Part shown: positions 1 through 64,000 of the stretch, piece by piece
Layout of the letters: each line of letters starts with the position of its first letter
How positions within the stretch are numbered: the stretch's first letter is position 1
NCBI GenBank assembly: GCA_038087875.1
Contig: JAXLNO010002632.1
Span: forward strand, 186,001 to 250,000
DNA length: 64,000 nucleotides
DNA from: Malacoraja senta
Taxonomy: Eukaryota
Direction of reading: 5' to 3'
Made by a program: the position numbers and the translations under genes
Notes under the pieces: model-generated
Seen by the model: only the letters and a program-made list of their open reading frames with translations
What the model was told of the DNA's origin: nothing
Databases searched by the model: none

Positions 1-666
1 AGCTCATCCACTCAAGTTACAAATCAAGTGGGAGAATTCACCTATTTAGAATCACGTCAGATTTATGTTTTCTTGGGGATTTTGATAACTGCATTAGAAA
101 AACAACTAATTAAGTGGAAAGCCACCTTACTCTGAGACATATTTACTCTGGCCTCAGAATGAACTGTTTTGACTGGAACATTTACTGCCAACTCTTTCTT
201 GGTCTTGCATACCCTAACATTGAATATCGGCAAACCCTACTTAACGCGTTTAGGTATTGCTTTGGTCTTCAATAGTACACACGAATGCAGGGTAGCAGAC
301 TTTCTTTCTGACCCTTAATATTTCCTGCCACATAGAGTAGGCTTTGAGTTCTTCAATGCCCCTCCTACACCATAACTGGTACTGAAATTTAATTGTACAG
401 AAAATATTCCCTAAATTATCATTAGTTAATCATCAGCAACCTATCGGAGTGAAATCATGTAATGTATTTCACCACTAGTACCTCAATTTCTGAAATATAT
501 AAACATATACCTATCCCACAAAATTAGGTTGTTTTTATACCAACATTGTACTTGTATTGAATGTCAAAGAGCATAGAACACGATTATCTATGCCACAATC
601 ATTACTAATGGAACCACTTCATATCTCTACAATTGGGCCTAGAGCAAAATTAATAATTTCTCTTAC

Positions 667-753
667 CTTCAGACTCATAATGACAGTTCTGTTTGATGCA
701 GTCCAATAAAATTTGGGTCTTGCAGTATGGATTGAAGAGAGCATGTTCATTAT
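667..753 (-). CDS. CXorf65/C22orf15-family small protein, second coding exon (DNEHALFNPYCKTQILLDCIKQNCHYESE); gene continues past the left edge
   Basis: atgcag acceptor, gtaaga donor, phase 1>1; joined peptide MFITVLYGDNEHALFNPYCKTQILLDCIK fits the family pattern (Pfam Il2rg-like). Confidence 0.8.
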
Positions 754-3226
754 CTGCATTGTACATAAACATGATTACAAAGTTAATATCACAAACATTC
801 TGACCGTTCCTACCTCCCACCAAAAGAGTATTGTGACTTAGAACCAAAGAATACAATGATCCAAAATGTCCTGGACCCAACCTACCATTTGGTATCACTG
901 CCTATGGTCCCCACCTACACTTTTCCTCAAGGCAAAGACCTACCTAAACAAGTTGACACCAACGCCCGACAAGTATCTTGCGAGGTGGAACAGGCTCTAA
1001 GTAGGCTTTGTGTGTCATAACTGCACTCCCCCAGAAAGCCCCTGACAGCTCACTGGTCATCGAAAATGGTTTAACAAAGATATTTATAAAACCTATTCAA
1101 ACAACTTGAATAACTGAGAAAATAAAGTTAATGAGTACAAATTATTAGGATAGGTCAAATACAAACAAAAAATGTGAATTCAATAAAATAATGTACATAA
1201 ATCATTTACTTCCATCCACAGCATTGTGAGCTTAGTCAAATGAATGAGGTCTCTGTTCATGATCGTTGTTGTGTGGCTGTGGACTGGATGTAAAGTGCAT
1301 CTGGTTCCGCTTGTCAGCAAGTCACTGCTAGGGAATGGTGCAATTCATCAGGAAACGTGTTGGATTGTGAATGTCCAAGATGTGGTGAGTCATGAATAGC
1401 TGATATCCAGCAACCCCCTTTTGAATGCTATAATTGAGCCTGGTTCAGTTCATTTTCTAAAGTGGAACTTTATCTGATTATTACAAAGTTGCATTACATT
1501 TTGGAGTTACACAAAAAAACCCATTTATGAGATGTGGCTATAATGAGTAAAACCTGCATTTCATAGAATCATGGAAACAGAAACAGGCCCCTTCTTGTCC
1601 ATACAAATATGACAACAATCGATGTTGATCCCATTTGCCTGCATTATGGCTTTTCTATCCAAGTACTGGCTTAAATGCCTCCATTACTTCCTCTGCTAGC
1701 TTGCGCTGCATATTCAGCCTCTATGAAAAACCCTTTCCCTCCGATCTCATTTATTACCCATCCTTGTGTCACGCTGGTTTATAGTTCTTCAAGGGCTTTG
1801 CTTAACAGATAATCACAACTTTCATGCCTGGGCAAGATATTTGATCAATGCTTTCTGTTCAGCTACTGTAAGTCCTGATATCCGTCTGAGCATGGAATTC
1901 AAAGATTAGCATTCTGCACTGGAATTGCTCTCACTATAAGTGAGAAAGTAGCCATTTGTGAACGACCTAGCCCTTATACTGACATGATAATTCAGCACAC
2001 GATCTAGGTATTGCATCAACGAAGGAAGGCTAACAAAGGAAATGGGAAAGGCTATTCTGTTATTTGAGCCCAATCTTGATTGATGTGTACTCATTTACCT
2101 GCCTTGATTCCATATCCTTTTACTATAATCACCTAAACAGAGTCAATCACTGTAGTTTAGAACATGCAATTGTCCCACTTTCACACGGCTTGAACCATTT
2201 TTGAGGAGACAGTTCTACGATCCCAGTGTAATTTGCCTCTGGATATTATCCCTCAACCCCACAATCTTCACACTGCCCATCCACAACTTCTCCATCCTCC
2301 ATGCTTCACCCACCTCAGAGCTCCTAACTGAGACACACACTCTTAGTACTGGCTATCTCCCCTCTGCCCTGATGCAGGGTGTTGAGTTGGCACACGACCA
2401 TTCATTTCCATCCAGAGCTGCTGAGATCCTCCAGCAAATTGTTGGTTGCTCCAGATTCAAGCATCTGCGGTTTCTGGTATCTCCATCGAGCCACACACCC
2501 CGTTTCTTCCCAAGGTCGTACTCAGCCAGTCCACTTGCCTCAGTTTTCTAAGCATGCCAGAAAAACCTCAGCAGAGTCTGGATCATTGCCAACAAAGTCC
2601 AGGTCTCTCCATTAAAGGCCAATCACCTTCTGACCTGTAAAGGTGCAGTTAAAAAAAAAAAATAGCCCAACATATCCAAAGGGAAATGCAGGTGAGTGGA
2701 ACATTTCCTGTTCCTTTTCAATCCTTTTGTATTAATACAGAAATGTTGCACCTTCCCCATGGTGTCCTGGGGCTTCATGTGCACTAAATTGAAACTTTAA
2801 AGTTAGCAGTTGCAATTAGCAGTGTCGTTATCTGAAGAGAAAAGGTGCCCCAATTTTACTTTCAATTGATAACATTGGGACCAACAAATCACATTTATAA
2901 AAATTAATAAAGCACAATATATGGCTGAAAAACATAATCCAAACAATGATGTAGACTGTCAATATTATGTTTCTTTTACTGATATGAATGAATATGCCAA
3001 CAATTGTTTTAACCATGTTATTGTAGACTTTCCTTCCCTGCTCCTTCCTCAACCTACATTGCAGAATACAGTCAGAAATAATTTGAAGAGACATTTAAAT
3101 CTACTTTATTGATCTATTATAGTTAACTGTTACCATATGCAGCTAGAGTATTATATGTTTAATGCTAAAGATACTGTCACAAAATGAGGCAATTATTTTG
3201 ACTGTTATAAAAGTTCTTACACTTAC

Positions 3227-3251
3227 CTCCATATAACACTGTAATAAACAT
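3227..3251 (-). CDS. CXorf65/C22orf15-family small protein, first coding exon (MFITVLYG)
   Basis: gtaccATG context, gtaagt donor; upstream acceptor at 3267-3269 implies a non-coding first exon; MF(I)xxxxG is the family N-terminus as I recall it. Confidence 0.8.
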
Positions 3252-5391
3252 GGTACTTTGGTATCACTGCAGAAACATTCTAACAAGATTTTGAAACTTT
3301 GCAAGAGCACCTGATGATGAATGTGGTGTTCGTGCAGCTCCAAACAGCAGTGCAAGACTGGGCATGTTGCAGTGTGCTCCTAACATACACCAAAAATGAA
3401 TAATTCAGCAGAGGCAAAACATACTCAATGAGCAAGTCAGATTAAATATGGTATTCTATTACCTATTACCAAGCAATGGTTCTAATATTTACTGTAAGCT
3501 TTTTGAAATTAATGTGGAATGCAAAACATCATTGTAGAGTAGCATTAGTGTGTCAACATAATCTTCAGTGCCTTTGTTGTGTTTTATTATGTTGAAAGCC
3601 TTTTAACTAGAATGAAATGAAGGAACATTCTGTTCCGTTCCTTGGATCAGACAGAACTTGAATTTATTTCACATACAGAATAAAAGTGATTTAATACCCA
3701 CTTTTCCTTGTATTTTCTTGACATACCCCGCCTTAGTTCTGTGTTACTACCACTATTCCAACAGATTATGTCTTCAAATCACAGTCCAGGACTTGAGCTG
3801 ACCTTTTGGTGTAGTACGAAGGGAGTGCTGTGTTGCTGGATCCGTTAAACTTGACATATTTTGGGATAAGGGTATAATGGAAACTACGCAGCTCTTGTGT
3901 CAACAACTGAAGGAACACAAGCACATATTTTCAGAAGACTAAAGCAAAAAAGATCAATATCCTTTTCTTAATAAATTATTAGAAAATTGATGCCTTGCAT
4001 CTGGAATATATGATATATAACCACAAGTAGATGTACCTGAAAGAGGCAACCAGTCCAAAACTGGCTCTCTTTATTGTCAAACTATCAACAGTCTATGCTG
4101 CAACAGGAAATCAAGCAAATCTTACACGAGAAGCAACCTTTCCAAATTATTATAGTAAGCTTTGACAAATCCTCAAGTTGATACTATTCGCAGTTGAAAT
4201 GTATTACATATCAAATAAATTTAGATTACTTAGACTGATATTGTAGCTGCTGAGATATTTTAATGCACAAGCACATTTACCAGGATTTATTTCAGTGAGC
4301 TTTACTATATTTTCATACACATTTTGTCATAGGGATATGGCGCCCACATTAAAACCCAACAGACCAATAAGTATGGAAAAGATTTCAAGCAGAATCCAAA
4401 CTCTTCACAAAGATCACATTGGTATGCAATTACACACAGCATTTGGACAGACAAACTGATTTGTAACACAACAGCAGAATCCAAACCATTTATTTTTGCA
4501 AGTCATGGTTCAATCCACTCACCACATGTTGTCGGAGACCATCTGAAATATCTGTCCCGTGTGCAGCATGACAGCATAAGCCAATGTCAATAATCTAAAA
4601 AGGACATGGTTAGAAGAGAAAACTGAAGGTGTGCTTGAAATTTGGAAGTGGGTGATTTGGGGGTAGAACTCATGAGTGTAAAGTTTTGATGGCGGAACAA
4701 ACAATGTTGCCAATGGTGGGACTATTGCAAGGTGCACACTCTATAAAGGGTAGAGAATGGAAACAGGGACACTGCAGAACAAGGAGAATAATACTGTAGG
4801 GAAGATTGTGAAAGAGGGTGGGTGTTTCAATTGTAAATGTTGTAAGTTTGGTCTTGGTTCACTGCTGTGGCAATTCAAAATTGAGCTTTGATATCCAAGA
4901 GAAAGAAAAATGATACCATTCTACATACCATTCTTGCACCATGTAAGTTAACGTTTATGTGAATCAGACAGAGAAACATGGTTTGTTTACATGGCTGTGG
5001 TAGCTGGACAATTGTTTTAAGGGTATAAAACATGCAAATAAAAGGCAACATTAATCCTTAAATAAATTATCAACAAGTAAAAAGGGAAATACACCACATT
5101 GGAATTAAACTTCAAATTACATTGAAATCTGAATCTCAAGAGGCCAGTGAAAGAGTTAACAACCACAGCAAAAACAGAAGCTTTATAAACACATAATATT
5201 GGGGATGCAAATTAAACACAAGTTACTCTGTTTTTTCTGACATAAAACTAAGATGTAAATACTATATGATGACTGAATGGATTAGTTACTCTGGTCTTTG
5301 AATAGATGTAACTTTACATCTCTGAATCAAAGTGACTTGGATAGAAATGATAAAGCCTCTGCTACTTGGCCTTTAATTTATCAATGTTAAA

Positions 5392-5397
5392 TTTATT
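5392..5397 (-). promoter_or_regulatory. Candidate polyadenylation signal AATAAA for the Cys-rich gene
   Basis: First minus-strand AATAAA I found after the stop, about 500 nt downstream. Confidence 0.4.
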
Positions 5398-5441
5398 AAG
5401 GGGTTAAACTCCCAAAGAAAAAGGCTACCTCCAAAAGTGGC

Positions 5442-5509
5442 TTAATTTAGTACGTCAAAGTATAAGTTAATTAGAGATAATTAACTTATACTTTGACTTA
5501 TTAAATTAA
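5442..5509. repeat. Near-perfect 32-bp hairpin with 4-nt loop
   Basis: gtcaaagtataagttaatta-gaga-taattaacttatactttgac core with 20 perfect pairs. Confidence 0.95.
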
Positions 5510-5889
5510 TGTTGAACTTAAGTTCATATTATCACTCTTCCTTTAACAAGAGCATGTGCCCATAGACTTTTTCTCTCAATTTGGGGGCACGTATAACAAT
5601 GAGAAATATGGAAAATTGATGGATCATATTAAACAGTGCAAATAGCATGGTGCACTCTGAATTGCATTAGGCTTGCAAAATTAATAAAAGACTTAAACAC
5701 TCCTGTTCTCCAATTTCTGGCTTCACTAATTAGCAGGGGCAGGTTGTCACCAGGTTGATAATTTAGTTTGGAGAGATGTAGGGTCAAGAGGTTTTCTGGC
5801 CATAAATTGAGGGATTGAGCACTTTTTGTCTTTCTAAGCTTTATATTACATGGTTTACACATCAACCTCCATTGACCATTGGTTGGTTC

Positions 5890-6072
5890 TCATTGCTGAG
5901 TTGGTTCCAGTGTTGTGTACAGATCTGCCAATTCAGGCTCCACTTCTGATAGCCTGTTCATTACACAACGTCTTTGCAGCTGTAAGACTGACACTTTATA
6001 TCGGGCTTCTGAGAGATTTCCCAGCAACTTGTTGAATTCTTCTGGTGGCTTCTCGGAACCAATAACGCGCTC
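5890..6072 (-). CDS. Cys-rich gene terminal coding exon a34 (ERVIGSEK...LEPTQQ*)
   Basis: tttcag acceptor, open to TGA at 5890-5892; helical E/L/Q/R-rich composition. Confidence 0.82.
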   Translation of the reverse strand, partial: ERVIGSEKPPEEFNKLLGNLSEARYKVSVLQLQRRCVMNRLSEVEPELADLYTTLEPTQQ

Positions 6073-9000
6073 CTGAAACATGAAGAGTTTGTGAAATAGT
6101 CATGATCAACATATATTTTACAAGAATATTAGTCATATTATTTACAGAAACTGTACAATCCATGTCAGAAGACAATAACATTTCTAGACTGGACAGGAAA
6201 ACTTTCAAGCTGGCCAATGCTAATCAGGCAGGGCAATGAGTCTGTAAGGTGATGGTAAATGAATCCCCAATTTCCACCTTGGGACTCTTTACCCAGTAAT
6301 TGGTTGCACGAATTGTAGTGTGGCAGGGCCCCATAGTTTGTCATTCACACTGAGTCCATCTCCAGTGACCGCCTCATCCACAACCATCCCCTTAAACCGT
6401 GATGTTTTTGGTCACCTGCACCACTATCACCTTTTGCCTGATGCCTTTTTTTCTTTTAATAATGTATTCATTAAAGCATCTAGAATATAACTAACTACTA
6501 CGAAGGAGCTGCTCTTAATAATTACAATTACTTCTATTACAATTATTTTGTTGTTTTGAGTTTCATTGTAACTCATTAAAAGAGATGAGATTTCTATTTT
6601 AAATGGACACTAGCATTGTACAAAGAATTACTAATATAAAGCATGAGCAGGATGTTTTGTAAAATCATTAATTTATTGTATGTATTTGATAACTGTGACT
6701 TGGACCCTAGTGTCAGCGAATAGACGTCATTAAGTGAAACTACACATAAGTAATTAAAGATGTTTTACTCAGTTTTCAGCTTCCTGGTCTATTGTGGATC
6801 CTGGGTCACTTTTAACGTACACAAGTGCTCCATGAAGAGTGCATAAAATTAAAGTGGTATTCTTCATAGAACCAAGCACAAGCAAATAAGTGTGTGTGCC
6901 TGTCTGTGTCTTTACCTTTATAAAGTTGTCCTGAATCCTTAGTTCTTGTTCTAAACATTCAATCTGTTGGTTGTACTCTGCAATCTTTGTTGTGCATAGA
7001 GAATATTCTTCATTCATTTTATCCACTTCATTCTCCAATTTCAGAATTCTGATCTGCAATAAATACGTGGGTGTCTGTCATTAAATTGACTCATTACTCA
7101 ATATGCCACAACTTGCTGTTTGAGACTGTACTTTGCAGTGCAAGGCACTGAAGAGAATCCAAAGCAAATAGACGTTCATCCCACTCCTTGTAAAGTTAGA
7201 GTTTTACAATGATGCATTATTCTTAACCGGACATGACTCATTTATAATTTTCTGATTTCCACATTCCATTGAATATATTGGAAATTCTGTTTCATGGGGA
7301 AGTTGGATTTCCTGTCTTGTGGGTAATGATTGGGTAATGATTTTGACTGACTGTGATTTAAAAGAATAATTTCCACATGTTGCAAGGATGGTGAATCATG
7401 CTGATAAACAATCCAACGGTGCCAACAGCTGTCTGACACATTGCCAAGGTGGCAGCTTTCCGAGCAAGCTCACTTAGTTCCCTCTCCTTTAGGCAAGATG
7501 CCAGCAGTAAACAGCAATCCCGCTGGAGAACCCAATACTCTTCTGCAGTCATCTTACAACTGAATCAATTTTTTATGTGAGTAACAAATATTTATATGAG
7601 TTAATCAGTAGAATTCTCTGCCTTTGCAATTTTTGATCCTGATTTTATAAAAACAAGACGATGCATCTCTAAATTGCAACGTGTATCTGTGTGAAACAAA
7701 GTGAGTGGAGAGATTCTGACTACAAATGAGAGACCAGGGACAGGAGTAGAAAGACGCTGTTTATTTTAATTTTGTCATCATTGCTTTGAGCTTGGTAGTA
7801 GTATCAATTTAAAATGAATAGATCTTCAACATTTGGGAATCTTTAGTATATATGCTCATCAATGTGATGGCAGTTATACAACCTTTCCAGAATACTTCAA
7901 AATGAATACTATTATGAAACGTGATGATGTATGCAACTCCAGTGTGTCAACTCTACTAAACGATAGCAAACATCATGCAACATTTTCAATCTATTTTCTC
8001 AATTCATTACTAATTTGTTATCTGCAAATTCTCAACAGTAGTAGTTTTGAGAGAGTTAATTATTTCAGCATAAACTGACACATTTGAAGATATGTCCATG
8101 TAAACTTGATCAATGCTCTGCTGTTAAACAATCTCCATTGTTAGTTGATCTCTTTAAAACAAGCAGAAAACATCTTTTGTCAATTGTTTACAATCTCCAT
8201 CTGTGTACAGAGTACCTGTGTGTTAGATTCCATAGAGTCTTTATCTTTATCAGGAGATTCCACTGAAAGAAAATCAAATGTTTGAGATTAATGATAGGTG
8301 TTAGCATTTTACTTCAAATTGCATTGTCAAATTCTCTCAGCAGAGCACCACCAATTAAAATATATGTGGCACATGAATGTTTGTTTAGTTTAGAGATAGT
8401 GCGGAAACAGGCCCTTCACCCCACCCAATCCACACTGACCAGCGATCCCTGTACACTAACACTATCCTATGCACTCTAGGGACAATTGACCATTTTACCA
8501 AAACCAATTAACCCTACAAACCTATCATCTTTGCAGGAATAACAAAAAACTTGATTAGTACGGATGCCAGGTGTTATGCGGAAAAGGCAGGAGAATTTGG
8601 TTAGGAGGGAGAGATAGATCAGCCATGATTGAATGGCAGTGTAGACTTGATGGGCCAAATGGCCGAATTCTACTCCTATCATTTATGACCTTAAGACATA
8701 CAAACTCCGTACAGACAGCTCCTGTAGTCAGGATTGAACCAGGGTCTCTTGCAATGTAAGGCAGTAACTCTACCGCTGCGCCACCCTGTTCGTTGGTATT
8801 TTAAGAATGAACTATATGACCTCTAGCTCTCTTCTTTATGTATTGCAACAGTAATTTGGATTGAACATTTTGAAGCTTATCTACTTCAGGGGGGAAGTTG
8901 CAGACTGTGTGATAGTAAGCACATGGTAGAGAAACCCCAGATTAATTGGGTTATACAGCAAAGAAGCAGGCCCATTGTCCCACGAGTCTAAACGAATTAG

Positions 9001-12000
9001 GATGTCTTTCTAAATTAATCCCATTTGTCTGGTTTGGCCCATATCCCTCAAAGGCTTTCCTATCCATGTAGCTGTTGATATTTTTTCAAAAAAATTGTAA
9101 TTTTACCTGCCTCTACCGTTCTTCTCTGGCAGCTCATTCAAGAGACCCACCACTCTCTCTGAAAATCATGTCCATCACATCCCCTTTAAAAATTTCCTTC
9201 TCGCCTTAAGCATATGCCCTCTATTTTAGGCCTTTCTACCTGGTAAAAAGACGTGAATGTCTATTCTATCTATGTTTTATACTATTATAATTATGTAAGC
9301 CTCAATATGAACACCTCTTGGCTGTCTTTTTGTTGGCTACGTTGAAATCCTTGTTCCAAAGTACCCTGCCACCATTCCTCAACTCTTTCTTGGCTACATC
9401 AATAGCTACATGGATAGGAAAGCCTTAGAGGGATATGGGCCAAACCAGACAAACGGGATTAATTTTGAAAGACATCCGAAAAGGTTGGGGCTACCTCCTG
9501 CATCTGGGCAGAGTTAGTTAGTTAGTTTAGTTTGTTGTCATGTGTACAGAGGTACAGTGAAAAGCTTTTGTTATGTGCTAACCAGTCAGCAGAACGACAA
9601 TACATGATTACAATTGAGCTATTGCAGTGTACAGATACATGATAAAGGGAATAACGTTTAGTGCAAGATAAAGCCAGCAAAGTCCGATCAAAGGTAGTCC
9701 GAGGGTCTCCAATGAGATAGGTAGTAGTTCAGGACTGCTCTCTAGTTGTGGTGGGATGGTTAATTTGCCTGAACTTGTGGAATTCATCAGCTTCACCTCC
9801 TGCCCTCAAATTCACTTCTCTCCCTTTTCTTGGTCTCCCAATCGCCGGAAACACCTTTTACAAACCCACTGAGTCCCACAGCTGCTCTCACCATCTCTTG
9901 CAAGGATGCCATCTCTTTCTCACAGTTTGTGTCTCTGCTGTAACAGCACTCAAGATGAGGTTTTCCACCCCAGACCATCGGAGAGCGGAGATTGGAGATG
10001 CCCTCTTTCTTCAAGATACGTGATCTTCCCCAACCCCTCTGCAGTAATGAATGAAGCTCCCACTCATGTCTCCACTGTTTCTCACAGTTCTGCTCTTGCC
10101 ATATCTCCCCCGAAACAGAGCAGCGATAGACTTCTCCTGGTCCTTACCATATAACCATATAACCATATAACCATATAACCATAACAGCACGGAAACAGGC
10201 CATCTCGGCCCTTCAAGTCCGTGCCGAACATTTAAATTTTTTTTTTTTTTTTAATTAAAAATAAATACTTCCCCCTAGTCCCATCTACCTGCACTCAGAC
10301 CATAACCCTCCATTCCTTTCCCGTCCATATACCCATCCAATCTATTTTTAAAGGATAACATCGAACCTGCCTCCACCACTTCCACTGGAAGCTCATTCCA
10401 CACAGCTACCACTCTCTGAGTAAAGAAGTTCCCCCTAATGTTCCCCCTAAACTTCTGTCCCTTAATTCTCAAGTCATGTCCCCTTGTTTGAATCTTCCCT
10501 ACTCTCAATGGGAAAAGCTTATCCACGTCCACTCTGTCTAACCCGCTCATAATTTTAAAGACCTCTATCAAGTCCCCTCTTAACCTTCTGCGCTCCAAAG
10601 AATAAAGACCTAACTTGTTCAACCTTTCTCTGTAACTTAGTTGCTGAAACCCAGGCAACATTCTAGTAAATCTCCTCTGTACTCTCTCTATTTTGTTGAC
10701 ATCCTTCCTATAATTAGGCGACCAAAATTGTACTCCATACTCCAGAATTGGCCTCACCAATGCCTTGTACAATTTTAACATTACATCCCAACTTCTATAT
10801 TCAAAGCTCTGATTTATAAAGGCCAGCACACCAAAAGCTTTCTTTACCACCCTATCTACATGAGATTCCACCTTCAGGGAACTATGCACAGTTATTCCTA
10901 GATCCCTCTGTTCAACTGCATTCCTCAATTCGCTACCATTTACCGTGTACGTACTATTTTGATTTGTCCTGCCGAGATGTAGCACCTCACATTTGTCAGC
11001 ATTAAACTCCATCTGCCATCTTTCAGCCCACTCTTCCAAATGGCCTAAATCTCTCTGTAGACTTTGAAAATCTACTTCATTATCCACAACACCACCTATC
11101 TTAGTATCATCTGCATACTTACTAATCCAATTTTCCACACCTTCATCCAGATCATTGATGTACATGACAAACAACAGTGGACCCAACACAGACCCCTGAG
11201 GCACCCCACTAGTCACCGGCCTCCAACCTGACAAACAGCCATCCACCATTACTCTCTGGCATCTCCCATTCAACCACTGTTGAATCCATCTTGCTACTCC
11301 ACCATTAATACCCAACAATTGAATCTTCTTAGCCAACCTTCCATGAGGAACCTTGTCAAAGGCCTTACTGAAGTCCATATAGACAACATCCACTGCTTTA
11401 CCCTCATCAATTTCCCTAGTAACCTCTTCGAAAAATTCAAGAAGATTAGTCAAGCATGACCTTCCAGGCACAAATCCATGTTGACTGTTCCTAATCAGAC
11501 CCTGCTTATCCAGATGCTTATATATATATTATCTTTAAGTATCCTTTCCATTAATTTGCCCACCACTGACGTCAAACTAACAGGTCTATAATTGCTAGGT
11601 TTACTCTTCGAACCCGTTTTAAACAACGGAACAACATGCGCAGTACGCCAATCCTCCGGCACTATTCCCGTTTCTAATGACATTTGAAATATTTCTGTCA
11701 TAGCCCCTGCTATTTCTACACTAACTTCCCTCAATGTCCTAGGGAATATCCTGTCAGGACCTGGAGACTTATCAGTTTTCATATTTTTCAAAAGTGTCCG
11801 CACCTCCTCTTCTTTGAATCTCACAGTTTCCATTGCTACTCTGCTCGTTTCCCTTACCTCACATAATTCCATATCCTTCTCCTTCGTGAATACCGAAGAA
11901 AAGAAATTGTTCAATATCTCCCCCATCTCTTTTGGCTCTGCAGATAGCTGTCCACTCTGACTCTATAATGGACCGATTTTATTCCTTGTTATCCTTTTGC

Positions 12001-15000
12001 TATTAATATAGATGTAGAAACCCTTTGGATTTACTTTCACCTTACTTGCCAAAGCAACCTCATATCTTTTAGCTTTTCTAATTTCTTTCTTAATATTCTT
12101 TTTACATTCTTTATACTCCTCAAGCACCTCATTTACTCCATGCTGCCTATAATTATTGTAGATCTCTCTCTTTTTCCGAACCAAGTGTCCAATTTCCCTT
12201 GAAAACCATGGCTCTTTCCATTTTTTACTATTTCCTTTCAACCGAACAGGGACATAAAGATTCTGTACTCTTAAAATTTCACCCTTAAATGTCCTCCATT
12301 TTTCTTCTACATCCTTCCCATAAAACAACATGTCCCAATTCACTCCTTTTAAATCCTTTCGCATCTCCTCAAAGTTAGCCTTTCTCCAAACAAAAATCTC
12401 AACCCTAGGTCCAGTTCTGACCCTCTCCATAATTATATTGAAACTAATGGTATTGTGATCACTGGACCCGAAGTGCTCCCCGACGCATACCTCCGCCACC
12501 TGCCCTGTCTCATTTCCTAACAGGAGATCCAGCACTGCCCCTTCGCTAGTAGGTACCTCTATGTATTGCTGCAAAAAACTATCTTGCACACATTTTACAA
12601 ACTCCAAACCATCCAGCCCTTTTACAGAATGTGTTTCCCAGTCTATGTGTGGAAAATTGAAATCTCCCACAATCACTACCTTGTGCTTACTACTAATATC
12701 TGCTATCTCCTTACATATTTGCTCTTCCAATTCTCGCTCCCCATTTGGTGGTCTATAATACACCCCTATAAGTGTTGCTACACCTTTCCCATTTCTCAGT
12801 TCCACCCAAATAGCCTCCCTAGACGAGCCCTCTAATCTATCCTGCCAAAGCACTGCTGTAATATCTTCCTTGACAAGCAATGCAACACCCCCACCTCTTG
12901 CCCCTCCAATTCTATCACCCCTGAAGCAACGAAATCCTGGAATATTTATTTGCCAATCACAGCCCTCCTGCAACCATGTTTCACTGATCGCCACAACATC
13001 ATACTTCCAGGTGTCAATCCAGGCTCTAAGCTCATCCACCTTTCTTACAATGCTCCTAGCATTAAAATATACACATTTAAGAATCCCACCACCACTTATT
13101 CTCTGATTATTATCTTTTTCTTCTTTCTCCCCTACATTTTGGGTCCGAGTGCTTCTCTGCCTCCTACCTACCACATTTTCCACTAGCTTTCTCTATTTGA
13201 GTCCCTCCCCCCAACCGTTCTAGTTTAAAGTCTCCCCAGTAGTCTTTGCAAATCTCCCCGCCAGGATATTGGTCCCCCTCGGGTTCAAGTGCAACCCGTC
13301 CTTTCTGTACAGGTCACTCCTTCCCCAAAAGAAGTCCCAATGATCCAGAAATTTGAATCCCTGCCCGCTGCACCAGTTCCTCAGCCACGCATTTATCCTC
13401 CACCTCACTCCATTCCTACTCTCACCGTCACGTGGCACAGGTAGTAATCCTGAGATTGTTACCTTTGTAGACCTTCTCCTTAACTCTCCTCCCAACTCCT
13501 TAAATTCTCCTTTCAAGACCTCTTCTCTTTTTTTACCTATGTCATTGGTACCTATATGTACCACAACCTCAGGCTCCTCTCCCTCCGATTTCAGGATATC
13601 TTGGACGCGTTCAGACACATCCCTGACCCTGGCACCAGGGAGGCAAACTACCATTCGGGTCTCCTGACTGCGTCCACAGAATCGCCTATCCGACCCCCTA
13701 ACCATAGAGTCCCCTATTACTATTGCCCTCCTCTTCTTTTCCCTACCCTTCTGAGCAATAGGGCTGGTCTCTGTGCCGGAGGCCCGGCCGCTGTTGCTAC
13801 CCGCAGGAAGGCTGTCCCCCTCAACAGTACTCAAACAGGAGTACTTATTTTCAAGGTGTACAGCCACCGGGGTACTCACTAGTCCCTGCCTCTGCCCCTT
13901 GACCTTCCTAACCATGACCCACTTGTCTGCCTCCCGTGGTCTTGGAGTGGCCACCTCCCTATAACTCTTTTCTATGACCTCCTCACTCTCCCTGATCAGA
14001 CAGAGGTCATCGAGCTGCTGCTCCAGGTTCCTAACACGGTCCCTTAGGAACCCCATCTCTACGCACCTGACACAGATGTGAACGTCTGTAGGGGTATCAG
14101 ACTCCATGACCTCCCACATCTGACATCCAGAACAGTAAACTGCCCTGGCCCACATACTCCCCCCTTACCCTGGATACAATACAAAAACTGGTGGAGGAAA
14201 TCAGCAGGGATCTGACTCCCAATCAGCTGCTTTCTCTTGGTCCTCTTCCACCAATCAGCGGCTTCCTCACTTATAGGAAACTTGAATGGAACGTTGCAGT
14301 TTTGGTTCCTCCTCCTGCAACGGTCCCTGGGCGTCTGGAAAGCAAAGCCCCGCGCTGTTTAACTACTCCCTACCCGGACGCTGCTCCTCCTTCTGCAACG
14401 GTCCCTGGGCGTCTGGAAAGCAAAGCCCCGCGCTGTTTAACTACTCCCTACCCGGACGCTGCCTTTCACCCCACCAGCCTCTAATCCAATATTTTATTCT
14501 CTGACATTTGCAACAGCATCAATCTAACTCAACAAAACATTACATCTTCCCACCCTTACCCCATTCTGTTTTCTGCAGAAAACACTCTGACGACCTGGTT
14601 CGTCCTTCCCATCCCACCACTACCCGTCCTCGCCCCCTCCCCACACTACTGGAGGTGCAACATTTGTCCCTACATTTCTTCTCTCACCTCCACTCAGACC
14701 CCTCAGCCCTTCCAGGAGAGATAGAGGTTTACATGCACCTCCTCCAATCTCATCTATTGCATTCAGTGCTCTCAGTGTGACCTCCTCCATATCAGTTTGG
14801 GTAGCTTACAACCTGACAAGCTGAACATTAATTCTCCAAATTCAGGTAACCACCACGCACCCAATCTCTTGCTCATTTACTCAGTTCTCTCCCCCTCCAC
14901 TCTCATCCCCACCCCATTTCCACTTCCCCTGCCCCTGTCACCCAATTCCTTTTCTTCCTCCTTCTGCTCATCCCTCCATAATTCTGGACCCCCCCCCTCC

Positions 15001-18000
15001 CCTTCCCCAAATATCATCTGTCTATTTCCCTTCACAGATGCTGCCTGATCAGCTGAGTTCATCCAGCAGTTTGTTTTTCACTCAAGATTCCAACATTTGC
15101 ATCTCTTGTGTTTCCACCCCTCAGCTTTCTTTGTTCCAGAGAAAAAAGGCTTTTGTTAATTAAGTATTTTTGTTTGTTCAACCAGCTATTCTCCAGTGAG
15201 TTAATGAGGAAAAGATACTGAAACCTGGTTTGTCAATTGTTTACAATCTTTCTTAACTAATAAAAAAAATCACCTTTTGAAATCTCCTCAGTATATCTAT
15301 TTAATTAGCATCAATGAAGACAGGGAATGAACTTCTCAAGATATCTTTCTAGAACTGGTGGCACAGAAATTCAATGGATACTTTCTGTTCACAAAATCTC
15401 AGAACCAATTATTCGTTGTAAATGTAAAATGCATGCATAAAATCTCACATTATTTCACAGTTGATGAGATACAGATATACAAATCACTGCACTAAATTGA
15501 AAAATTAAACATCTAACCGTGCAAAACTTTTCAACAAGTTACTTTAAAGAGACCACACACGCAGGTTGACATTAAAAGATACATTTTACGTTCCACCCCT
15601 GCCTTCATTCTGTACTTTCATCGGTATGATGGCCAAGTTTATTACAAGTGTAGTGGCATTCCAGTAAAAGAACACCCTTTCTGGGCTAATTAAGAATCTG
15701 GTTTCTGCTTCATAGAAATCGAAAACGTGGTTCTCATGCGTTACCTGTTTCCGAAGTCACATCACCCATCCTTGTTTTCTGGGCAGAGAGTCCACTGTAC
15801 ATTTCTGTGGACCTCAGGACTTCTTGAAACACATTATGCGGTTTAAATATTGTGTATTTCTTAAGTCTGGAAATTAAAAAGCAGTGGCAAAAGTGAAGAA
15901 GAAAAACAAACCATGAAGATTTAAGTTGTATTCACAGTAGTTTTGACCACAGTTGTTATGTTGGGAACTAAAATTATGCATTGGGTAAAGCAAAAATAAT
16001 GACAACTACAAAGTGTCTGTAGCCATGTAAAACATCGAGAGGTGCATAATAGGAGGGTTATTTGGAAAGATGTTCAACTTGGCTACAAGAGGCTTTGAGG
16101 CGTGTCATAAAAGGAAGAGAAGTGGATAGGTTTGATCAATGCTTAGAGTTTACAGTTATGATAAATATCTAGTTTTCAGGTCAATAGGTAAAGTTTTATG
16201 TTTACGGTAAAACATGTACCCTAAATGGGAGACTCTAAAGTCCCTAATGAAGAATTCCATGTCCTTAATAAACGTCAAATAATTTCAGAAAAATCTAATT
16301 AATTTATTTCATTTATATTTAGAAAAGATTAGGTCATTTTCCCATTAAATATACACTCAAAGTGATGGGTTTGGAATGTTGGTCTTCTGCAATCAAATCT
16401 GCTGATAAAATTCCTCCATTCAAATTTTATATTTTTAAACCTGATAAAGAAATTGATTCATTGTGCCTCCAAAGTGTACATTCAGTGGATATAAATAATA
16501 CCAAACAACATAGCTTCCTTTTGATTTTTTTTGTCTTTAGATGGAAATAACATAATTTATGGCTCAGCAGATGCTCGCAATTCTGCTCCAACTGGTGGAA
16601 GAGGAGATGTACTGCATTTATTCAAATACACCTGATGATTGCCATTCCCGGACTTACCACTGCAACTTAATGCCTTACAGAATGCAAGATTGTGAAACAT
16701 ACCACACTTTCAGGTTCCATGGTTATAAATTATTTTCACTGAAGGACAATGCCATTTGTCTTTCTGCCGACTGGATAGCAAGCAACAAAAGCTTTTCACT
16801 CTACCTCGGTACACATGACAATAAACTAAACTATGTACATAATACAGGAATGAAGGATGAAAGTTAGGCAGGAAATGGAAATGTGGCAAGAGTTTCACCT
16901 GCCTGAGGTCTAAAATTAGATTCTGGACAAGTCAACTCACAGGATTCGGGTTTGGTGATTTAATCCTGAAAGATGGAGACATTTCTTTTAATGGGGTGTT
17001 GTAAATCTTTGGAGTAAATCTACCTCAGGGGGCTGTGGACTAAATCTTCCTTTTTATACCAGGGGGCAAGTAGGCAGGTAATTGGATAAGACCATAAAAC
17101 ACACCAAATTACCCCATTTGGCCCATCGAGTTTGCTTCATCATTCATCCATGGCTAATCTATTTATTCCTCTCAGCCCCATTCTCTTGCCTTCTCCCTGT
17201 AACCTTAGATGCCCTCGTTAATCAAGAACCTATCAATCTCCACTTTAAAAATACCCAATGACGGCCTGTGGCAATGAATTCCACAGATTCACGACCGTCT
17301 TCCTCAAGAAATTCCTCCTCATCTCCATTCTAAAGGTATGTCTTTGTATTCTGAGAAGGTGCTCTCCGGTTCTAGACTCTCCACACTACTGGAAACATCA
17401 TGTCCACATACACTCTTTCTAGGCCTTTCATTTTCCAGCAGGTTTCAATGAGATCCCCTCGCATCTTTCTAAAGTCCAGCGAGAACAGGACCAGAGCCAT
17501 CAAACCCTCCTCTTATATTAACTAAATTATCCTCAGGGAAAATGGACAAGACCAGCCAAGATCTTATGGAAAGATTGAACATGTTTGAAGATCAGTATGA
17601 TCCACTCCAGCTTTTGTTTCTTCTGAATAATTCTTGAATATTATAGTCATATTGCTAAGTTTATACTGGGAGAGTGGCCTTTAAAACAATGAGATATTTG
17701 CATTTGAATCTTAGTCAATGCCTGGATACTTAAGAACAAAATTGTCAGAAGACACGTACCTTTCATTTAGAATTTCTTCCATAAACTTTGATTCTGATGC
17801 AACTTTGATACGAATAAGATCTTCAAAGATTGAATGAGCGAAAGGAAGTTGGTTAATTTTTTTCCGGATTTCAGAATCCTGAAAAGTGGAAACAGCACCA
17901 CAGTTCACAAACTGTCTGCACAGTTTACACCCAAATAGTGCCCTCTATTCACACCCAAACAATGTCCACAGTCCACACCCAAATGATTCCCACAGTTCAC

Positions 18001-21000
18001 ACCTCAGCAGTACAGAACAGTTCCTGTTCATAATTCACAGCCATACAGTGACCTAGAAATTCAATTGCAAAGTGCTGATTTTTTTCAGCATTACATGATT
18101 AAAAATGAGTTTCTCCCTGGGATGTAACATACTATTGACATTTATGGACTATTTAGCATCACTCTGGAAAATTGGCTATGCACTTTCTAGTGCAACTCTC
18201 GTGAGTGTCTTTCTTTCTTTCTTTTAAAATCTTTTTATAGTTTTTTTTCCAAAAAACAAAAACAAAAATAAAACATAAAAAACAGAGCAAAAAGAATAAT
18301 GATAAACATAACAATGGTATTGATACATCGGGATCAGGATTACATTAATAACAGGTATAACCTAATATGAGACCAGTGTCAAAATACACAATGAATACAC
18401 AATGAATCCCGGTCTCTATGTAAATATAGTTAAATCTTTAAAAGGAAACTTATAAATGTTTAAAAAAAAGCAAAGATAAAAAGACAAAAAGAAAAAGAAA
18501 AAACAAAACCCCCCCTAAACTAAAATAAATAAATTGATAATAATAAAATAAGAATAAAAATAAAATAAATAAATAAAACAAAACAATGCAAAACCGAATC
18601 TGAACTGAGAAATTCGTGAGTGTCAGATATGATTTTCACCTTAGTCTCATAGCAAAGGATGCCATTTCCTAAGTAACCTGATTTGGAGAGTTGCTGGGGA
18701 AATTGGCCCTTTTTGTGCACATTGCTGGGCTTGCCTGGGAGAAAGGTATTTTAAACAAAATCTGAAAATCCTTAAAATATTCAGATTATAACTTCTCAGG
18801 AGAAAGAAAAACAGATTCAGTGATTTTAGTCAACAACCATTCATCAGAGGTTTTCCATTGAAACAACAATATCTACTGTATGTTTACCTAGGTGAAACCT
18901 TCCTGAGCTAAGTCCTATTCTATACCTTCACTATCAACTTGTAGTGAATTAATAATGACAAAGATCAGGTTGGATCTTCTTCTTCTTGCGTATGGCGTGC
19001 ACAGCCTAAAGTTGTTGGACAACTTGTTCTATTTGATCTTATTTGATTGTGCACGCCAGGTTGATAGCATTCGTCGAAACAGGGCGGACCGCGTGAAGGT
19101 TGCAATTTCCCACCCCAATCAGGGTGGATGACAACGACCAAAGAGAGAATGCAGTATAATGCAGAAATTGTTTTATACATGTGGAGCACCTAAGCATAAT
19201 TAACATCAGGCTTTAATATGTGAGCAATTAAAGCAATATAAATTATTTGTGTGTGATGCTGACAAACAGAATATTTAGGTGACAGAAATGGCATAACAAT
19301 TGACATGTAGCAAACACCCATGTTACAAAATATAGGGTGGAATCACTGAATCACCTCAAAGATAATCATTTGGAACATTTTATCGGTTTCTAAATAAATA
19401 TTGGAATATGTGCATAAAATACAAACACCATGGAAAAGAGCAACTATGGCTATTTGTACTTGGTTACATTGGACAAACAGACACGAACACTCATTCATTT
19501 GGGCATTTAAAAGAGCCATGTGTTTTAAATCAAATAGTAGTTCAAAGAATGAATGAAGATACAGTATTACACAGGTCTTAAAAGGTGTATATAGAAATAT
19601 ATTAAAGAATCTGGAATTTATCTGACAATATGATTCATGAGAAAGTGGTAGATGTATTTCAAGAACAAAAGTTATTTTTTTATTGCAGAGGAACATAATA
19701 TATATTTTCACGATCCATGGTTTTAATTGAAGACTTGAAAATTGAGAGGACTGCAAATTGGAGATGAGAAACAGGATATATATTGTTGATTGAATTATTT
19801 TTACAGACCAATATATATACATATATATATTGGTCTGTAAAAATAATTCAATCAACGAAGTTAAAGAGCTGCAACTTGAACACTCTTAAAGTGTCAATGA
19901 CTTCGTATTTCATTTCTGGTTCGTAGCTGCTCAATCGAAGTGGAGGCCAGTAAAAACATACTACATCAGTGCTATCACCAAAATGTGAAGTGTGGAAAGC
20001 AAGCAACATGAAGTGCTGTGACATTTGCCAAACATATTGATGTATTATAGAAGATAGACACAAAATGCTGGAGTAACTCAGCTGGACAAGCAGCATCTCT
20101 GGAGAGAAGGAATGGGTGACGTTTTGGGTCGAGACCCTTCTTTATTTTGTATGCATCTTTGGTGTAAACCAACACATGCAGATCCTTCCTACACATTGAT
20201 GGATGAGGGTGTTCTTTACTGGAGCTGGGGGAAGATGGCACTGAGCAAATCTTAAAAGATCTTAATAATTGAAGAAAATTGAATTTAACTACGATACTGA
20301 CTAGTATCTGCCAAACAAACTAATAAATAGTTCAAAAGACACAAAGTGCTGGAGTAACTCAGCAGGACAGGCAGCATCCCTGTGGAAAGTGGATAGGTGA
20401 CAATCTGTGTCTTCAGACTTGCGTGGAATAAATAGTTCAGTATTGGTTTTAAGTTATTTCAGTGATTTAGAATCAGATTACTCATTCTTGATAGAAATAC
20501 TATTTTTTTGATGAATACATCTTCAGATTAATAAAACAGCTCCTGAATATATGGATGAACATGTTTTAATGCAAGGGGATTAATAAAGCAAACATGTTGC
20601 CAATTTGTTCTGGACTTTGCTTTTGAGATTACACAAGCCAATTAAGGTGGAAATGTGCACCATGCATTTATTTCAGAAAAACAAAGCAATTTATTCTCAG
20701 GTTTGCTAATTGTGCCCATAATGGAAATTTTATTCAAGGAAATTAAAATATTTAATCGCTTCCACAAGGGTACTGAATATTAATGTTATTGTTTCATATG
20801 TTTGATTAAAGGAGTTCTATCACAGGCTAAACATTGAGACTATTACCAATATTCCAGTGTTTTGGTCCTCATCTGCCACAGGAAAAGTGGTGTCACAGAC
20901 CCTGAAGAACAGGGTGGTTGCCAGAGTGGAAACTGCATGATCAAACTCCTCAGTGAAGACAGGGTGATCATCGTGTATTTGGATTCCTGGAAAGAGAGGT

Positions 21001-24000
21001 AGATTTTAAGGTACTTGTAAAATTACACAAAAAGATACAACTGCCAGTTTAAAACTAATAGAATGATTTGGTCTATCAAATAATTCCTAAAGTGGAGCAC
21101 GTAACATATCATTTGATCTACTATCTTACATTCTTGTACTTAGTATGTTTGTGCCTAATGAATAGCAGGATTTATCACTGAACTGAATGCAGTTACGTAC
21201 ACGTGATAATGAAATGCCATTGAAACACAAGGTACTGGAGAATTCTGACAAACATAGTAGTTAACTTACCAGTTTTAAAATGTGCCATTATGTGCAGAAT
21301 GAAAACAATAAATCTTCCTGCATTGTTGAGCCAAGTTGACTTGATGTACAGTATCCTTTTGTTAGCATCATAGTAAAATTCCTTGTTGTATGACCTATTT
21401 TGGCAGCAGGTGGCTTGTTCATTGGGAACACTGTCAGCCATGAGAAGGGTTAAAGGATTGTGGTCACAGCTACTGCAGAGTAGGTGGATGATAGAACACC
21501 CATATCGGTAGATCACAAAGTGGTGTGGGCTCAGGTTGCCCAGATCAGTTGAAATGAGTCGCTCATCATTCAATGGAATGGGATATGGTAGATTATCACA
21601 GCTTTCTATAAAGAGAAACATAATGTTAAGTGCCAAGAGGCAATCAGGGGGTAAGAATGGATTCACGCAATGAATACATCAGAGGTTTTGAAACTGTGCT
21701 ATCAATCCAGTAGTTGTCGTTAATTCTATGAGAAATGACTGCTCGATTCTATCTGTCAACTTCCTCTGTCCAAGTAACTTAAAGTTACGAGTTGGAGAGC
21801 TTTCAGTCAGCGGGGGAAATTGTGGAGGCCAGTTTCAGGCAGGAAAGGTTCCTCATCCCATTTATTTAGAGATTGGCTCAATGCCACACAAAAGCAGGTA
21901 GCTTTGTTAAGAAATGTACAGAAAGTTAAAAAAATATACCAATCACAAACAAATATCACAATAAAGGTGAATACATACGGCCAGTATGAGACAAAATTAG
22001 TTGGCTCTGACCAATAATTGTACAATTAAACTAATCTCATTTTAATTGAGATTTTATTTAATACATACATGAGGCATTAATTCAATGGTAATTTCTCAAT
22101 TTGTATTGGAGTGACGAGTTTGCCTAATATCAGCACCCTACCTGCGTTGATGTCATGCTGAGGATTTATTAATGTTTGTTTAATTTCTTCAAGTCTTTTC
22201 AGAAGAGGAGACGATAGTAGGATCTCAGTTAGCTCCTCATTGTAAGAAACTGGCATTGACACCACTTCTGCATAAACAAAACACATAGATATAATGACAT
22301 GCATCATTTCTGATGTTTCTCTTACACATTTCTCAGAGCACATCCACATCATCACACTCTATAGTTAGTTGGTAATATATATGCCGATGCTATGATATGA
22401 CATCAACAGCACCCAAGGTTGTCAGTTCAAATCTTCAGGACAGAAATGTGCCAATCCAGCTAAAATGACCAGAAGGTGTTGTTGCCATTACTTCCCAATT
22501 GCGTGGCTAATGTTAATGAAGAAAGAGATATGGAATTGCTGCCTTGTCTGGTACACAAGCAAATCCAGTCCCACACAGTCAGTGTAGGAAGGAACTGCAC
22601 ATGCAAGTTTATACCAAAGATAGACACAAAATGATGGAGTAACTGAGTGGGTCAGGCAGCATCTCTGGAGAAGGGGAACAGGTAATGCTTCGGGTAGAGT
22701 CTGGAGACAGGTCTCAACCTGAAACATCACCTATTCCTTTTCTCCAGAGATGTGCTTGACCCGTTGAGTTACTCCAGCACTTTGAGTCTAAGTCACACAG
22801 TCATGCTTTCCTCAGAATGAATAAACAAGGAACTGCAGATACTGGTTTACACAAAAGGGCACAAAGTGCTGGAGTAATTTTGTCTGAAGAAGGGTCCTGG
22901 CCTGAAACATCATCATGATGTCCAGAGATATTGCTTGACCCGCTGAGTTACTCCAGCATCTAGTGTCCTTTTAAGCTTTCATCAGGGTTGCTCTCACCCT
23001 CCTATTGCATCTTCTCTGGAAGTATGATCTTAACATGGATTGTGCACAGGCCAGAGTTCCCACAGCACTCGAGATGAAATTCGAACTGTGCAGCCATGGT
23101 GTCATTGTGAATATTTCTAGCTTTTTGAACGACTCACCACAACCAGGAATGGCCACAACAAGGATTAATTCTTGAGCAAAAGAAGAAGAAAAGTCCCGAC
23201 CCTAGATGGCACCTGTTCATTTCTTTCCATGGATGATGCTTCACCTAATGAGATCCTCCAGCAGTTTAGTTTCTTATGTCTCTCGGTTTAACTCTTGACC
23301 TATTCTATTAACCAGGTCTGCCAGGAAGTCTATGGGTGTGTTTTAGTTTCAGAACTTTGAGATGCAGAGGGATCTAGACATCAAATGGCATGAATTGCAA
23401 AATACCACAGCAAGTAATGAGGAAAGCTAACAGAACACTGACAGTTATTGCCAAGGCAACTGAGTACAACAGTAGGAAGGTAAAGGAAAGACCCAAAGAG
23501 TTGGAGTAACTCAGCAGGTCAGGCAGCAACCCTGGAGAACATGGACAGGTGACGTTTTGGGTCTGGACCCTTTGCCCCAAAAGGTGATGGTTAGGGTCCT
23601 GACCCGAAAAGTCACCTGTCCATGTTCTCCAGGGATGCTGCCTGACCAACTGTGTTACTCCAGCATTTTTTGTCTTTCATTGGTAAACCAGCAATTGCAG
23701 ATCCTTGTTTCTACATTTTGAATGCTTCAGTTAAGTAGGACGCTCGTGAAACATGGAAAATCTGTGAACTTCAGAAGGTGGTGGCGGCCAAATTGTTAAG
23801 ATATTAAAGAAAATGAGACAGACAAATTTCTGGACATAAAAAATGTAAACTATTGTGGGGTTTGAGCTGATAGATCAGCCATGATGTTATCAAATGGCAA
23901 AGCAAATTCAAGTGTCCAAATGGAAGAGTCCTGGTCTTATGTTTCCTATTTCTAAAGAGGCAAAGATGTAACTGGTGTTCAGTGACTATCTGCATGTGCT

Positions 24001-27000
24001 CTGGCGTGTGGGCATGAGGCTGGTACACACTTGTGCTTGGCAATATAAATCAATCTGATGTAATCAGAACAACCAGGATAAATGGTTTGGAGAGCTAAAT
24101 AAACTTTTGGAGAATCAGGGCCATTCAGTCAGCTGCTCCCTGATCTCTGCTTTTATGCCAGATGTTGCCACCTGCTGTAATGTTTAATAATATGTTGATA
24201 GCTTTGCGGCTATTTTTACTACAACACCCAGCCATTGATGTTGAAAAATGTTTTTGGGTTTCGGACTCACCGTTTGTCAAGGATATATCTGTTCCTTGTT
24301 TCTGAACAGTGCTTGATTTTAATGCACTGTCAAAGACAAACCGTCCAACATGGTTCACGAGCTGCAGAGAAAATGACAAAATACAGAGGTTAATTCGCTT
24401 TATAGTTAAGATGAAATGAAGGCTGGCAGCCATATATCAACTAGTGAATTTTTTTAATTACAAATTGTTTCACACCTAATGAATTGCTGCTTAAGTGAAC
24501 GGTCTACCCTTTTTATTACGGACTTCTTAATAACAGATTTTTATGACAGCAGATAGTCTGTCCGCACAGTAATCAGACACCACTTTTTCTTTAAAAATAC
24601 GACTGCGTTACACTGCGGGAGTCACTGAAATGGACAAGCAATTACTTCTATCGAATACTTGCGCAATGATACTCTATTAAATAATGTAACAAACAGCCGT
24701 TAGCATTTTTTTACTTGCACTAACAAAAAAACATTTTTAACTGATAAAAAGCACTTTGTATTTGTAAACAACTCGTTGTTTCATGGAGTGACGTTATGTG
24801 GCTGGAGCGAATCCATTTCTCGGTTATAGCAGATAATCAGCAATAATGGACACTTCCCCCCCGGTCTGTTATAATGAGGGTTATCTGTATTCACTGTATT
24901 AGTGGAGGAAACACAGTAGTCAATTTGAACACAGCAACCTCCCATGAACAGTAATTTGGTAATAACCAGGTAATCTCTTTTAGTGACATTGTCTGAAGAA
25001 TACCTGTTGCCAGGATAGAGACTACCACCCACTTTTCTCAAAAATAGCTATTTTTATTGATGTCTTTCTGAGACATCAGACAGTACAATACATGTAATTT
25101 CTTGAAGAGAGCTGCCTATATTTGCAGCATTCCCATCCTAGGTTATATTTTCTCTTGCTCTCCCAAGTAATTATATGGCAGCCTCAGCTATTGCCTCCCA
25201 TAACTATTTGATGTCTTAAGATTATTAAACACCTACTATATGCATTATCATGCTTAATAGTTAAGTTAACTAGTTTTTAAACCACTGAGCTAATTCCTTG
25301 TAATTTCTGAAATAAAATGGCTTACTGTCTTAATGTATATTATGCATGTTTTCCTCTAGTGGCAATGTCCGTGGAGGATTGGTGAGTGATTCTGGAGGGC
25401 ATGCTTGTGATACTACTGCCTCCTGCAACACCCCCATCAGCCCACTATTGATACATATTAAACCATTATATTAATCATGCCATTTGTTGCATTGTATTTC
25501 TGATTTATGACAACTTTGGTCCTTTGAACATTTATTACCTTTGGATCTATCTGATCTTGAGTGGACATAGCCAAACCACCTGGATATCCAAATTGTTTGT
25601 GTGCCTTTTCAATTATTTCTCCAGAGATAGTAATGTGTCTAGAGTTGATTTTACAAACTAAGGTATGTAGATGACAAAATAGTTCCTCAAGTCGCTGCCT
25701 TTCTCCTCCTCCTGAAAAGCAAACATGGAGAGTTATAGATGTTAATAAATATTTGGCACAGTGACAATGTTGTATGACAAGGCTGGTACTGTGAAGGACA
25801 CAACGTGTTAGAGTAACTCAGCAAGTCAGGAAGCCTCTCTGGAGAATGTGGATAGGTGACATTTCAGGTCAAGACCCTCCTTTAGACTGATTGTGAATCG
25901 AAGGAGAAAACTGGAAGAACCCACGCGTTTCCCAAATACACTGTGTCTTGTTATCTCGGTGTTATATGGTGCTAATTTGCTCAAGAATTTACATTAGACT
26001 GTAATTGTATCATCTTTCTTCGCTTGTAAATGACACTTCTGATTGAATTTGTAGAATGGCTGTGATTTACATTCTGTGCTTAATTACTATTCTACCTTTT
26101 GATTAATGCATGTAATGGTGATATTAGATTGATCATAATTCATATTGCTGAAATTCAAGTTATAAATTCCAGTGGTTATTATTTATATGAAGCAATTACG
26201 CTTCATGGACTCATGGCTAGATAAAACTTGGGTCCTTCAAACCTCCTACCTCATACCTTTTAGCAAAGGCTTCCAACAAGGTAAAAAAAAAAATCTTGCC
26301 GTCCTCTAACGACCCCCCTCATGATCTGTCTGGCTACCACTCTGCCTCCTCTGCTCCAAAAAAAACAAGCTTAACCTATCGTATCTCTTCTATGTGAAAT
26401 GGTTCAAACCAGGCAACATCCTAGCGAAAAATAGTGTTGGACTCTTGATCCCATTTCCTTCATTTACCAGATATCTTATCTCAACTAACTCTCCCCTCCC
26501 CCGCCACCACCCGAACAATGCGAGACAGAATTCCCTTGGACCTCACCTTTCACCATATCAATCACTGCATCCACGATGTCAACCAATGTCATTTCTGCCA
26601 GCTGCAATGTGACCCCACCATCAGTCGCATCTTCCTCACCATTTCTGCTCTCTGCAAGGATCACCCTCTCCATGAGTCCTTGATTCTTTCACCCCTAGCT
26701 ACTAACCCCTCGTTGTACCCTAGCATTTTTATTTGAAACTGTATGCGCTGAAGTACTTTTCCCTACATCCTCTCACCACCATCCAAGGAGTCTAATAGCT
26801 CTGCACAGGTCAGACAAAGATTCACATGCCCCTCCTTTAACTTCGTCAACTATATTCAGTGCTCTGTATGTGGGCTCTATATCAATGAGACCAAGTGTAG
26901 GCTAGGCGCTTGTTTTGCAGAACGTAAGGAACGTGAGATACCAATTTGTTTTTCCTTTTCGCAATACTGGGCTTTTGAGCTGGTTGCTGTTGGTACAACG

Positions 27001-30000
27001 GATATATTTGTTACCTTTCATTGTGTCCAGAGGTTCATTATTAGTAGTGGTTGTGGTTTCCAACTTGTCTACTGTTACCCATTTTCCTTCTATACTTGGG
27101 CATTCGTAAGAGTTTAAACATTCTAACATATCCTAAAGTAAAAAAGAAACATTTTTGGAAGATTTAGAATCTAAAATTCAATAGAATTCGCAACTATTCT
27201 TGAATGACATCAGAAAGCCTATCCTCACACAAAGGGTAATGGAAATCCCATGTCTCTTGAATTTCCTAGTGCCAATTCTATGAAATTGACAAGTATTTTT
27301 CTGGAAAAATATATCGAGGAATATGAAGTAAAAGGAACTTGAATTATAAATCAAACAAAACCTAAATGAAGTTGAGAAATAAAACTAGATTAGAACCAAG
27401 TAGGTTGTCTTTCTACCCTGTAATTTGGTGGCAGTGAATGGGTAAAGAAGGACGGTTATGGTTGCGGATTGTCAAAGGAGGGGCAAAGAGCCTCAGGACA
27501 TTTTGGTGTGGGACAGAGATGTGGAGAGATAAGTTGCCTAAATTGAACTTGAGACATCCGGGGTCAGGAAATTATCAAAGTCAGTGAGGACATCAGAAGT
27601 GTCATGGATGGAAGTGAAAAGAGTTTGAACAATGAGAGAAGGAATAGGAAGCAACTGGACTAAGACAGGGTGAAATAATTGATCCATTAGAGTTTGTTCT
27701 GCTTGTGGATCTGAGTGTGAAGTAGAAGTGAGTTGTGAATGACCTGAAAACTGAATAGGATAACAGGAGATGAATTATAAAAATGTACAGGGATGATTTC
27801 ACATCAGAGTTGAGTGGGATTGAATAGAACAGGTCTCCATTCTCTCGTCATTTGGGGCTCATAAAGGTGGATGATGAGATGTTACCCTTGGATGGAGAAT
27901 CTTGAACTAGGGGAACAAGCTCTAGATAATGATAAGATTTGACGTTAAGATCAGGAGGAATTTCTTCATTTAGGGGCTAAGTCACGTTATGAAATTCTCT
28001 GATGTTCAAATCAATGAGCACACCAAACAAGACTGAGACTGATAACATTTGTGATCTGGGGAAATTAAACATTATGCAGAATTGTGATTAATCAGCGACC
28101 ATCCTGTAGAAGGGTGGGTCAGATTTGAGCGGCTGTATGCCTAATCCTTCTCTTATTTCATGATCTTAACTATCAACACTCAACGTTTCAGCATCAGCTA
28201 TGATTTTTTGAACTGTAATATAATGTAATGACTGAATTATTTCAGACTTTTAATAACAATATGTATTATTACTGTGGAGGTTATCTTGCAAGATTTTTGA
28301 CCTTATTTTTAAAATTCAATAGTTAAAAAAGAAAAGCATTTTGAACCTTTAGCTCCTGCATCTGATGGCTGATATGTCGATAAAATGCCTGCAGGTCACT
28401 CTTCTGTTTATTCAGCTGAGAAGCAAGGTGTAGATTCTGGTCCTCCAGCTTATCAAACAAGGTGCGGACACTAAAATCCTCCAGTTCAATCTCCTGTGCT
28501 CTTTTAGCTGTTAAAACATAAAACCTGTAAAATACCTGTTCTTGTACATTAATAAACAGTTGACTATATAATGCAGTGATGTTTTCAATCTTTAAAGGTG
28601 CTGAATTCTGATATTTGTTCCCTTCCCAAGTTAATTCAATACCAATAAAACAAAAATAATAATGACAAACAAAATGTACAATTCGGTACTGCCCTTAATG
28701 TCCTCCAGTTGCTCCAAACCTTCAGTCCTGCAGAATGCTGTAACTCTGGGACATAGGTAAATATAGGGGTGAGTTTGGACAAGAATTTAGAAATGTGATC
28801 TAATATTTGACTTTTTTTTTTTAAATGTGAAAAGTATGCATGAAAGCAATAGGATAAATCTTGTGAATTATTATTTTTATGTGAAACCATACATGAAGCA
28901 GGACAACAGTTTGGCACTTCAATGATCAATTCACCTGAATACAACTGTGGTTTTCCTGATATCCCTTACACAACTAATAAAATCTTAAGTTATCACTGTG
29001 TTTACTCCCTTCGCAGATTGGAGATGACAAATGTGATTTATGATCCAGGATTAAATTCTGAAACTTGGTTGCACTTGTGGTTTTTTTTTAAAGATGGCAC
29101 TGTCGACAGTGGGAGAACTCAAGCCATTTTGGAGGTGGATCAATATGGAACTGCATGGATGCAGAGAGACTTTATCTGGAATCCGTTGGAGTTTTGTGAT
29201 GGGATCATCTCCAATACCCAGCAGTGACAAACTCATGGCATTCAGCATGAAGAGCGTAGTCTCCCAGTTCTATAGAACCTTCTCTGAGAGCTTGGTGAGC
29301 GTCAGCCCTCTGGTCTTTTCATCTACGTTAGTCCAGCACTTTGTGTTTTCTTTTGTAAACCAGCATCTGCAGTTCCTTGCTTCTGAAGATCTGAACCCTG
29401 TGGTGACGCTAAATCCTATGGATTTTTATTTTCATAAAAATATTCTTACAAACAGAAGTACTGTTAAATAAATGAGCTGCTAAATAAATGGGTGAAATTG
29501 ATGGAAAATATGCCGATAATAGTCGTAAGGCATCCTATTAATATAAGAAGGCTGGAGAGTAGCTACTTTGTTATTACCTATTATGTGGGTTGACTCTTCT
29601 GTTTCTGCTCCTTCTCCAGCCCCTCGGGGTCCAAGAGCTTCATAGAAATCCAAGCTAAGAGAAAATATTGCATGTTGTCACTGAACTGATTTAACGCACA
29701 AACCACAAGGAAATCCACAGTCCCACAGCCCCACATGACCTGAGTTTGATCCTGGCCTGTACTGATGTCTGTATGAAATTATCCTTGTCAATGTGTATGT
29801 CTCCTGAGTGTTTCAGTTTCCTCCCACACCTCAAAAAATGTGTGGGCAGGTAGGTTAATTGGTCACTATAGATAGTACCTAGTGTACAGATGAGAGGTGG
29901 AATGTGGAGGAGTTAGTCATGGAGTTTTACAGCATAGAAACAGGCCCTTTGGTTTAACTTGTCCATGCCAGCCAAGTTGTCTTCCTGAGCTAGTCGCATT

Positions 30001-30512
30001 TGCCTACTTGTGGCCTATATCCTTCTGAGCCTTTATCATCCATGTACCTGTAAGAATGTCTTTCAAACACTGTATTTCTTCCCATCTCTACAGCTTTCTC
30101 TAGCAACTGGTTTCATATACCCAATATCCTCTGTGTGATGTATTTGCCCCCAGGTCCTTTTAAATTCTTTCCCCTCTTCCCTTCACTCTATGGCTTTAGA
30201 CTTCCCTATCCTGGGAAATAAACTGTGATCATCCACTATATCCATGCCCATCATGATTTTGTATACCCCTTTATGGTTAACTGCTCTGCTCCAGGGAAAT
30301 AAAAACTCATTGCCTAACCAATTTTTATTTATAACTCAAGTCCTCCAGTACTGTAACATCCTTGTGAATCTGTTCAGTACCCTTTCTCAATTAATGGGCC
30401 ATCTTGGTTGAAACGAGCAAGATGGGCCAAAGGGTCTGTTTCCATGCGGTGCAACTCTATTTTGTTTGAACTTAGGTTCAAATGACAACAAATAAATATA
30501 TATCTATCTAAA

Positions 30513-30543
<31 letters not shown>

Positions 30544-33500
30544 AACTCTAAGAAACAGTCATTTGGTCTGATGGAAAGGCTCTGTCAATAGTTCCATCAA
30601 TAGGCCATCGTTGGTAGTGAAACAAAGAGAATTTCTCAGATGGAGGAAGCACACTACAATAGCCAAGGTTATGCTGCATTAGGGAACCAACTATGCCAGC
30701 CTTTACCAAAGGCATTCACAAACCAGGAAATGTTATGACATTACTTTGCTCCTCAAAGGACTGAATACTTTAGCTGCCACAAAGAGTTTCCTAGATAAAT
30801 ATGTTATTTCCTTAAGTGTCAAAGAAAATCATAGGACCACATCCTAAAACAAGGGATGATCTTTGTGGATTTCACCTAATTATCAGAACTGTGTGGTGCT
30901 AGTTTTTGATTAGTTGAAGCTTTACTGATTCAGCTCCCTCTTGCTTACCTATCTTTCATTACAACATATCCAGGTGGGATGTAAGGTTCCCCCAAACTGC
31001 GCCATTTTGGTTTCCACTTCTGCATGGGATTTAATGAAGACTGGTCAGGCTTCAACATCAGGGCTGCCACTGTGAACATTGCAGTCATCACAGCCAGGAC
31101 ACTAAGAGTTCCTGAAGCAAACACCAGGAAACATATATTAACATTCCTGTTTCTCAATTATATAAATCAACTATATAAAGGTTTAAGGACTGAAACAAAA
31201 ATTGCAAGTCATCATAAAGCATTGATCAAACTCAATAATGTATATGATTATTATATCATGTAAAAATATTGCATGCTAAATGAATATTCCAGGTGTAACA
31301 TTGTCTTTTTAAGACATAAAGGTCATTTGTGAAAAATAGTTTAATATTAACAGTGGCACAGTGGTAGAGTTGCTGCCTTACAGTGCCGGAGTCCCGGGTT
31401 CGATCCCGACTACGGGTGCTGCGTGTACGAAGTTTGTACATTCTCCCCGTGACCTGCGTGGGTTTTCTCCGAGATCTTCGGTTTCTTCCCACACTCCAAA
31501 GACGTACAGATATTTAGGTTAATTGGCTTGGTGCATGTGCAAAATTTGTCCCAAGTGTGTGTAGGATAGTGTTCTCTAGTTTTCATAAAACATAGGATTC
31601 ATGTGTAAAAATGGAAATTCTTGCTTTCCAATAGAAACTACTACAAGGGACCTTATCTAGGTTCCTTCCAGGTACAGTCCAGAGATTTGCATGCATGACA
31701 AGGATTTTTACACATCCAAGTAAATTGATGTCCTGTTGCTTGTTTGGTTGTGATATTTAACTCACTGCTGTATCTAGCCTTTAAGGTCACGCACTCCCCG
31801 TGGTGATCTACATAATTGCTACAGCTTGCAAATTTCTCAGGTTCACTCCAAGATTAATTGTGCTGGACTGAATCCAGTCATTTACCAGCATGGTTTGTTA
31901 TGCAGGTGGGCAATCAATGGACTGATTGTACGTGTGTGAGAGATGCATATTGAAAGAAGTAAATATCAATTAAATCTCAATTCTATCATTGGTGAGAAGG
32001 CTTTAAAGTTTCTTGTTTACAATTTAACTGCATTGCTGGAGTGTTATCTCGGTCACTGGAACTCATCCTCTCTCACCACTTATAGATGTGATTTTTGTTG
32101 CTGTAAGTAGGATTATAATTGTGGTGGAATGATCCGAGTAAATGTATCAACGTGTTGGCTCATTGTGTTCTGGGGATTGTCAAGTCTTTTCAGAATGGCC
32201 ACTATTTCTGAAGTTAATCAGAATCCTGAGTGGAGTTGAATGGGTGGTGAATCTGTGGAATACTTTGCCACAGAAGGCTTTGGAGGCCATCAATGGAAAT
32301 TTTTAAGGCAGAGATCGATAGATTCTTGTGTAGGAAGGGATTGCAGATGCTGACTTAAACCGAAGATAGACACCAAAAGCTGGAGTAACTCAGCGAGACA
32401 AGCAGCATCTCTGGACTCAGACTGCTTAAAGCAGGATGTCTATGTTAAATCTTGAACCAGGGAACTGACTGGGGTTTCAGACTACGTTTTGAAACTCTAT
32501 CAGTTACCTCATATTTTATGGATTACTTCTAAGAGGAATTATTTTTTACATTACAAAATTAGAACAATAGGACATAAAATGCTGGAGTAACTCAACAGGT
32601 CAGGCAGCATCGCTGGAGAACATGGATAGGTGACATTTCCGATCAGGGCTGTTCTTCAGACTCTCCTCGAATTAGGATTAGATTTCTGGAGAAGTTGAAA
32701 GGAGCTGAAATGTTGCCTATCCATGTTCTCTGGAAATATTGCCTGACCGGCTGAGTTACTGCAGCACCTTTTGTCCTTCTTTGTAAACCAGCACCGGCAG
32801 CTCCTTGTCTCTACTCTAAAGCTAGAACAATGTTTACCTGTAATGAAGACCCAGTCTGGTGTCAGGTTGAGATGTTGTCGTTTTAGAATTCCATGTCTCA
32901 ACAGTTGGAAGGGAGAGGATGGCTGGACAGATAAAGCAGCGTCACATTCTGCACTAAACCTGCTGACACTTACAATCAGTGTGCGCTCAGCTTCTGCATT
33001 ATCATGAAAGACGAACTTCCCAGGTTCCATGAAAGCATGTGCAAATCTAGTGTAAAGGAAAATAGTGTTATTCCAGCTATATTCATGATAATGTTTCAGA
33101 CGCAGGGGTAAGCCTTTCAGCCATTTCTGCCTGCACTCCCTGTCATGACTGACACATTAACAGCTCTAATTACATGAACTAACCACTAATTCTTAGATTC
33201 CATCAACGTTTAAAAATTCATCAATTTTTTACATTTCATATACATTACAACTGAGACTCCAGTCCTCATAGATAGAGAATTCCATAGAGAACCCCCCTTC
33301 CTCCCTGTGAAAAAAATATTTTTGGATGGCCAAGCACCTACATGGAGACTATGACTAGATATCCAGCAACCAGCCAAGTAAAACACCATTCTTGTATCTA
33401 TTCTGTTAAGCCCCATAACAATTTTCAACGACATCTCATTGGCTCAATTCACCTTGATCGTAAAACCCATCTCAGCAATCAATCTGACGAAGCCACAGTA

Positions 33501-36500
33501 CAGTCCCACTGTTGCAAGGATACCCTTCCTTAGGTAGGGAGCCCCGACCTGCATACCATATTTCAAGTGCAATCATACTGGGGCATGATATAATGGTGGT
33601 AAAATATCTGTGAAGTGCTACATTTTATACACAAAGTCCGAGTTAGTGATGGTGTATGATGTCAAATTTACTGCTGAGCAAATTCTCTGGCACTAAAAAA
33701 TTACTGAAGTGACTTATAATTCCAATAAATATTTCAGAACAATGGATTTTAAAATAAAAATAAGTTAAATTTATAATATCTTGGCTTCTACCTTAATCTT
33801 ATACATTCCATCTTTAGTCAGTGTTATATGAAATATGATTAGAACTGGTTTGCTGTTAACGACAAAGCTGTAATATGATTCTCAGTTAATTTAGCATGAT
33901 GTCTTCATGGTTGCTGGATACCAAGAATTCTTTGAATTAAATGCATGGTGGTGCAGCGGTAGAGTTGCAGCGCCAGAGACGTGGGTTCGATCCCGACTAC
34001 GGGTGCTGTCTGTATGGAGTTTGTACATTCTCTCTGTAACTGCATGGTTTTTCTCTAAGATCTTCGTTTTCCTCCCACACTCCAAAGATGCAAAGGTTTG
34101 TAGGTTAATTGGCTTGGGTTTGTATACTTCGTATAAGTGTAAATTGTCCTTAGTATGTGCCGGTTAGTGTTAATGTGTTGGGATCACTGGTCAGCGTGGA
34201 CTCGGTGGACCGAAGGGCCTGTTTCTGTGCTGTATCTCTACAACTAAACTAAAAAAAAGGGAAGACCAGGCAGGAGCGATTGGAGTGGGAATAAGAGAAA
34301 CAAGGGGAGAGAGAGTGGATGGTTCGAGTGATAGTGAAGAGTGGGTGTGAGTGATAGTGAGAAAGCGAAAGGCTAAGGATGAGAGTGATGTGAGTGAAAG
34401 CACAAATGTGCACCAATGCCAGAGAATGCATTTGAATGTCCGTTAGTCCGCTAGTTTCATAACCAGGATACTCCCTGCTGTGGCATCAAGTCTATAATTG
34501 TGCTACTTCACCAGAGTTTAGAGCTTAAGAATAGTCAGATTAGAAACTACTTTCTGACTGGCAGTAAATAAAACACTTTATTGTACAACTATCAATCAAG
34601 GACAAACACATGAGGTTACAGATATGGAATATGGTCACCTGGTGATGTTGACATTAGTTTCTCTGATAAAATAATCCAACTTCCTGAAGGATCCAAAATC
34701 CCACTCTGAATTTGTGTTGAACAGGTGGTCTTTTTGGTAAACAGGGTAGTGACCCAAACTTCGATCTGACAAAGAGAATTAAAGAAAGACTGCTTATTAT
34801 GAAAGATACGGCCAGTCCAAAGTGGTTAACTGAATGTAAATAGGGCCTCAATACCATATTAATGAAAGGCCAAAGTAAGTTTCTATTTGTTGTTTAAACA
34901 TATTCTGCTCTGGTCCACCAACCTGCACTTCAACCAGGAATGCATAATGTGTGTGTTGCTAGAAGACCAATTCATGCAATATTGTTGCATATTTTATATT
35001 TCTCTAAAATATTCTTACAATATAGATGTCTCATTTGGTCCATTGAGTCTATGCCACTTTCAGAACATTCTTATCAATTCCCCATCTATTTTCTGTGACC
35101 CTGTTCTCTCCCTATGTCTGTCAACACTCTCTCCCTCACCAATTTATCTGCCACTCTCCTATGTAAACGGGCAAACTCCCATAGCCAATTTATCTACCAG
35201 CACACCTTCGAGGTGTGGGTGGAAACCCATCCAGTCATTTGGGGAACATGCAAACTGCACATTGACAGTGCTCGACGTCAGGATTGAACCTGGCTTGCTG
35301 CATCTCTGGAGAACCTATCCATGTACTCCAGAGATGCTGCCTGATCTGCTGAGTTACTCCAGCACTTTGTGTCCTTTTGTGTATTAACGAACATCTGCAG
35401 TTCCCTGTTTCTACATCGATACTCACTGCTTTGGTGGATGTTGAGCTTGAAGAGGATCAAGTCATTTGGTTTTAGGCAGACAATGGGGTTTGGAATTTTG
35501 TGAACTCCTCCATGCAACTTTGTGGAAGTGGTCCTTTGCACGTGTCCTCGTGTTTTTGGCCGATGCTGTGGATGTCCAACTATTTCAGGCTGCTCTGTCT
35601 CTGCACAGGTAAAGATGAAAGACAATGTTTAAGAATGGATTGTAATCGCACTGATGAAATACACATAAAGGATTATTTGTTGATCAAATTAGGTTTTAAA
35701 CTAGGCTTTGAATACAAAACAAATAAACAGCGTTCAGGCTGCCTTCAACACTTACTAATGAGGTACTGAGGTACACATCAAATGCACACTTGTTAATTCA
35801 TACCCAGAAGACTGATCTTACATAGTGGCAAGGCCAGCTAAAAGGCAAAACACTGTACATCAATAGGGCCTTGTGTGCAGAACTGTAGAACAGGCTCTTG
35901 CCTAAATCAGCTATAAAAACCAACAACCAGAAAAGCCACACGCCCAGTTGTCCAGTTACCAAGGATGACGTCTTGAATGCTTCTCAAAGTTACTAACGTG
36001 CTTGAACATTCAAAGATGATTAAAGATCATACAAGTACGACAAATTTATGGTCCATTGTAAGAATTCACATTCAGTAGATGAGCATGGCCAAAAAATGAT
36101 CAGTGGAACTTTGTAGTAAACTTGAGACTTCTGGAATTGTGCAGAATTTCTCACATTTCGCAGCAAGCTGTCACCCACCAATAGGCAGGCTGTTAACATG
36201 AAATCAAATCTCTTTTGCATTGCAGAATAAACCAAGATAATCCTATATTTAGCCATAATTGGACCATTCATTTAAATTAAATAAACTGCAAACCTTTCTG
36301 ACAGGGAGATTGCAATAAAGCAAAGGACTATCATACAGTTAATGCACCAGACTAGCTTCACCTAATGTTGTCTGATTAAATTTAATAAGGTTCTCCAATG
36401 TTTACTTCATCAAACTAGACAATTGAAAGCTTTAAGAAAGGTCATAATTCATTCTTGGCTGGAATGATACATTACAATGTAATCTCCCATGAGTTGCATT

Positions 36501-39500
36501 GAACTGAGAGCAAGCTTATGAATAATGATCATTATAGTAGATACGACAAAGGCATTTAGGTGGCTTTTGGATCTGCAAGTGGATATACATGGAATGCAGA
36601 GAGATGGATCATGTTGAGGCAGAAGAGAGTAGTTCAACTTGGCATTATGTTCAGCGTAGACATTGTGAAATAAAGGGTCTGTTTCTGGACTGTACTGTTC
36701 TATGTTCTATATCAGCTTTCTCCTCTTTGGCTATTTTCCTGGGTCTGATTCTTTTGCTCAGGTTCTCTAAATAACGTGACCAATCATGACAGAATCCCTT
36801 TTATTTCACTATGGACTGATCAGATGGGTTGTTCTGATAGTAAAACATTTTGTCCTTTAGGCATTTCACTTGAAAACCCAGCTTCTCCTCTGTACTAGAG
36901 GTGTCTTTCATTTATTTTAAAAACACATTTTCTTTACTCAAAGCCCAAGTGATTATGAAGATAATTTAAATGTATTAATAGATCAATTGGGATTGCTCAA
37001 TGTTGGAGAGATAACATGCAAAATCCAATGGACAACTAACTTCACCTAGTGTTTATGGGCTGTAACTGCAGACACCTAATACACAGACATCTGGTGTTAG
37101 TTAGAACTGTTTGCACAAACGTTTTCAATGTATAATATTGATAGAGTTATCATGATCATAGGGAGTACATTTTATGAATATATTTATCCACATTTTAATG
37201 TAACTGTAGCAGCGTACTCTGGTGCTTGAAAAGATGCTTGAAAAGATCTATAAAAATGATGCTTAAAAAGATCTATAAAACAAGTGAATTACTTAAATTG
37301 TGCAAAGATGTTCCATTTTGTCAGGCAGTGACATTTAAAAGATTTTCCCGTTACACTATAGACAAACTGTAATAGTTGGTTTGAAATAATTGTTACGAAA
37401 TTCATGCCAAAGCCACAGTAAATTATTTTTGTATGTTCTCTGTATCTCTGATTGTTGCATTCGACCATTATCAGTCACATTCCAGTCAGCTTATGCTTCA
37501 GTTACTGACCTGCGAGGAACTCCTCAACTGCATTCTTTCCCGATAAAATCCAACCAAAAATTCCAGCAGGCTCAAAGTGAATGAACTGGACTCTCACACT
37601 GTCTTCAGGTTTACTGTGTTCATCTGGCCCAAGCACGTCCGCCACAACCTGAGAACATAAAACACATCAAAAACGCTTGCCAAGGCAAAAAGTCACTAGA
37701 TTAAATGCGTACCATTTTTAGTTTAATCTCTCTTTTTATTTTAACTTGCGTTAACCAGGAAATCTGCAGTTGATTGAATTATCATGTTCATTCACTTGAC
37801 TGCTCATTAGAAATCTATTTCTAGTCGGGTGCAATAATCGCAAAATGCACCCTGGAAAGAAAGATCTAATCTCCTGTCAAATATTACGATATAATTGCTA
37901 TTACCTTCTGGGATCCTGTCTGGTACCCGTGTACAATTCTATAAAAACAGAACAATAACTCAGAAGGCATCAGTTTGTTTATACATGCTTTGTAAAGATG
38001 AAGTCTTACTAACGGCAGAGTGCAAGAGCATGGAAGAATTGATGCTAGAGGGAACAGTAAGATGATATTTTTATTGTCTCACCCACTCTTTCTGGTCCTT
38101 GGCCATTCCATTTTGAACGGTTAAAACAAGTTTTCCATTTGTTCGGGTACCTGCAGAAATATTCAGAGTTCTAGCCACACAAACTCTGTCACAGAGCTCC
38201 TCAGCAGAAATGTAATTATTACAATGACATCTGGAATGTAAGAGAAAGCTTGTGCATTAAAATTCCAGATGGAATATAAATCCATGACTTAAGCTTTGAC
38301 AACAAAATGTACATAAATTGTTAGTAAACTGTGTTCAGTTTTCTTTTCTCTACTTCACCTCCTTTCTTCAAAAAGTATGCAAGAACTTAATGGTTGAGAT
38401 CTTATGACAGCTAAATACTCTCCTGTGCTTTATCCAAAGTTCATGCTCAAAGCTCCAGCCTTGACCACATGCTTAATTTCCAGAAAGAGCGATTGGATGG
38501 TTTGTCTACCTAAAACTGATTTTCCCCATTCCGCAGTTCAACACAACCAATTGCAGTTCAATTATTTCCGTGGAAAAGATCAGCCAACTTAAGGTTCCTG
38601 ACCTGAAACATCTCCTGTCTAATCCATCCATAAATGATGCCTGACCCATTCAGTTCCTCCAGCACTTTGTGTTTTGCAATCTAAATAGCTGTTTCATTCA
38701 CTGAATAATTGGAGTCACTGATGTCTCTTTTAGTCACCATTGCAATAATCCATCCAGAACTATTGTGCTGTCTTCAGATGCTTAAAATTGTTCTATGATC
38801 ATTACTCTCATAACACTTACCATTCCACCAAAGGGAACAAATGGCTTGTCAGTTGTTCATTCTAAACATGGGAATGAATGAATTTTGTTAGCCAAAGGTA
38901 CTTGGGGACTTGGGGCAAATGCAAGTCTTTGTAGTTAAGATGTAAATACCAGGATTCTCATTGAACAGATCAGGTTCAGAGAGCTGTGGTTCTTTCTAAG
39001 TAAACAAGTACATTCAACTCAAGGGGATCCTCACCAGAGCCTTTGATAATTGGTCAATGCTCTCTCGTGCAGCTAATCCATTCTGACGTGAGCATTCAGG
39101 CAGAAAATAATTCCCCTCCTCCCACCCCATGAGTTGCATGTTTGTCATGCATTACAGATCTGAATAAACCAATAGCTTTAGTCAATCACAAGTAGTTTAT
39201 TTGAAATAACCATGCAGGGCAGCACAGCGGTAGAGTTGCTGCCTTACAGAGCTTGCAGCGGCAGGGACCTGGGTTCGAACCCAACTATGGGTGCTGTCTG
39301 TACGGAGTTTGTACGTTCTCCCCATGACCATGTGGATTTTCTCCGAGATCTTTGGTTTCCTCCCACATTCCAAAGATGTACAGGTATGCAGGCTAATTGG
39401 CTTGGTGTATGTGTAAAAAAATGTCCTTAGTGTGTGTAGGATAATATTAATATTCAAGGATCGCTGGTCGACGTGGACTCGGTGGGCCGAAGGGCCTGCT

Positions 39501-42500
39501 TCCTCGCTGTATCTCTAAACTAAACCAAACTAGTAGCATTTCTTTTGACCTTTGCAATTAAGTATGAAAGGCAAGAAACCCTCCATTGAGGTCACGCGTG
39601 TTTTAAAGTGGTGTGGTAGGTGCTTTGTGCAGAAGACAGAATAGAGAATCTTGAAATAAATGCCATTCAATTTACATGATTCACTTGGGAATTAGACAGA
39701 GGGTTTATATTTAGCAGGAACATGGGTCTAATTAATGAACGAGTCAAGCTCCTGCAGCTACCCTGCATATATTCAGGTCAGGCAGCATTTGTGGGGAAAA
39801 TCATAACATGCAGAGCAAGGAAGGAAGGGAGGAGGATGAAACGGAAGGTCTGATGTAAGGCAGAAGGGATTGAATGGCAAATGTAATGTTAAAGTAAACT
39901 GAAGGAGAGCAATAGAGGGACAGGAGATCTGAGGAAATGTAGAGAAGAGAAGCAGAATTATTATTGGAAATGAAAAAGGGGTTATCAGACATTTATAATT
40001 TAATTGTTAATGCTGATTATCAGTCATTGTTAATTTCAATTACTGACTTTGGAAAGTTGTGGTGTGCTGAATGAGAAGATGTGGTGCTGTGAACTTACTT
40101 CAAGCTGCATTGGAATAGAGTCAGAGGCCAGGCAGAGAGAAGTCAGGATGACAGGCGGAATTAAAGTGACAGGTGATTGGAATATTGGAGTCTTGACAAA
40201 CAAATTGAATGGTCAATGGTAAATGATAATTATAAAGTAACCCAATGAGTATCAGTTGCAAGAAATTTCTTTCTGAAGTGCTGTAACTAACATTCCCAGT
40301 TCTACATCCAGCTTTCCACCAGGTTCGCCACAAGCTGGAGAGCAGTTATGGTGCTCAGGGAGAACACATCTTCTCGATGATGCCAATCGTGCCTCATTGG
40401 TGCCACAGCGATCATCAACCTGAGGAGAGACAGTGTACAATGCAGGTCACAAACTGAAAAGATAAACAACGTGCAGAACCACAAAAAAATGAAAGAGAAC
40501 CAAGACAAGGAAATGGTCGATCATCTCCACTCAAACATTAATTCCTCATTAGCAGCTGCTTCAATCAGCATTTATATCAACAGATTTGCCATCGTCCCTC
40601 ATGTCAATAGGCTTAGGAATGAATGATACACTGTATAAGAAAGTACAAATCTGAGAATAAGTAACCCCAAACCTATGTAAAAGTATAATTATGCCATATT
40701 TTGTTTAAGTAGTTGGTTTATGGATTTTTGAGTCTCTAGTTTTGCCCTTGTTATTCCAGACCATTTTTTCCTTTTCAGTGAACCATACAACAGCATTAAA
40801 AACATGTATCTGATACTTCAATGAACTGGAAAATGTTTTTGGAAATAGACACAAAATGCTCGAGTAACTCAGCGGGTCAGGCAGCATCTCTGGAGAAAAG
40901 GAGATTTGGGGCAAGACCATTCTTCAGACTGAGAGTTAGGGGAGAGGGAAACTAGATGTATGGAAAGGAACAAAACAATCAGAGCTGGCAACAATGGGCA
41001 AGGAGCCCACTGTGGTCCATTGTTGGCTGTGGAGGAGGTGATAACTAAGGATCTGAACAGTGAAACTAGCAGGTTGACTGGGGTGGGGGAGAGATGGAGA
41101 GAGAGGGAATGGAAGGGTTACTTGAAATTAGAGAAATCAATTATCCCTCTGGGTTGTAAACTGTCCAAGTGGAATATGAGGTGTTGTTCCTCCAAGTGAA
41201 AACAGGGAACTAAATCAGTAGATGATGTGAGACTTTAAATTTTAGCTCTTGATCTGATGGCTATATTTGCAATACCGAGCACAGCTGGCTGACTCAAAAT
41301 TTAAATAGTATATCTTCAACAATAAAATTATCAGGACTTGTTGGTATCGTCCCTAAGAACTTCTTCTTACCTCAGGGTGACAGTCCATGTCACTGTTGCT
41401 ATCTGAGTTTTTCTGATCTGCCTCATTGTAGTAAACATAGCCAGTCTTACAAATACATGACCCATCTGATTCCTGAAAAGCCCGATTCAAACCATGGCAC
41501 TTGCATGTTGTGGAGCCTGAATGATGCAAGGATTGTTAAAGAGTGACATGAACATTGGCAATGTTCCAAAAGGCTTTCACAGCATCTGTACATTTGTCCT
41601 TATTACCACCAAAGTTGTCATTGTCACAAGTTCAGCACTATTTCTCCAAAGCATTGTGTTTGTTGGTCTTATAAAGAAAAGAACAATGAAATAAACCTGG
41701 ATTCCTTACAGGTGGCAATGTCACCAAGGACATCAGGTCCACTTCAGCCAGATCTAAATATACTGAATAACCTTTTAATTTGTAAACATTTACTTTAATT
41801 TTTTAATTTTTTTATTTACTTTAATTTTTTTTTTTTTTTTAATTACTTCATTGCTTCCTTCTTAGTCAACTGCAGTCCCTGATACAGGTTGGAGTGCAAG
41901 TTAAGACTGTTCTTTCCATCTAATTTTTAGAGCAGTGTTACACTTGCCTTCATATTATTGGACCTCTTTCATTTCATTGGCCCCACTCATTGCTCACCTG
42001 GTCCCAAGTATGAAGTACTTCCACATGGGAAACAAGCTGCCTGTGCAGGCAGGTGATTGAATGTGTTTTCAGGACATGGGTGACATTCACGGAGATGCTT
42101 AGAATGGCTGGTGTTCCCATATGTCCCTGGGGGACAAGGCATTGGCAATGTGGTGCTTTCAGCACAATAGTAGCCTGCTGGACAGGGGTGCGACAAGTAG
42201 CTTGCAGAACCTGTGAGGAATTACATGGGGTGAAAAAATGACTAAAGAAAATTAGAAATGTGTATCATGGAGCTGTTCTTGACAGTTGAATTTCAAGCAT
42301 ATGGTGTTGACTATGTATAATACATCTTTTTTTGATATAACTTAATGATTTGTAACTATAATTTCATGAACCTCAGGCAGAGGTTGATCTATTGTGTGTC
42401 CATTGAACAGAATCACAGATACAGTGGGCCAGATCGTACTTGATCACAACTGCATTCTGCACACACCACCCAACATGTCATCCCTCCTCCACTCCCCTTC

Positions 42501-45500
42501 CCAATCCCTTATCTCAGGATGTTTTCTTTCTCGATCCGCTGTGCCAGATGTAAGCAGAGCAGGAGCTCAGATGAGATAACATCTGACCTCAAGCAGGTCC
42601 TTACTTATGCACTTGAATATGTAGAAATTGTCAGCACAAAATGAAATTAGGATAAATACTAATCTTGCATTTCAGCTGGTGGCAGAGAGTAAATATATTT
42701 TTTTCTATTTGGCTCTTGGCATGTTGTGTTAGGATTGCAGATATTTGAAACTCATAAGTCTATTTGTGTGCTGTAACTCAAAGTACATTAAAAAAAAAAA
42801 CAGGGTGCAGCAAAGAGACAAGCCATTGGGTTTAAACAGTCCATATTATTATTAGTTCACCACCAGAGCAAATGGTTGACCTCACCAAAGTGCTTGACCC
42901 CATCAGTCAAGCAGATCTTGGATAAACACTCCTCAAATACCTGCTCACAGCAATTCATCCCCGTCGCATGAGTAGACAAGAGAACTATTTTTAATGACCA
43001 GTATCAAATGAGGTGGTGTTATTGGCCATATTATTTCTCTCAATATGCATCTCACCTCCAACAGATCTCCAGTGGGAGCAGACCTAATCTGCAGAACTAA
43101 TGGAAAGCTACTCAAACTATGGCAACTACACTTCAAAAACCAAACCTCAGCAGATGAGCTGCAGTATGGAGAAGATGCTAATGTTTGCATATGCTCGAGG
43201 CTGACACCAAGTCATCACTAATTCTACTGAAGTAGAGAAGCGATTGTCCTTGCACTTGACATGTGCAACCATTCAACCCCTGCTGAACCCTCGTGCTCTC
43301 CAACATGGAAAACATGGATTACTTATCATATTTTGGGCATCCATAGGTAAGGCAGACATCGGTGACGCAATTCACCACTATCTTCAATGCATTTATTCTG
43401 ATTTTGGTTAAATGAACTGATGGATATTTGGAAACCAGGACTTCTGAGAGATAGCTCAGAACCCATGTTCTATTGGGCACGTATTTTCCCTGCCCTCTAT
43501 AGTCTTTTGAGACCTGGACTACTAACAGCAGGCAGCTCAAGGTACTGGAAAATTACCATGAGTTATCAACTTATGGAGACATGGCAGATATGGTCAGATT
43601 GCAGATCTGCAGATGAATAGTCATTAACCTAGACTGGGGCTGATGGACCTCAGGTTTAATGGTTTAATCTTTGTTAAAGGAAAGGAACAAATTACTTGTG
43701 CTGAAAGAAAAAATCCTCTTGAACTGAATCCAACACATATTGAGTAAATTAACTAAGGTGATCCTGGTCTGACGTACCCTTTGGACAATGGAAACCTGCT
43801 GGACACGGTCTGCAGTAGAGTTCGGCCGCGGAGTCTCCTCGATAAGTTCCAGCCTCACAGAGCAGACAGGCTTTCACCAGATGATCCCTCAACCCTGTCA
43901 CATTGACTGGCATGTACCCTCCATAACAGGGCAGCATCGAAGAACTATTAGCAGGGCAGAAATACGGGAACACGCACCTACAACGAGAAAGCAGTGGAAC
44001 CATGACAAAGTTGACAGAGGTTTTAAATTATTCTTATTGTCATAGATACGTCCTCTTTGAAAATCCTGCTGCATTCGAGACGCTCATTAAAGTAATCTAA
44101 AGTTCAGCAAGGTTAGAAGTGCTGCTTTTTTGCGTGTAAACGCCAGTTTCTATCACATCAATATGCTTGCTGTGACAGAATTAATTATTCATTACTGTGA
44201 GTGAGTGGCAACCTGTGGGATATTATCACAGACCACAAGTATCTCAAATTGTTGAAGGGCTTCTTTTATCCTCATTAACAATGTTTTTTAGCGAATGGAA
44301 GCCAAAATGGAGGGGGTCAAGTAGGTTTAGTATCCCCTGTATCAGCTCAATATTCTCACGCCTCCAGCATAACTAACCTCTAAGAAGGAACGACGAATGT
44401 GCTGCCAACGCTTTGCCTATACTGACAGTTTGCCCTTTAAAGAGTTCATTCTGAGTCATATGTACAGATATTACAAGTCACAATGCACTTTTCTCATCCG
44501 TCTCTAAACATATAGAATTAATATAATTGCAGAAATCAGAAATCACTTGTATTCTGACAAAAAACAACCAACTGTGCCAGAGCGATTTCTGTATTTTCTT
44601 TTTATCCTGAAACACGCAATCACTCAAGGTTTGTCAAAAATTGCTGCTGATTAACATGGCATTGGCAAGCCTGCACATCATCAGGTCATAGAGATTCACA
44701 AGAAACAGCAGTTGCTCAGATCTTGAGGACCCCCCCCCCCCCAATATGATTGAGGTACTCAGCACATTCGGCAGCATCTGCAGAGGCAACTGTGTCTTGT
44801 TCAGTAAACCAGCATCTGCAGTTCGTGTCCACACCAAAGCATGTGTATATGATATGTATATGCCTTTTTGATAGTTCCCCAATCAACAACTGCCAACTCA
44901 CACCTCATATAGGTATGTTACAAAACTTACCTTCAGCGGCGCTGCAGTTCTGTCACTGCCCGTGTGTGCGACTTTGGCGCCTTTGAGAGGGGGGCGGGTT
45001 TAAAATGCGATATTTCGGTAGCCTATTCAAATCTATGTCTGTCAGGTAAATTAGCTGCTAAATCGCTTCAACTGCCGTTTTATTAAGTTTATTAAAATTG
45101 GCGCTGGATAATTAAATTGTTGGAGTAAAATTAAAATAATCTTCAAATGCCGTCAACGCCGACAACGGGACGGATTTCACGCACGAGACAAGGCAAGGTA
45201 CACCGTTTATTTTTTCATATAAACTTGCTTCTTAGGATGCCTTTAATAAAAATTTCAAGTTGCGAAAATGTGATTATTTAAATATACCAACCGGCAGTAT
45301 TTTTCCTGCCGATATTGGGGTTTAATTCACTGCAACCGCAACGTTCCAAACCAGCGTGTTCCACAAAATCCCACTCGCAAGATGATTTAAATGCCCATTA
45401 ATTTACAGGAATTAAACACTAAATTCCTTCCATTTGGCCTATAAATTAATGACAATGAAATTTAAAAATAATGTTATATTGTGAATTCTTGTGTGAATGT

Positions 45501-48500
45501 TATTTGGACACTTAGGCTTTTAAAAAATGTTAACTTTTTCTTAAGAAATGGATAGATATTTAGATCTAGTAATTGAATTTTGTAATTAGCTACAATTGGG
45601 TAACTAACTAATTATATGCTTTAATTTCACGTCATCCAAGTAAGGTTGTTTCATATTTGGTTCAGAATGCTTCAATCTATAATAACTGAAAATTTCATTA
45701 AGTTCTCTTAATTTTTAAGAACGTTATGGGCTTTTGACTGTCCTTGATCACAGCTTTTGTGTTAAATCAATGGAAAAGCAATAGGGAACAAGATGCTAAT
45801 TTCTGAGTATGAAAATGGCCATAACTTTTTTAATACTGAAGATATGAAAGTGAATTAGGTGTCAAATTAAACTTCTTTTTATGCGTTATCTGATGGGATA
45901 AATTGCAGACTTGATTTTTTAAATCTCAAAATTTTGTAACATTGCTACCTCATACATTTATTTTTTATTTGTTTTTGATACAAGGCCCTAGAACAAACAA
46001 TATCACTTTCAAACTCTATGCAAAATCCTATCATATTATGGTTATTTTTTCCTAAAAGCAACCTTAGAACATGATTATTAATAAAACTTGTATACACAAT
46101 GCAGATCTAAATTAGCCTTTTCCATATTTGACATCTCAACTTATTGACAAGTAAACCCATCTTGTATACTGTCTAATAATTCACCCTTCACTTTGGTACT
46201 ACTAATTTGACTAGTTGAATCATTGTGTACATTAAACTCTCTCATGAATACTGTATTAGCTATGTTACATGCATCTCTAATTTATTGATTTATGTTATGA
46301 CCAATAATGAAATATATAAAGGCTTCAAGCAGATATTCAAGTAGGGCAATTGGGTGAGAGGATGGCAGATGAAAGATGGGAAGTATTATTTTTAAAAAGG
46401 TGACATATTAAGGACATTGGTGTCTTTTTTTAGTTTAGTTAAGTTTTCAGATATAATGCAGAAACAGACCCTTCGACCCACCGAGTCCATACCAACCAGC
46501 AATCCCTGCACATTAACACAATCCTACACACACAATTTACGCATATACCAAGCCAATTTACCTACATACGTGTACGTCTTTGGAGCATGGGAGAAAACCG
46601 AAGATCTCGGAGAAAACCCATGCGGGTCACGGGGAGAATATACAAATTCCGTACAGACAGCAGCCATGGTCGGGATCGAACCTGGGTCTCCGGTGCTGCA
46701 AGCGCTGTAAGGCAGCAACTCTACCGCTGCACCACCGTGTCCATGTACAAAAGTCACTGAAGCTGTCATGAGCTTCCAGAACTAATCAGATTGCGGGTTT
46801 GTGAAGATAACAGTATAAAATTTGTGAAGTAAATGGGATCTGGTGCAGAAGCATTGACACAAGACATTTCTGGTACTGAGAATTATATAGAGAAGGAAAG
46901 ATAAATTGGATTAAGAGAGGAAGAAAAAAAAGGAATTAAAAAGTAGACAAACCAGGCATGTTTAGAAAAAATATTTTTTAGTACTGTAAATATTGATTGG
47001 CAATAATTAATAAGTATATAGTGAAAAAGTGCTCTTAGGTAGAAATGGGCAAAGTAATCTCTTTTTGGTGAAATATACTGTGCAAATGCAAGAACATCAT
47101 GCCAATGCATTTTAATGCTGAGGCAAAGAGTGAGATGTTACTTTTGTAATGTACAGATTGCAATGAAAGGAGTTAGAAAGCAAATCTTGTTCATATGACA
47201 AATAACAAATTTGCCCCCTGGGGTTAGGCACTACTGCTGTGTGAATAATGATGTATAATGGTCCAAGTACCGTTATTCCCCATTATAGTTTGACAAGCAA
47301 TTCTGATTAATGTAAGTAAGTAAGTAAGTTTATTGGCCAAGTATTAATTGTAAGAATAACCAGTGATTGGTACTTACAATTGCTCTGGAGTATTGTGTGT
47401 GTGGGATCCAAGTGGACAGGAATAACCGCCGGGACAAGTCGATGCAATCCCCGTCATGGTACTGCAGTACGAGCCTGGTCTGCACAAAACCTCACTTACT
47501 GAACCTGGCAATGGGAAACCACAGTAGTTACTGTTACCATCCTGATGTTTGGCTACAGCCCAAAAAGATTTAAATGAAAATAACTAGCACCAAACAACCC
47601 CCCTGTTATGTCTCTTCGGGTAATGGAAATTTGTGCTTACAGAATTCACGAATCACTCTCCAAAAATTTGAGTTGAGAATAAAATTCAGAATTTGTGAGA
47701 GAAAAATATTCATTATCTTAAACTCACACTTCATGATGCATACATCGATGATGTGGCTTCCTGTGATGGAACATTGTAATATGGACTGTTTTCTAGGAAA
47801 GGACCTCCCCAATAACATGGGAGTCACCTGTGCTTATATTGAGCCATTATGATGTTTAAGCATCTCAAAACAATATTTTTTGTGCAACCATTTGTAATCA
47901 CTGGAAAAGGACAGCTAATTTTTCACACAAGAAGGTCCCACCAACAACAATGAGCTAACTATCAATCTGTTTCAGTGATATTAGCAGAGGGTTAAATTTT
48001 TGGCTAGGACACAGAACTCACTTTGTGAGATGGGATCTTTTATTCATATACCAGAGGGTTACAGTCACATTTATGGTTTACCTTTGCATTTACATTTTGG
48101 GACTCGTTCTTTATGCTTCACCAGTCAACTGCCACATCCAAAGAGCAGTTGATTGCATGAGTCTATGAGTCTACACTCAGTGAGGCAGCATCCTAAAAAC
48201 CGGAGCCACCCTTTATCAGCTGATACCAAGTACACCATAACTTCCATTTACAATTTTTACTTAAATCTCACCTTCAGGGCACTCGTATCCAGCTCGACAA
48301 GGTACTCCGTTGATGTTTGGTTCACCAGTTAGTCTTGGATCAGGGCAGTAGTAACCAGGTGGACATGGCTGACAGTCTTTGTGAAAGGCAGCACCGGTCT
48401 TGTTTCCCACTGTTCCACCAGGACAGGGGATGGGACTACCTTTCCCAGGACACCAATACCCCAGTGGGCATTTGTAATTTTCATAGGCTGTTATTCCTGA

Positions 48501-51500
48501 TAGTAGACACATTAATTAGTGCAATACACTATAATTTTGGAACATACTGCAAAAGTCCATTAATCCACTACCTGACTATCAGAAATCCTGATGGTTTAGC
48601 ATTTAGTTCACCAGGTGATGATTACTCCGCATCCTTCCCACTCACTGAAATCCTGATTCTCATGCTACCTCCTTACTCACTGTGGCTCTGGCTCACATAC
48701 TCACTTTAAATTACTTACTTCACTGAAATTTTTTTATAATACTTTTTACTATCTTTAAATACAGTTAATTAAAACAGTTTGGGCATATTAATCTAAATAA
48801 CATTCAATATTCTGGAAAATCTACCATTCTTACACCACAAAGATCCTTTGAATGCTATATTATTATCTGTTCTGGTGCAGGATCTGAATTACTATAGTGC
48901 TTCTGATAAAAGTAAGTGATATGTTCACAGGAACTCACACTCTCAGTTTCCATTTATAGACTCTGTGGTTCATAGATCTATATTCCCAGGGGAGTCTAGT
49001 TTCCAGTATGCAGACAGTTTAAGAATAAAGTCATGGTGACAAGGCATTGAGAAGTATTGAATGCATTTCTAAGTTATGTCAACATTTTTAAACTTAAGGC
49101 ATTTAATTATATTTGTACCTTTCCTTTTAAATTTAAAACTGCAAATAATTAGCTTTTATTTATACCCAAAGAAATGTCTATTTGAATATCATTTATCAGA
49201 AATATCTTTTTTTTAAGATGCCAGCCTTCAGTAACTGGATTTCTAGTTATTTTTATTTAAAAGTATTGCTTTTGGTCTAAGCTAGAAATACCTGCATTGT
49301 TGCAGAAGTATCCTGGAGGGCAGGTCTGGCAAGCTGCCCGACTGGCTGCTCCACTGACATTGGAATAGGAGTGGACTGGGCACTTCTGGGGTCCACCAGG
49401 AAACAGATGCAAGGCCTGGATCTCTCCATCACAGAAATATCCAACAGGACAGCGATAAAGAACGGGATCACCTGAGTTCAGAGCATACATTTACTGTAAC
49501 ACTCTACAGAAGAGACTTGAAATATTGTGTTTAAGAAGGAACTGCAGATGCTGGAAAATCAAAGGTAGACAAAAATGCTGGAGAAACTTTATGGAGGCAG
49601 CATCTATGGAGCGAAGGAAATAGGCAACGTTTTGGGCCGAAACCCTTCTTCAGACTTGAAACATTTACTGGCAAATCATCATCTAATGTTAGTAAAACAA
49701 ATTGTCATGTTTACAGATGCTGTTTTAAGTCCAAACTCAGTTCTCGAAGAATAGAAGGCAAAATATTTTTACGCACTCACTTTAAAAAGGCAAAAAGGCA
49801 ACATCTCATGTTGCTTTCTAATAAATTAAGGTAAATCCCCAAAATGTATTTTGACGGTAAACTTGTTTGATACCAAACCAAAGGACAAAGGACAAAGGAC
49901 AAAGGACATTTATTGTCACATACACCAAATGGTGTAGTGAAATTTGTTCTTGCCATGCAGCACAAATAGACACAACATTAAAGAAATTTAACATAAAACA
50001 TAAAAACATCCCCCCACAATGGATCCCACTGTGGGGGAAGGCACAAAGTCCAGTCCATATCCCCTTGTCCACCCATAGTCTGGCCTATATAGTCCACAGT
50101 CGCCGCTACGGGGGCCACAAAGTGCTGGAGGAACTCCATGGCCAGGCATCATCTGTGGAGGGAATGGACAGGTGAGGTTTTGGGTCAGGATCCTTTTTCA
50201 GACTAAAGAATCGTTCCAACCCAAAGTGTCTGTCCATTCCCTTCAAAGATGCTGCTTGGCCCACTGAGTTTCTCCAACACTGTGTGTTTTGCTCAAAGTT
50301 CCAGTATCTACAGTTTTTTGTGTTAAGTATTTGATACCTTCTTTGCACCAGTATCCAGGTGGGCATGGCCGGCAGTCCCCTTGCTGTCTGGCACCAGTCA
50401 GTAATCTAATTGTATTCGAAGGGCAGGGTTTGGTTACCTTCGTCCCCTCAGGACAATAGAAACCTGAAGGATTCCAGGGAGATTACATTCACTTTGGAAT
50501 GGAAACAACTCACAACTAATTAATTTAACAATAATTTTTCTTCAAAACTACTCAGTGTTTCTCCCATTTCTTGGCTGTAACTTTATGAGAACATCTGTAA
50601 AAATAGCGGGAAATCATTCCAAAGCTATCTATGGATTTTGCGGTTCTTCCATTAAAGCTACATGGGATGACCAAGAGAACTGAACTTTTCAGTTATTAAA
50701 AAAAATAGAATGCACTATTCACGTTGGCAAACAACATGGATTGTTGGAATTTTTTAATCATAGCTTTGGTCATTTAAGTGTAGTGTTTCCCAAATGATGC
50801 CAAAATGAATGGATAAGAATTGCTGATGTTATTGTAATATATATCTTGTTAAAAAATAGCTGATTTGACCAATTATCAATCAATTAATCACTTATTCTGT
50901 CATCATGCTTCCACATTCTTTCATTAATTTCTCTGCTGATGGAATTGGTGAGAATGTGAGGAGAATAAAAAATAGAATTAATATAGAATCAACGCAAATA
51001 GATTGTTAATGACTGGCATAAATGTGGTGGGTTTTAGGCCCTATTTCTGTGCTGTAATTTTCTATGACTCTCTGATTTTTACTGAGCATTTTCTAAATTT
51101 TCTACTTTTCTAAATGTTTCATTCTCAGGGAATGTCACCTTAATCATTCCTGACAGCAAACATCCTCTGGCTCCACACTACAGCAACATTTCAAAGGTGG
51201 ACTGTAACAATTTAATAGTGGTGTCTGGATAGAAACCAAGTTGCTTAATAATATATCTCGCATTGACAATATCAAGTAATAGATGTCTTAAAAGTCTCAT
51301 ATTGATTCATAGAATCATAGAACACATTATGAGAGTATAAAATAATTCTAAATGGGTCTGGAATTGATTTCACTTTGTCTTATTAAGTCAAACTTTATTT
51401 CCAGTATACTAATCTGACAGCTAGCAGCCAACACAGACAATACCCTACCTGTAAACTCACTTCTATGAAGTTTATCATCATCTTTGCCTGTGCATCTAGA

Positions 51501-54500
51501 CAACAGTAGGTCTGGCCCTCTCTCAATCTCCAGTTGATATATTTTCAGCAGACCCATTAGAATATGATACCTTATCGTCAATTTACATAATACTTAGAAG
51601 GAAGCCATCTAATCAATACCAGCTCACAGAGCAAACCCATTCTCATGCTCCACTGAAAATGGATGAGAAACATTATGGAGTAATGGGCCTGGAATTGAGC
51701 CAAAGGTCCATTATTTATACAATTTGAAACAGACAATGGACATTTGAGATTCCCAGATCTTCCTCATTAGGCTACATTAACTTTTAATTCTCACGGCATT
51801 GACTAAACAATATTTCCCAAGGACTTTTCATGAAGAACGTGTGAAATGTAGCACAGTCTAGTAACAGAATAGGTAGCAATCCGAAGGAAGAATATCCGGA
51901 AACATGGACAAAATAAAACCCATTTGCTTTAAGCATTTAGCCGAAACACACACGGCATGGAGGCAATGATTAAATTTGTTAATAAAATCAAATGTTGTTT
52001 GATATTATACCTGCAGGACACGGTCCAGCACACACTTGGCCCCAGATACATGGATTATTGTTAGTTGCGACATTAGGGAGAACTCCATGAGGGGTAAAAT
52101 TATAACTGCCAGCAAGACAGAAGTATCCAGCCGCGCACTGTCCTTGAATCCTTCCTTCACTGCAGAGACATACATTTTAAATTTGTACACGTGCACATGA
52201 AAAATTATTACAATATTCATTTTTTGAAGCAAAACATTTCTAAAGGTTGAGATAATTTGAGTATATAATAATAGGATAAATACTGTGCAATAATTTATGT
52301 CCAAATAATAACCTTCGCACATCTCTGACAAAGGTCTGCAGGCTGAAACATTAACTCTATTTCTTTGCCCACAGGTTTGGTCATTCCTGTTTAGTACATG
52401 CAGCATTTTCTGCTTTCATTTATCTTTAGATTTTATCGTCAGGAAGAAGATTTTATCGTTTGAAGATTATTGTTCAACATGACCTTCCAATCAATGCAAG
52501 GAAGATAGGTGAACTTGAGTTTCCTAAGGGATGGCAAGATTCTATAATCGGAGAATTAGCACATTAGGAGGGGGAGCTATAGTAGAAGGAATGGTCTTTA
52601 TTAAATCTCAACTTTGGTTTTACATTCTCTTCTAGTATGGACTACAAAATATTATTTAACATGATGGAATTCATGTAAATGTTTTTAGAACATTTATCAG
52701 CAAATACAGAAGAAATTCTCAAAATATTTGAGGGTGTAGCATAGTATTTTGTAAAGGACAGTTCTACAATACAGCTTGAGACAATAATATAGAAATCTAA
52801 TGAACAGAAAATATTTGAAGTATGCAATATAAATAAGATAGATATGCCTAATAGAATCAAGGTTATTTTATCCCAATGAATGCTTCCTCCAAATAAATAA
52901 CTGAATGCCGAACGAACTGAATTCAGTTTTTTTCATTAGAAAACCAAAGAATGGGTCTCTCATGTTGTAAGGCAGCAGAATCCACTCGTTCAGTAGCAAC
53001 ACTTGTCTGTAGCTGGGAGTGTATTCCTGTATTGTAGCACATCTCTGCAAAGATCACATCTGCTCAGCTACATGGTGACACCATGCGAACTCATGATACA
53101 TCAGTAGGGACTTTCCATGCTGAAACTATTAACATGATGCTATAACTATTCTTTGAACTGTGTAACTATGATTCTTGTTTTTTTATGCGACTGTCTACAA
53201 ACGGCATTGGGCTGAACTGTAATGCCGTTTTAGCACAATGGAATGGCATGGAGTACTTTCCACATTACCTTTGTTAAAATTAGTGAATGGACATTTAAAG
53301 CTCAAAATGGACGTGGTCGAATATTCACTGAGAATTGTTACACCAACCTTCGCTACATGAAGCACTTGACCCTACTCAAAAGTGAAACAATAGTTTAAAA
53401 AAAATTTCAACACCAGATGAGAACAGAACCATAATGAAGGAGTGTCTGAACAGGAACAATTAGCCGACCTGCAGTACTTGCCAGTGGGACAAGACAGGCA
53501 TTGCCTTTCCTCCTTCAAGCTCGATATTTCCTCTGGTGTGAATGTTCCACGAGGACAAGGAATAGGAATCTGGGTACCTGTATGAGATTGTTACAAACAG
53601 GAATATGTGTTAGCAATCATTTTGAGGGGACTAGAGTATAAAAGCAAGGATATAATGATGTGATTTTATCAGATGCTGGTCAGGTCACATTTACGATATT
53701 GTGAGCAGTATTGGGCCCTATATCAGAGGAAAGATGTACTGGCTTGGAGGGTCCAGAGGTGTTTTATGAGAATGATCCCAGGCACGATTGGATTACCGTT
53801 TGAGGAGCGCTTTAAGGCTTTAGATCTAAGGCACTGATGGCTGTGGAGGCCAAGACTGTGTATTTTTAAGGCAGAAATTGAAAGGTCCTTGAATAGGAAG
53901 GGCATCAAAGATTACAGGGTAGAAGACAAGAGAATGGGATTGAGAGGGAAAAATAGATCAGCCATTACCGAATGGTAGAGTAGACTTGATGGGCCAAATG
54001 GCTAATTATGCTCCTGTGTCTTATGGTCATTTAGTTGTATGGATCAAGAAGTCAATAAACAATGAATGAAACAATCCTGTGTTTGGATTTCTTGTGCCAT
54101 TACATCCCTGAAGTAGATGACGAGGAACAATTATTTCAAAACAATTTACGAGCACCTTGAATAGTAAAATAAATGCTAATTGCAAAACAACAAAAACCAA
54201 ATGCTGGAAATTTAAAATAAAAATTGACATTACTGGAAGCACTCAGCAGGTCAGGTTGCATCCATGAAAAATGATGTGAAATTTTGAAAGACCTTTTGGT
54301 TGAGTGGGGAAGTGAGAAAAATTCATTTCTGTGACATAACTAATATATTTTCTTATAAAGCTCCAGTCAAAGCTTCAGAGCACATAGAGAACTGCAGCCA
54401 ATGACGGTTTTGAAATGCAACTCTAATTCCATCCCCTTCACTCACGCCAAACACAGGGGAGCTGGTGCTTTGCAGCAGTGAGATAATAACCAGTTAATAG

Positions 54501-57500
54501 GTTTTTCATTTCACTATGTCTGAGTAACATACAGTGCATTAGCAAGGACTAAAAGAACTTGCTACTTTTTTTTCAATAATGCCATGTGATCTTTTATGTT
54601 CAACAAAGGGAGCATGTGAGCTATATTACAACCCCCGATTCAGAAGACAGTATCTCTGACAATGAAGCACACTTGTAATCGAGACCAACAGTTCTGTAAA
54701 GAAAACACTTTAATTTCAGAATAGGACTTGTATCCACTAATAATTAGAGGCATAATTGCCATCATTAAACATGTACGCCTATCACATCCGCTAGGATGAT
54801 CACATGAAGCGACACATGTTCTGCAGCTTTTCTTCAGTAGGTTGGATTATGACACTGGCTAATAGGTGGTTGTATGGGAAGCCATTGGCTTGCTGCAGTG
54901 TTAGCGGCAACAGAGCTCATGCATTATATGGTGCAAGTAAACAAAATGCCAAGAGTCAGATGCCAGTACATATGCTACATTTCTGGACTTGGCACTGAGA
55001 GCAGGTTACATCAATGGACATCCTGCAGGATGCATGGATCAGGCACAATATCCTGCTTCATAACACTGAGTCTAAACATTGTTCAATTGAGTATAGAAAG
55101 TTGGGCGACGTATCTCATAGCTTCAGAAGTCTGGATACAATCCAGATCTCTGCAGCTGTCTGTGTGGAGTTTGCATGTGCTGCTTGTCCTAAATTCTCCA
55201 GATTTCTCTCATATTTCAGATATGTTGGTTGAGTAGATTACCCTAAGTACCTAACTGAGTGGTAGCATCTGAGGGAAGTTTAATAAAATATGGGGAGGAT
55301 GGGTCACAGGCAAATTATTGAGGGAATGGGATTGCTGTGATCCGGCATGGATTTAACAGGCTAAACTGTTGAACTGCCTGTCCAATTACCCTGACGTAGC
55401 CAGGCCTATTCACTGGTTTGCCCTCAACTAAGAAATGACGGAACTTCAAATAGGATATAATCCTCAAATTGCTCTTAAATTAGGCAACATTACTTGGAGA
55501 TACTGCCAACTCTCGAAAGCTTTATCATTATGATTTTGACAATGTGAAATGAACCAAAGCAAAATTTTGAACGGAAAAGTAAACTCAACAGAGAAAAAAA
55601 TAATAATGTGACTGTTTATGGAATTACTCACCTTCCGGGCAGTATGAGTGAGGTGGGCAGAGTTTGAGCTCTACTGTTGCAACATCGTTGCAGTAAAAGC
55701 CTGCCCGACATGGAATGCACACATGGGAATGTGAATTTGGCTGATATTTTCCCACGGGGCATGGGATGGGAGTTCCTGAACCTTTGGGACAAAAGTGTCC
55801 CTGGAAAATAGAAGACAAAAATCATACTTCACCGTGCACCAAATACTGAATGTATTTAGAGATTTCAATAGGTGATCAAACAATCCTGTCTTATAGAACC
55901 AAATGTTTTTGCCTGGTAATCTAGACACCAATGCACGACTTGAATGTGCTTTATATTCTTACACAGGAGGAAACATCCTTTCTACAACCAATCTGTCAAG
56001 ACCGCTCAGGATTTTAAGTGTTTCAGTCAATTCAATTCTCACTCTTCTGAACTCTTCTGTGGTTCAAGCTTAGCCTATCCAGTCTTTTCTCATGAGCAAC
56101 TCAACCATTCCGGGTATTGGTCAACGTGTTCTTACCCTTCCTTAAATACAGCAAGCAAAACTACAACATTACTCCAGATATAGTCTCTCCAAAGCATCTA
56201 TCACTGAATCACAACATTATATTGGTATTCAATTCCCCAAAGGATGAATGATAACACTGAGAGCTTTTTAATTACTTGCTGAACCTGCTAATGAGACTTT
56301 TGCAAACAATGCACAAGCACACTCATATTCATCTGCATCTCAGAGCTGTGCACTTCTTCATTTAGATAACATTTCTTTTTTATTTTCTTACCAAAAGTAA
56401 AAATACACATTTTCACATATTACATTTGCCCATTCACTTAATATTTCCACATGCCTTTCTAGCCTCTTTTATGTCAACTTTCTTTCCTACCTACCTGTCA
56501 TCAGAAAAGCTAACAACCATAATGTCAGTCAAGAGTGCACAACCTAAAAATCATGCACTTTAGCTCACTTCAATAATTTAAAAAAGCTATAATATTTGAA
56601 AAAAAGTTACACATAGCTACTAATAGTTATAAAGAAAACTTCAATATGTTTTGTAATTTTTGGATTTTTAAAATAAATGACACGAACTGTGTACTACAAA
56701 CAATCACGGCATAATATTTTACTTTGCACTTACCCCACCATTACAGGTGAGGGAAACTTGCTCACATATTCAGTTTTAGTTATGACTCATATATCAACAT
56801 GGTCAATAATAGTTAAAATAATAGCTTTCATTATCTAACTACTCCATTTAGAAGTTTACATTGAAAGTGAACTGTAGGCAAAGTTTGTTTGAATATACTC
56901 AGGAATTCTACTTTCATCAGGGACTGTCTAGTTATCCTTTCTCTGTTCTGTTTGGATAGTTAACCCACAGAATAACATGGTTGTGGTGGTGGTGGCCGGT
57001 TGTGAAGGAACAGCACTCTTTACTTTCAAGTATCAATGCATACCTGAGGGCAGAAGAAAGCATCTGGAGTAACTGAACTGTGATTGCCAGGACAGTAGAA
57101 CCCGGGATAACATGGCCCAGAGGGATGGCTCAAACCGTCCCTTGCACAGTAATAGCCAGAGTCGCATGCTATGCAGGATTCCAGTGAAGCTCCTCCTATT
57201 AGCAAAACATAATCTAGTTAAGTTGAGTAGCTCCAGCCCAATGGAATCAGAATAGACCAGCTACCCATTTTTGTACCATCTTTCCTCACACAAAAGTAAT
57301 TGAAGAAATACACATATACATTTATTTGTATAGGTTCAACAACATACAGTTTTTACCTTCACAGGATACAAGCCTTCTACTCAATTAGTGCACAATGCAT
57401 TAATCATGTTTACTTTATACAGTCAATTAACTGGTTTTGTACCACTGGCTTGATGTTAAAATGGTAGATGGAGGAAGATGTTATGTGTGATTTATGTGGT

Positions 57501-60500
57501 CAAGTATCAGGATGAACATAAATGAAAATGAAAACATTTGTCCATAAGGGTCCATACCTGTTTCCGAGTTGTAGGTTCCAGGTGGGCATGGTACAGGTAG
57601 TGTAGAGTTGCTGGGGCAGTAGGCACCTGTACTACATTCTCCACCATTCCCTGTGTGATTGAAGTGCATGGAAGGGCGAGAAGAATTGACTCCAGATTCA
57701 CAATAAAATCCATGATCGCAGGGACCTTCAACGTGTGTCAGGCCTAAGCTACTGCAATAGAAACCACCTAAGAACGATAGATTGAGAAATTTATTCTGAG
57801 ATGTTCTTGCATACCACATTAGAAACAGCAAAAACAACGCTTACTTCTTAATGTGTCATTTTTTCCCCTTGAAGTTTGTACACAACTCACAACTGCAGTC
57901 GACTACTTGGAATCTTTCACCGGCCATACTGAGATTAAGTTGTTTTCAGCTGGCATGGTATTTTCTTCACAATCTGAGTAGGTTAACATATGATGAACAT
58001 TTGATGGTACTGGGCCTATATTCGCTGGAGTTTAGAAGAATGATGGGGAACCTCACTAAAATGTACAGAAAATGAAAGGCTTGGATAGAGTGGGTGTAGG
58101 GAGGACGTTTACACTAGTAGGAGAGTTTAGGACTAGAGAATTGCCTCAGAATTAAAGGACGCTCTTTTATGAAGGAGATGAGGAGGAATTTCTTTAGCCA
58201 GACGGAGGTGAATCTGTGGAATTCTTTGCCACTGAAGGCTGTGGAGGCAAAGTCAGTGGATATATTTAAGGCAGAGATAGATAGATTCTTGATTAGTACA
58301 GGTGTCAGAGGTTATGGGGAAAGGCAGAAGAATGGGGTTAGGAGGAAGAGATAGATCAGTCATGATTGAATGGCGGAGTAGACTTGATGGGCGTAATGGC
58401 CTGATTCTACTATCTTATGATCTGAATTGTTCTTTAACTAAGTGCCTGCAAAGACATTTTAAAGGGCAGATGGGAGTATTGGTGTGGATTCAGAGTAACA
58501 TGTAGAGTCATAGTGTCATTCAGCATGGAAACAGACCCTTCGTCCCAACTCCTCCATGGTGACGATACTCCATCTAAGCTCGTCCCATTTGCTTGAGTTT
58601 GCCCTTTATGCCATTAAACCTTTCTTTTTAAATGCTGTTATTATATTTGCCATGTATTCCAAATAATGTAATGACAGCAGGCCACCTTCTCTAGAAACGT
58701 GAACTTAGTGACATTGCATGACAATTCTGTTGGTATTGGCTTTTTGTACCAGATTTGTTTAATTAACTGAAATTAAGTTTTCTGACAGCTGTGGTGGTTT
58801 CTGCCATCGTGCCTCCAGATCTCTGGTTTAGAATTGTGGTTAGCTACTCTGGAAATATAACCACTAAAGTACAGCATCTTGTGATTGTACTCTCAGAAAA
58901 CTATTATTCCACTTCCATGGTGCATTTCCTACATGGTGTTCACCCAAAATCAAAAGGATCATAGTTTTCACTGGGCCGTGTGAAGGAACTTTTACAAGGA
59001 CACATTAAACTCACTTATTTTCTCCTAAATCCCTCACATGCTCTATGATTATTTGGTGGTGAAGTGGGGCATTGGGTTTGTTCCCACCTAGTGTAAGTGC
59101 CAGGTGTTCAACAGTGTGTGATTTTCAATCCATCAAGGTCGACATTTCGAAAAGTTTAGGTTAAGTGTTAAGGGCCTGTCCTAATTGGCGATATTTTTGG
59201 CGACTGCCGGCATCATTGACTGACATATCAGGTCAGTGAAAAATACGCTGCGTGATGAAGTATGACGCGGCAGAGATATGCGGCGTGATGACGTATGACG
59301 TGTTTTTTCAAGTGGCGCAACATTTTTTTTGTTGCCGCTGGATTTTGAAATGTTCAAAATCTTTTGGCGACACTGATATGATGCCGGCAGTCGCCGAGAA
59401 AAATCACCGTGGGACAGGCACTTTTACTGAAACAAATTAATTATTTACAAGACATTCTTTCTATTGTGTTTTAGAGTTTTTTGCTGAAAATACTTTAAGA
59501 TTTGAACTAATTTCAGTATTTTTTTTTTAACTTTGCAAAGCACAGAAAGCAGAATTGTAGAAAGAGGCAAACACTCAATTGTAATGCAGGTATCACATTT
59601 TAAACAATTATCATTGAAGACCAAATCGTTGAATACTTTGGATTTAACAAAGAATTTGCATTGTGGATAAATACACACGGGATTATGCTTTAATAGATAT
59701 ATGTCTTTAAAGTCCACCAAGCCTCAGAAGACACATTGTCAATAATGGGCATTGCTGTTTGCCAATGCTTGGTGTGCAACCTTGTTATGCCAATGTGTTA
59801 TTGTCATAAAACCTGGGATGTTGGGCAGCATTGTGCTGCCAATAGATAAATGCAGGCAGGTGACAGATTATGAAATATTGTTCAAGAAGTGTTAAAGAAG
59901 GAACTGCAGATGCTGGAAAATCGAAGGTACACAAAAATGCTGGAGAAACTCAGCGGGTGCAGCAGCATCTATGGAGCGAAGGAAATAGGCAACGTTTCGG
60001 GCCGAAACCCTTCTTCTGAAGAAGGGTTTCGGCCCGAAACGTTACCTATGAAATATTGTTCAGTAGATGTTAGTACCAGGATGATATAGCGATTGCTGAG
60101 GGAGACCAACATCTTGAGAAAGAGTGAGTGGGGGGTTTGTGATCACGTTTGGGTATTAAAAAACTGGAGTGAAATTGAATAGGGATGTTGCAGCATAAGG
60201 AGGTTGGAGACTTATATTGAATGTTTGTTGGGTTGGGTGCAGGGGCCAGTTAAACATGTTAGTGAACCTGACAGTAACAGAACCTAAACAGAAAATGCTC
60301 AGAACCCTCCTCTGGGACAGCAACATCTGTGGGCAGAGAAACAGAGTTAAGTTTCTGGTACAAGATCTCTCATCAGACGAAGGGTCCTGCAACTGAAACA
60401 TTAACTGTTTGTTTCTCAACTGAAGCTGCCTGATGTGACTTGTGGGGTACCACAAGGCTCGGTGCTGGGACCCCAGTTATTTACAATATATATTAATAAT

Positions 60501-63337
60501 TTAGACAAGGGAATTAATTGTGACACCTTCAAGTTGGCAGATGACACAAAGCTGGGTGGCAGTGAGAGCTGTGAGGAGGATGCTATGAGGCTGCAGGACA
60601 ACTTGGACAGGTTGGGTAAGTGGGCAGATACATGGCAGATGCAGTATAATGTGGATAAATGTGAGGTTTTCCACTTTGGTGGCATGAACAGAAAGGCAGA
60701 TTATTATCTGAATGGCATCAGATTAGGAAAAGGGGAGGTGCAACAAGACCTGGGTGTGCTTGTACATCAGTCACTGAAAGTAAGCATGCAGGTTCAGCAA
60801 GCAGTGAAGAAAGCTAATGGCATGTTGGCCTTCAATGCGAGAGGATTTGAGTTTAGGAGCAAGGAGGTCCTATTGCAGTTGTACAGGGCCCTGGTGAGAC
60901 CACACCTGGTGTATTGTGTGCAATTTTAGTCTCCTATTTTGAGGAAGGACTTTATTGCTGAGTGCAGCGTAGGTTCACCAGGTTAATTCCTGGGATGGCG
61001 GGACTGACATATGATGAAAGAATGGGTCAATTGGGCTTGTATTCACTGGAATTTAGGATGAGAGGATATACTATAGAAAAATATTAAATTCTTAAAGGAT
61101 TGGACAGGCTAGATGCAGGAAAAATGTTCCCAATGTTGGGGGAGTCCAGAACCAGGGGTCACAGTTTAAGTATGAGGGGTAGGCCATTAAGGACTGAGAG
61201 GTGTGAATCTGTGGAATTCTCTACCACAGAAGGCAGTGGAGGTCAATTCACTGGATGTTTTCAAGAGAGTTAGATTTAGCTCTTTGGGCTAAAGGAATCA
61301 GGGGATATAGGGAAAAGGCAGGAATGGGTTACTGATTTTAAATGATCAGCCATGATCATATTGAATGACGGTGCTGGCTCGAACCATCAACAATAGTTTG
61401 TTGATTTTCAATTAATTGGATTCTGGTCTCCTTTAAATAGTACCGAATCAAACTTCACATCTTGTGAAGGCCTGCTTCAGTATGAAAGCTCCATGCAGTC
61501 TTTGGAACATCTATGCCAATGGTTATCGTAAAAGTGGTGTTAAAACATAGGTTGTATGCATTTTTGCAACATGGGTTGTATTAACATTTATAATTTTTTC
61601 CACTAACTTCAGTAAAATGCTCCAATGAACCTGTAGCTAAAATTGCCTTTGGCAGCATCTAAAAGGTTCACCAGCATTTGAGTATCCTTTAAAAGTTGGT
61701 GCAAACACAAGTTCCCACAGTGACATCGGCAGAAGTTTAATGTCACACGGTCTAGCTTAAGGCTTCTGTTGTATGGAGCAGGCAGAGACCATGCTGGATC
61801 AAAGAGAGCTGAATGTTTGTGATCGGTGGCTTCCATGCGTAACTTCATGAAGTCCTACAAGACATCTGGTAACCTCATGAACTCATGCACAAATGGCCCA
61901 ATCATATTTTGTAAATGTCTTAATGGGGAAGATAGATTAACAAAAACAATAGCAAAATCGTCCCAATTAAGGACCATATCTCTCACCAAGGCACGGAGTA
62001 CAGTCAGATCTCTCTCCCAGTCCCCAAGAGGCTCCAAATGTTCCAGCTGGGCAAGGTGTTGGAGATATACTGGTGCCCTTTGGACAGTATGAACCTTGAG
62101 GACAAGATTGAGCTTGCTCTCTGCAGAGAAAGAGATGAACACAAGGATGATTAGAAATATCCAATTGAAATCTTAAAAGAAATGTTGATGAAATTGGGTC
62201 TTCAGCAACAGCATGAAATGAAAGTTAGGTTATTTTATAATCTACCTAAAAGAAAAATACAAAATTGCCTACTTCATGCCTTCTAGTTTTAGACTAGGCA
62301 AAAAGACTGTTGAAATTACGTTATCCATATTCCTCATGATTTTAAATATCTTGAATAAGGTCTCTCCTTGGCCTCTCATGCTCCAGGGAACAGAGCTACA
62401 GTTTATTGTCTCTCCTTATAATTCAAGCCCTTCAATCCCAGTGATATCCTTGTGACTCTTTTCTGTACCTTTTACATATTTTCATTTGTGTTCTACTTTT
62501 CTTCTTTCATTAATGTTTTGATTTCATCATGTGGCACTCATGGGTGATGTTTGAATGCTCCTGATTTGATATTACCACCCAGACAAGTGAAGTGCTGCCG
62601 ACACTCCCTTTGCATAAATAAAGGCAAGAGGTTGTTATATGACACTGTGGTCGTAATATGACTGTGATATAGAATTCCCAGAAGATTAAAGAGTATGTAT
62701 CAACTTTAGATTATAGAGATACAGCATGGAAACATACCCTTCGGCCCACTGAGACAATGCTGACCTGCAATCACACACCGTGCACGGGCACTATCCTAAA
62801 CACTAGGGACAATTTACAGTTTACGGAAGCCAACTAACCTACAAACCTGCACATCTTTGGAGTGTGGAGGAAACCAGAGCACCTAGAGAATGCCCATGTA
62901 GTCACAGGGAGAACATACAAACTCCATACAGATAAATAATAATAATGATGAATTTTATTTACGGGCGCCTTATACCGAGGTCTCAAGGACACCTTACAGA
63001 GATTTATAGGACACCTTACAGAGTCTCAAGGACACCTTACAGAGATTTATAGGAAACATATAATCAGAATCAGATAGCACCCATAGTCAGGATCGAACCC
63101 GGGTTTCTGGCACTGTAAGGCAGCAATTGTACTGCTGTGCCACCCGTTCTACAAGAGTACCGCATAGACTACATTCCTGTACAATGCACCTTGCATCTTA
63201 CTTGTTTATGCACTGATATCCTTTGGGGCAGACAAAACATTCTTCTGCTCCTGTGCGGTTCATGAATTTCCCATCTTCACATGGTATTGGTGCAGCTGAA
63301 CCCAAAGGACAATAATGGCCCACAGGGCAAATATCAC
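5890..63337 (-). CDS. Large multi-exon gene (5'-partial, 34 coding exons, ~1,760 aa visible): single-pass membrane protein with tandem Cys-rich GCC2/GCC3 (ephrin-receptor-like) repeats and a long coiled-coil tail
   Basis: All 34 exons have AG/GT boundaries and matching phases. Their lengths sum to 5294 nt (+1 for the phase-1 start = 1765 codons), ending at TGA 5890-5892. Recurrent CPxG[YF][YF]C motifs; hydrophobic segment [25 protein letters not shown]. Confidence 0.9.
6916..7053 (-). CDS. Cys-rich gene exon a33, coiled coil ([17 protein letters not shown]...NFIK)
   Basis: ttgcag acceptor, gtaaag donor, phase 0>0. Confidence 0.85.
8216..8262 (-). CDS. Cys-rich gene exon a32, 47-nt mini-exon ([16 protein letters not shown])
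   Basis: ttttctttcag acceptor, gtactc donor; supplies the phase 1>0 shift needed between a31 and a33. Confidence 0.7.
8380..8787 (-). mobile_element. HE1-type SINE interrupted by an opposite-strand CR1 3' fragment (~8552-8690)
   Basis: SINE tail 8380-8540 and head 8695-8787 flank a ggttatgcggaaaaggcagg...tactcctatc CR1 end. Confidence 0.8.
8950..9325 (-). mobile_element. Old CR1 3' fragment
   Basis: ggcccatatccctc...ttcctatccatgt...accactctct CR1 3' motifs. Confidence 0.7.
9515..9772 (-). mobile_element. 3' tail of a non-CR1 LINE; inverted copy at ~16755-16835
   Basis: gaggtacagtgaaaagcttttgtt matches the reverse complement of caacaaaagcttttcactctacctcggtacacatgacaataaactaaac. Confidence 0.65.
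9790..10148 (+). mobile_element. Degenerate Penelope-like element, left part (interrupted by CR1)
   Basis: Ends in D-R-x-x-L-V-L-T coding remnant (gatagacttctcctggtccttacc), which continues at 14464. Confidence 0.7.
10275..13183 (-). pseudogene. CR1 ORF2 (AP endonuclease plus reverse transcriptase), disrupted
   Basis: NARS, ISETW, GDFN, SDHN (APE) and [12 protein letters not shown] (RT). In-frame TAG at 11963-11965 and a frameshift in a (TA)n run near 11520-11529. Confidence 0.93.
13220..14155 (-). CDS. CR1 ORF1: CxxC...CxxC zinc finger, coiled coil, SGNH/GDSL esterase domain
   Basis: CSGC/CVRC; GDSMVR, HIGTND and DGLHLN blocks; intact 311 aa. Confidence 0.92.
   Translation of the reverse strand: MWARAVYCSGCQMWEVMESDTPTDVHICVRCVEMGFLRDRVRNLEQQLDDLCLIRESEEVIEKSYREVATPRPREADKWVMVRKVKGQRQGLVSTPVAVHLENKYSCLSTVEGDSLPAGSNSGRASGTETSPIAQKGREKKRRAIVIGDSMVRGSDRRFCGRSQETRMVVCLPGARVRDVSERVQDILKSEGEEPEVVVHIGTNDIGKKREEVLKGEFKELGGELRRRSTKVTISGLLPVPRDGESRNGVRWRINAWLRNWCSGQGFKFLDHWDFFWGRSDLYRKDGLHLNPRGTNILAGRFAKTTGETLN
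14308..14462. repeat. 78-nt GC-rich tandem monomer x2 at the CR1 5' end
   Basis: ctgcaacggtccctggg...cccggacgctgc starts at both 14315 and 14393. Confidence 0.95.
14464..15112 (+). mobile_element. Degenerate Penelope-like element, right part with GIY-YIG remnant and terminal repeat
   Basis: tttcaccccaccagcc continuation; tgcacctcctccaatctcatctattgcattcagtgc ([12 protein letters not shown]); ends in the gatgctgcctga...ctgagtt terminal repeat. Confidence 0.75.
15745..15866 (-). CDS. Cys-rich gene exon a31 (LKKYTIFK...TSET)
   Basis: ttccag acceptor, gtaacg donor, phase 2>1. Confidence 0.8.
17090..17535 (-). mobile_element. CR1 3' fragment
   Basis: Reverse complement of the 57975-58422 type. 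Confidence 0.8.
17760..17878 (-). CDS. Cys-rich gene exon a30 (DSEIRKK...IFEDLIRIK...ILNER)
   Basis: tttcag acceptor, gtacgt donor, phase 0>2. Confidence 0.82.
17897..18005. repeat. Imperfect ~23-bp minisatellite (cacagttcacacccaaa...)
   Basis: About 5 degenerate units immediately intron-side of the a30 acceptor. Confidence 0.7.
18210..18613 (-). mobile_element. 5'-truncated L1-like retroposon 3' end with 11-bp target-site duplication
   Basis: tcgtgagtgtc at 18199-18209 and 18614-18624; A-rich tail on the minus strand. Family assignment is inferred. Confidence 0.7.
18976..19117 (-). mobile_element. Short retroposon end with (AAG)n tail and ~12-bp target-site duplication
   Basis: atcagg(t/g)tggat at 18964-18975 and 19118-19129. 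Confidence 0.65.
20847..20986 (-). CDS. Cys-rich gene exon a29 ([18 protein letters not shown]...TGIL)
   Basis: ttccag acceptor, gtaata donor, phase 1>0. Confidence 0.82.
21270..21605 (-). CDS. Cys-rich gene exon a28 (ESCDNLPYP...[14 protein letters not shown]...LHIMAHFKT)
   Basis: ttatag acceptor, gtaagt donor, 336-nt open exon, phase 1>1. Confidence 0.88.
22142..22267 (-). CDS. Cys-rich gene exon a27 ([30 protein letters not shown]...)
   Basis: atgcag acceptor, gtaggg donor, phase 1>1. Confidence 0.8.
22585..23712. repeat. Cluster of Penelope-derived fold-back repeats (approx. 22585-22790, 22828-22970, 23185-23270, 23490-23712)
   Basis: Each long copy has gctggagtaactcagc...ggcagcatc facing its own reverse complement. 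Confidence 0.8.
22884..22914 (+). ncRNA. Minimal hammerhead-like motif (aged)
   Basis: gt-CTGAAGA-A-[GGGT-CCTG-GCCT]-GAAA-CA-TC. Confidence 0.45.
24172..24361 (-). CDS. Cys-rich gene exon a26 ([11 protein letters not shown]...NITA)
   Basis: Strong acceptor ttttctctgcag; weak donor gtggca chosen for phase 0>1 continuity. Confidence 0.6.
24500..24887. mobile_element. Tc1/mariner (Tigger-like) MITE
   Basis: Right end gttataatgagggttatctg followed by TA; degenerate left end cggtctacccttttattacgg. Confidence 0.6.
25539..25711 (-). CDS. Cys-rich gene exon a25 ([12 protein letters not shown]...QIDPK)
   Basis: tttcag acceptor, gtaata donor, phase 1>0. Confidence 0.75.
26430..26925 (+). mobile_element. 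Degenerate Penelope-like fragment with GIY-YIG remnant
   Basis: [10 protein letters not shown] and [19 protein letters not shown] remnants, paralleling 14464-14800. Confidence 0.7.
27015..27132 (-). CDS. Cys-rich gene exon a24 ([10 protein letters not shown]...DTMK)
   Basis: ctttag acceptor, gtaaca donor, phase 0>1. Confidence 0.78.
28347..28507 (-). CDS. Cys-rich gene exon a23, coiled coil ([25 protein letters not shown]...QELK)
   Basis: aacag acceptor, gttcaa donor, phase 1>0; heptad-like leucine pattern. Confidence 0.88.
29578..29654 (-). CDS. Cys-rich gene exon a22 ([15 protein letters not shown]...)
   Basis: cttag acceptor, gtaata donor, phase 2>1. Confidence 0.85.
29915..30460 (-). 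mobile_element. CR1 3' fragment with a short inverted CR1 tail at its far end
   Basis: gaaacaggcccttt at ~29937 and gggccaaagggtctgtttcc at ~30424. Confidence 0.75.
30499..30543. repeat. (TATC)n microsatellite
   Basis: Direct reading. Confidence 0.9.
30949..31111 (-). CDS. Cys-rich gene exon a21, transmembrane helix ([22 protein letters not shown]...KWKPKWR...)
   Basis: cttcag acceptor, gtaagc donor, phase 1>2; ~25 uncharged residues followed by basic residues. Confidence 0.9.
31351..31573 (+). mobile_element. HE1-type tRNA-derived SINE (3'-truncated)
   Basis: Pol III A box tggcacagtggtag, B box ggttcgatccc, central ttcccacactccaaagacgt domain. Confidence 0.85.
32570..32815. repeat. Penelope-derived fold-back repeat
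   Basis: ~80-bp inverted arms (ctggagaacatggatagg / cctatccatgttctctgg) around a spacer. Confidence 0.8.
32838..33046 (-). CDS. Cys-rich gene exon a20 ([16 protein letters not shown]...LTPDWVFIT)
   Basis: actag acceptor, gtaaac donor, phase 2>1. Confidence 0.9.
33946..34252 (+). mobile_element. HE1-type SINE, full length
   Basis: A/B boxes; CR1-like 3' tail gaagggcctgtttctgtgctgtatc and (ctaaa)n. Confidence 0.88.
34639..34765 (-). CDS. Cys-rich gene exon a19 ([29 protein letters not shown]...NIT)
   Basis: tgtcag acceptor, gtgacc donor, phase 1>2. Confidence 0.9.
35427..35600 (-). CDS. Cys-rich gene exon a18 (ETEQPE...[23 protein letters not shown])
   Basis: gtgcag acceptor, gtgagt donor, phase 1>1. 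Confidence 0.87.
37510..37648 (-). CDS. Cys-rich gene exon a17 ([11 protein letters not shown]...VEEFLA)
   Basis: tctcag acceptor, gtcagt donor, phase 0>1. Confidence 0.87.
38083..38230 (-). CDS. Cys-rich gene exon a16 ([17 protein letters not shown]...QKEW)
   Basis: ttccag acceptor, gtgaga donor, phase 2>0. Confidence 0.87.
39217..39532 (+). mobile_element. HE1-type SINE, full length
   Basis: A/B boxes; CR1-like 3' tail, (ctaaa)n end. Confidence 0.88.
40292..40419 (-). CDS. Cys-rich gene exon a15 ([18 protein letters not shown]...DVELG)
   Basis: cctcag acceptor, gttagt donor, phase 0>2. Confidence 0.88.
40845..41197 (-). mobile_element. Penelope-like terminal fragment
   Basis: Terminal repeat (gacacaaaatgct...cttcagactga) followed by purine-rich element body. 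Confidence 0.65.
41371..41516 (-). CDS. Cys-rich gene exon a14 ([23 protein letters not shown]...DCHPE)
   Basis: ttcag acceptor, gtaaga donor, phase 1>0. Confidence 0.9.
41998..42210 (-). CDS. Cys-rich gene exon a13 ([16 protein letters not shown]...[12 protein letters not shown])
   Basis: cacag acceptor, gtgagc donor, phase 1>1. Confidence 0.9.
43778..43977 (-). CDS. Cys-rich gene exon a12 ([12 protein letters not shown]...CPAGFHCPK)
   Basis: tgtag acceptor, gtacgt donor, phase 2>1. Confidence 0.9.
44910..45947. mobile_element. Non-autonomous DNA transposon (hAT-like), 1038 bp
   Basis: Terminal inverted repeats taggtatgttacaaaa / ttttgtaacattgcta; cctcata duplicated at 44903-44909 and 45948-45954; no ORF. 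Confidence 0.8.
46428..46738 (-). mobile_element. HE1-type SINE, full length
   Basis: Reverse complement of the 39217 copy, sharing the gcttgcagc block. Confidence 0.88.
47378..47504 (-). CDS. Cys-rich gene exon a11 ([14 protein letters not shown]...NTPEQL)
   Basis: gccag acceptor, gtaagt donor, phase 1>2. Confidence 0.9.
48272..48496 (-). CDS. Cys-rich gene exon a10 ([16 protein letters not shown]...GYECPE)
   Basis: atcag acceptor, gtgaga donor, phase 1>1. Confidence 0.9.
49292..49471 (-). CDS. Cys-rich gene exon a9 ([14 protein letters not shown]...[10 protein letters not shown])
   Basis: ctcag acceptor, gtattt donor, phase 1>1. Confidence 0.9.
49523..49655 (-). mobile_element. Short Penelope-derived insertion, same subfamily as 59885-60046
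   Basis: Near-identical sequence; flanking agacttgaaa direct repeat at 49513-49522 and 49652-49661; minus-strand CTGAAGA...AAAACGTT core with a G12A change. Confidence 0.75.
50115..50322. repeat. Penelope-derived fold-back repeat
   Basis: gggaatggacag / ctgtccattccc inverted arms. Confidence 0.75.
50338..50463 (-). CDS. Cys-rich gene exon a8 (GFYCPEGT...CPPGYWCKE)
   Basis: cttcag acceptor, gtatca donor, phase 1>1. Confidence 0.9.
52011..52159 (-). CDS. Cys-rich gene exon a7 ([14 protein letters not shown]...CAGPCPA)
   Basis: ctgcag acceptor, gtataa donor, phase 2>1. Confidence 0.9.
53469..53577 (-). CDS. Cys-rich gene exon a6 ([13 protein letters not shown]...CPTGKYC)
   Basis: atacag acceptor, gtcggc donor, phase 1>2. 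Confidence 0.88.
53612..54026 (+). mobile_element. CR1 3' fragment with internal deletion
   Basis: EYKSKD...QYW remnants and 3' UTR tagatcagcca...atgggccaaatgg. Confidence 0.8.
55632..55800 (-). CDS. Cys-rich gene exon a5 (GHFCPKGSG...HSYCPE)
   Basis: ttccag acceptor, gtgagt donor, phase 0>1. Confidence 0.9.
57044..57195 (-). CDS. Cys-rich gene exon a4 ([17 protein letters not shown]...FFCPQ)
   Basis: aatag acceptor, gtatgc donor, phase 1>0; absent from the ORF track. Confidence 0.9.
57558..57767 (-). CDS. Cys-rich gene exon a3 (GGFYCSSLG...[10 protein letters not shown])
   Basis: cttag acceptor, gtatgg donor, phase 1>1. Confidence 0.9.
57975..58422 (+). mobile_element. CR1 3' fragment
   Basis: [25 protein letters not shown] remnants and CR1 3' UTR. 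Confidence 0.88.
59171..59422. mobile_element. PIF/Harbinger-like MITE
   Basis: Terminal inverted repeats agggcctgtcc / gggacaggcact; subterminal ggcgactgccggcatca / tgatgccggcagtcgcc; TTA on the left flank. Confidence 0.75.
59885..60046. mobile_element. Short Penelope-derived fold-back insertion with hammerhead-like core and 16-bp target-site duplication
   Basis: tatgaaatattgttca at 59869-59884 and 60047-60062; perfect 26-bp palindromic arms 59991-60016 and 60018-60043. Confidence 0.8.
60016..60046 (+). ncRNA. Minimal type I hammerhead ribozyme-like motif
   Basis: CTGAAGA-A-[GGGT-TTCG-GCCC]-GAAA-CG-TT; stem I largely lost at the inversion junction. Confidence 0.55.
60432..61383 (+). mobile_element. 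5'-truncated CR1 LINE (RT C-terminal half to 3' end), degenerate, inserted into a Penelope-derived repeat
   Basis: [29 protein letters not shown]; frameshifts after 60929. Confidence 0.92.
61987..62120 (-). CDS. Cys-rich gene exon a2 ([15 protein letters not shown]...CTPCL)
   Basis: ctgcag acceptor, gtgaga donor, phase 2>1. Confidence 0.9.
62706..63144 (-). mobile_element. HE1-type SINE with a nested ~140-bp insertion (~62934-63070)
   Basis: SINE halves rejoin across a cagata duplication; insert has an (AAT)n end and internal tandem duplication. Confidence 0.8.
63202..63337 (-). CDS. Cys-rich gene exon a1 ([46 protein letters not shown])
   Basis: ttcag acceptor, gtaaga donor, phase 1>2. 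Confidence 0.9.
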
Positions 63338-63704
63338 CTGAATTCAAAGAAGTTAAAATGAAATTATGTTAATAAATTAAATAAAGGGTCTTGCAAAGAT
63401 AGAATCTGAATTTCCTTGCAAGTTAGCTGATTGGCACATCTTGCTGCTGACTCAATAGTCTCAAACGCACTTTCAACTGGAAATGCATTTATTTTCATCC
63501 CTTTCTTTGCAAATATAGACAATATATAGACAAAATATAGACAATATGTTAATGTTTTGGTATGTACTCCAGAGGTAGAATCAGAAATACAATTCTGTTC
63601 AACAAATTGTACATATTGACAGGAATCAATCTCTATAATAGCAGACTTTCCAAAACGTTCATTGAGATTGGAAACTCTGCTTATTTGTTTGGCTCTGCCA
63701 AGTA

Positions 63705-64000
63705 AAACCCCTGTCGCACGGTGCGAGTTGACCCACGAGGTACCCCGAGTTTAAAACAAATTAAATTCGTGGTAATCACGTACAATTAACGTAGCGGGAA
63801 CGTCGGAACTCGTGGACGCAACTTAGCGACTCTTGGCGCTAACGGCAGGTACCCGTGAAACTTGATAACTCTTGAAAAAATTCAAACATGTTTAAAGTTT
63901 TCCACGAGTAAAATGTACTGCTGAAGTTAAAAATTGAAACATTTAAACTCGGTGTAAGAACTTGGTGGCCCTTGAGTTAACTCTTGAGTCTACCGTGTTA
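63705..64000. mobile_element. Left part of a Harbinger-like MITE running off the window
   Basis: Begins aacccctgtcgcacgg, related to the 59171 terminal repeat; abrupt CpG-rich composition. Confidence 0.55.

What the first reader, a model, noticed from the sequence alone, without database searches (positions are those of the whole stretch)
5890..63337. Intact giant orphan receptor-like gene: Cys-rich GCC2/GCC3 repeat stalk, one TM helix, ~680-aa coiled-coil tail
Seen: 34 phase-consistent exons with no stop over ~1,760 codons despite heavy intronic transposon load, which argues for a functional gene. The N-terminus lies outside the window, so the protein is larger still. Established: long arrays of CPxGxYC modules are typical of ciliate, apicomplexan and oomycete surface proteins (e.g. 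cysteine repeat modular proteins) and occur only in short runs in characterised vertebrate proteins (SCUBE, SVEP1, ELAPOR). This architecture matches none of those. Inference: an ancient, uncharacterised eukaryotic receptor or adhesion family retained in vertebrates. My unverified recollection is that zebrafish si:ch211-286b4.4 and mouse Gm9195 are similar predicted genes. A ciliary or sperm role is a hypothesis.
Basis: partly seen in the sequence, partly recalled or inferred. Interest (0 to 1): 0.8.

Follow-up and report, generated by a model that had tools for sequence, protein, structure and literature searches.

The report
Ancient giant cysteine-repeat membrane receptor gene
The window holds most of an intact gene for a very large single-pass surface protein, one of an unstudied family that sequence searches trace from single-celled flagellates to vertebrates; its function is unknown.

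Summary
On the minus strand, 63337 down to 5890, I rebuilt 33 GT-AG, phase-consistent exons (1,742 codons plus stop) that align in order with residues ~726-2480 of catshark LOC119954022.

The gene is not an orphan. It is the cartilaginous-fish ortholog of the predicted, uncharacterised vertebrate gene named si:ch211-286b4.4 in teleosts and often mislabelled "zonadhesin-like" or "MEGF6".

Architecture in the window:
- 22 CxGxYC (Ephrin_rec_like) modules.
- A conserved ~370-aa membrane-proximal region containing a cupredoxin-like sandwich.
- One TM helix.
- A 655-aa tail.

The tail is only about one-fifth coiled-coil-like. It carries a strongly conserved LEDFxVRTLxDKLEDQ motif and a ~185-aa zincin-fold domain. 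That domain's H-x-x-A-H motif lacks the catalytic Glu in all 235 relatives aligned.

The same layout occurs in echinoderms, an ichthyosporean, Percolomonas, oomycetes and chrysophytes, so the family is probably very old.

No paper found characterises it. One preprint reports the zebrafish gene higher in testis than ovary.

No RNA runs were available, and a two-exon comparison with a sister species was inconclusive. Function (a long adhesion or sensing rod with a non-catalytic docking tail, possibly in flagellated cells) is inferred, not shown.

The parts
5890..63337 (-). Gene body in the window: 33 coding exons, 1,742 codons plus TGA. This is the C-terminal ~70% of a ~2,500-aa type I membrane protein.
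63202..63337 (-). exon 1 (aa 1-45), CxGxYC module
61987..62120 (-). exon 2 (aa 45-90), CxGxYC module
57558..57767 (-). exon 3 (aa 90-160), CxGxYC modules
57044..57195 (-). exon 4 (aa 160-210), CxGxYC modules. Unambiguous collinearity with the catshark ortholog starts here.
55632..55800 (-). exon 5 (aa 211-267), Ephrin_rec_like hit of 25.3 bits
53469..53577 (-). exon 6 (aa 267-303)
52011..52159 (-). exon 7 (aa 303-353)
50338..50463 (-). exon 8 (aa 353-395)
49292..49471 (-). exon 9 (aa 395-455)
48272..48496 (-). exon 10 (aa 455-530)
47378..47504 (-). exon 11 (aa 530-572)
43778..43977 (-). exon 12 (aa 572-639)
41998..42210 (-). exon 13 (aa 639-710), the last CxGxYC modules, Ephrin_rec_like hit of 24.0 bits. 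The conserved spacer starts here.
41371..41516 (-). exon 14 (aa 710-758), Cys-knot part of the conserved spacer
40292..40419 (-). exon 15 (aa 759-801), spacer
38083..38230 (-). exon 16 (aa 801-850), spacer
37510..37648 (-). exon 17 (aa 851-897), spacer. The cupredoxin-like sandwich begins here.
35427..35600 (-). exon 18 (aa 897-955), spacer
34639..34765 (-). exon 19 (aa 955-997), spacer, near-invariant YPVYxKD...NTNxxxDFGxFR block
32838..33046 (-). exon 20 (aa 997-1067), end of the spacer, PDW motif just before the membrane. The acceptor was moved to 33046 to match orthologs.
30949..31111 (-). exon 21 (aa 1067-1121): TM helix (31053-31109), [11 protein letters not shown] motif and PY-type motif IPPGY (30966-30980)
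29578..29654 (-). exon 22 (aa 1121-1147)
28347..28507 (-). exon 23 (aa 1147-1200): [16 protein letters not shown] motif (28437-28484) and coiled-coil-like segment 1
27015..27132 (-). exon 24 (aa 1201-1240)
25539..25711 (-). exon 25 (aa 1240-1297)
24172..24361 (-). exon 26 (aa 1298-1361). The donor is uncertain: a stronger in-phase donor at 24271 would shorten it by 33 codons.
22142..22267 (-). exon 27 (aa 1361-1403), N-terminal helices of the tail domain
21270..21605 (-). exon 28 (aa 1403-1515), core of the zincin-fold tail domain. The H-I-M-A-H motif lies at 21280-21294.
20847..20986 (-). exon 29 (aa 1515-1561), C-terminal helix of the tail domain. The donor was moved to 20847 to match orthologs.
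17760..17878 (-). exon 30 (aa 1562-1601). The donor was moved to the strong site at 17760.
15761..15866 (-). exon 31 (aa 1601-1636)
6916..7053 (-). exon 32 (aa 1637-1682), coiled-coil-like segment 2
5890..6072 (-). exon 33 (aa 1683-1742 plus TGA), coiled-coil-like segment 3

Best explanation
**What it is (shown).** This is a real, intact protein-coding gene. It is the cartilaginous-fish ortholog of the predicted vertebrate gene called si:ch211-286b4.4 in teleosts and LOC119954022 in catshark. The window encodes its C-terminal 1,742 residues.

**The protein (shown from sequence and models).** It is a type I membrane glycoprotein, read from outside the cell to inside:
1. A long array of disulfide-bonded CxGxYC (Ephrin_rec_like) modules.
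2. A strongly conserved ~370-aa membrane-proximal region with small Cys knots and a cupredoxin-like beta sandwich without copper ligands.
3. One TM helix.
4. A 655-aa cytoplasmic tail.

The tail contains a PY-type motif, the near-invariant LEDFxVRTLxDKLEDQ motif leading into a short coiled coil, a ~185-aa zincin-fold domain, and two C-terminal coiled-coil-like segments. The zincin-fold motif is H-x-x-A-H, with no catalytic Glu.

**The family (shown).** The same layout is found in widely separated eukaryotes.

**How it works (inferred).** The repeat array forms a long glycosylated rod that reaches far from the cell surface. The conserved juxtamembrane module and the cytoplasmic motif and pseudo-protease domain are the working interfaces, binding a partner outside the cell and docking a conserved partner inside. 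I read it as an adhesion or sensing receptor, not an enzyme, possibly acting in male germ cells or other flagellated cells.
For: **Gene model.** 33 GT-AG exons, consistent phases, no stop in 1,742 codons.

**Orthology.**
- Collinear alignment to the catshark, gar, frog, turtle and amphisbaenian proteins.
- 63% identity to catshark overall: 73-80% in the repeats from exon 4 on, the spacer, the TM region and coiled coil 1; 39% in the tail linker.
- The ML tree puts the window with catshark (100/99) inside the si:ch211-286b4.4 clade, with the expected species order.
- The downstream neighbour is CXorf65-like. Several reptile and bird models fuse the two genes (PF15874).

**Domains.**
- PF07699.
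- TM helix.
- Spacer model: pLDDT 88, pTM 0.88. Its top structural matches are cupredoxins.
- Tail-domain model: pLDDT 86.5. It matches selecase, jannalysin, Wss1, SPRTN, HtpX, SprT and M48/M78 folds.
- 0 of 235 aligned relatives have Glu at the HExxH position.

**Family breadth.**

**Expression lead.** The zebrafish gene is higher in testis than ovary (10.1101/650218).
Against: - No RNA run holds the locus, so splicing and expression in this species are unverified.
- Against a ~4%-diverged sister species, exons 10 and 11 show 5 differences in 352 bp versus 35 in 1,034 bp of flanking intron (p = 0.065). Four of the five are non-synonymous. This sample is too small to show recent constraint.
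- The structural matches are weak in absolute terms (Foldseek E ~0.007; VIA Z 5.6). Fold assignments rest on the consistency of the hit lists.
- The homodimer test of the exon-23 helix gave no verdict.
- Nothing here tests ligand binding, location or function.
- Three junctions and exon 26 are model choices.
Confidence: 0.8

Rival explanations
1. The tail domain is an active, atypical metalloprotease, so the protein signals by proteolysis in the manner of a membrane-tethered SprT- or Wss1-type enzyme.
For: - It has a zincin fold.
- Both His residues of H-x-x-x-H are kept in 152 of 235 relatives, and 150 of those also have a conserved Asp at +13.
- The window copy keeps H-I-M-A-H and the Asp.
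Against: - The general-base Glu of HExxH is absent in all 235 sequences, replaced by C, A, S or T.
- Many vertebrate orthologs have lost one or both His (N, Y, F or W) while the rest of the domain stays conserved. That pattern fits a binding scaffold better.
Confidence: 0.1
2. The locus is a recently inactivated or decaying gene in this species, kept open by chance.
For: - There is no RNA evidence.
- Four of the five exon differences from the sister species are non-synonymous.
- Introns are full of transposons.
Against: - 1,742 codons in 33 exons have no stop, and every splice site is canonical.
- Identity to catshark is 73-80% in the functional modules.
- The conserved motifs are intact.
- Exon divergence is lower than intron divergence.
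Confidence: 0.04
3. It is a zonadhesin- or MEGF-type secreted or matrix adhesion protein, as automatic annotation of its orthologs suggests.
For: Source names such as 'zonadhesin-like', 'MEGF6' and 'notch homolog' are attached to orthologs. The zebrafish gene is testis-biased.
Against: - Pfam finds only Ephrin_rec_like in the catshark, leopard and gar proteins. There is no VWD, MAM, TIL or EGF domain.
- A conserved TM helix and a long conserved cytoplasmic tail are present in all lineages.
Confidence: 0.03

Closest known systems
Predicted vertebrate genes si:ch211-286b4.4 (teleosts), LOC119954022 (Scyliorhinus canicula) and 'zonadhesin-like' LOC genes of birds and felids
   Same: They are orthologs. 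The full length aligns in order, the domain order is the same, the window falls in the same tree clade, and CXorf65 is the neighbour.
   Different: The architecture does not differ. The window copy is a new species' ortholog and lacks its N-terminal ~725 residues only because the window ends. The predicted mammalian models show no detectable tail domain.
Vertebrate paralog Gm32742 / RGD1562811 / si:dkey-103g5.4
   Same: It shares the spacer, the TM helix, the long tail and the zincin-fold tail domain.
   Different: It has no CxGxYC array (0-1 motifs). It forms a separate long-branch clade.
Characterised proteins with Ephrin_rec_like (GCC2_GCC3) repeats: SCUBE1-3, SVEP1, ELAPOR1/2, and the apicomplexan and ciliate CRMPs
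   Same: They share the Cys-rich CxGxYC module (PF07699).
   Different: From established knowledge, those proteins have short repeat runs combined with CUB, EGF, sushi or MRH domains, or (CRMPs) several TM helices. None has this spacer, the LEDF motif or the zincin-fold tail. Pfam finds none of those extra domains here.
Small zincin-fold peptidases: minigluzincins (selecase, projannalysin), Wss1/SPRTN/SprT, HtpX/M48
   Same: The tail domain shares the fold: helix, three-stranded sheet, 'active-site' helix and C-terminal helix. It also has an H-x-x-x-H on the corresponding helix.
   Different: There is no catalytic Glu in any of 235 members. There is no sequence match to Pfam or to PDB chains. 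The domain sits in the tail of a giant surface protein.
Cupredoxins (plastocyanin, pseudoazurin, amicyanin). The ephrin ectodomain has the same kind of fold.
   Same: It is a Greek-key beta sandwich of ~100-160 residues (VIA Z 5.6-4.0, ephrin-A1 Z 3.4-3.6).
   Different: The alignment shows no conserved Cys/His/Met copper-ligand set. The similarity is moderate and may reflect only a common fold.

Membership tests
si:ch211-286b4.4 orthogroup (uncharacterised vertebrate gene) | Full-length collinear similarity to named members | tested here: met
   tblastn chains of 21-29 exons in order for the catshark, gar, frog and turtle proteins. Alignment. 63% identity to catshark.
si:ch211-286b4.4 orthogroup (uncharacterised vertebrate gene) | Placement inside the clade and not with the paralog | tested here: met
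   ML tree: window plus catshark 100/99, vertebrate clade A 100/99, paralog B separate.
si:ch211-286b4.4 orthogroup (uncharacterised vertebrate gene) | Conserved neighbour (CXorf65-like downstream on the same strand) | tested here: met
   The exon at 662-~790 (minus strand) hits PF15874 and catshark CXorf65-like. Fused models in a turtle, a bird and snakes carry PF15874.
Ephrin_rec_like / GCC2_GCC3 repeat proteins (PF07699) | Pfam match at or above the curated cut-off | tested here: met
   Single exons score 25.3 and 24.0 bits against a cut-off of 23.1. Orthologs score 50-59 bits.
Zonadhesin | MAM, mucin, VWD/TIL domains | tested here: not met
   Pfam finds only PF07699 in full-length orthologs. 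The name comes from automatic annotation.
Zincin metallopeptidases (clan MA-like, SprT/Wss1/minigluzincin) | Zincin fold | tested here: met
   The hit lists are consistent, although individual scores are weak: PDB E 0.007-0.1 with TM by target 0.5-0.56; AFDB clusters SprT-like, DUF45 and IrrE; atlas M48, M78 and SprT.
Zincin metallopeptidases (clan MA-like, SprT/Wss1/minigluzincin) | HExxH with catalytic Glu | tested here: not met
   The motif is H-[CAST]-[LM]-A-H, with Glu at +1 in 0 of 235 sequences. The window has H-I-M-A-H at 21280-21294.
Zincin metallopeptidases (clan MA-like, SprT/Wss1/minigluzincin) | Zinc binding and peptidase activity | not testable with these tools
   This needs purified protein.
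Cupredoxins | Greek-key sandwich fold | tested here: inconclusive
   The top ~40 VIA rows and most Foldseek rows are cupredoxins, but the best Z is 5.6 and the best E ~0.01.
Cupredoxins | His/Cys/His/Met copper site | tested here: not met
   No invariant or near-invariant His or Met is listed. The one near-invariant Cys in the sandwich region (C336) has no His partner.
Coiled-coil tail proteins | Most of the tail in heptad repeats | tested here: not met
   A crude heptad scan finds 141 of 655 tail residues in three segments and none in the ectodomain. A folded 185-aa domain lies between them.

The most novel reading that the evidence does not exclude
The family is a surface system dating to the last eukaryotic common ancestor and specific to cells that build flagella, sperm included. 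An extracellular cysteine-repeat rod is coupled, through the invariant LEDFxVRTLxDKLEDQ motif and a Glu-less zincin domain, to a conserved cytoplasmic partner. Loss of the gene would impair gamete or flagellate-cell adhesion or sensing.
Probability: 0.15. Interest if true: 0.85.

Novelty: new variant of a known kind. Interest (0 to 1): 0.6.

Why it matters
Large conserved genes with no known function are rare in vertebrates. This one has a fixed modular layout that sequence searches trace across stramenopiles, a heterolobosean, an ichthyosporean, echinoderms and vertebrates. That breadth implies a basic cell-surface function that has escaped study.

The work here turns "uncharacterised LOC" into testable parts:
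- a conserved juxtamembrane sandwich;
- an almost invariant cytoplasmic peptide motif;
- a pseudo-protease domain not covered by Pfam.

Vertebrates appear to have split these parts between two paralogs, and the predicted mammalian models suggest further domain loss.

A zebrafish knockout, localisation in testis, and pull-downs with the tail are now obvious experiments.

The results also show that database names such as "zonadhesin-like", "MEGF6" and "notch homolog" for this gene are misleading.

Tried and rejected
- **RNA evidence.** The look-up of sequencing runs found no RNA run. All four holders are genomic contigs, two of them from a ~4%-diverged sister species. Junction support could not be tested.
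- **dN/dS.** Only two exons fell in the printed part of the difference table, which is too few sites. The catshark DNA for the ortholog's tail could not be fetched because the file was too large.
- **ESM Atlas feature search of a spacer exon.** It returned nothing useful.
- **Sequence-profile searches.** The tail domain and the spacer gave no real match against PDB chains or Pfam. The best row was a chance-level hit to baculovirus P35.
- **Homodimer prediction of the exon-23 helix.** No verdict: score 0.02, controls not run. This is not evidence either way.
- **A possible extra exon.** A candidate between exons 24 and 25 suggested by a weak hit at 26698-26757 has no acceptor and closed frames. 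A 24-nt microexon at 26777-26800 is possible but unverified.
- **Mouse Gm9195.** Only two papers mention it, in gene lists. Its relation to this gene could not be checked.
- **The CXorf65 label.** The label on a cluster mate of the best hit comes from read-through gene models, not from the tail domain itself.

Full report
**1. The observation**

The window is AT-rich vertebrate-like DNA without gaps. Cys-rich open frames lie only on the minus strand between 63.4 and 41.3 kb.

Their translations hit Pfam Ephrin_rec_like (PF07699, the former GCC2_GCC3). Two single exons score above the curated cut-off.

I used orthologous proteins as guides, then a splice-site and phase dynamic programme, then three manual corrections toward ortholog lengths. 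The result:
- 33 exons running from 63337 to 5890.
- Every intron is GT-AG and all phases are consistent.
- 1,742 codons and a TGA, with no internal stop.

The open points are:
- the exon 26 donor, 24172 or 24271;
- a possible 24-nt microexon at 26777-26800;
- a possible small exon in the 8.7-kb intron 31.

The introns do carry transposons. A LINE with esterase-type ORF1, endonuclease and reverse transcriptase lies at 10278-14164. Repeats of extreme copy number lie near 49.5-50.3 kb.

**2. What the gene is**

A conserved tail exon (21270-21605) found 183 protein clusters in an exhaustive search. A search with one of the full-length hits, the Rhineura protein, returned 87 vertebrate proteins. 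All are predicted and uncharacterised. They include:
- catshark LOC119954022;
- teleost proteins named si:ch211-286b4.4;
- bird and felid proteins auto-named zonadhesin-like, MEGF6 or notch-like.

The catshark protein (2,489 aa) aligns in order with the window from about residue 726 to 2480. The window therefore holds roughly the C-terminal 70% of the gene. Identity to catshark by region:

| Region | Identity |
|---|---|
| Whole alignment | 63% |
| Repeats (exon 4 on), spacer, TM region, first coiled coil | 73-80% |
| Zincin-like domain | 59% |
| Tail linker | 39% |

A maximum-likelihood tree of spacer plus tail domain pairs the window with catshark (100/99). It sits inside a vertebrate clade with the expected species order. 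That clade is sister to echinoderm proteins.

About 5 kb downstream on the same strand, at 662-~790, lies the first coding exon of a CXorf65-like gene (PF15874). Several reptile and bird gene models fuse the two genes, so the adjacency is old.

Another note of this scan calls the genome a skate. That fits the ~63% identity to catshark, but I did not verify it.

**3. Anatomy**

- **aa 1-~655.** 22 CxGxYC modules. There are 16 N-glycosylation sequons before the membrane.
- **aa ~696-1064.** A region conserved in every lineage examined, with invariant cysteines and blocks such as YPVYxKD and GTYVFxD.
  - An AlphaFold model built on a 33-sequence alignment of the catshark ortholog's region is confident: pLDDT 88, pTM 0.88.
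  - Its C-terminal half gives hit lists made almost wholly of cupredoxins. Examples are pseudoazurin (Z 5.6), plastocyanins, and ephrin-A1 (Z 3.4-3.6).
  - The scores are moderate and no copper-ligand set is conserved. I call it cupredoxin-like and nothing more.
- **aa 1068-1086.** The only strong hydrophobic segment. It is preceded by a PDW motif shared from protists to vertebrates.
- **The tail (655 aa).**
  - It starts with [11 protein letters not shown] and a PY-type motif (IPPGY).
  - Next comes [16 protein letters not shown]. This motif recurs almost unchanged in echinoderms and in two protist sequences, and partly in Chromosphaera.
  - A crude heptad scan marks only 141 tail residues as coiled-coil-like, in three segments.

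**4. The tail domain**

Residues 1373-1557 (exons 27-29) align with relatives over ~185 columns.
- They have no Pfam family and no solved homolog by sequence.
- The model, also of the catshark ortholog, is confident at pLDDT 86.5.
- Its neighbours in four libraries are small zincin-fold peptidases and their kin. These include selecase, projannalysin, Wss1, SPRTN, HtpX, SprT, M48/YgjP and M78.
- The helix that carries HExxH in those enzymes carries H-[CAST]-[LM]-A-H here.
- Among 235 aligned family members, none has Glu or Asp at the catalytic position. 152 keep both His, and 150 of those also have Asp at +13.
- The window copy reads H-I-M-A-H (21280-21294).
- Several tetrapod and ray-finned-fish orthologs have lost a His.

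The simplest reading is a non-catalytic zincin-like scaffold, perhaps still metal-binding, used to bind a partner.

**5. Breadth of the family**

The order [quoted passage not shown] is seen in:
- crinoids and a sea urchin;
- Percolomonas;
- Achlya;
- a chrysophyte;
- many environmental protist contigs.

Other relatives show only part of this order:
- Chromosphaera perkinsii (6,410 aa, 172 motifs) has the array, the TM helix and the tail domain. The spacer profile did not detect its spacer at the threshold used.
- The Saccoglossus model has the motifs and the tail domain but no TM call.
- The Phytophthora models show the spacer and TM but no detected tail domain.

Vertebrates also have a second paralog, named Gm32742, RGD1562811 or si:dkey-103g5.4. 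It keeps the spacer, TM and tail domain but has no repeat array. The mammalian models of the window's own orthogroup show no detectable tail domain. These last two points rest on predicted gene models.

**6. Function**

Nothing is shown directly. No paper in the library characterises any member. One preprint lists zebrafish si:ch211-286b4.4 among genes higher in testis than ovary.

From the anatomy I infer a long, rigid, glycosylated rod on the cell surface. The conserved interfaces sit next to the membrane on both sides, and the cytoplasmic end docks a conserved partner. That makes it an adhesion or sensing receptor, not an enzyme.

All named lineages that carry the family build flagella at some stage.

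**7. Limits**

- No RNA runs exist for this locus.
- The comparison with a ~4%-diverged sister species covers two exons. It gives 5 differences in 352 bp of exon against 35 in 1,034 bp of flanking intron (p = 0.065). Four of the five exon changes are non-synonymous. It is uninformative on recent constraint.
- The homodimer prediction gave no verdict.

**8. Verdict**

"Orphan" and "coiled-coil tail" need correcting.

The gene itself is already predicted in other species. What is new here is the description of a pan-eukaryotic architecture with two modules that have no Pfam family and no sequence match in the PDB.

Noticed in passing
window 662-~790, minus strand: This is the first coding exon of a CXorf65-like gene (Pfam PF15874 'Il2rg', 71% identical to the catshark protein). 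It lies ~5 kb downstream of the giant gene on the same strand. Several reptile and bird annotations fuse the two genes.
   Followed up: partly
window 10278-14164, minus strand (intron 31): A LINE with long open frames: ORF1 with a GDSL-esterase domain, an AP-endonuclease and a reverse transcriptase. It has the same orientation as the host gene.
   Followed up: partly
window ~49500-50300: Repeats of extreme copy number: summed contig depth reaches ~10^6 in the genomic runs of this species and its sister species. Related SINE-like pieces give recurring '[13 protein letters not shown]...' frames in several introns.
   Followed up: no
P0269, P0256, P0291 and relatives: A second vertebrate paralog (Gm32742 / RGD1562811 / si:dkey-103g5.4) keeps the spacer, TM and zincin-like tail domain but has no cysteine-repeat array. 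In three teleosts it lies on the same contig as the window's orthogroup, and in one of them the two genes have consecutive LOC numbers.
   Followed up: partly
P0193, P0190, P0185, P0188, P0231: Mammalian gene models of the window's orthogroup have the repeats, spacer and TM but no detectable zincin-like tail domain. This is either a real loss or incomplete gene models.
   Followed up: no
window 26777-26800, minus strand: A possible 24-nt phase-compatible microexon with fair splice sites (acceptor 4.9, donor 7.7) lies between exons 24 and 25.
   Followed up: partly
I did not examine it.
   Followed up: no
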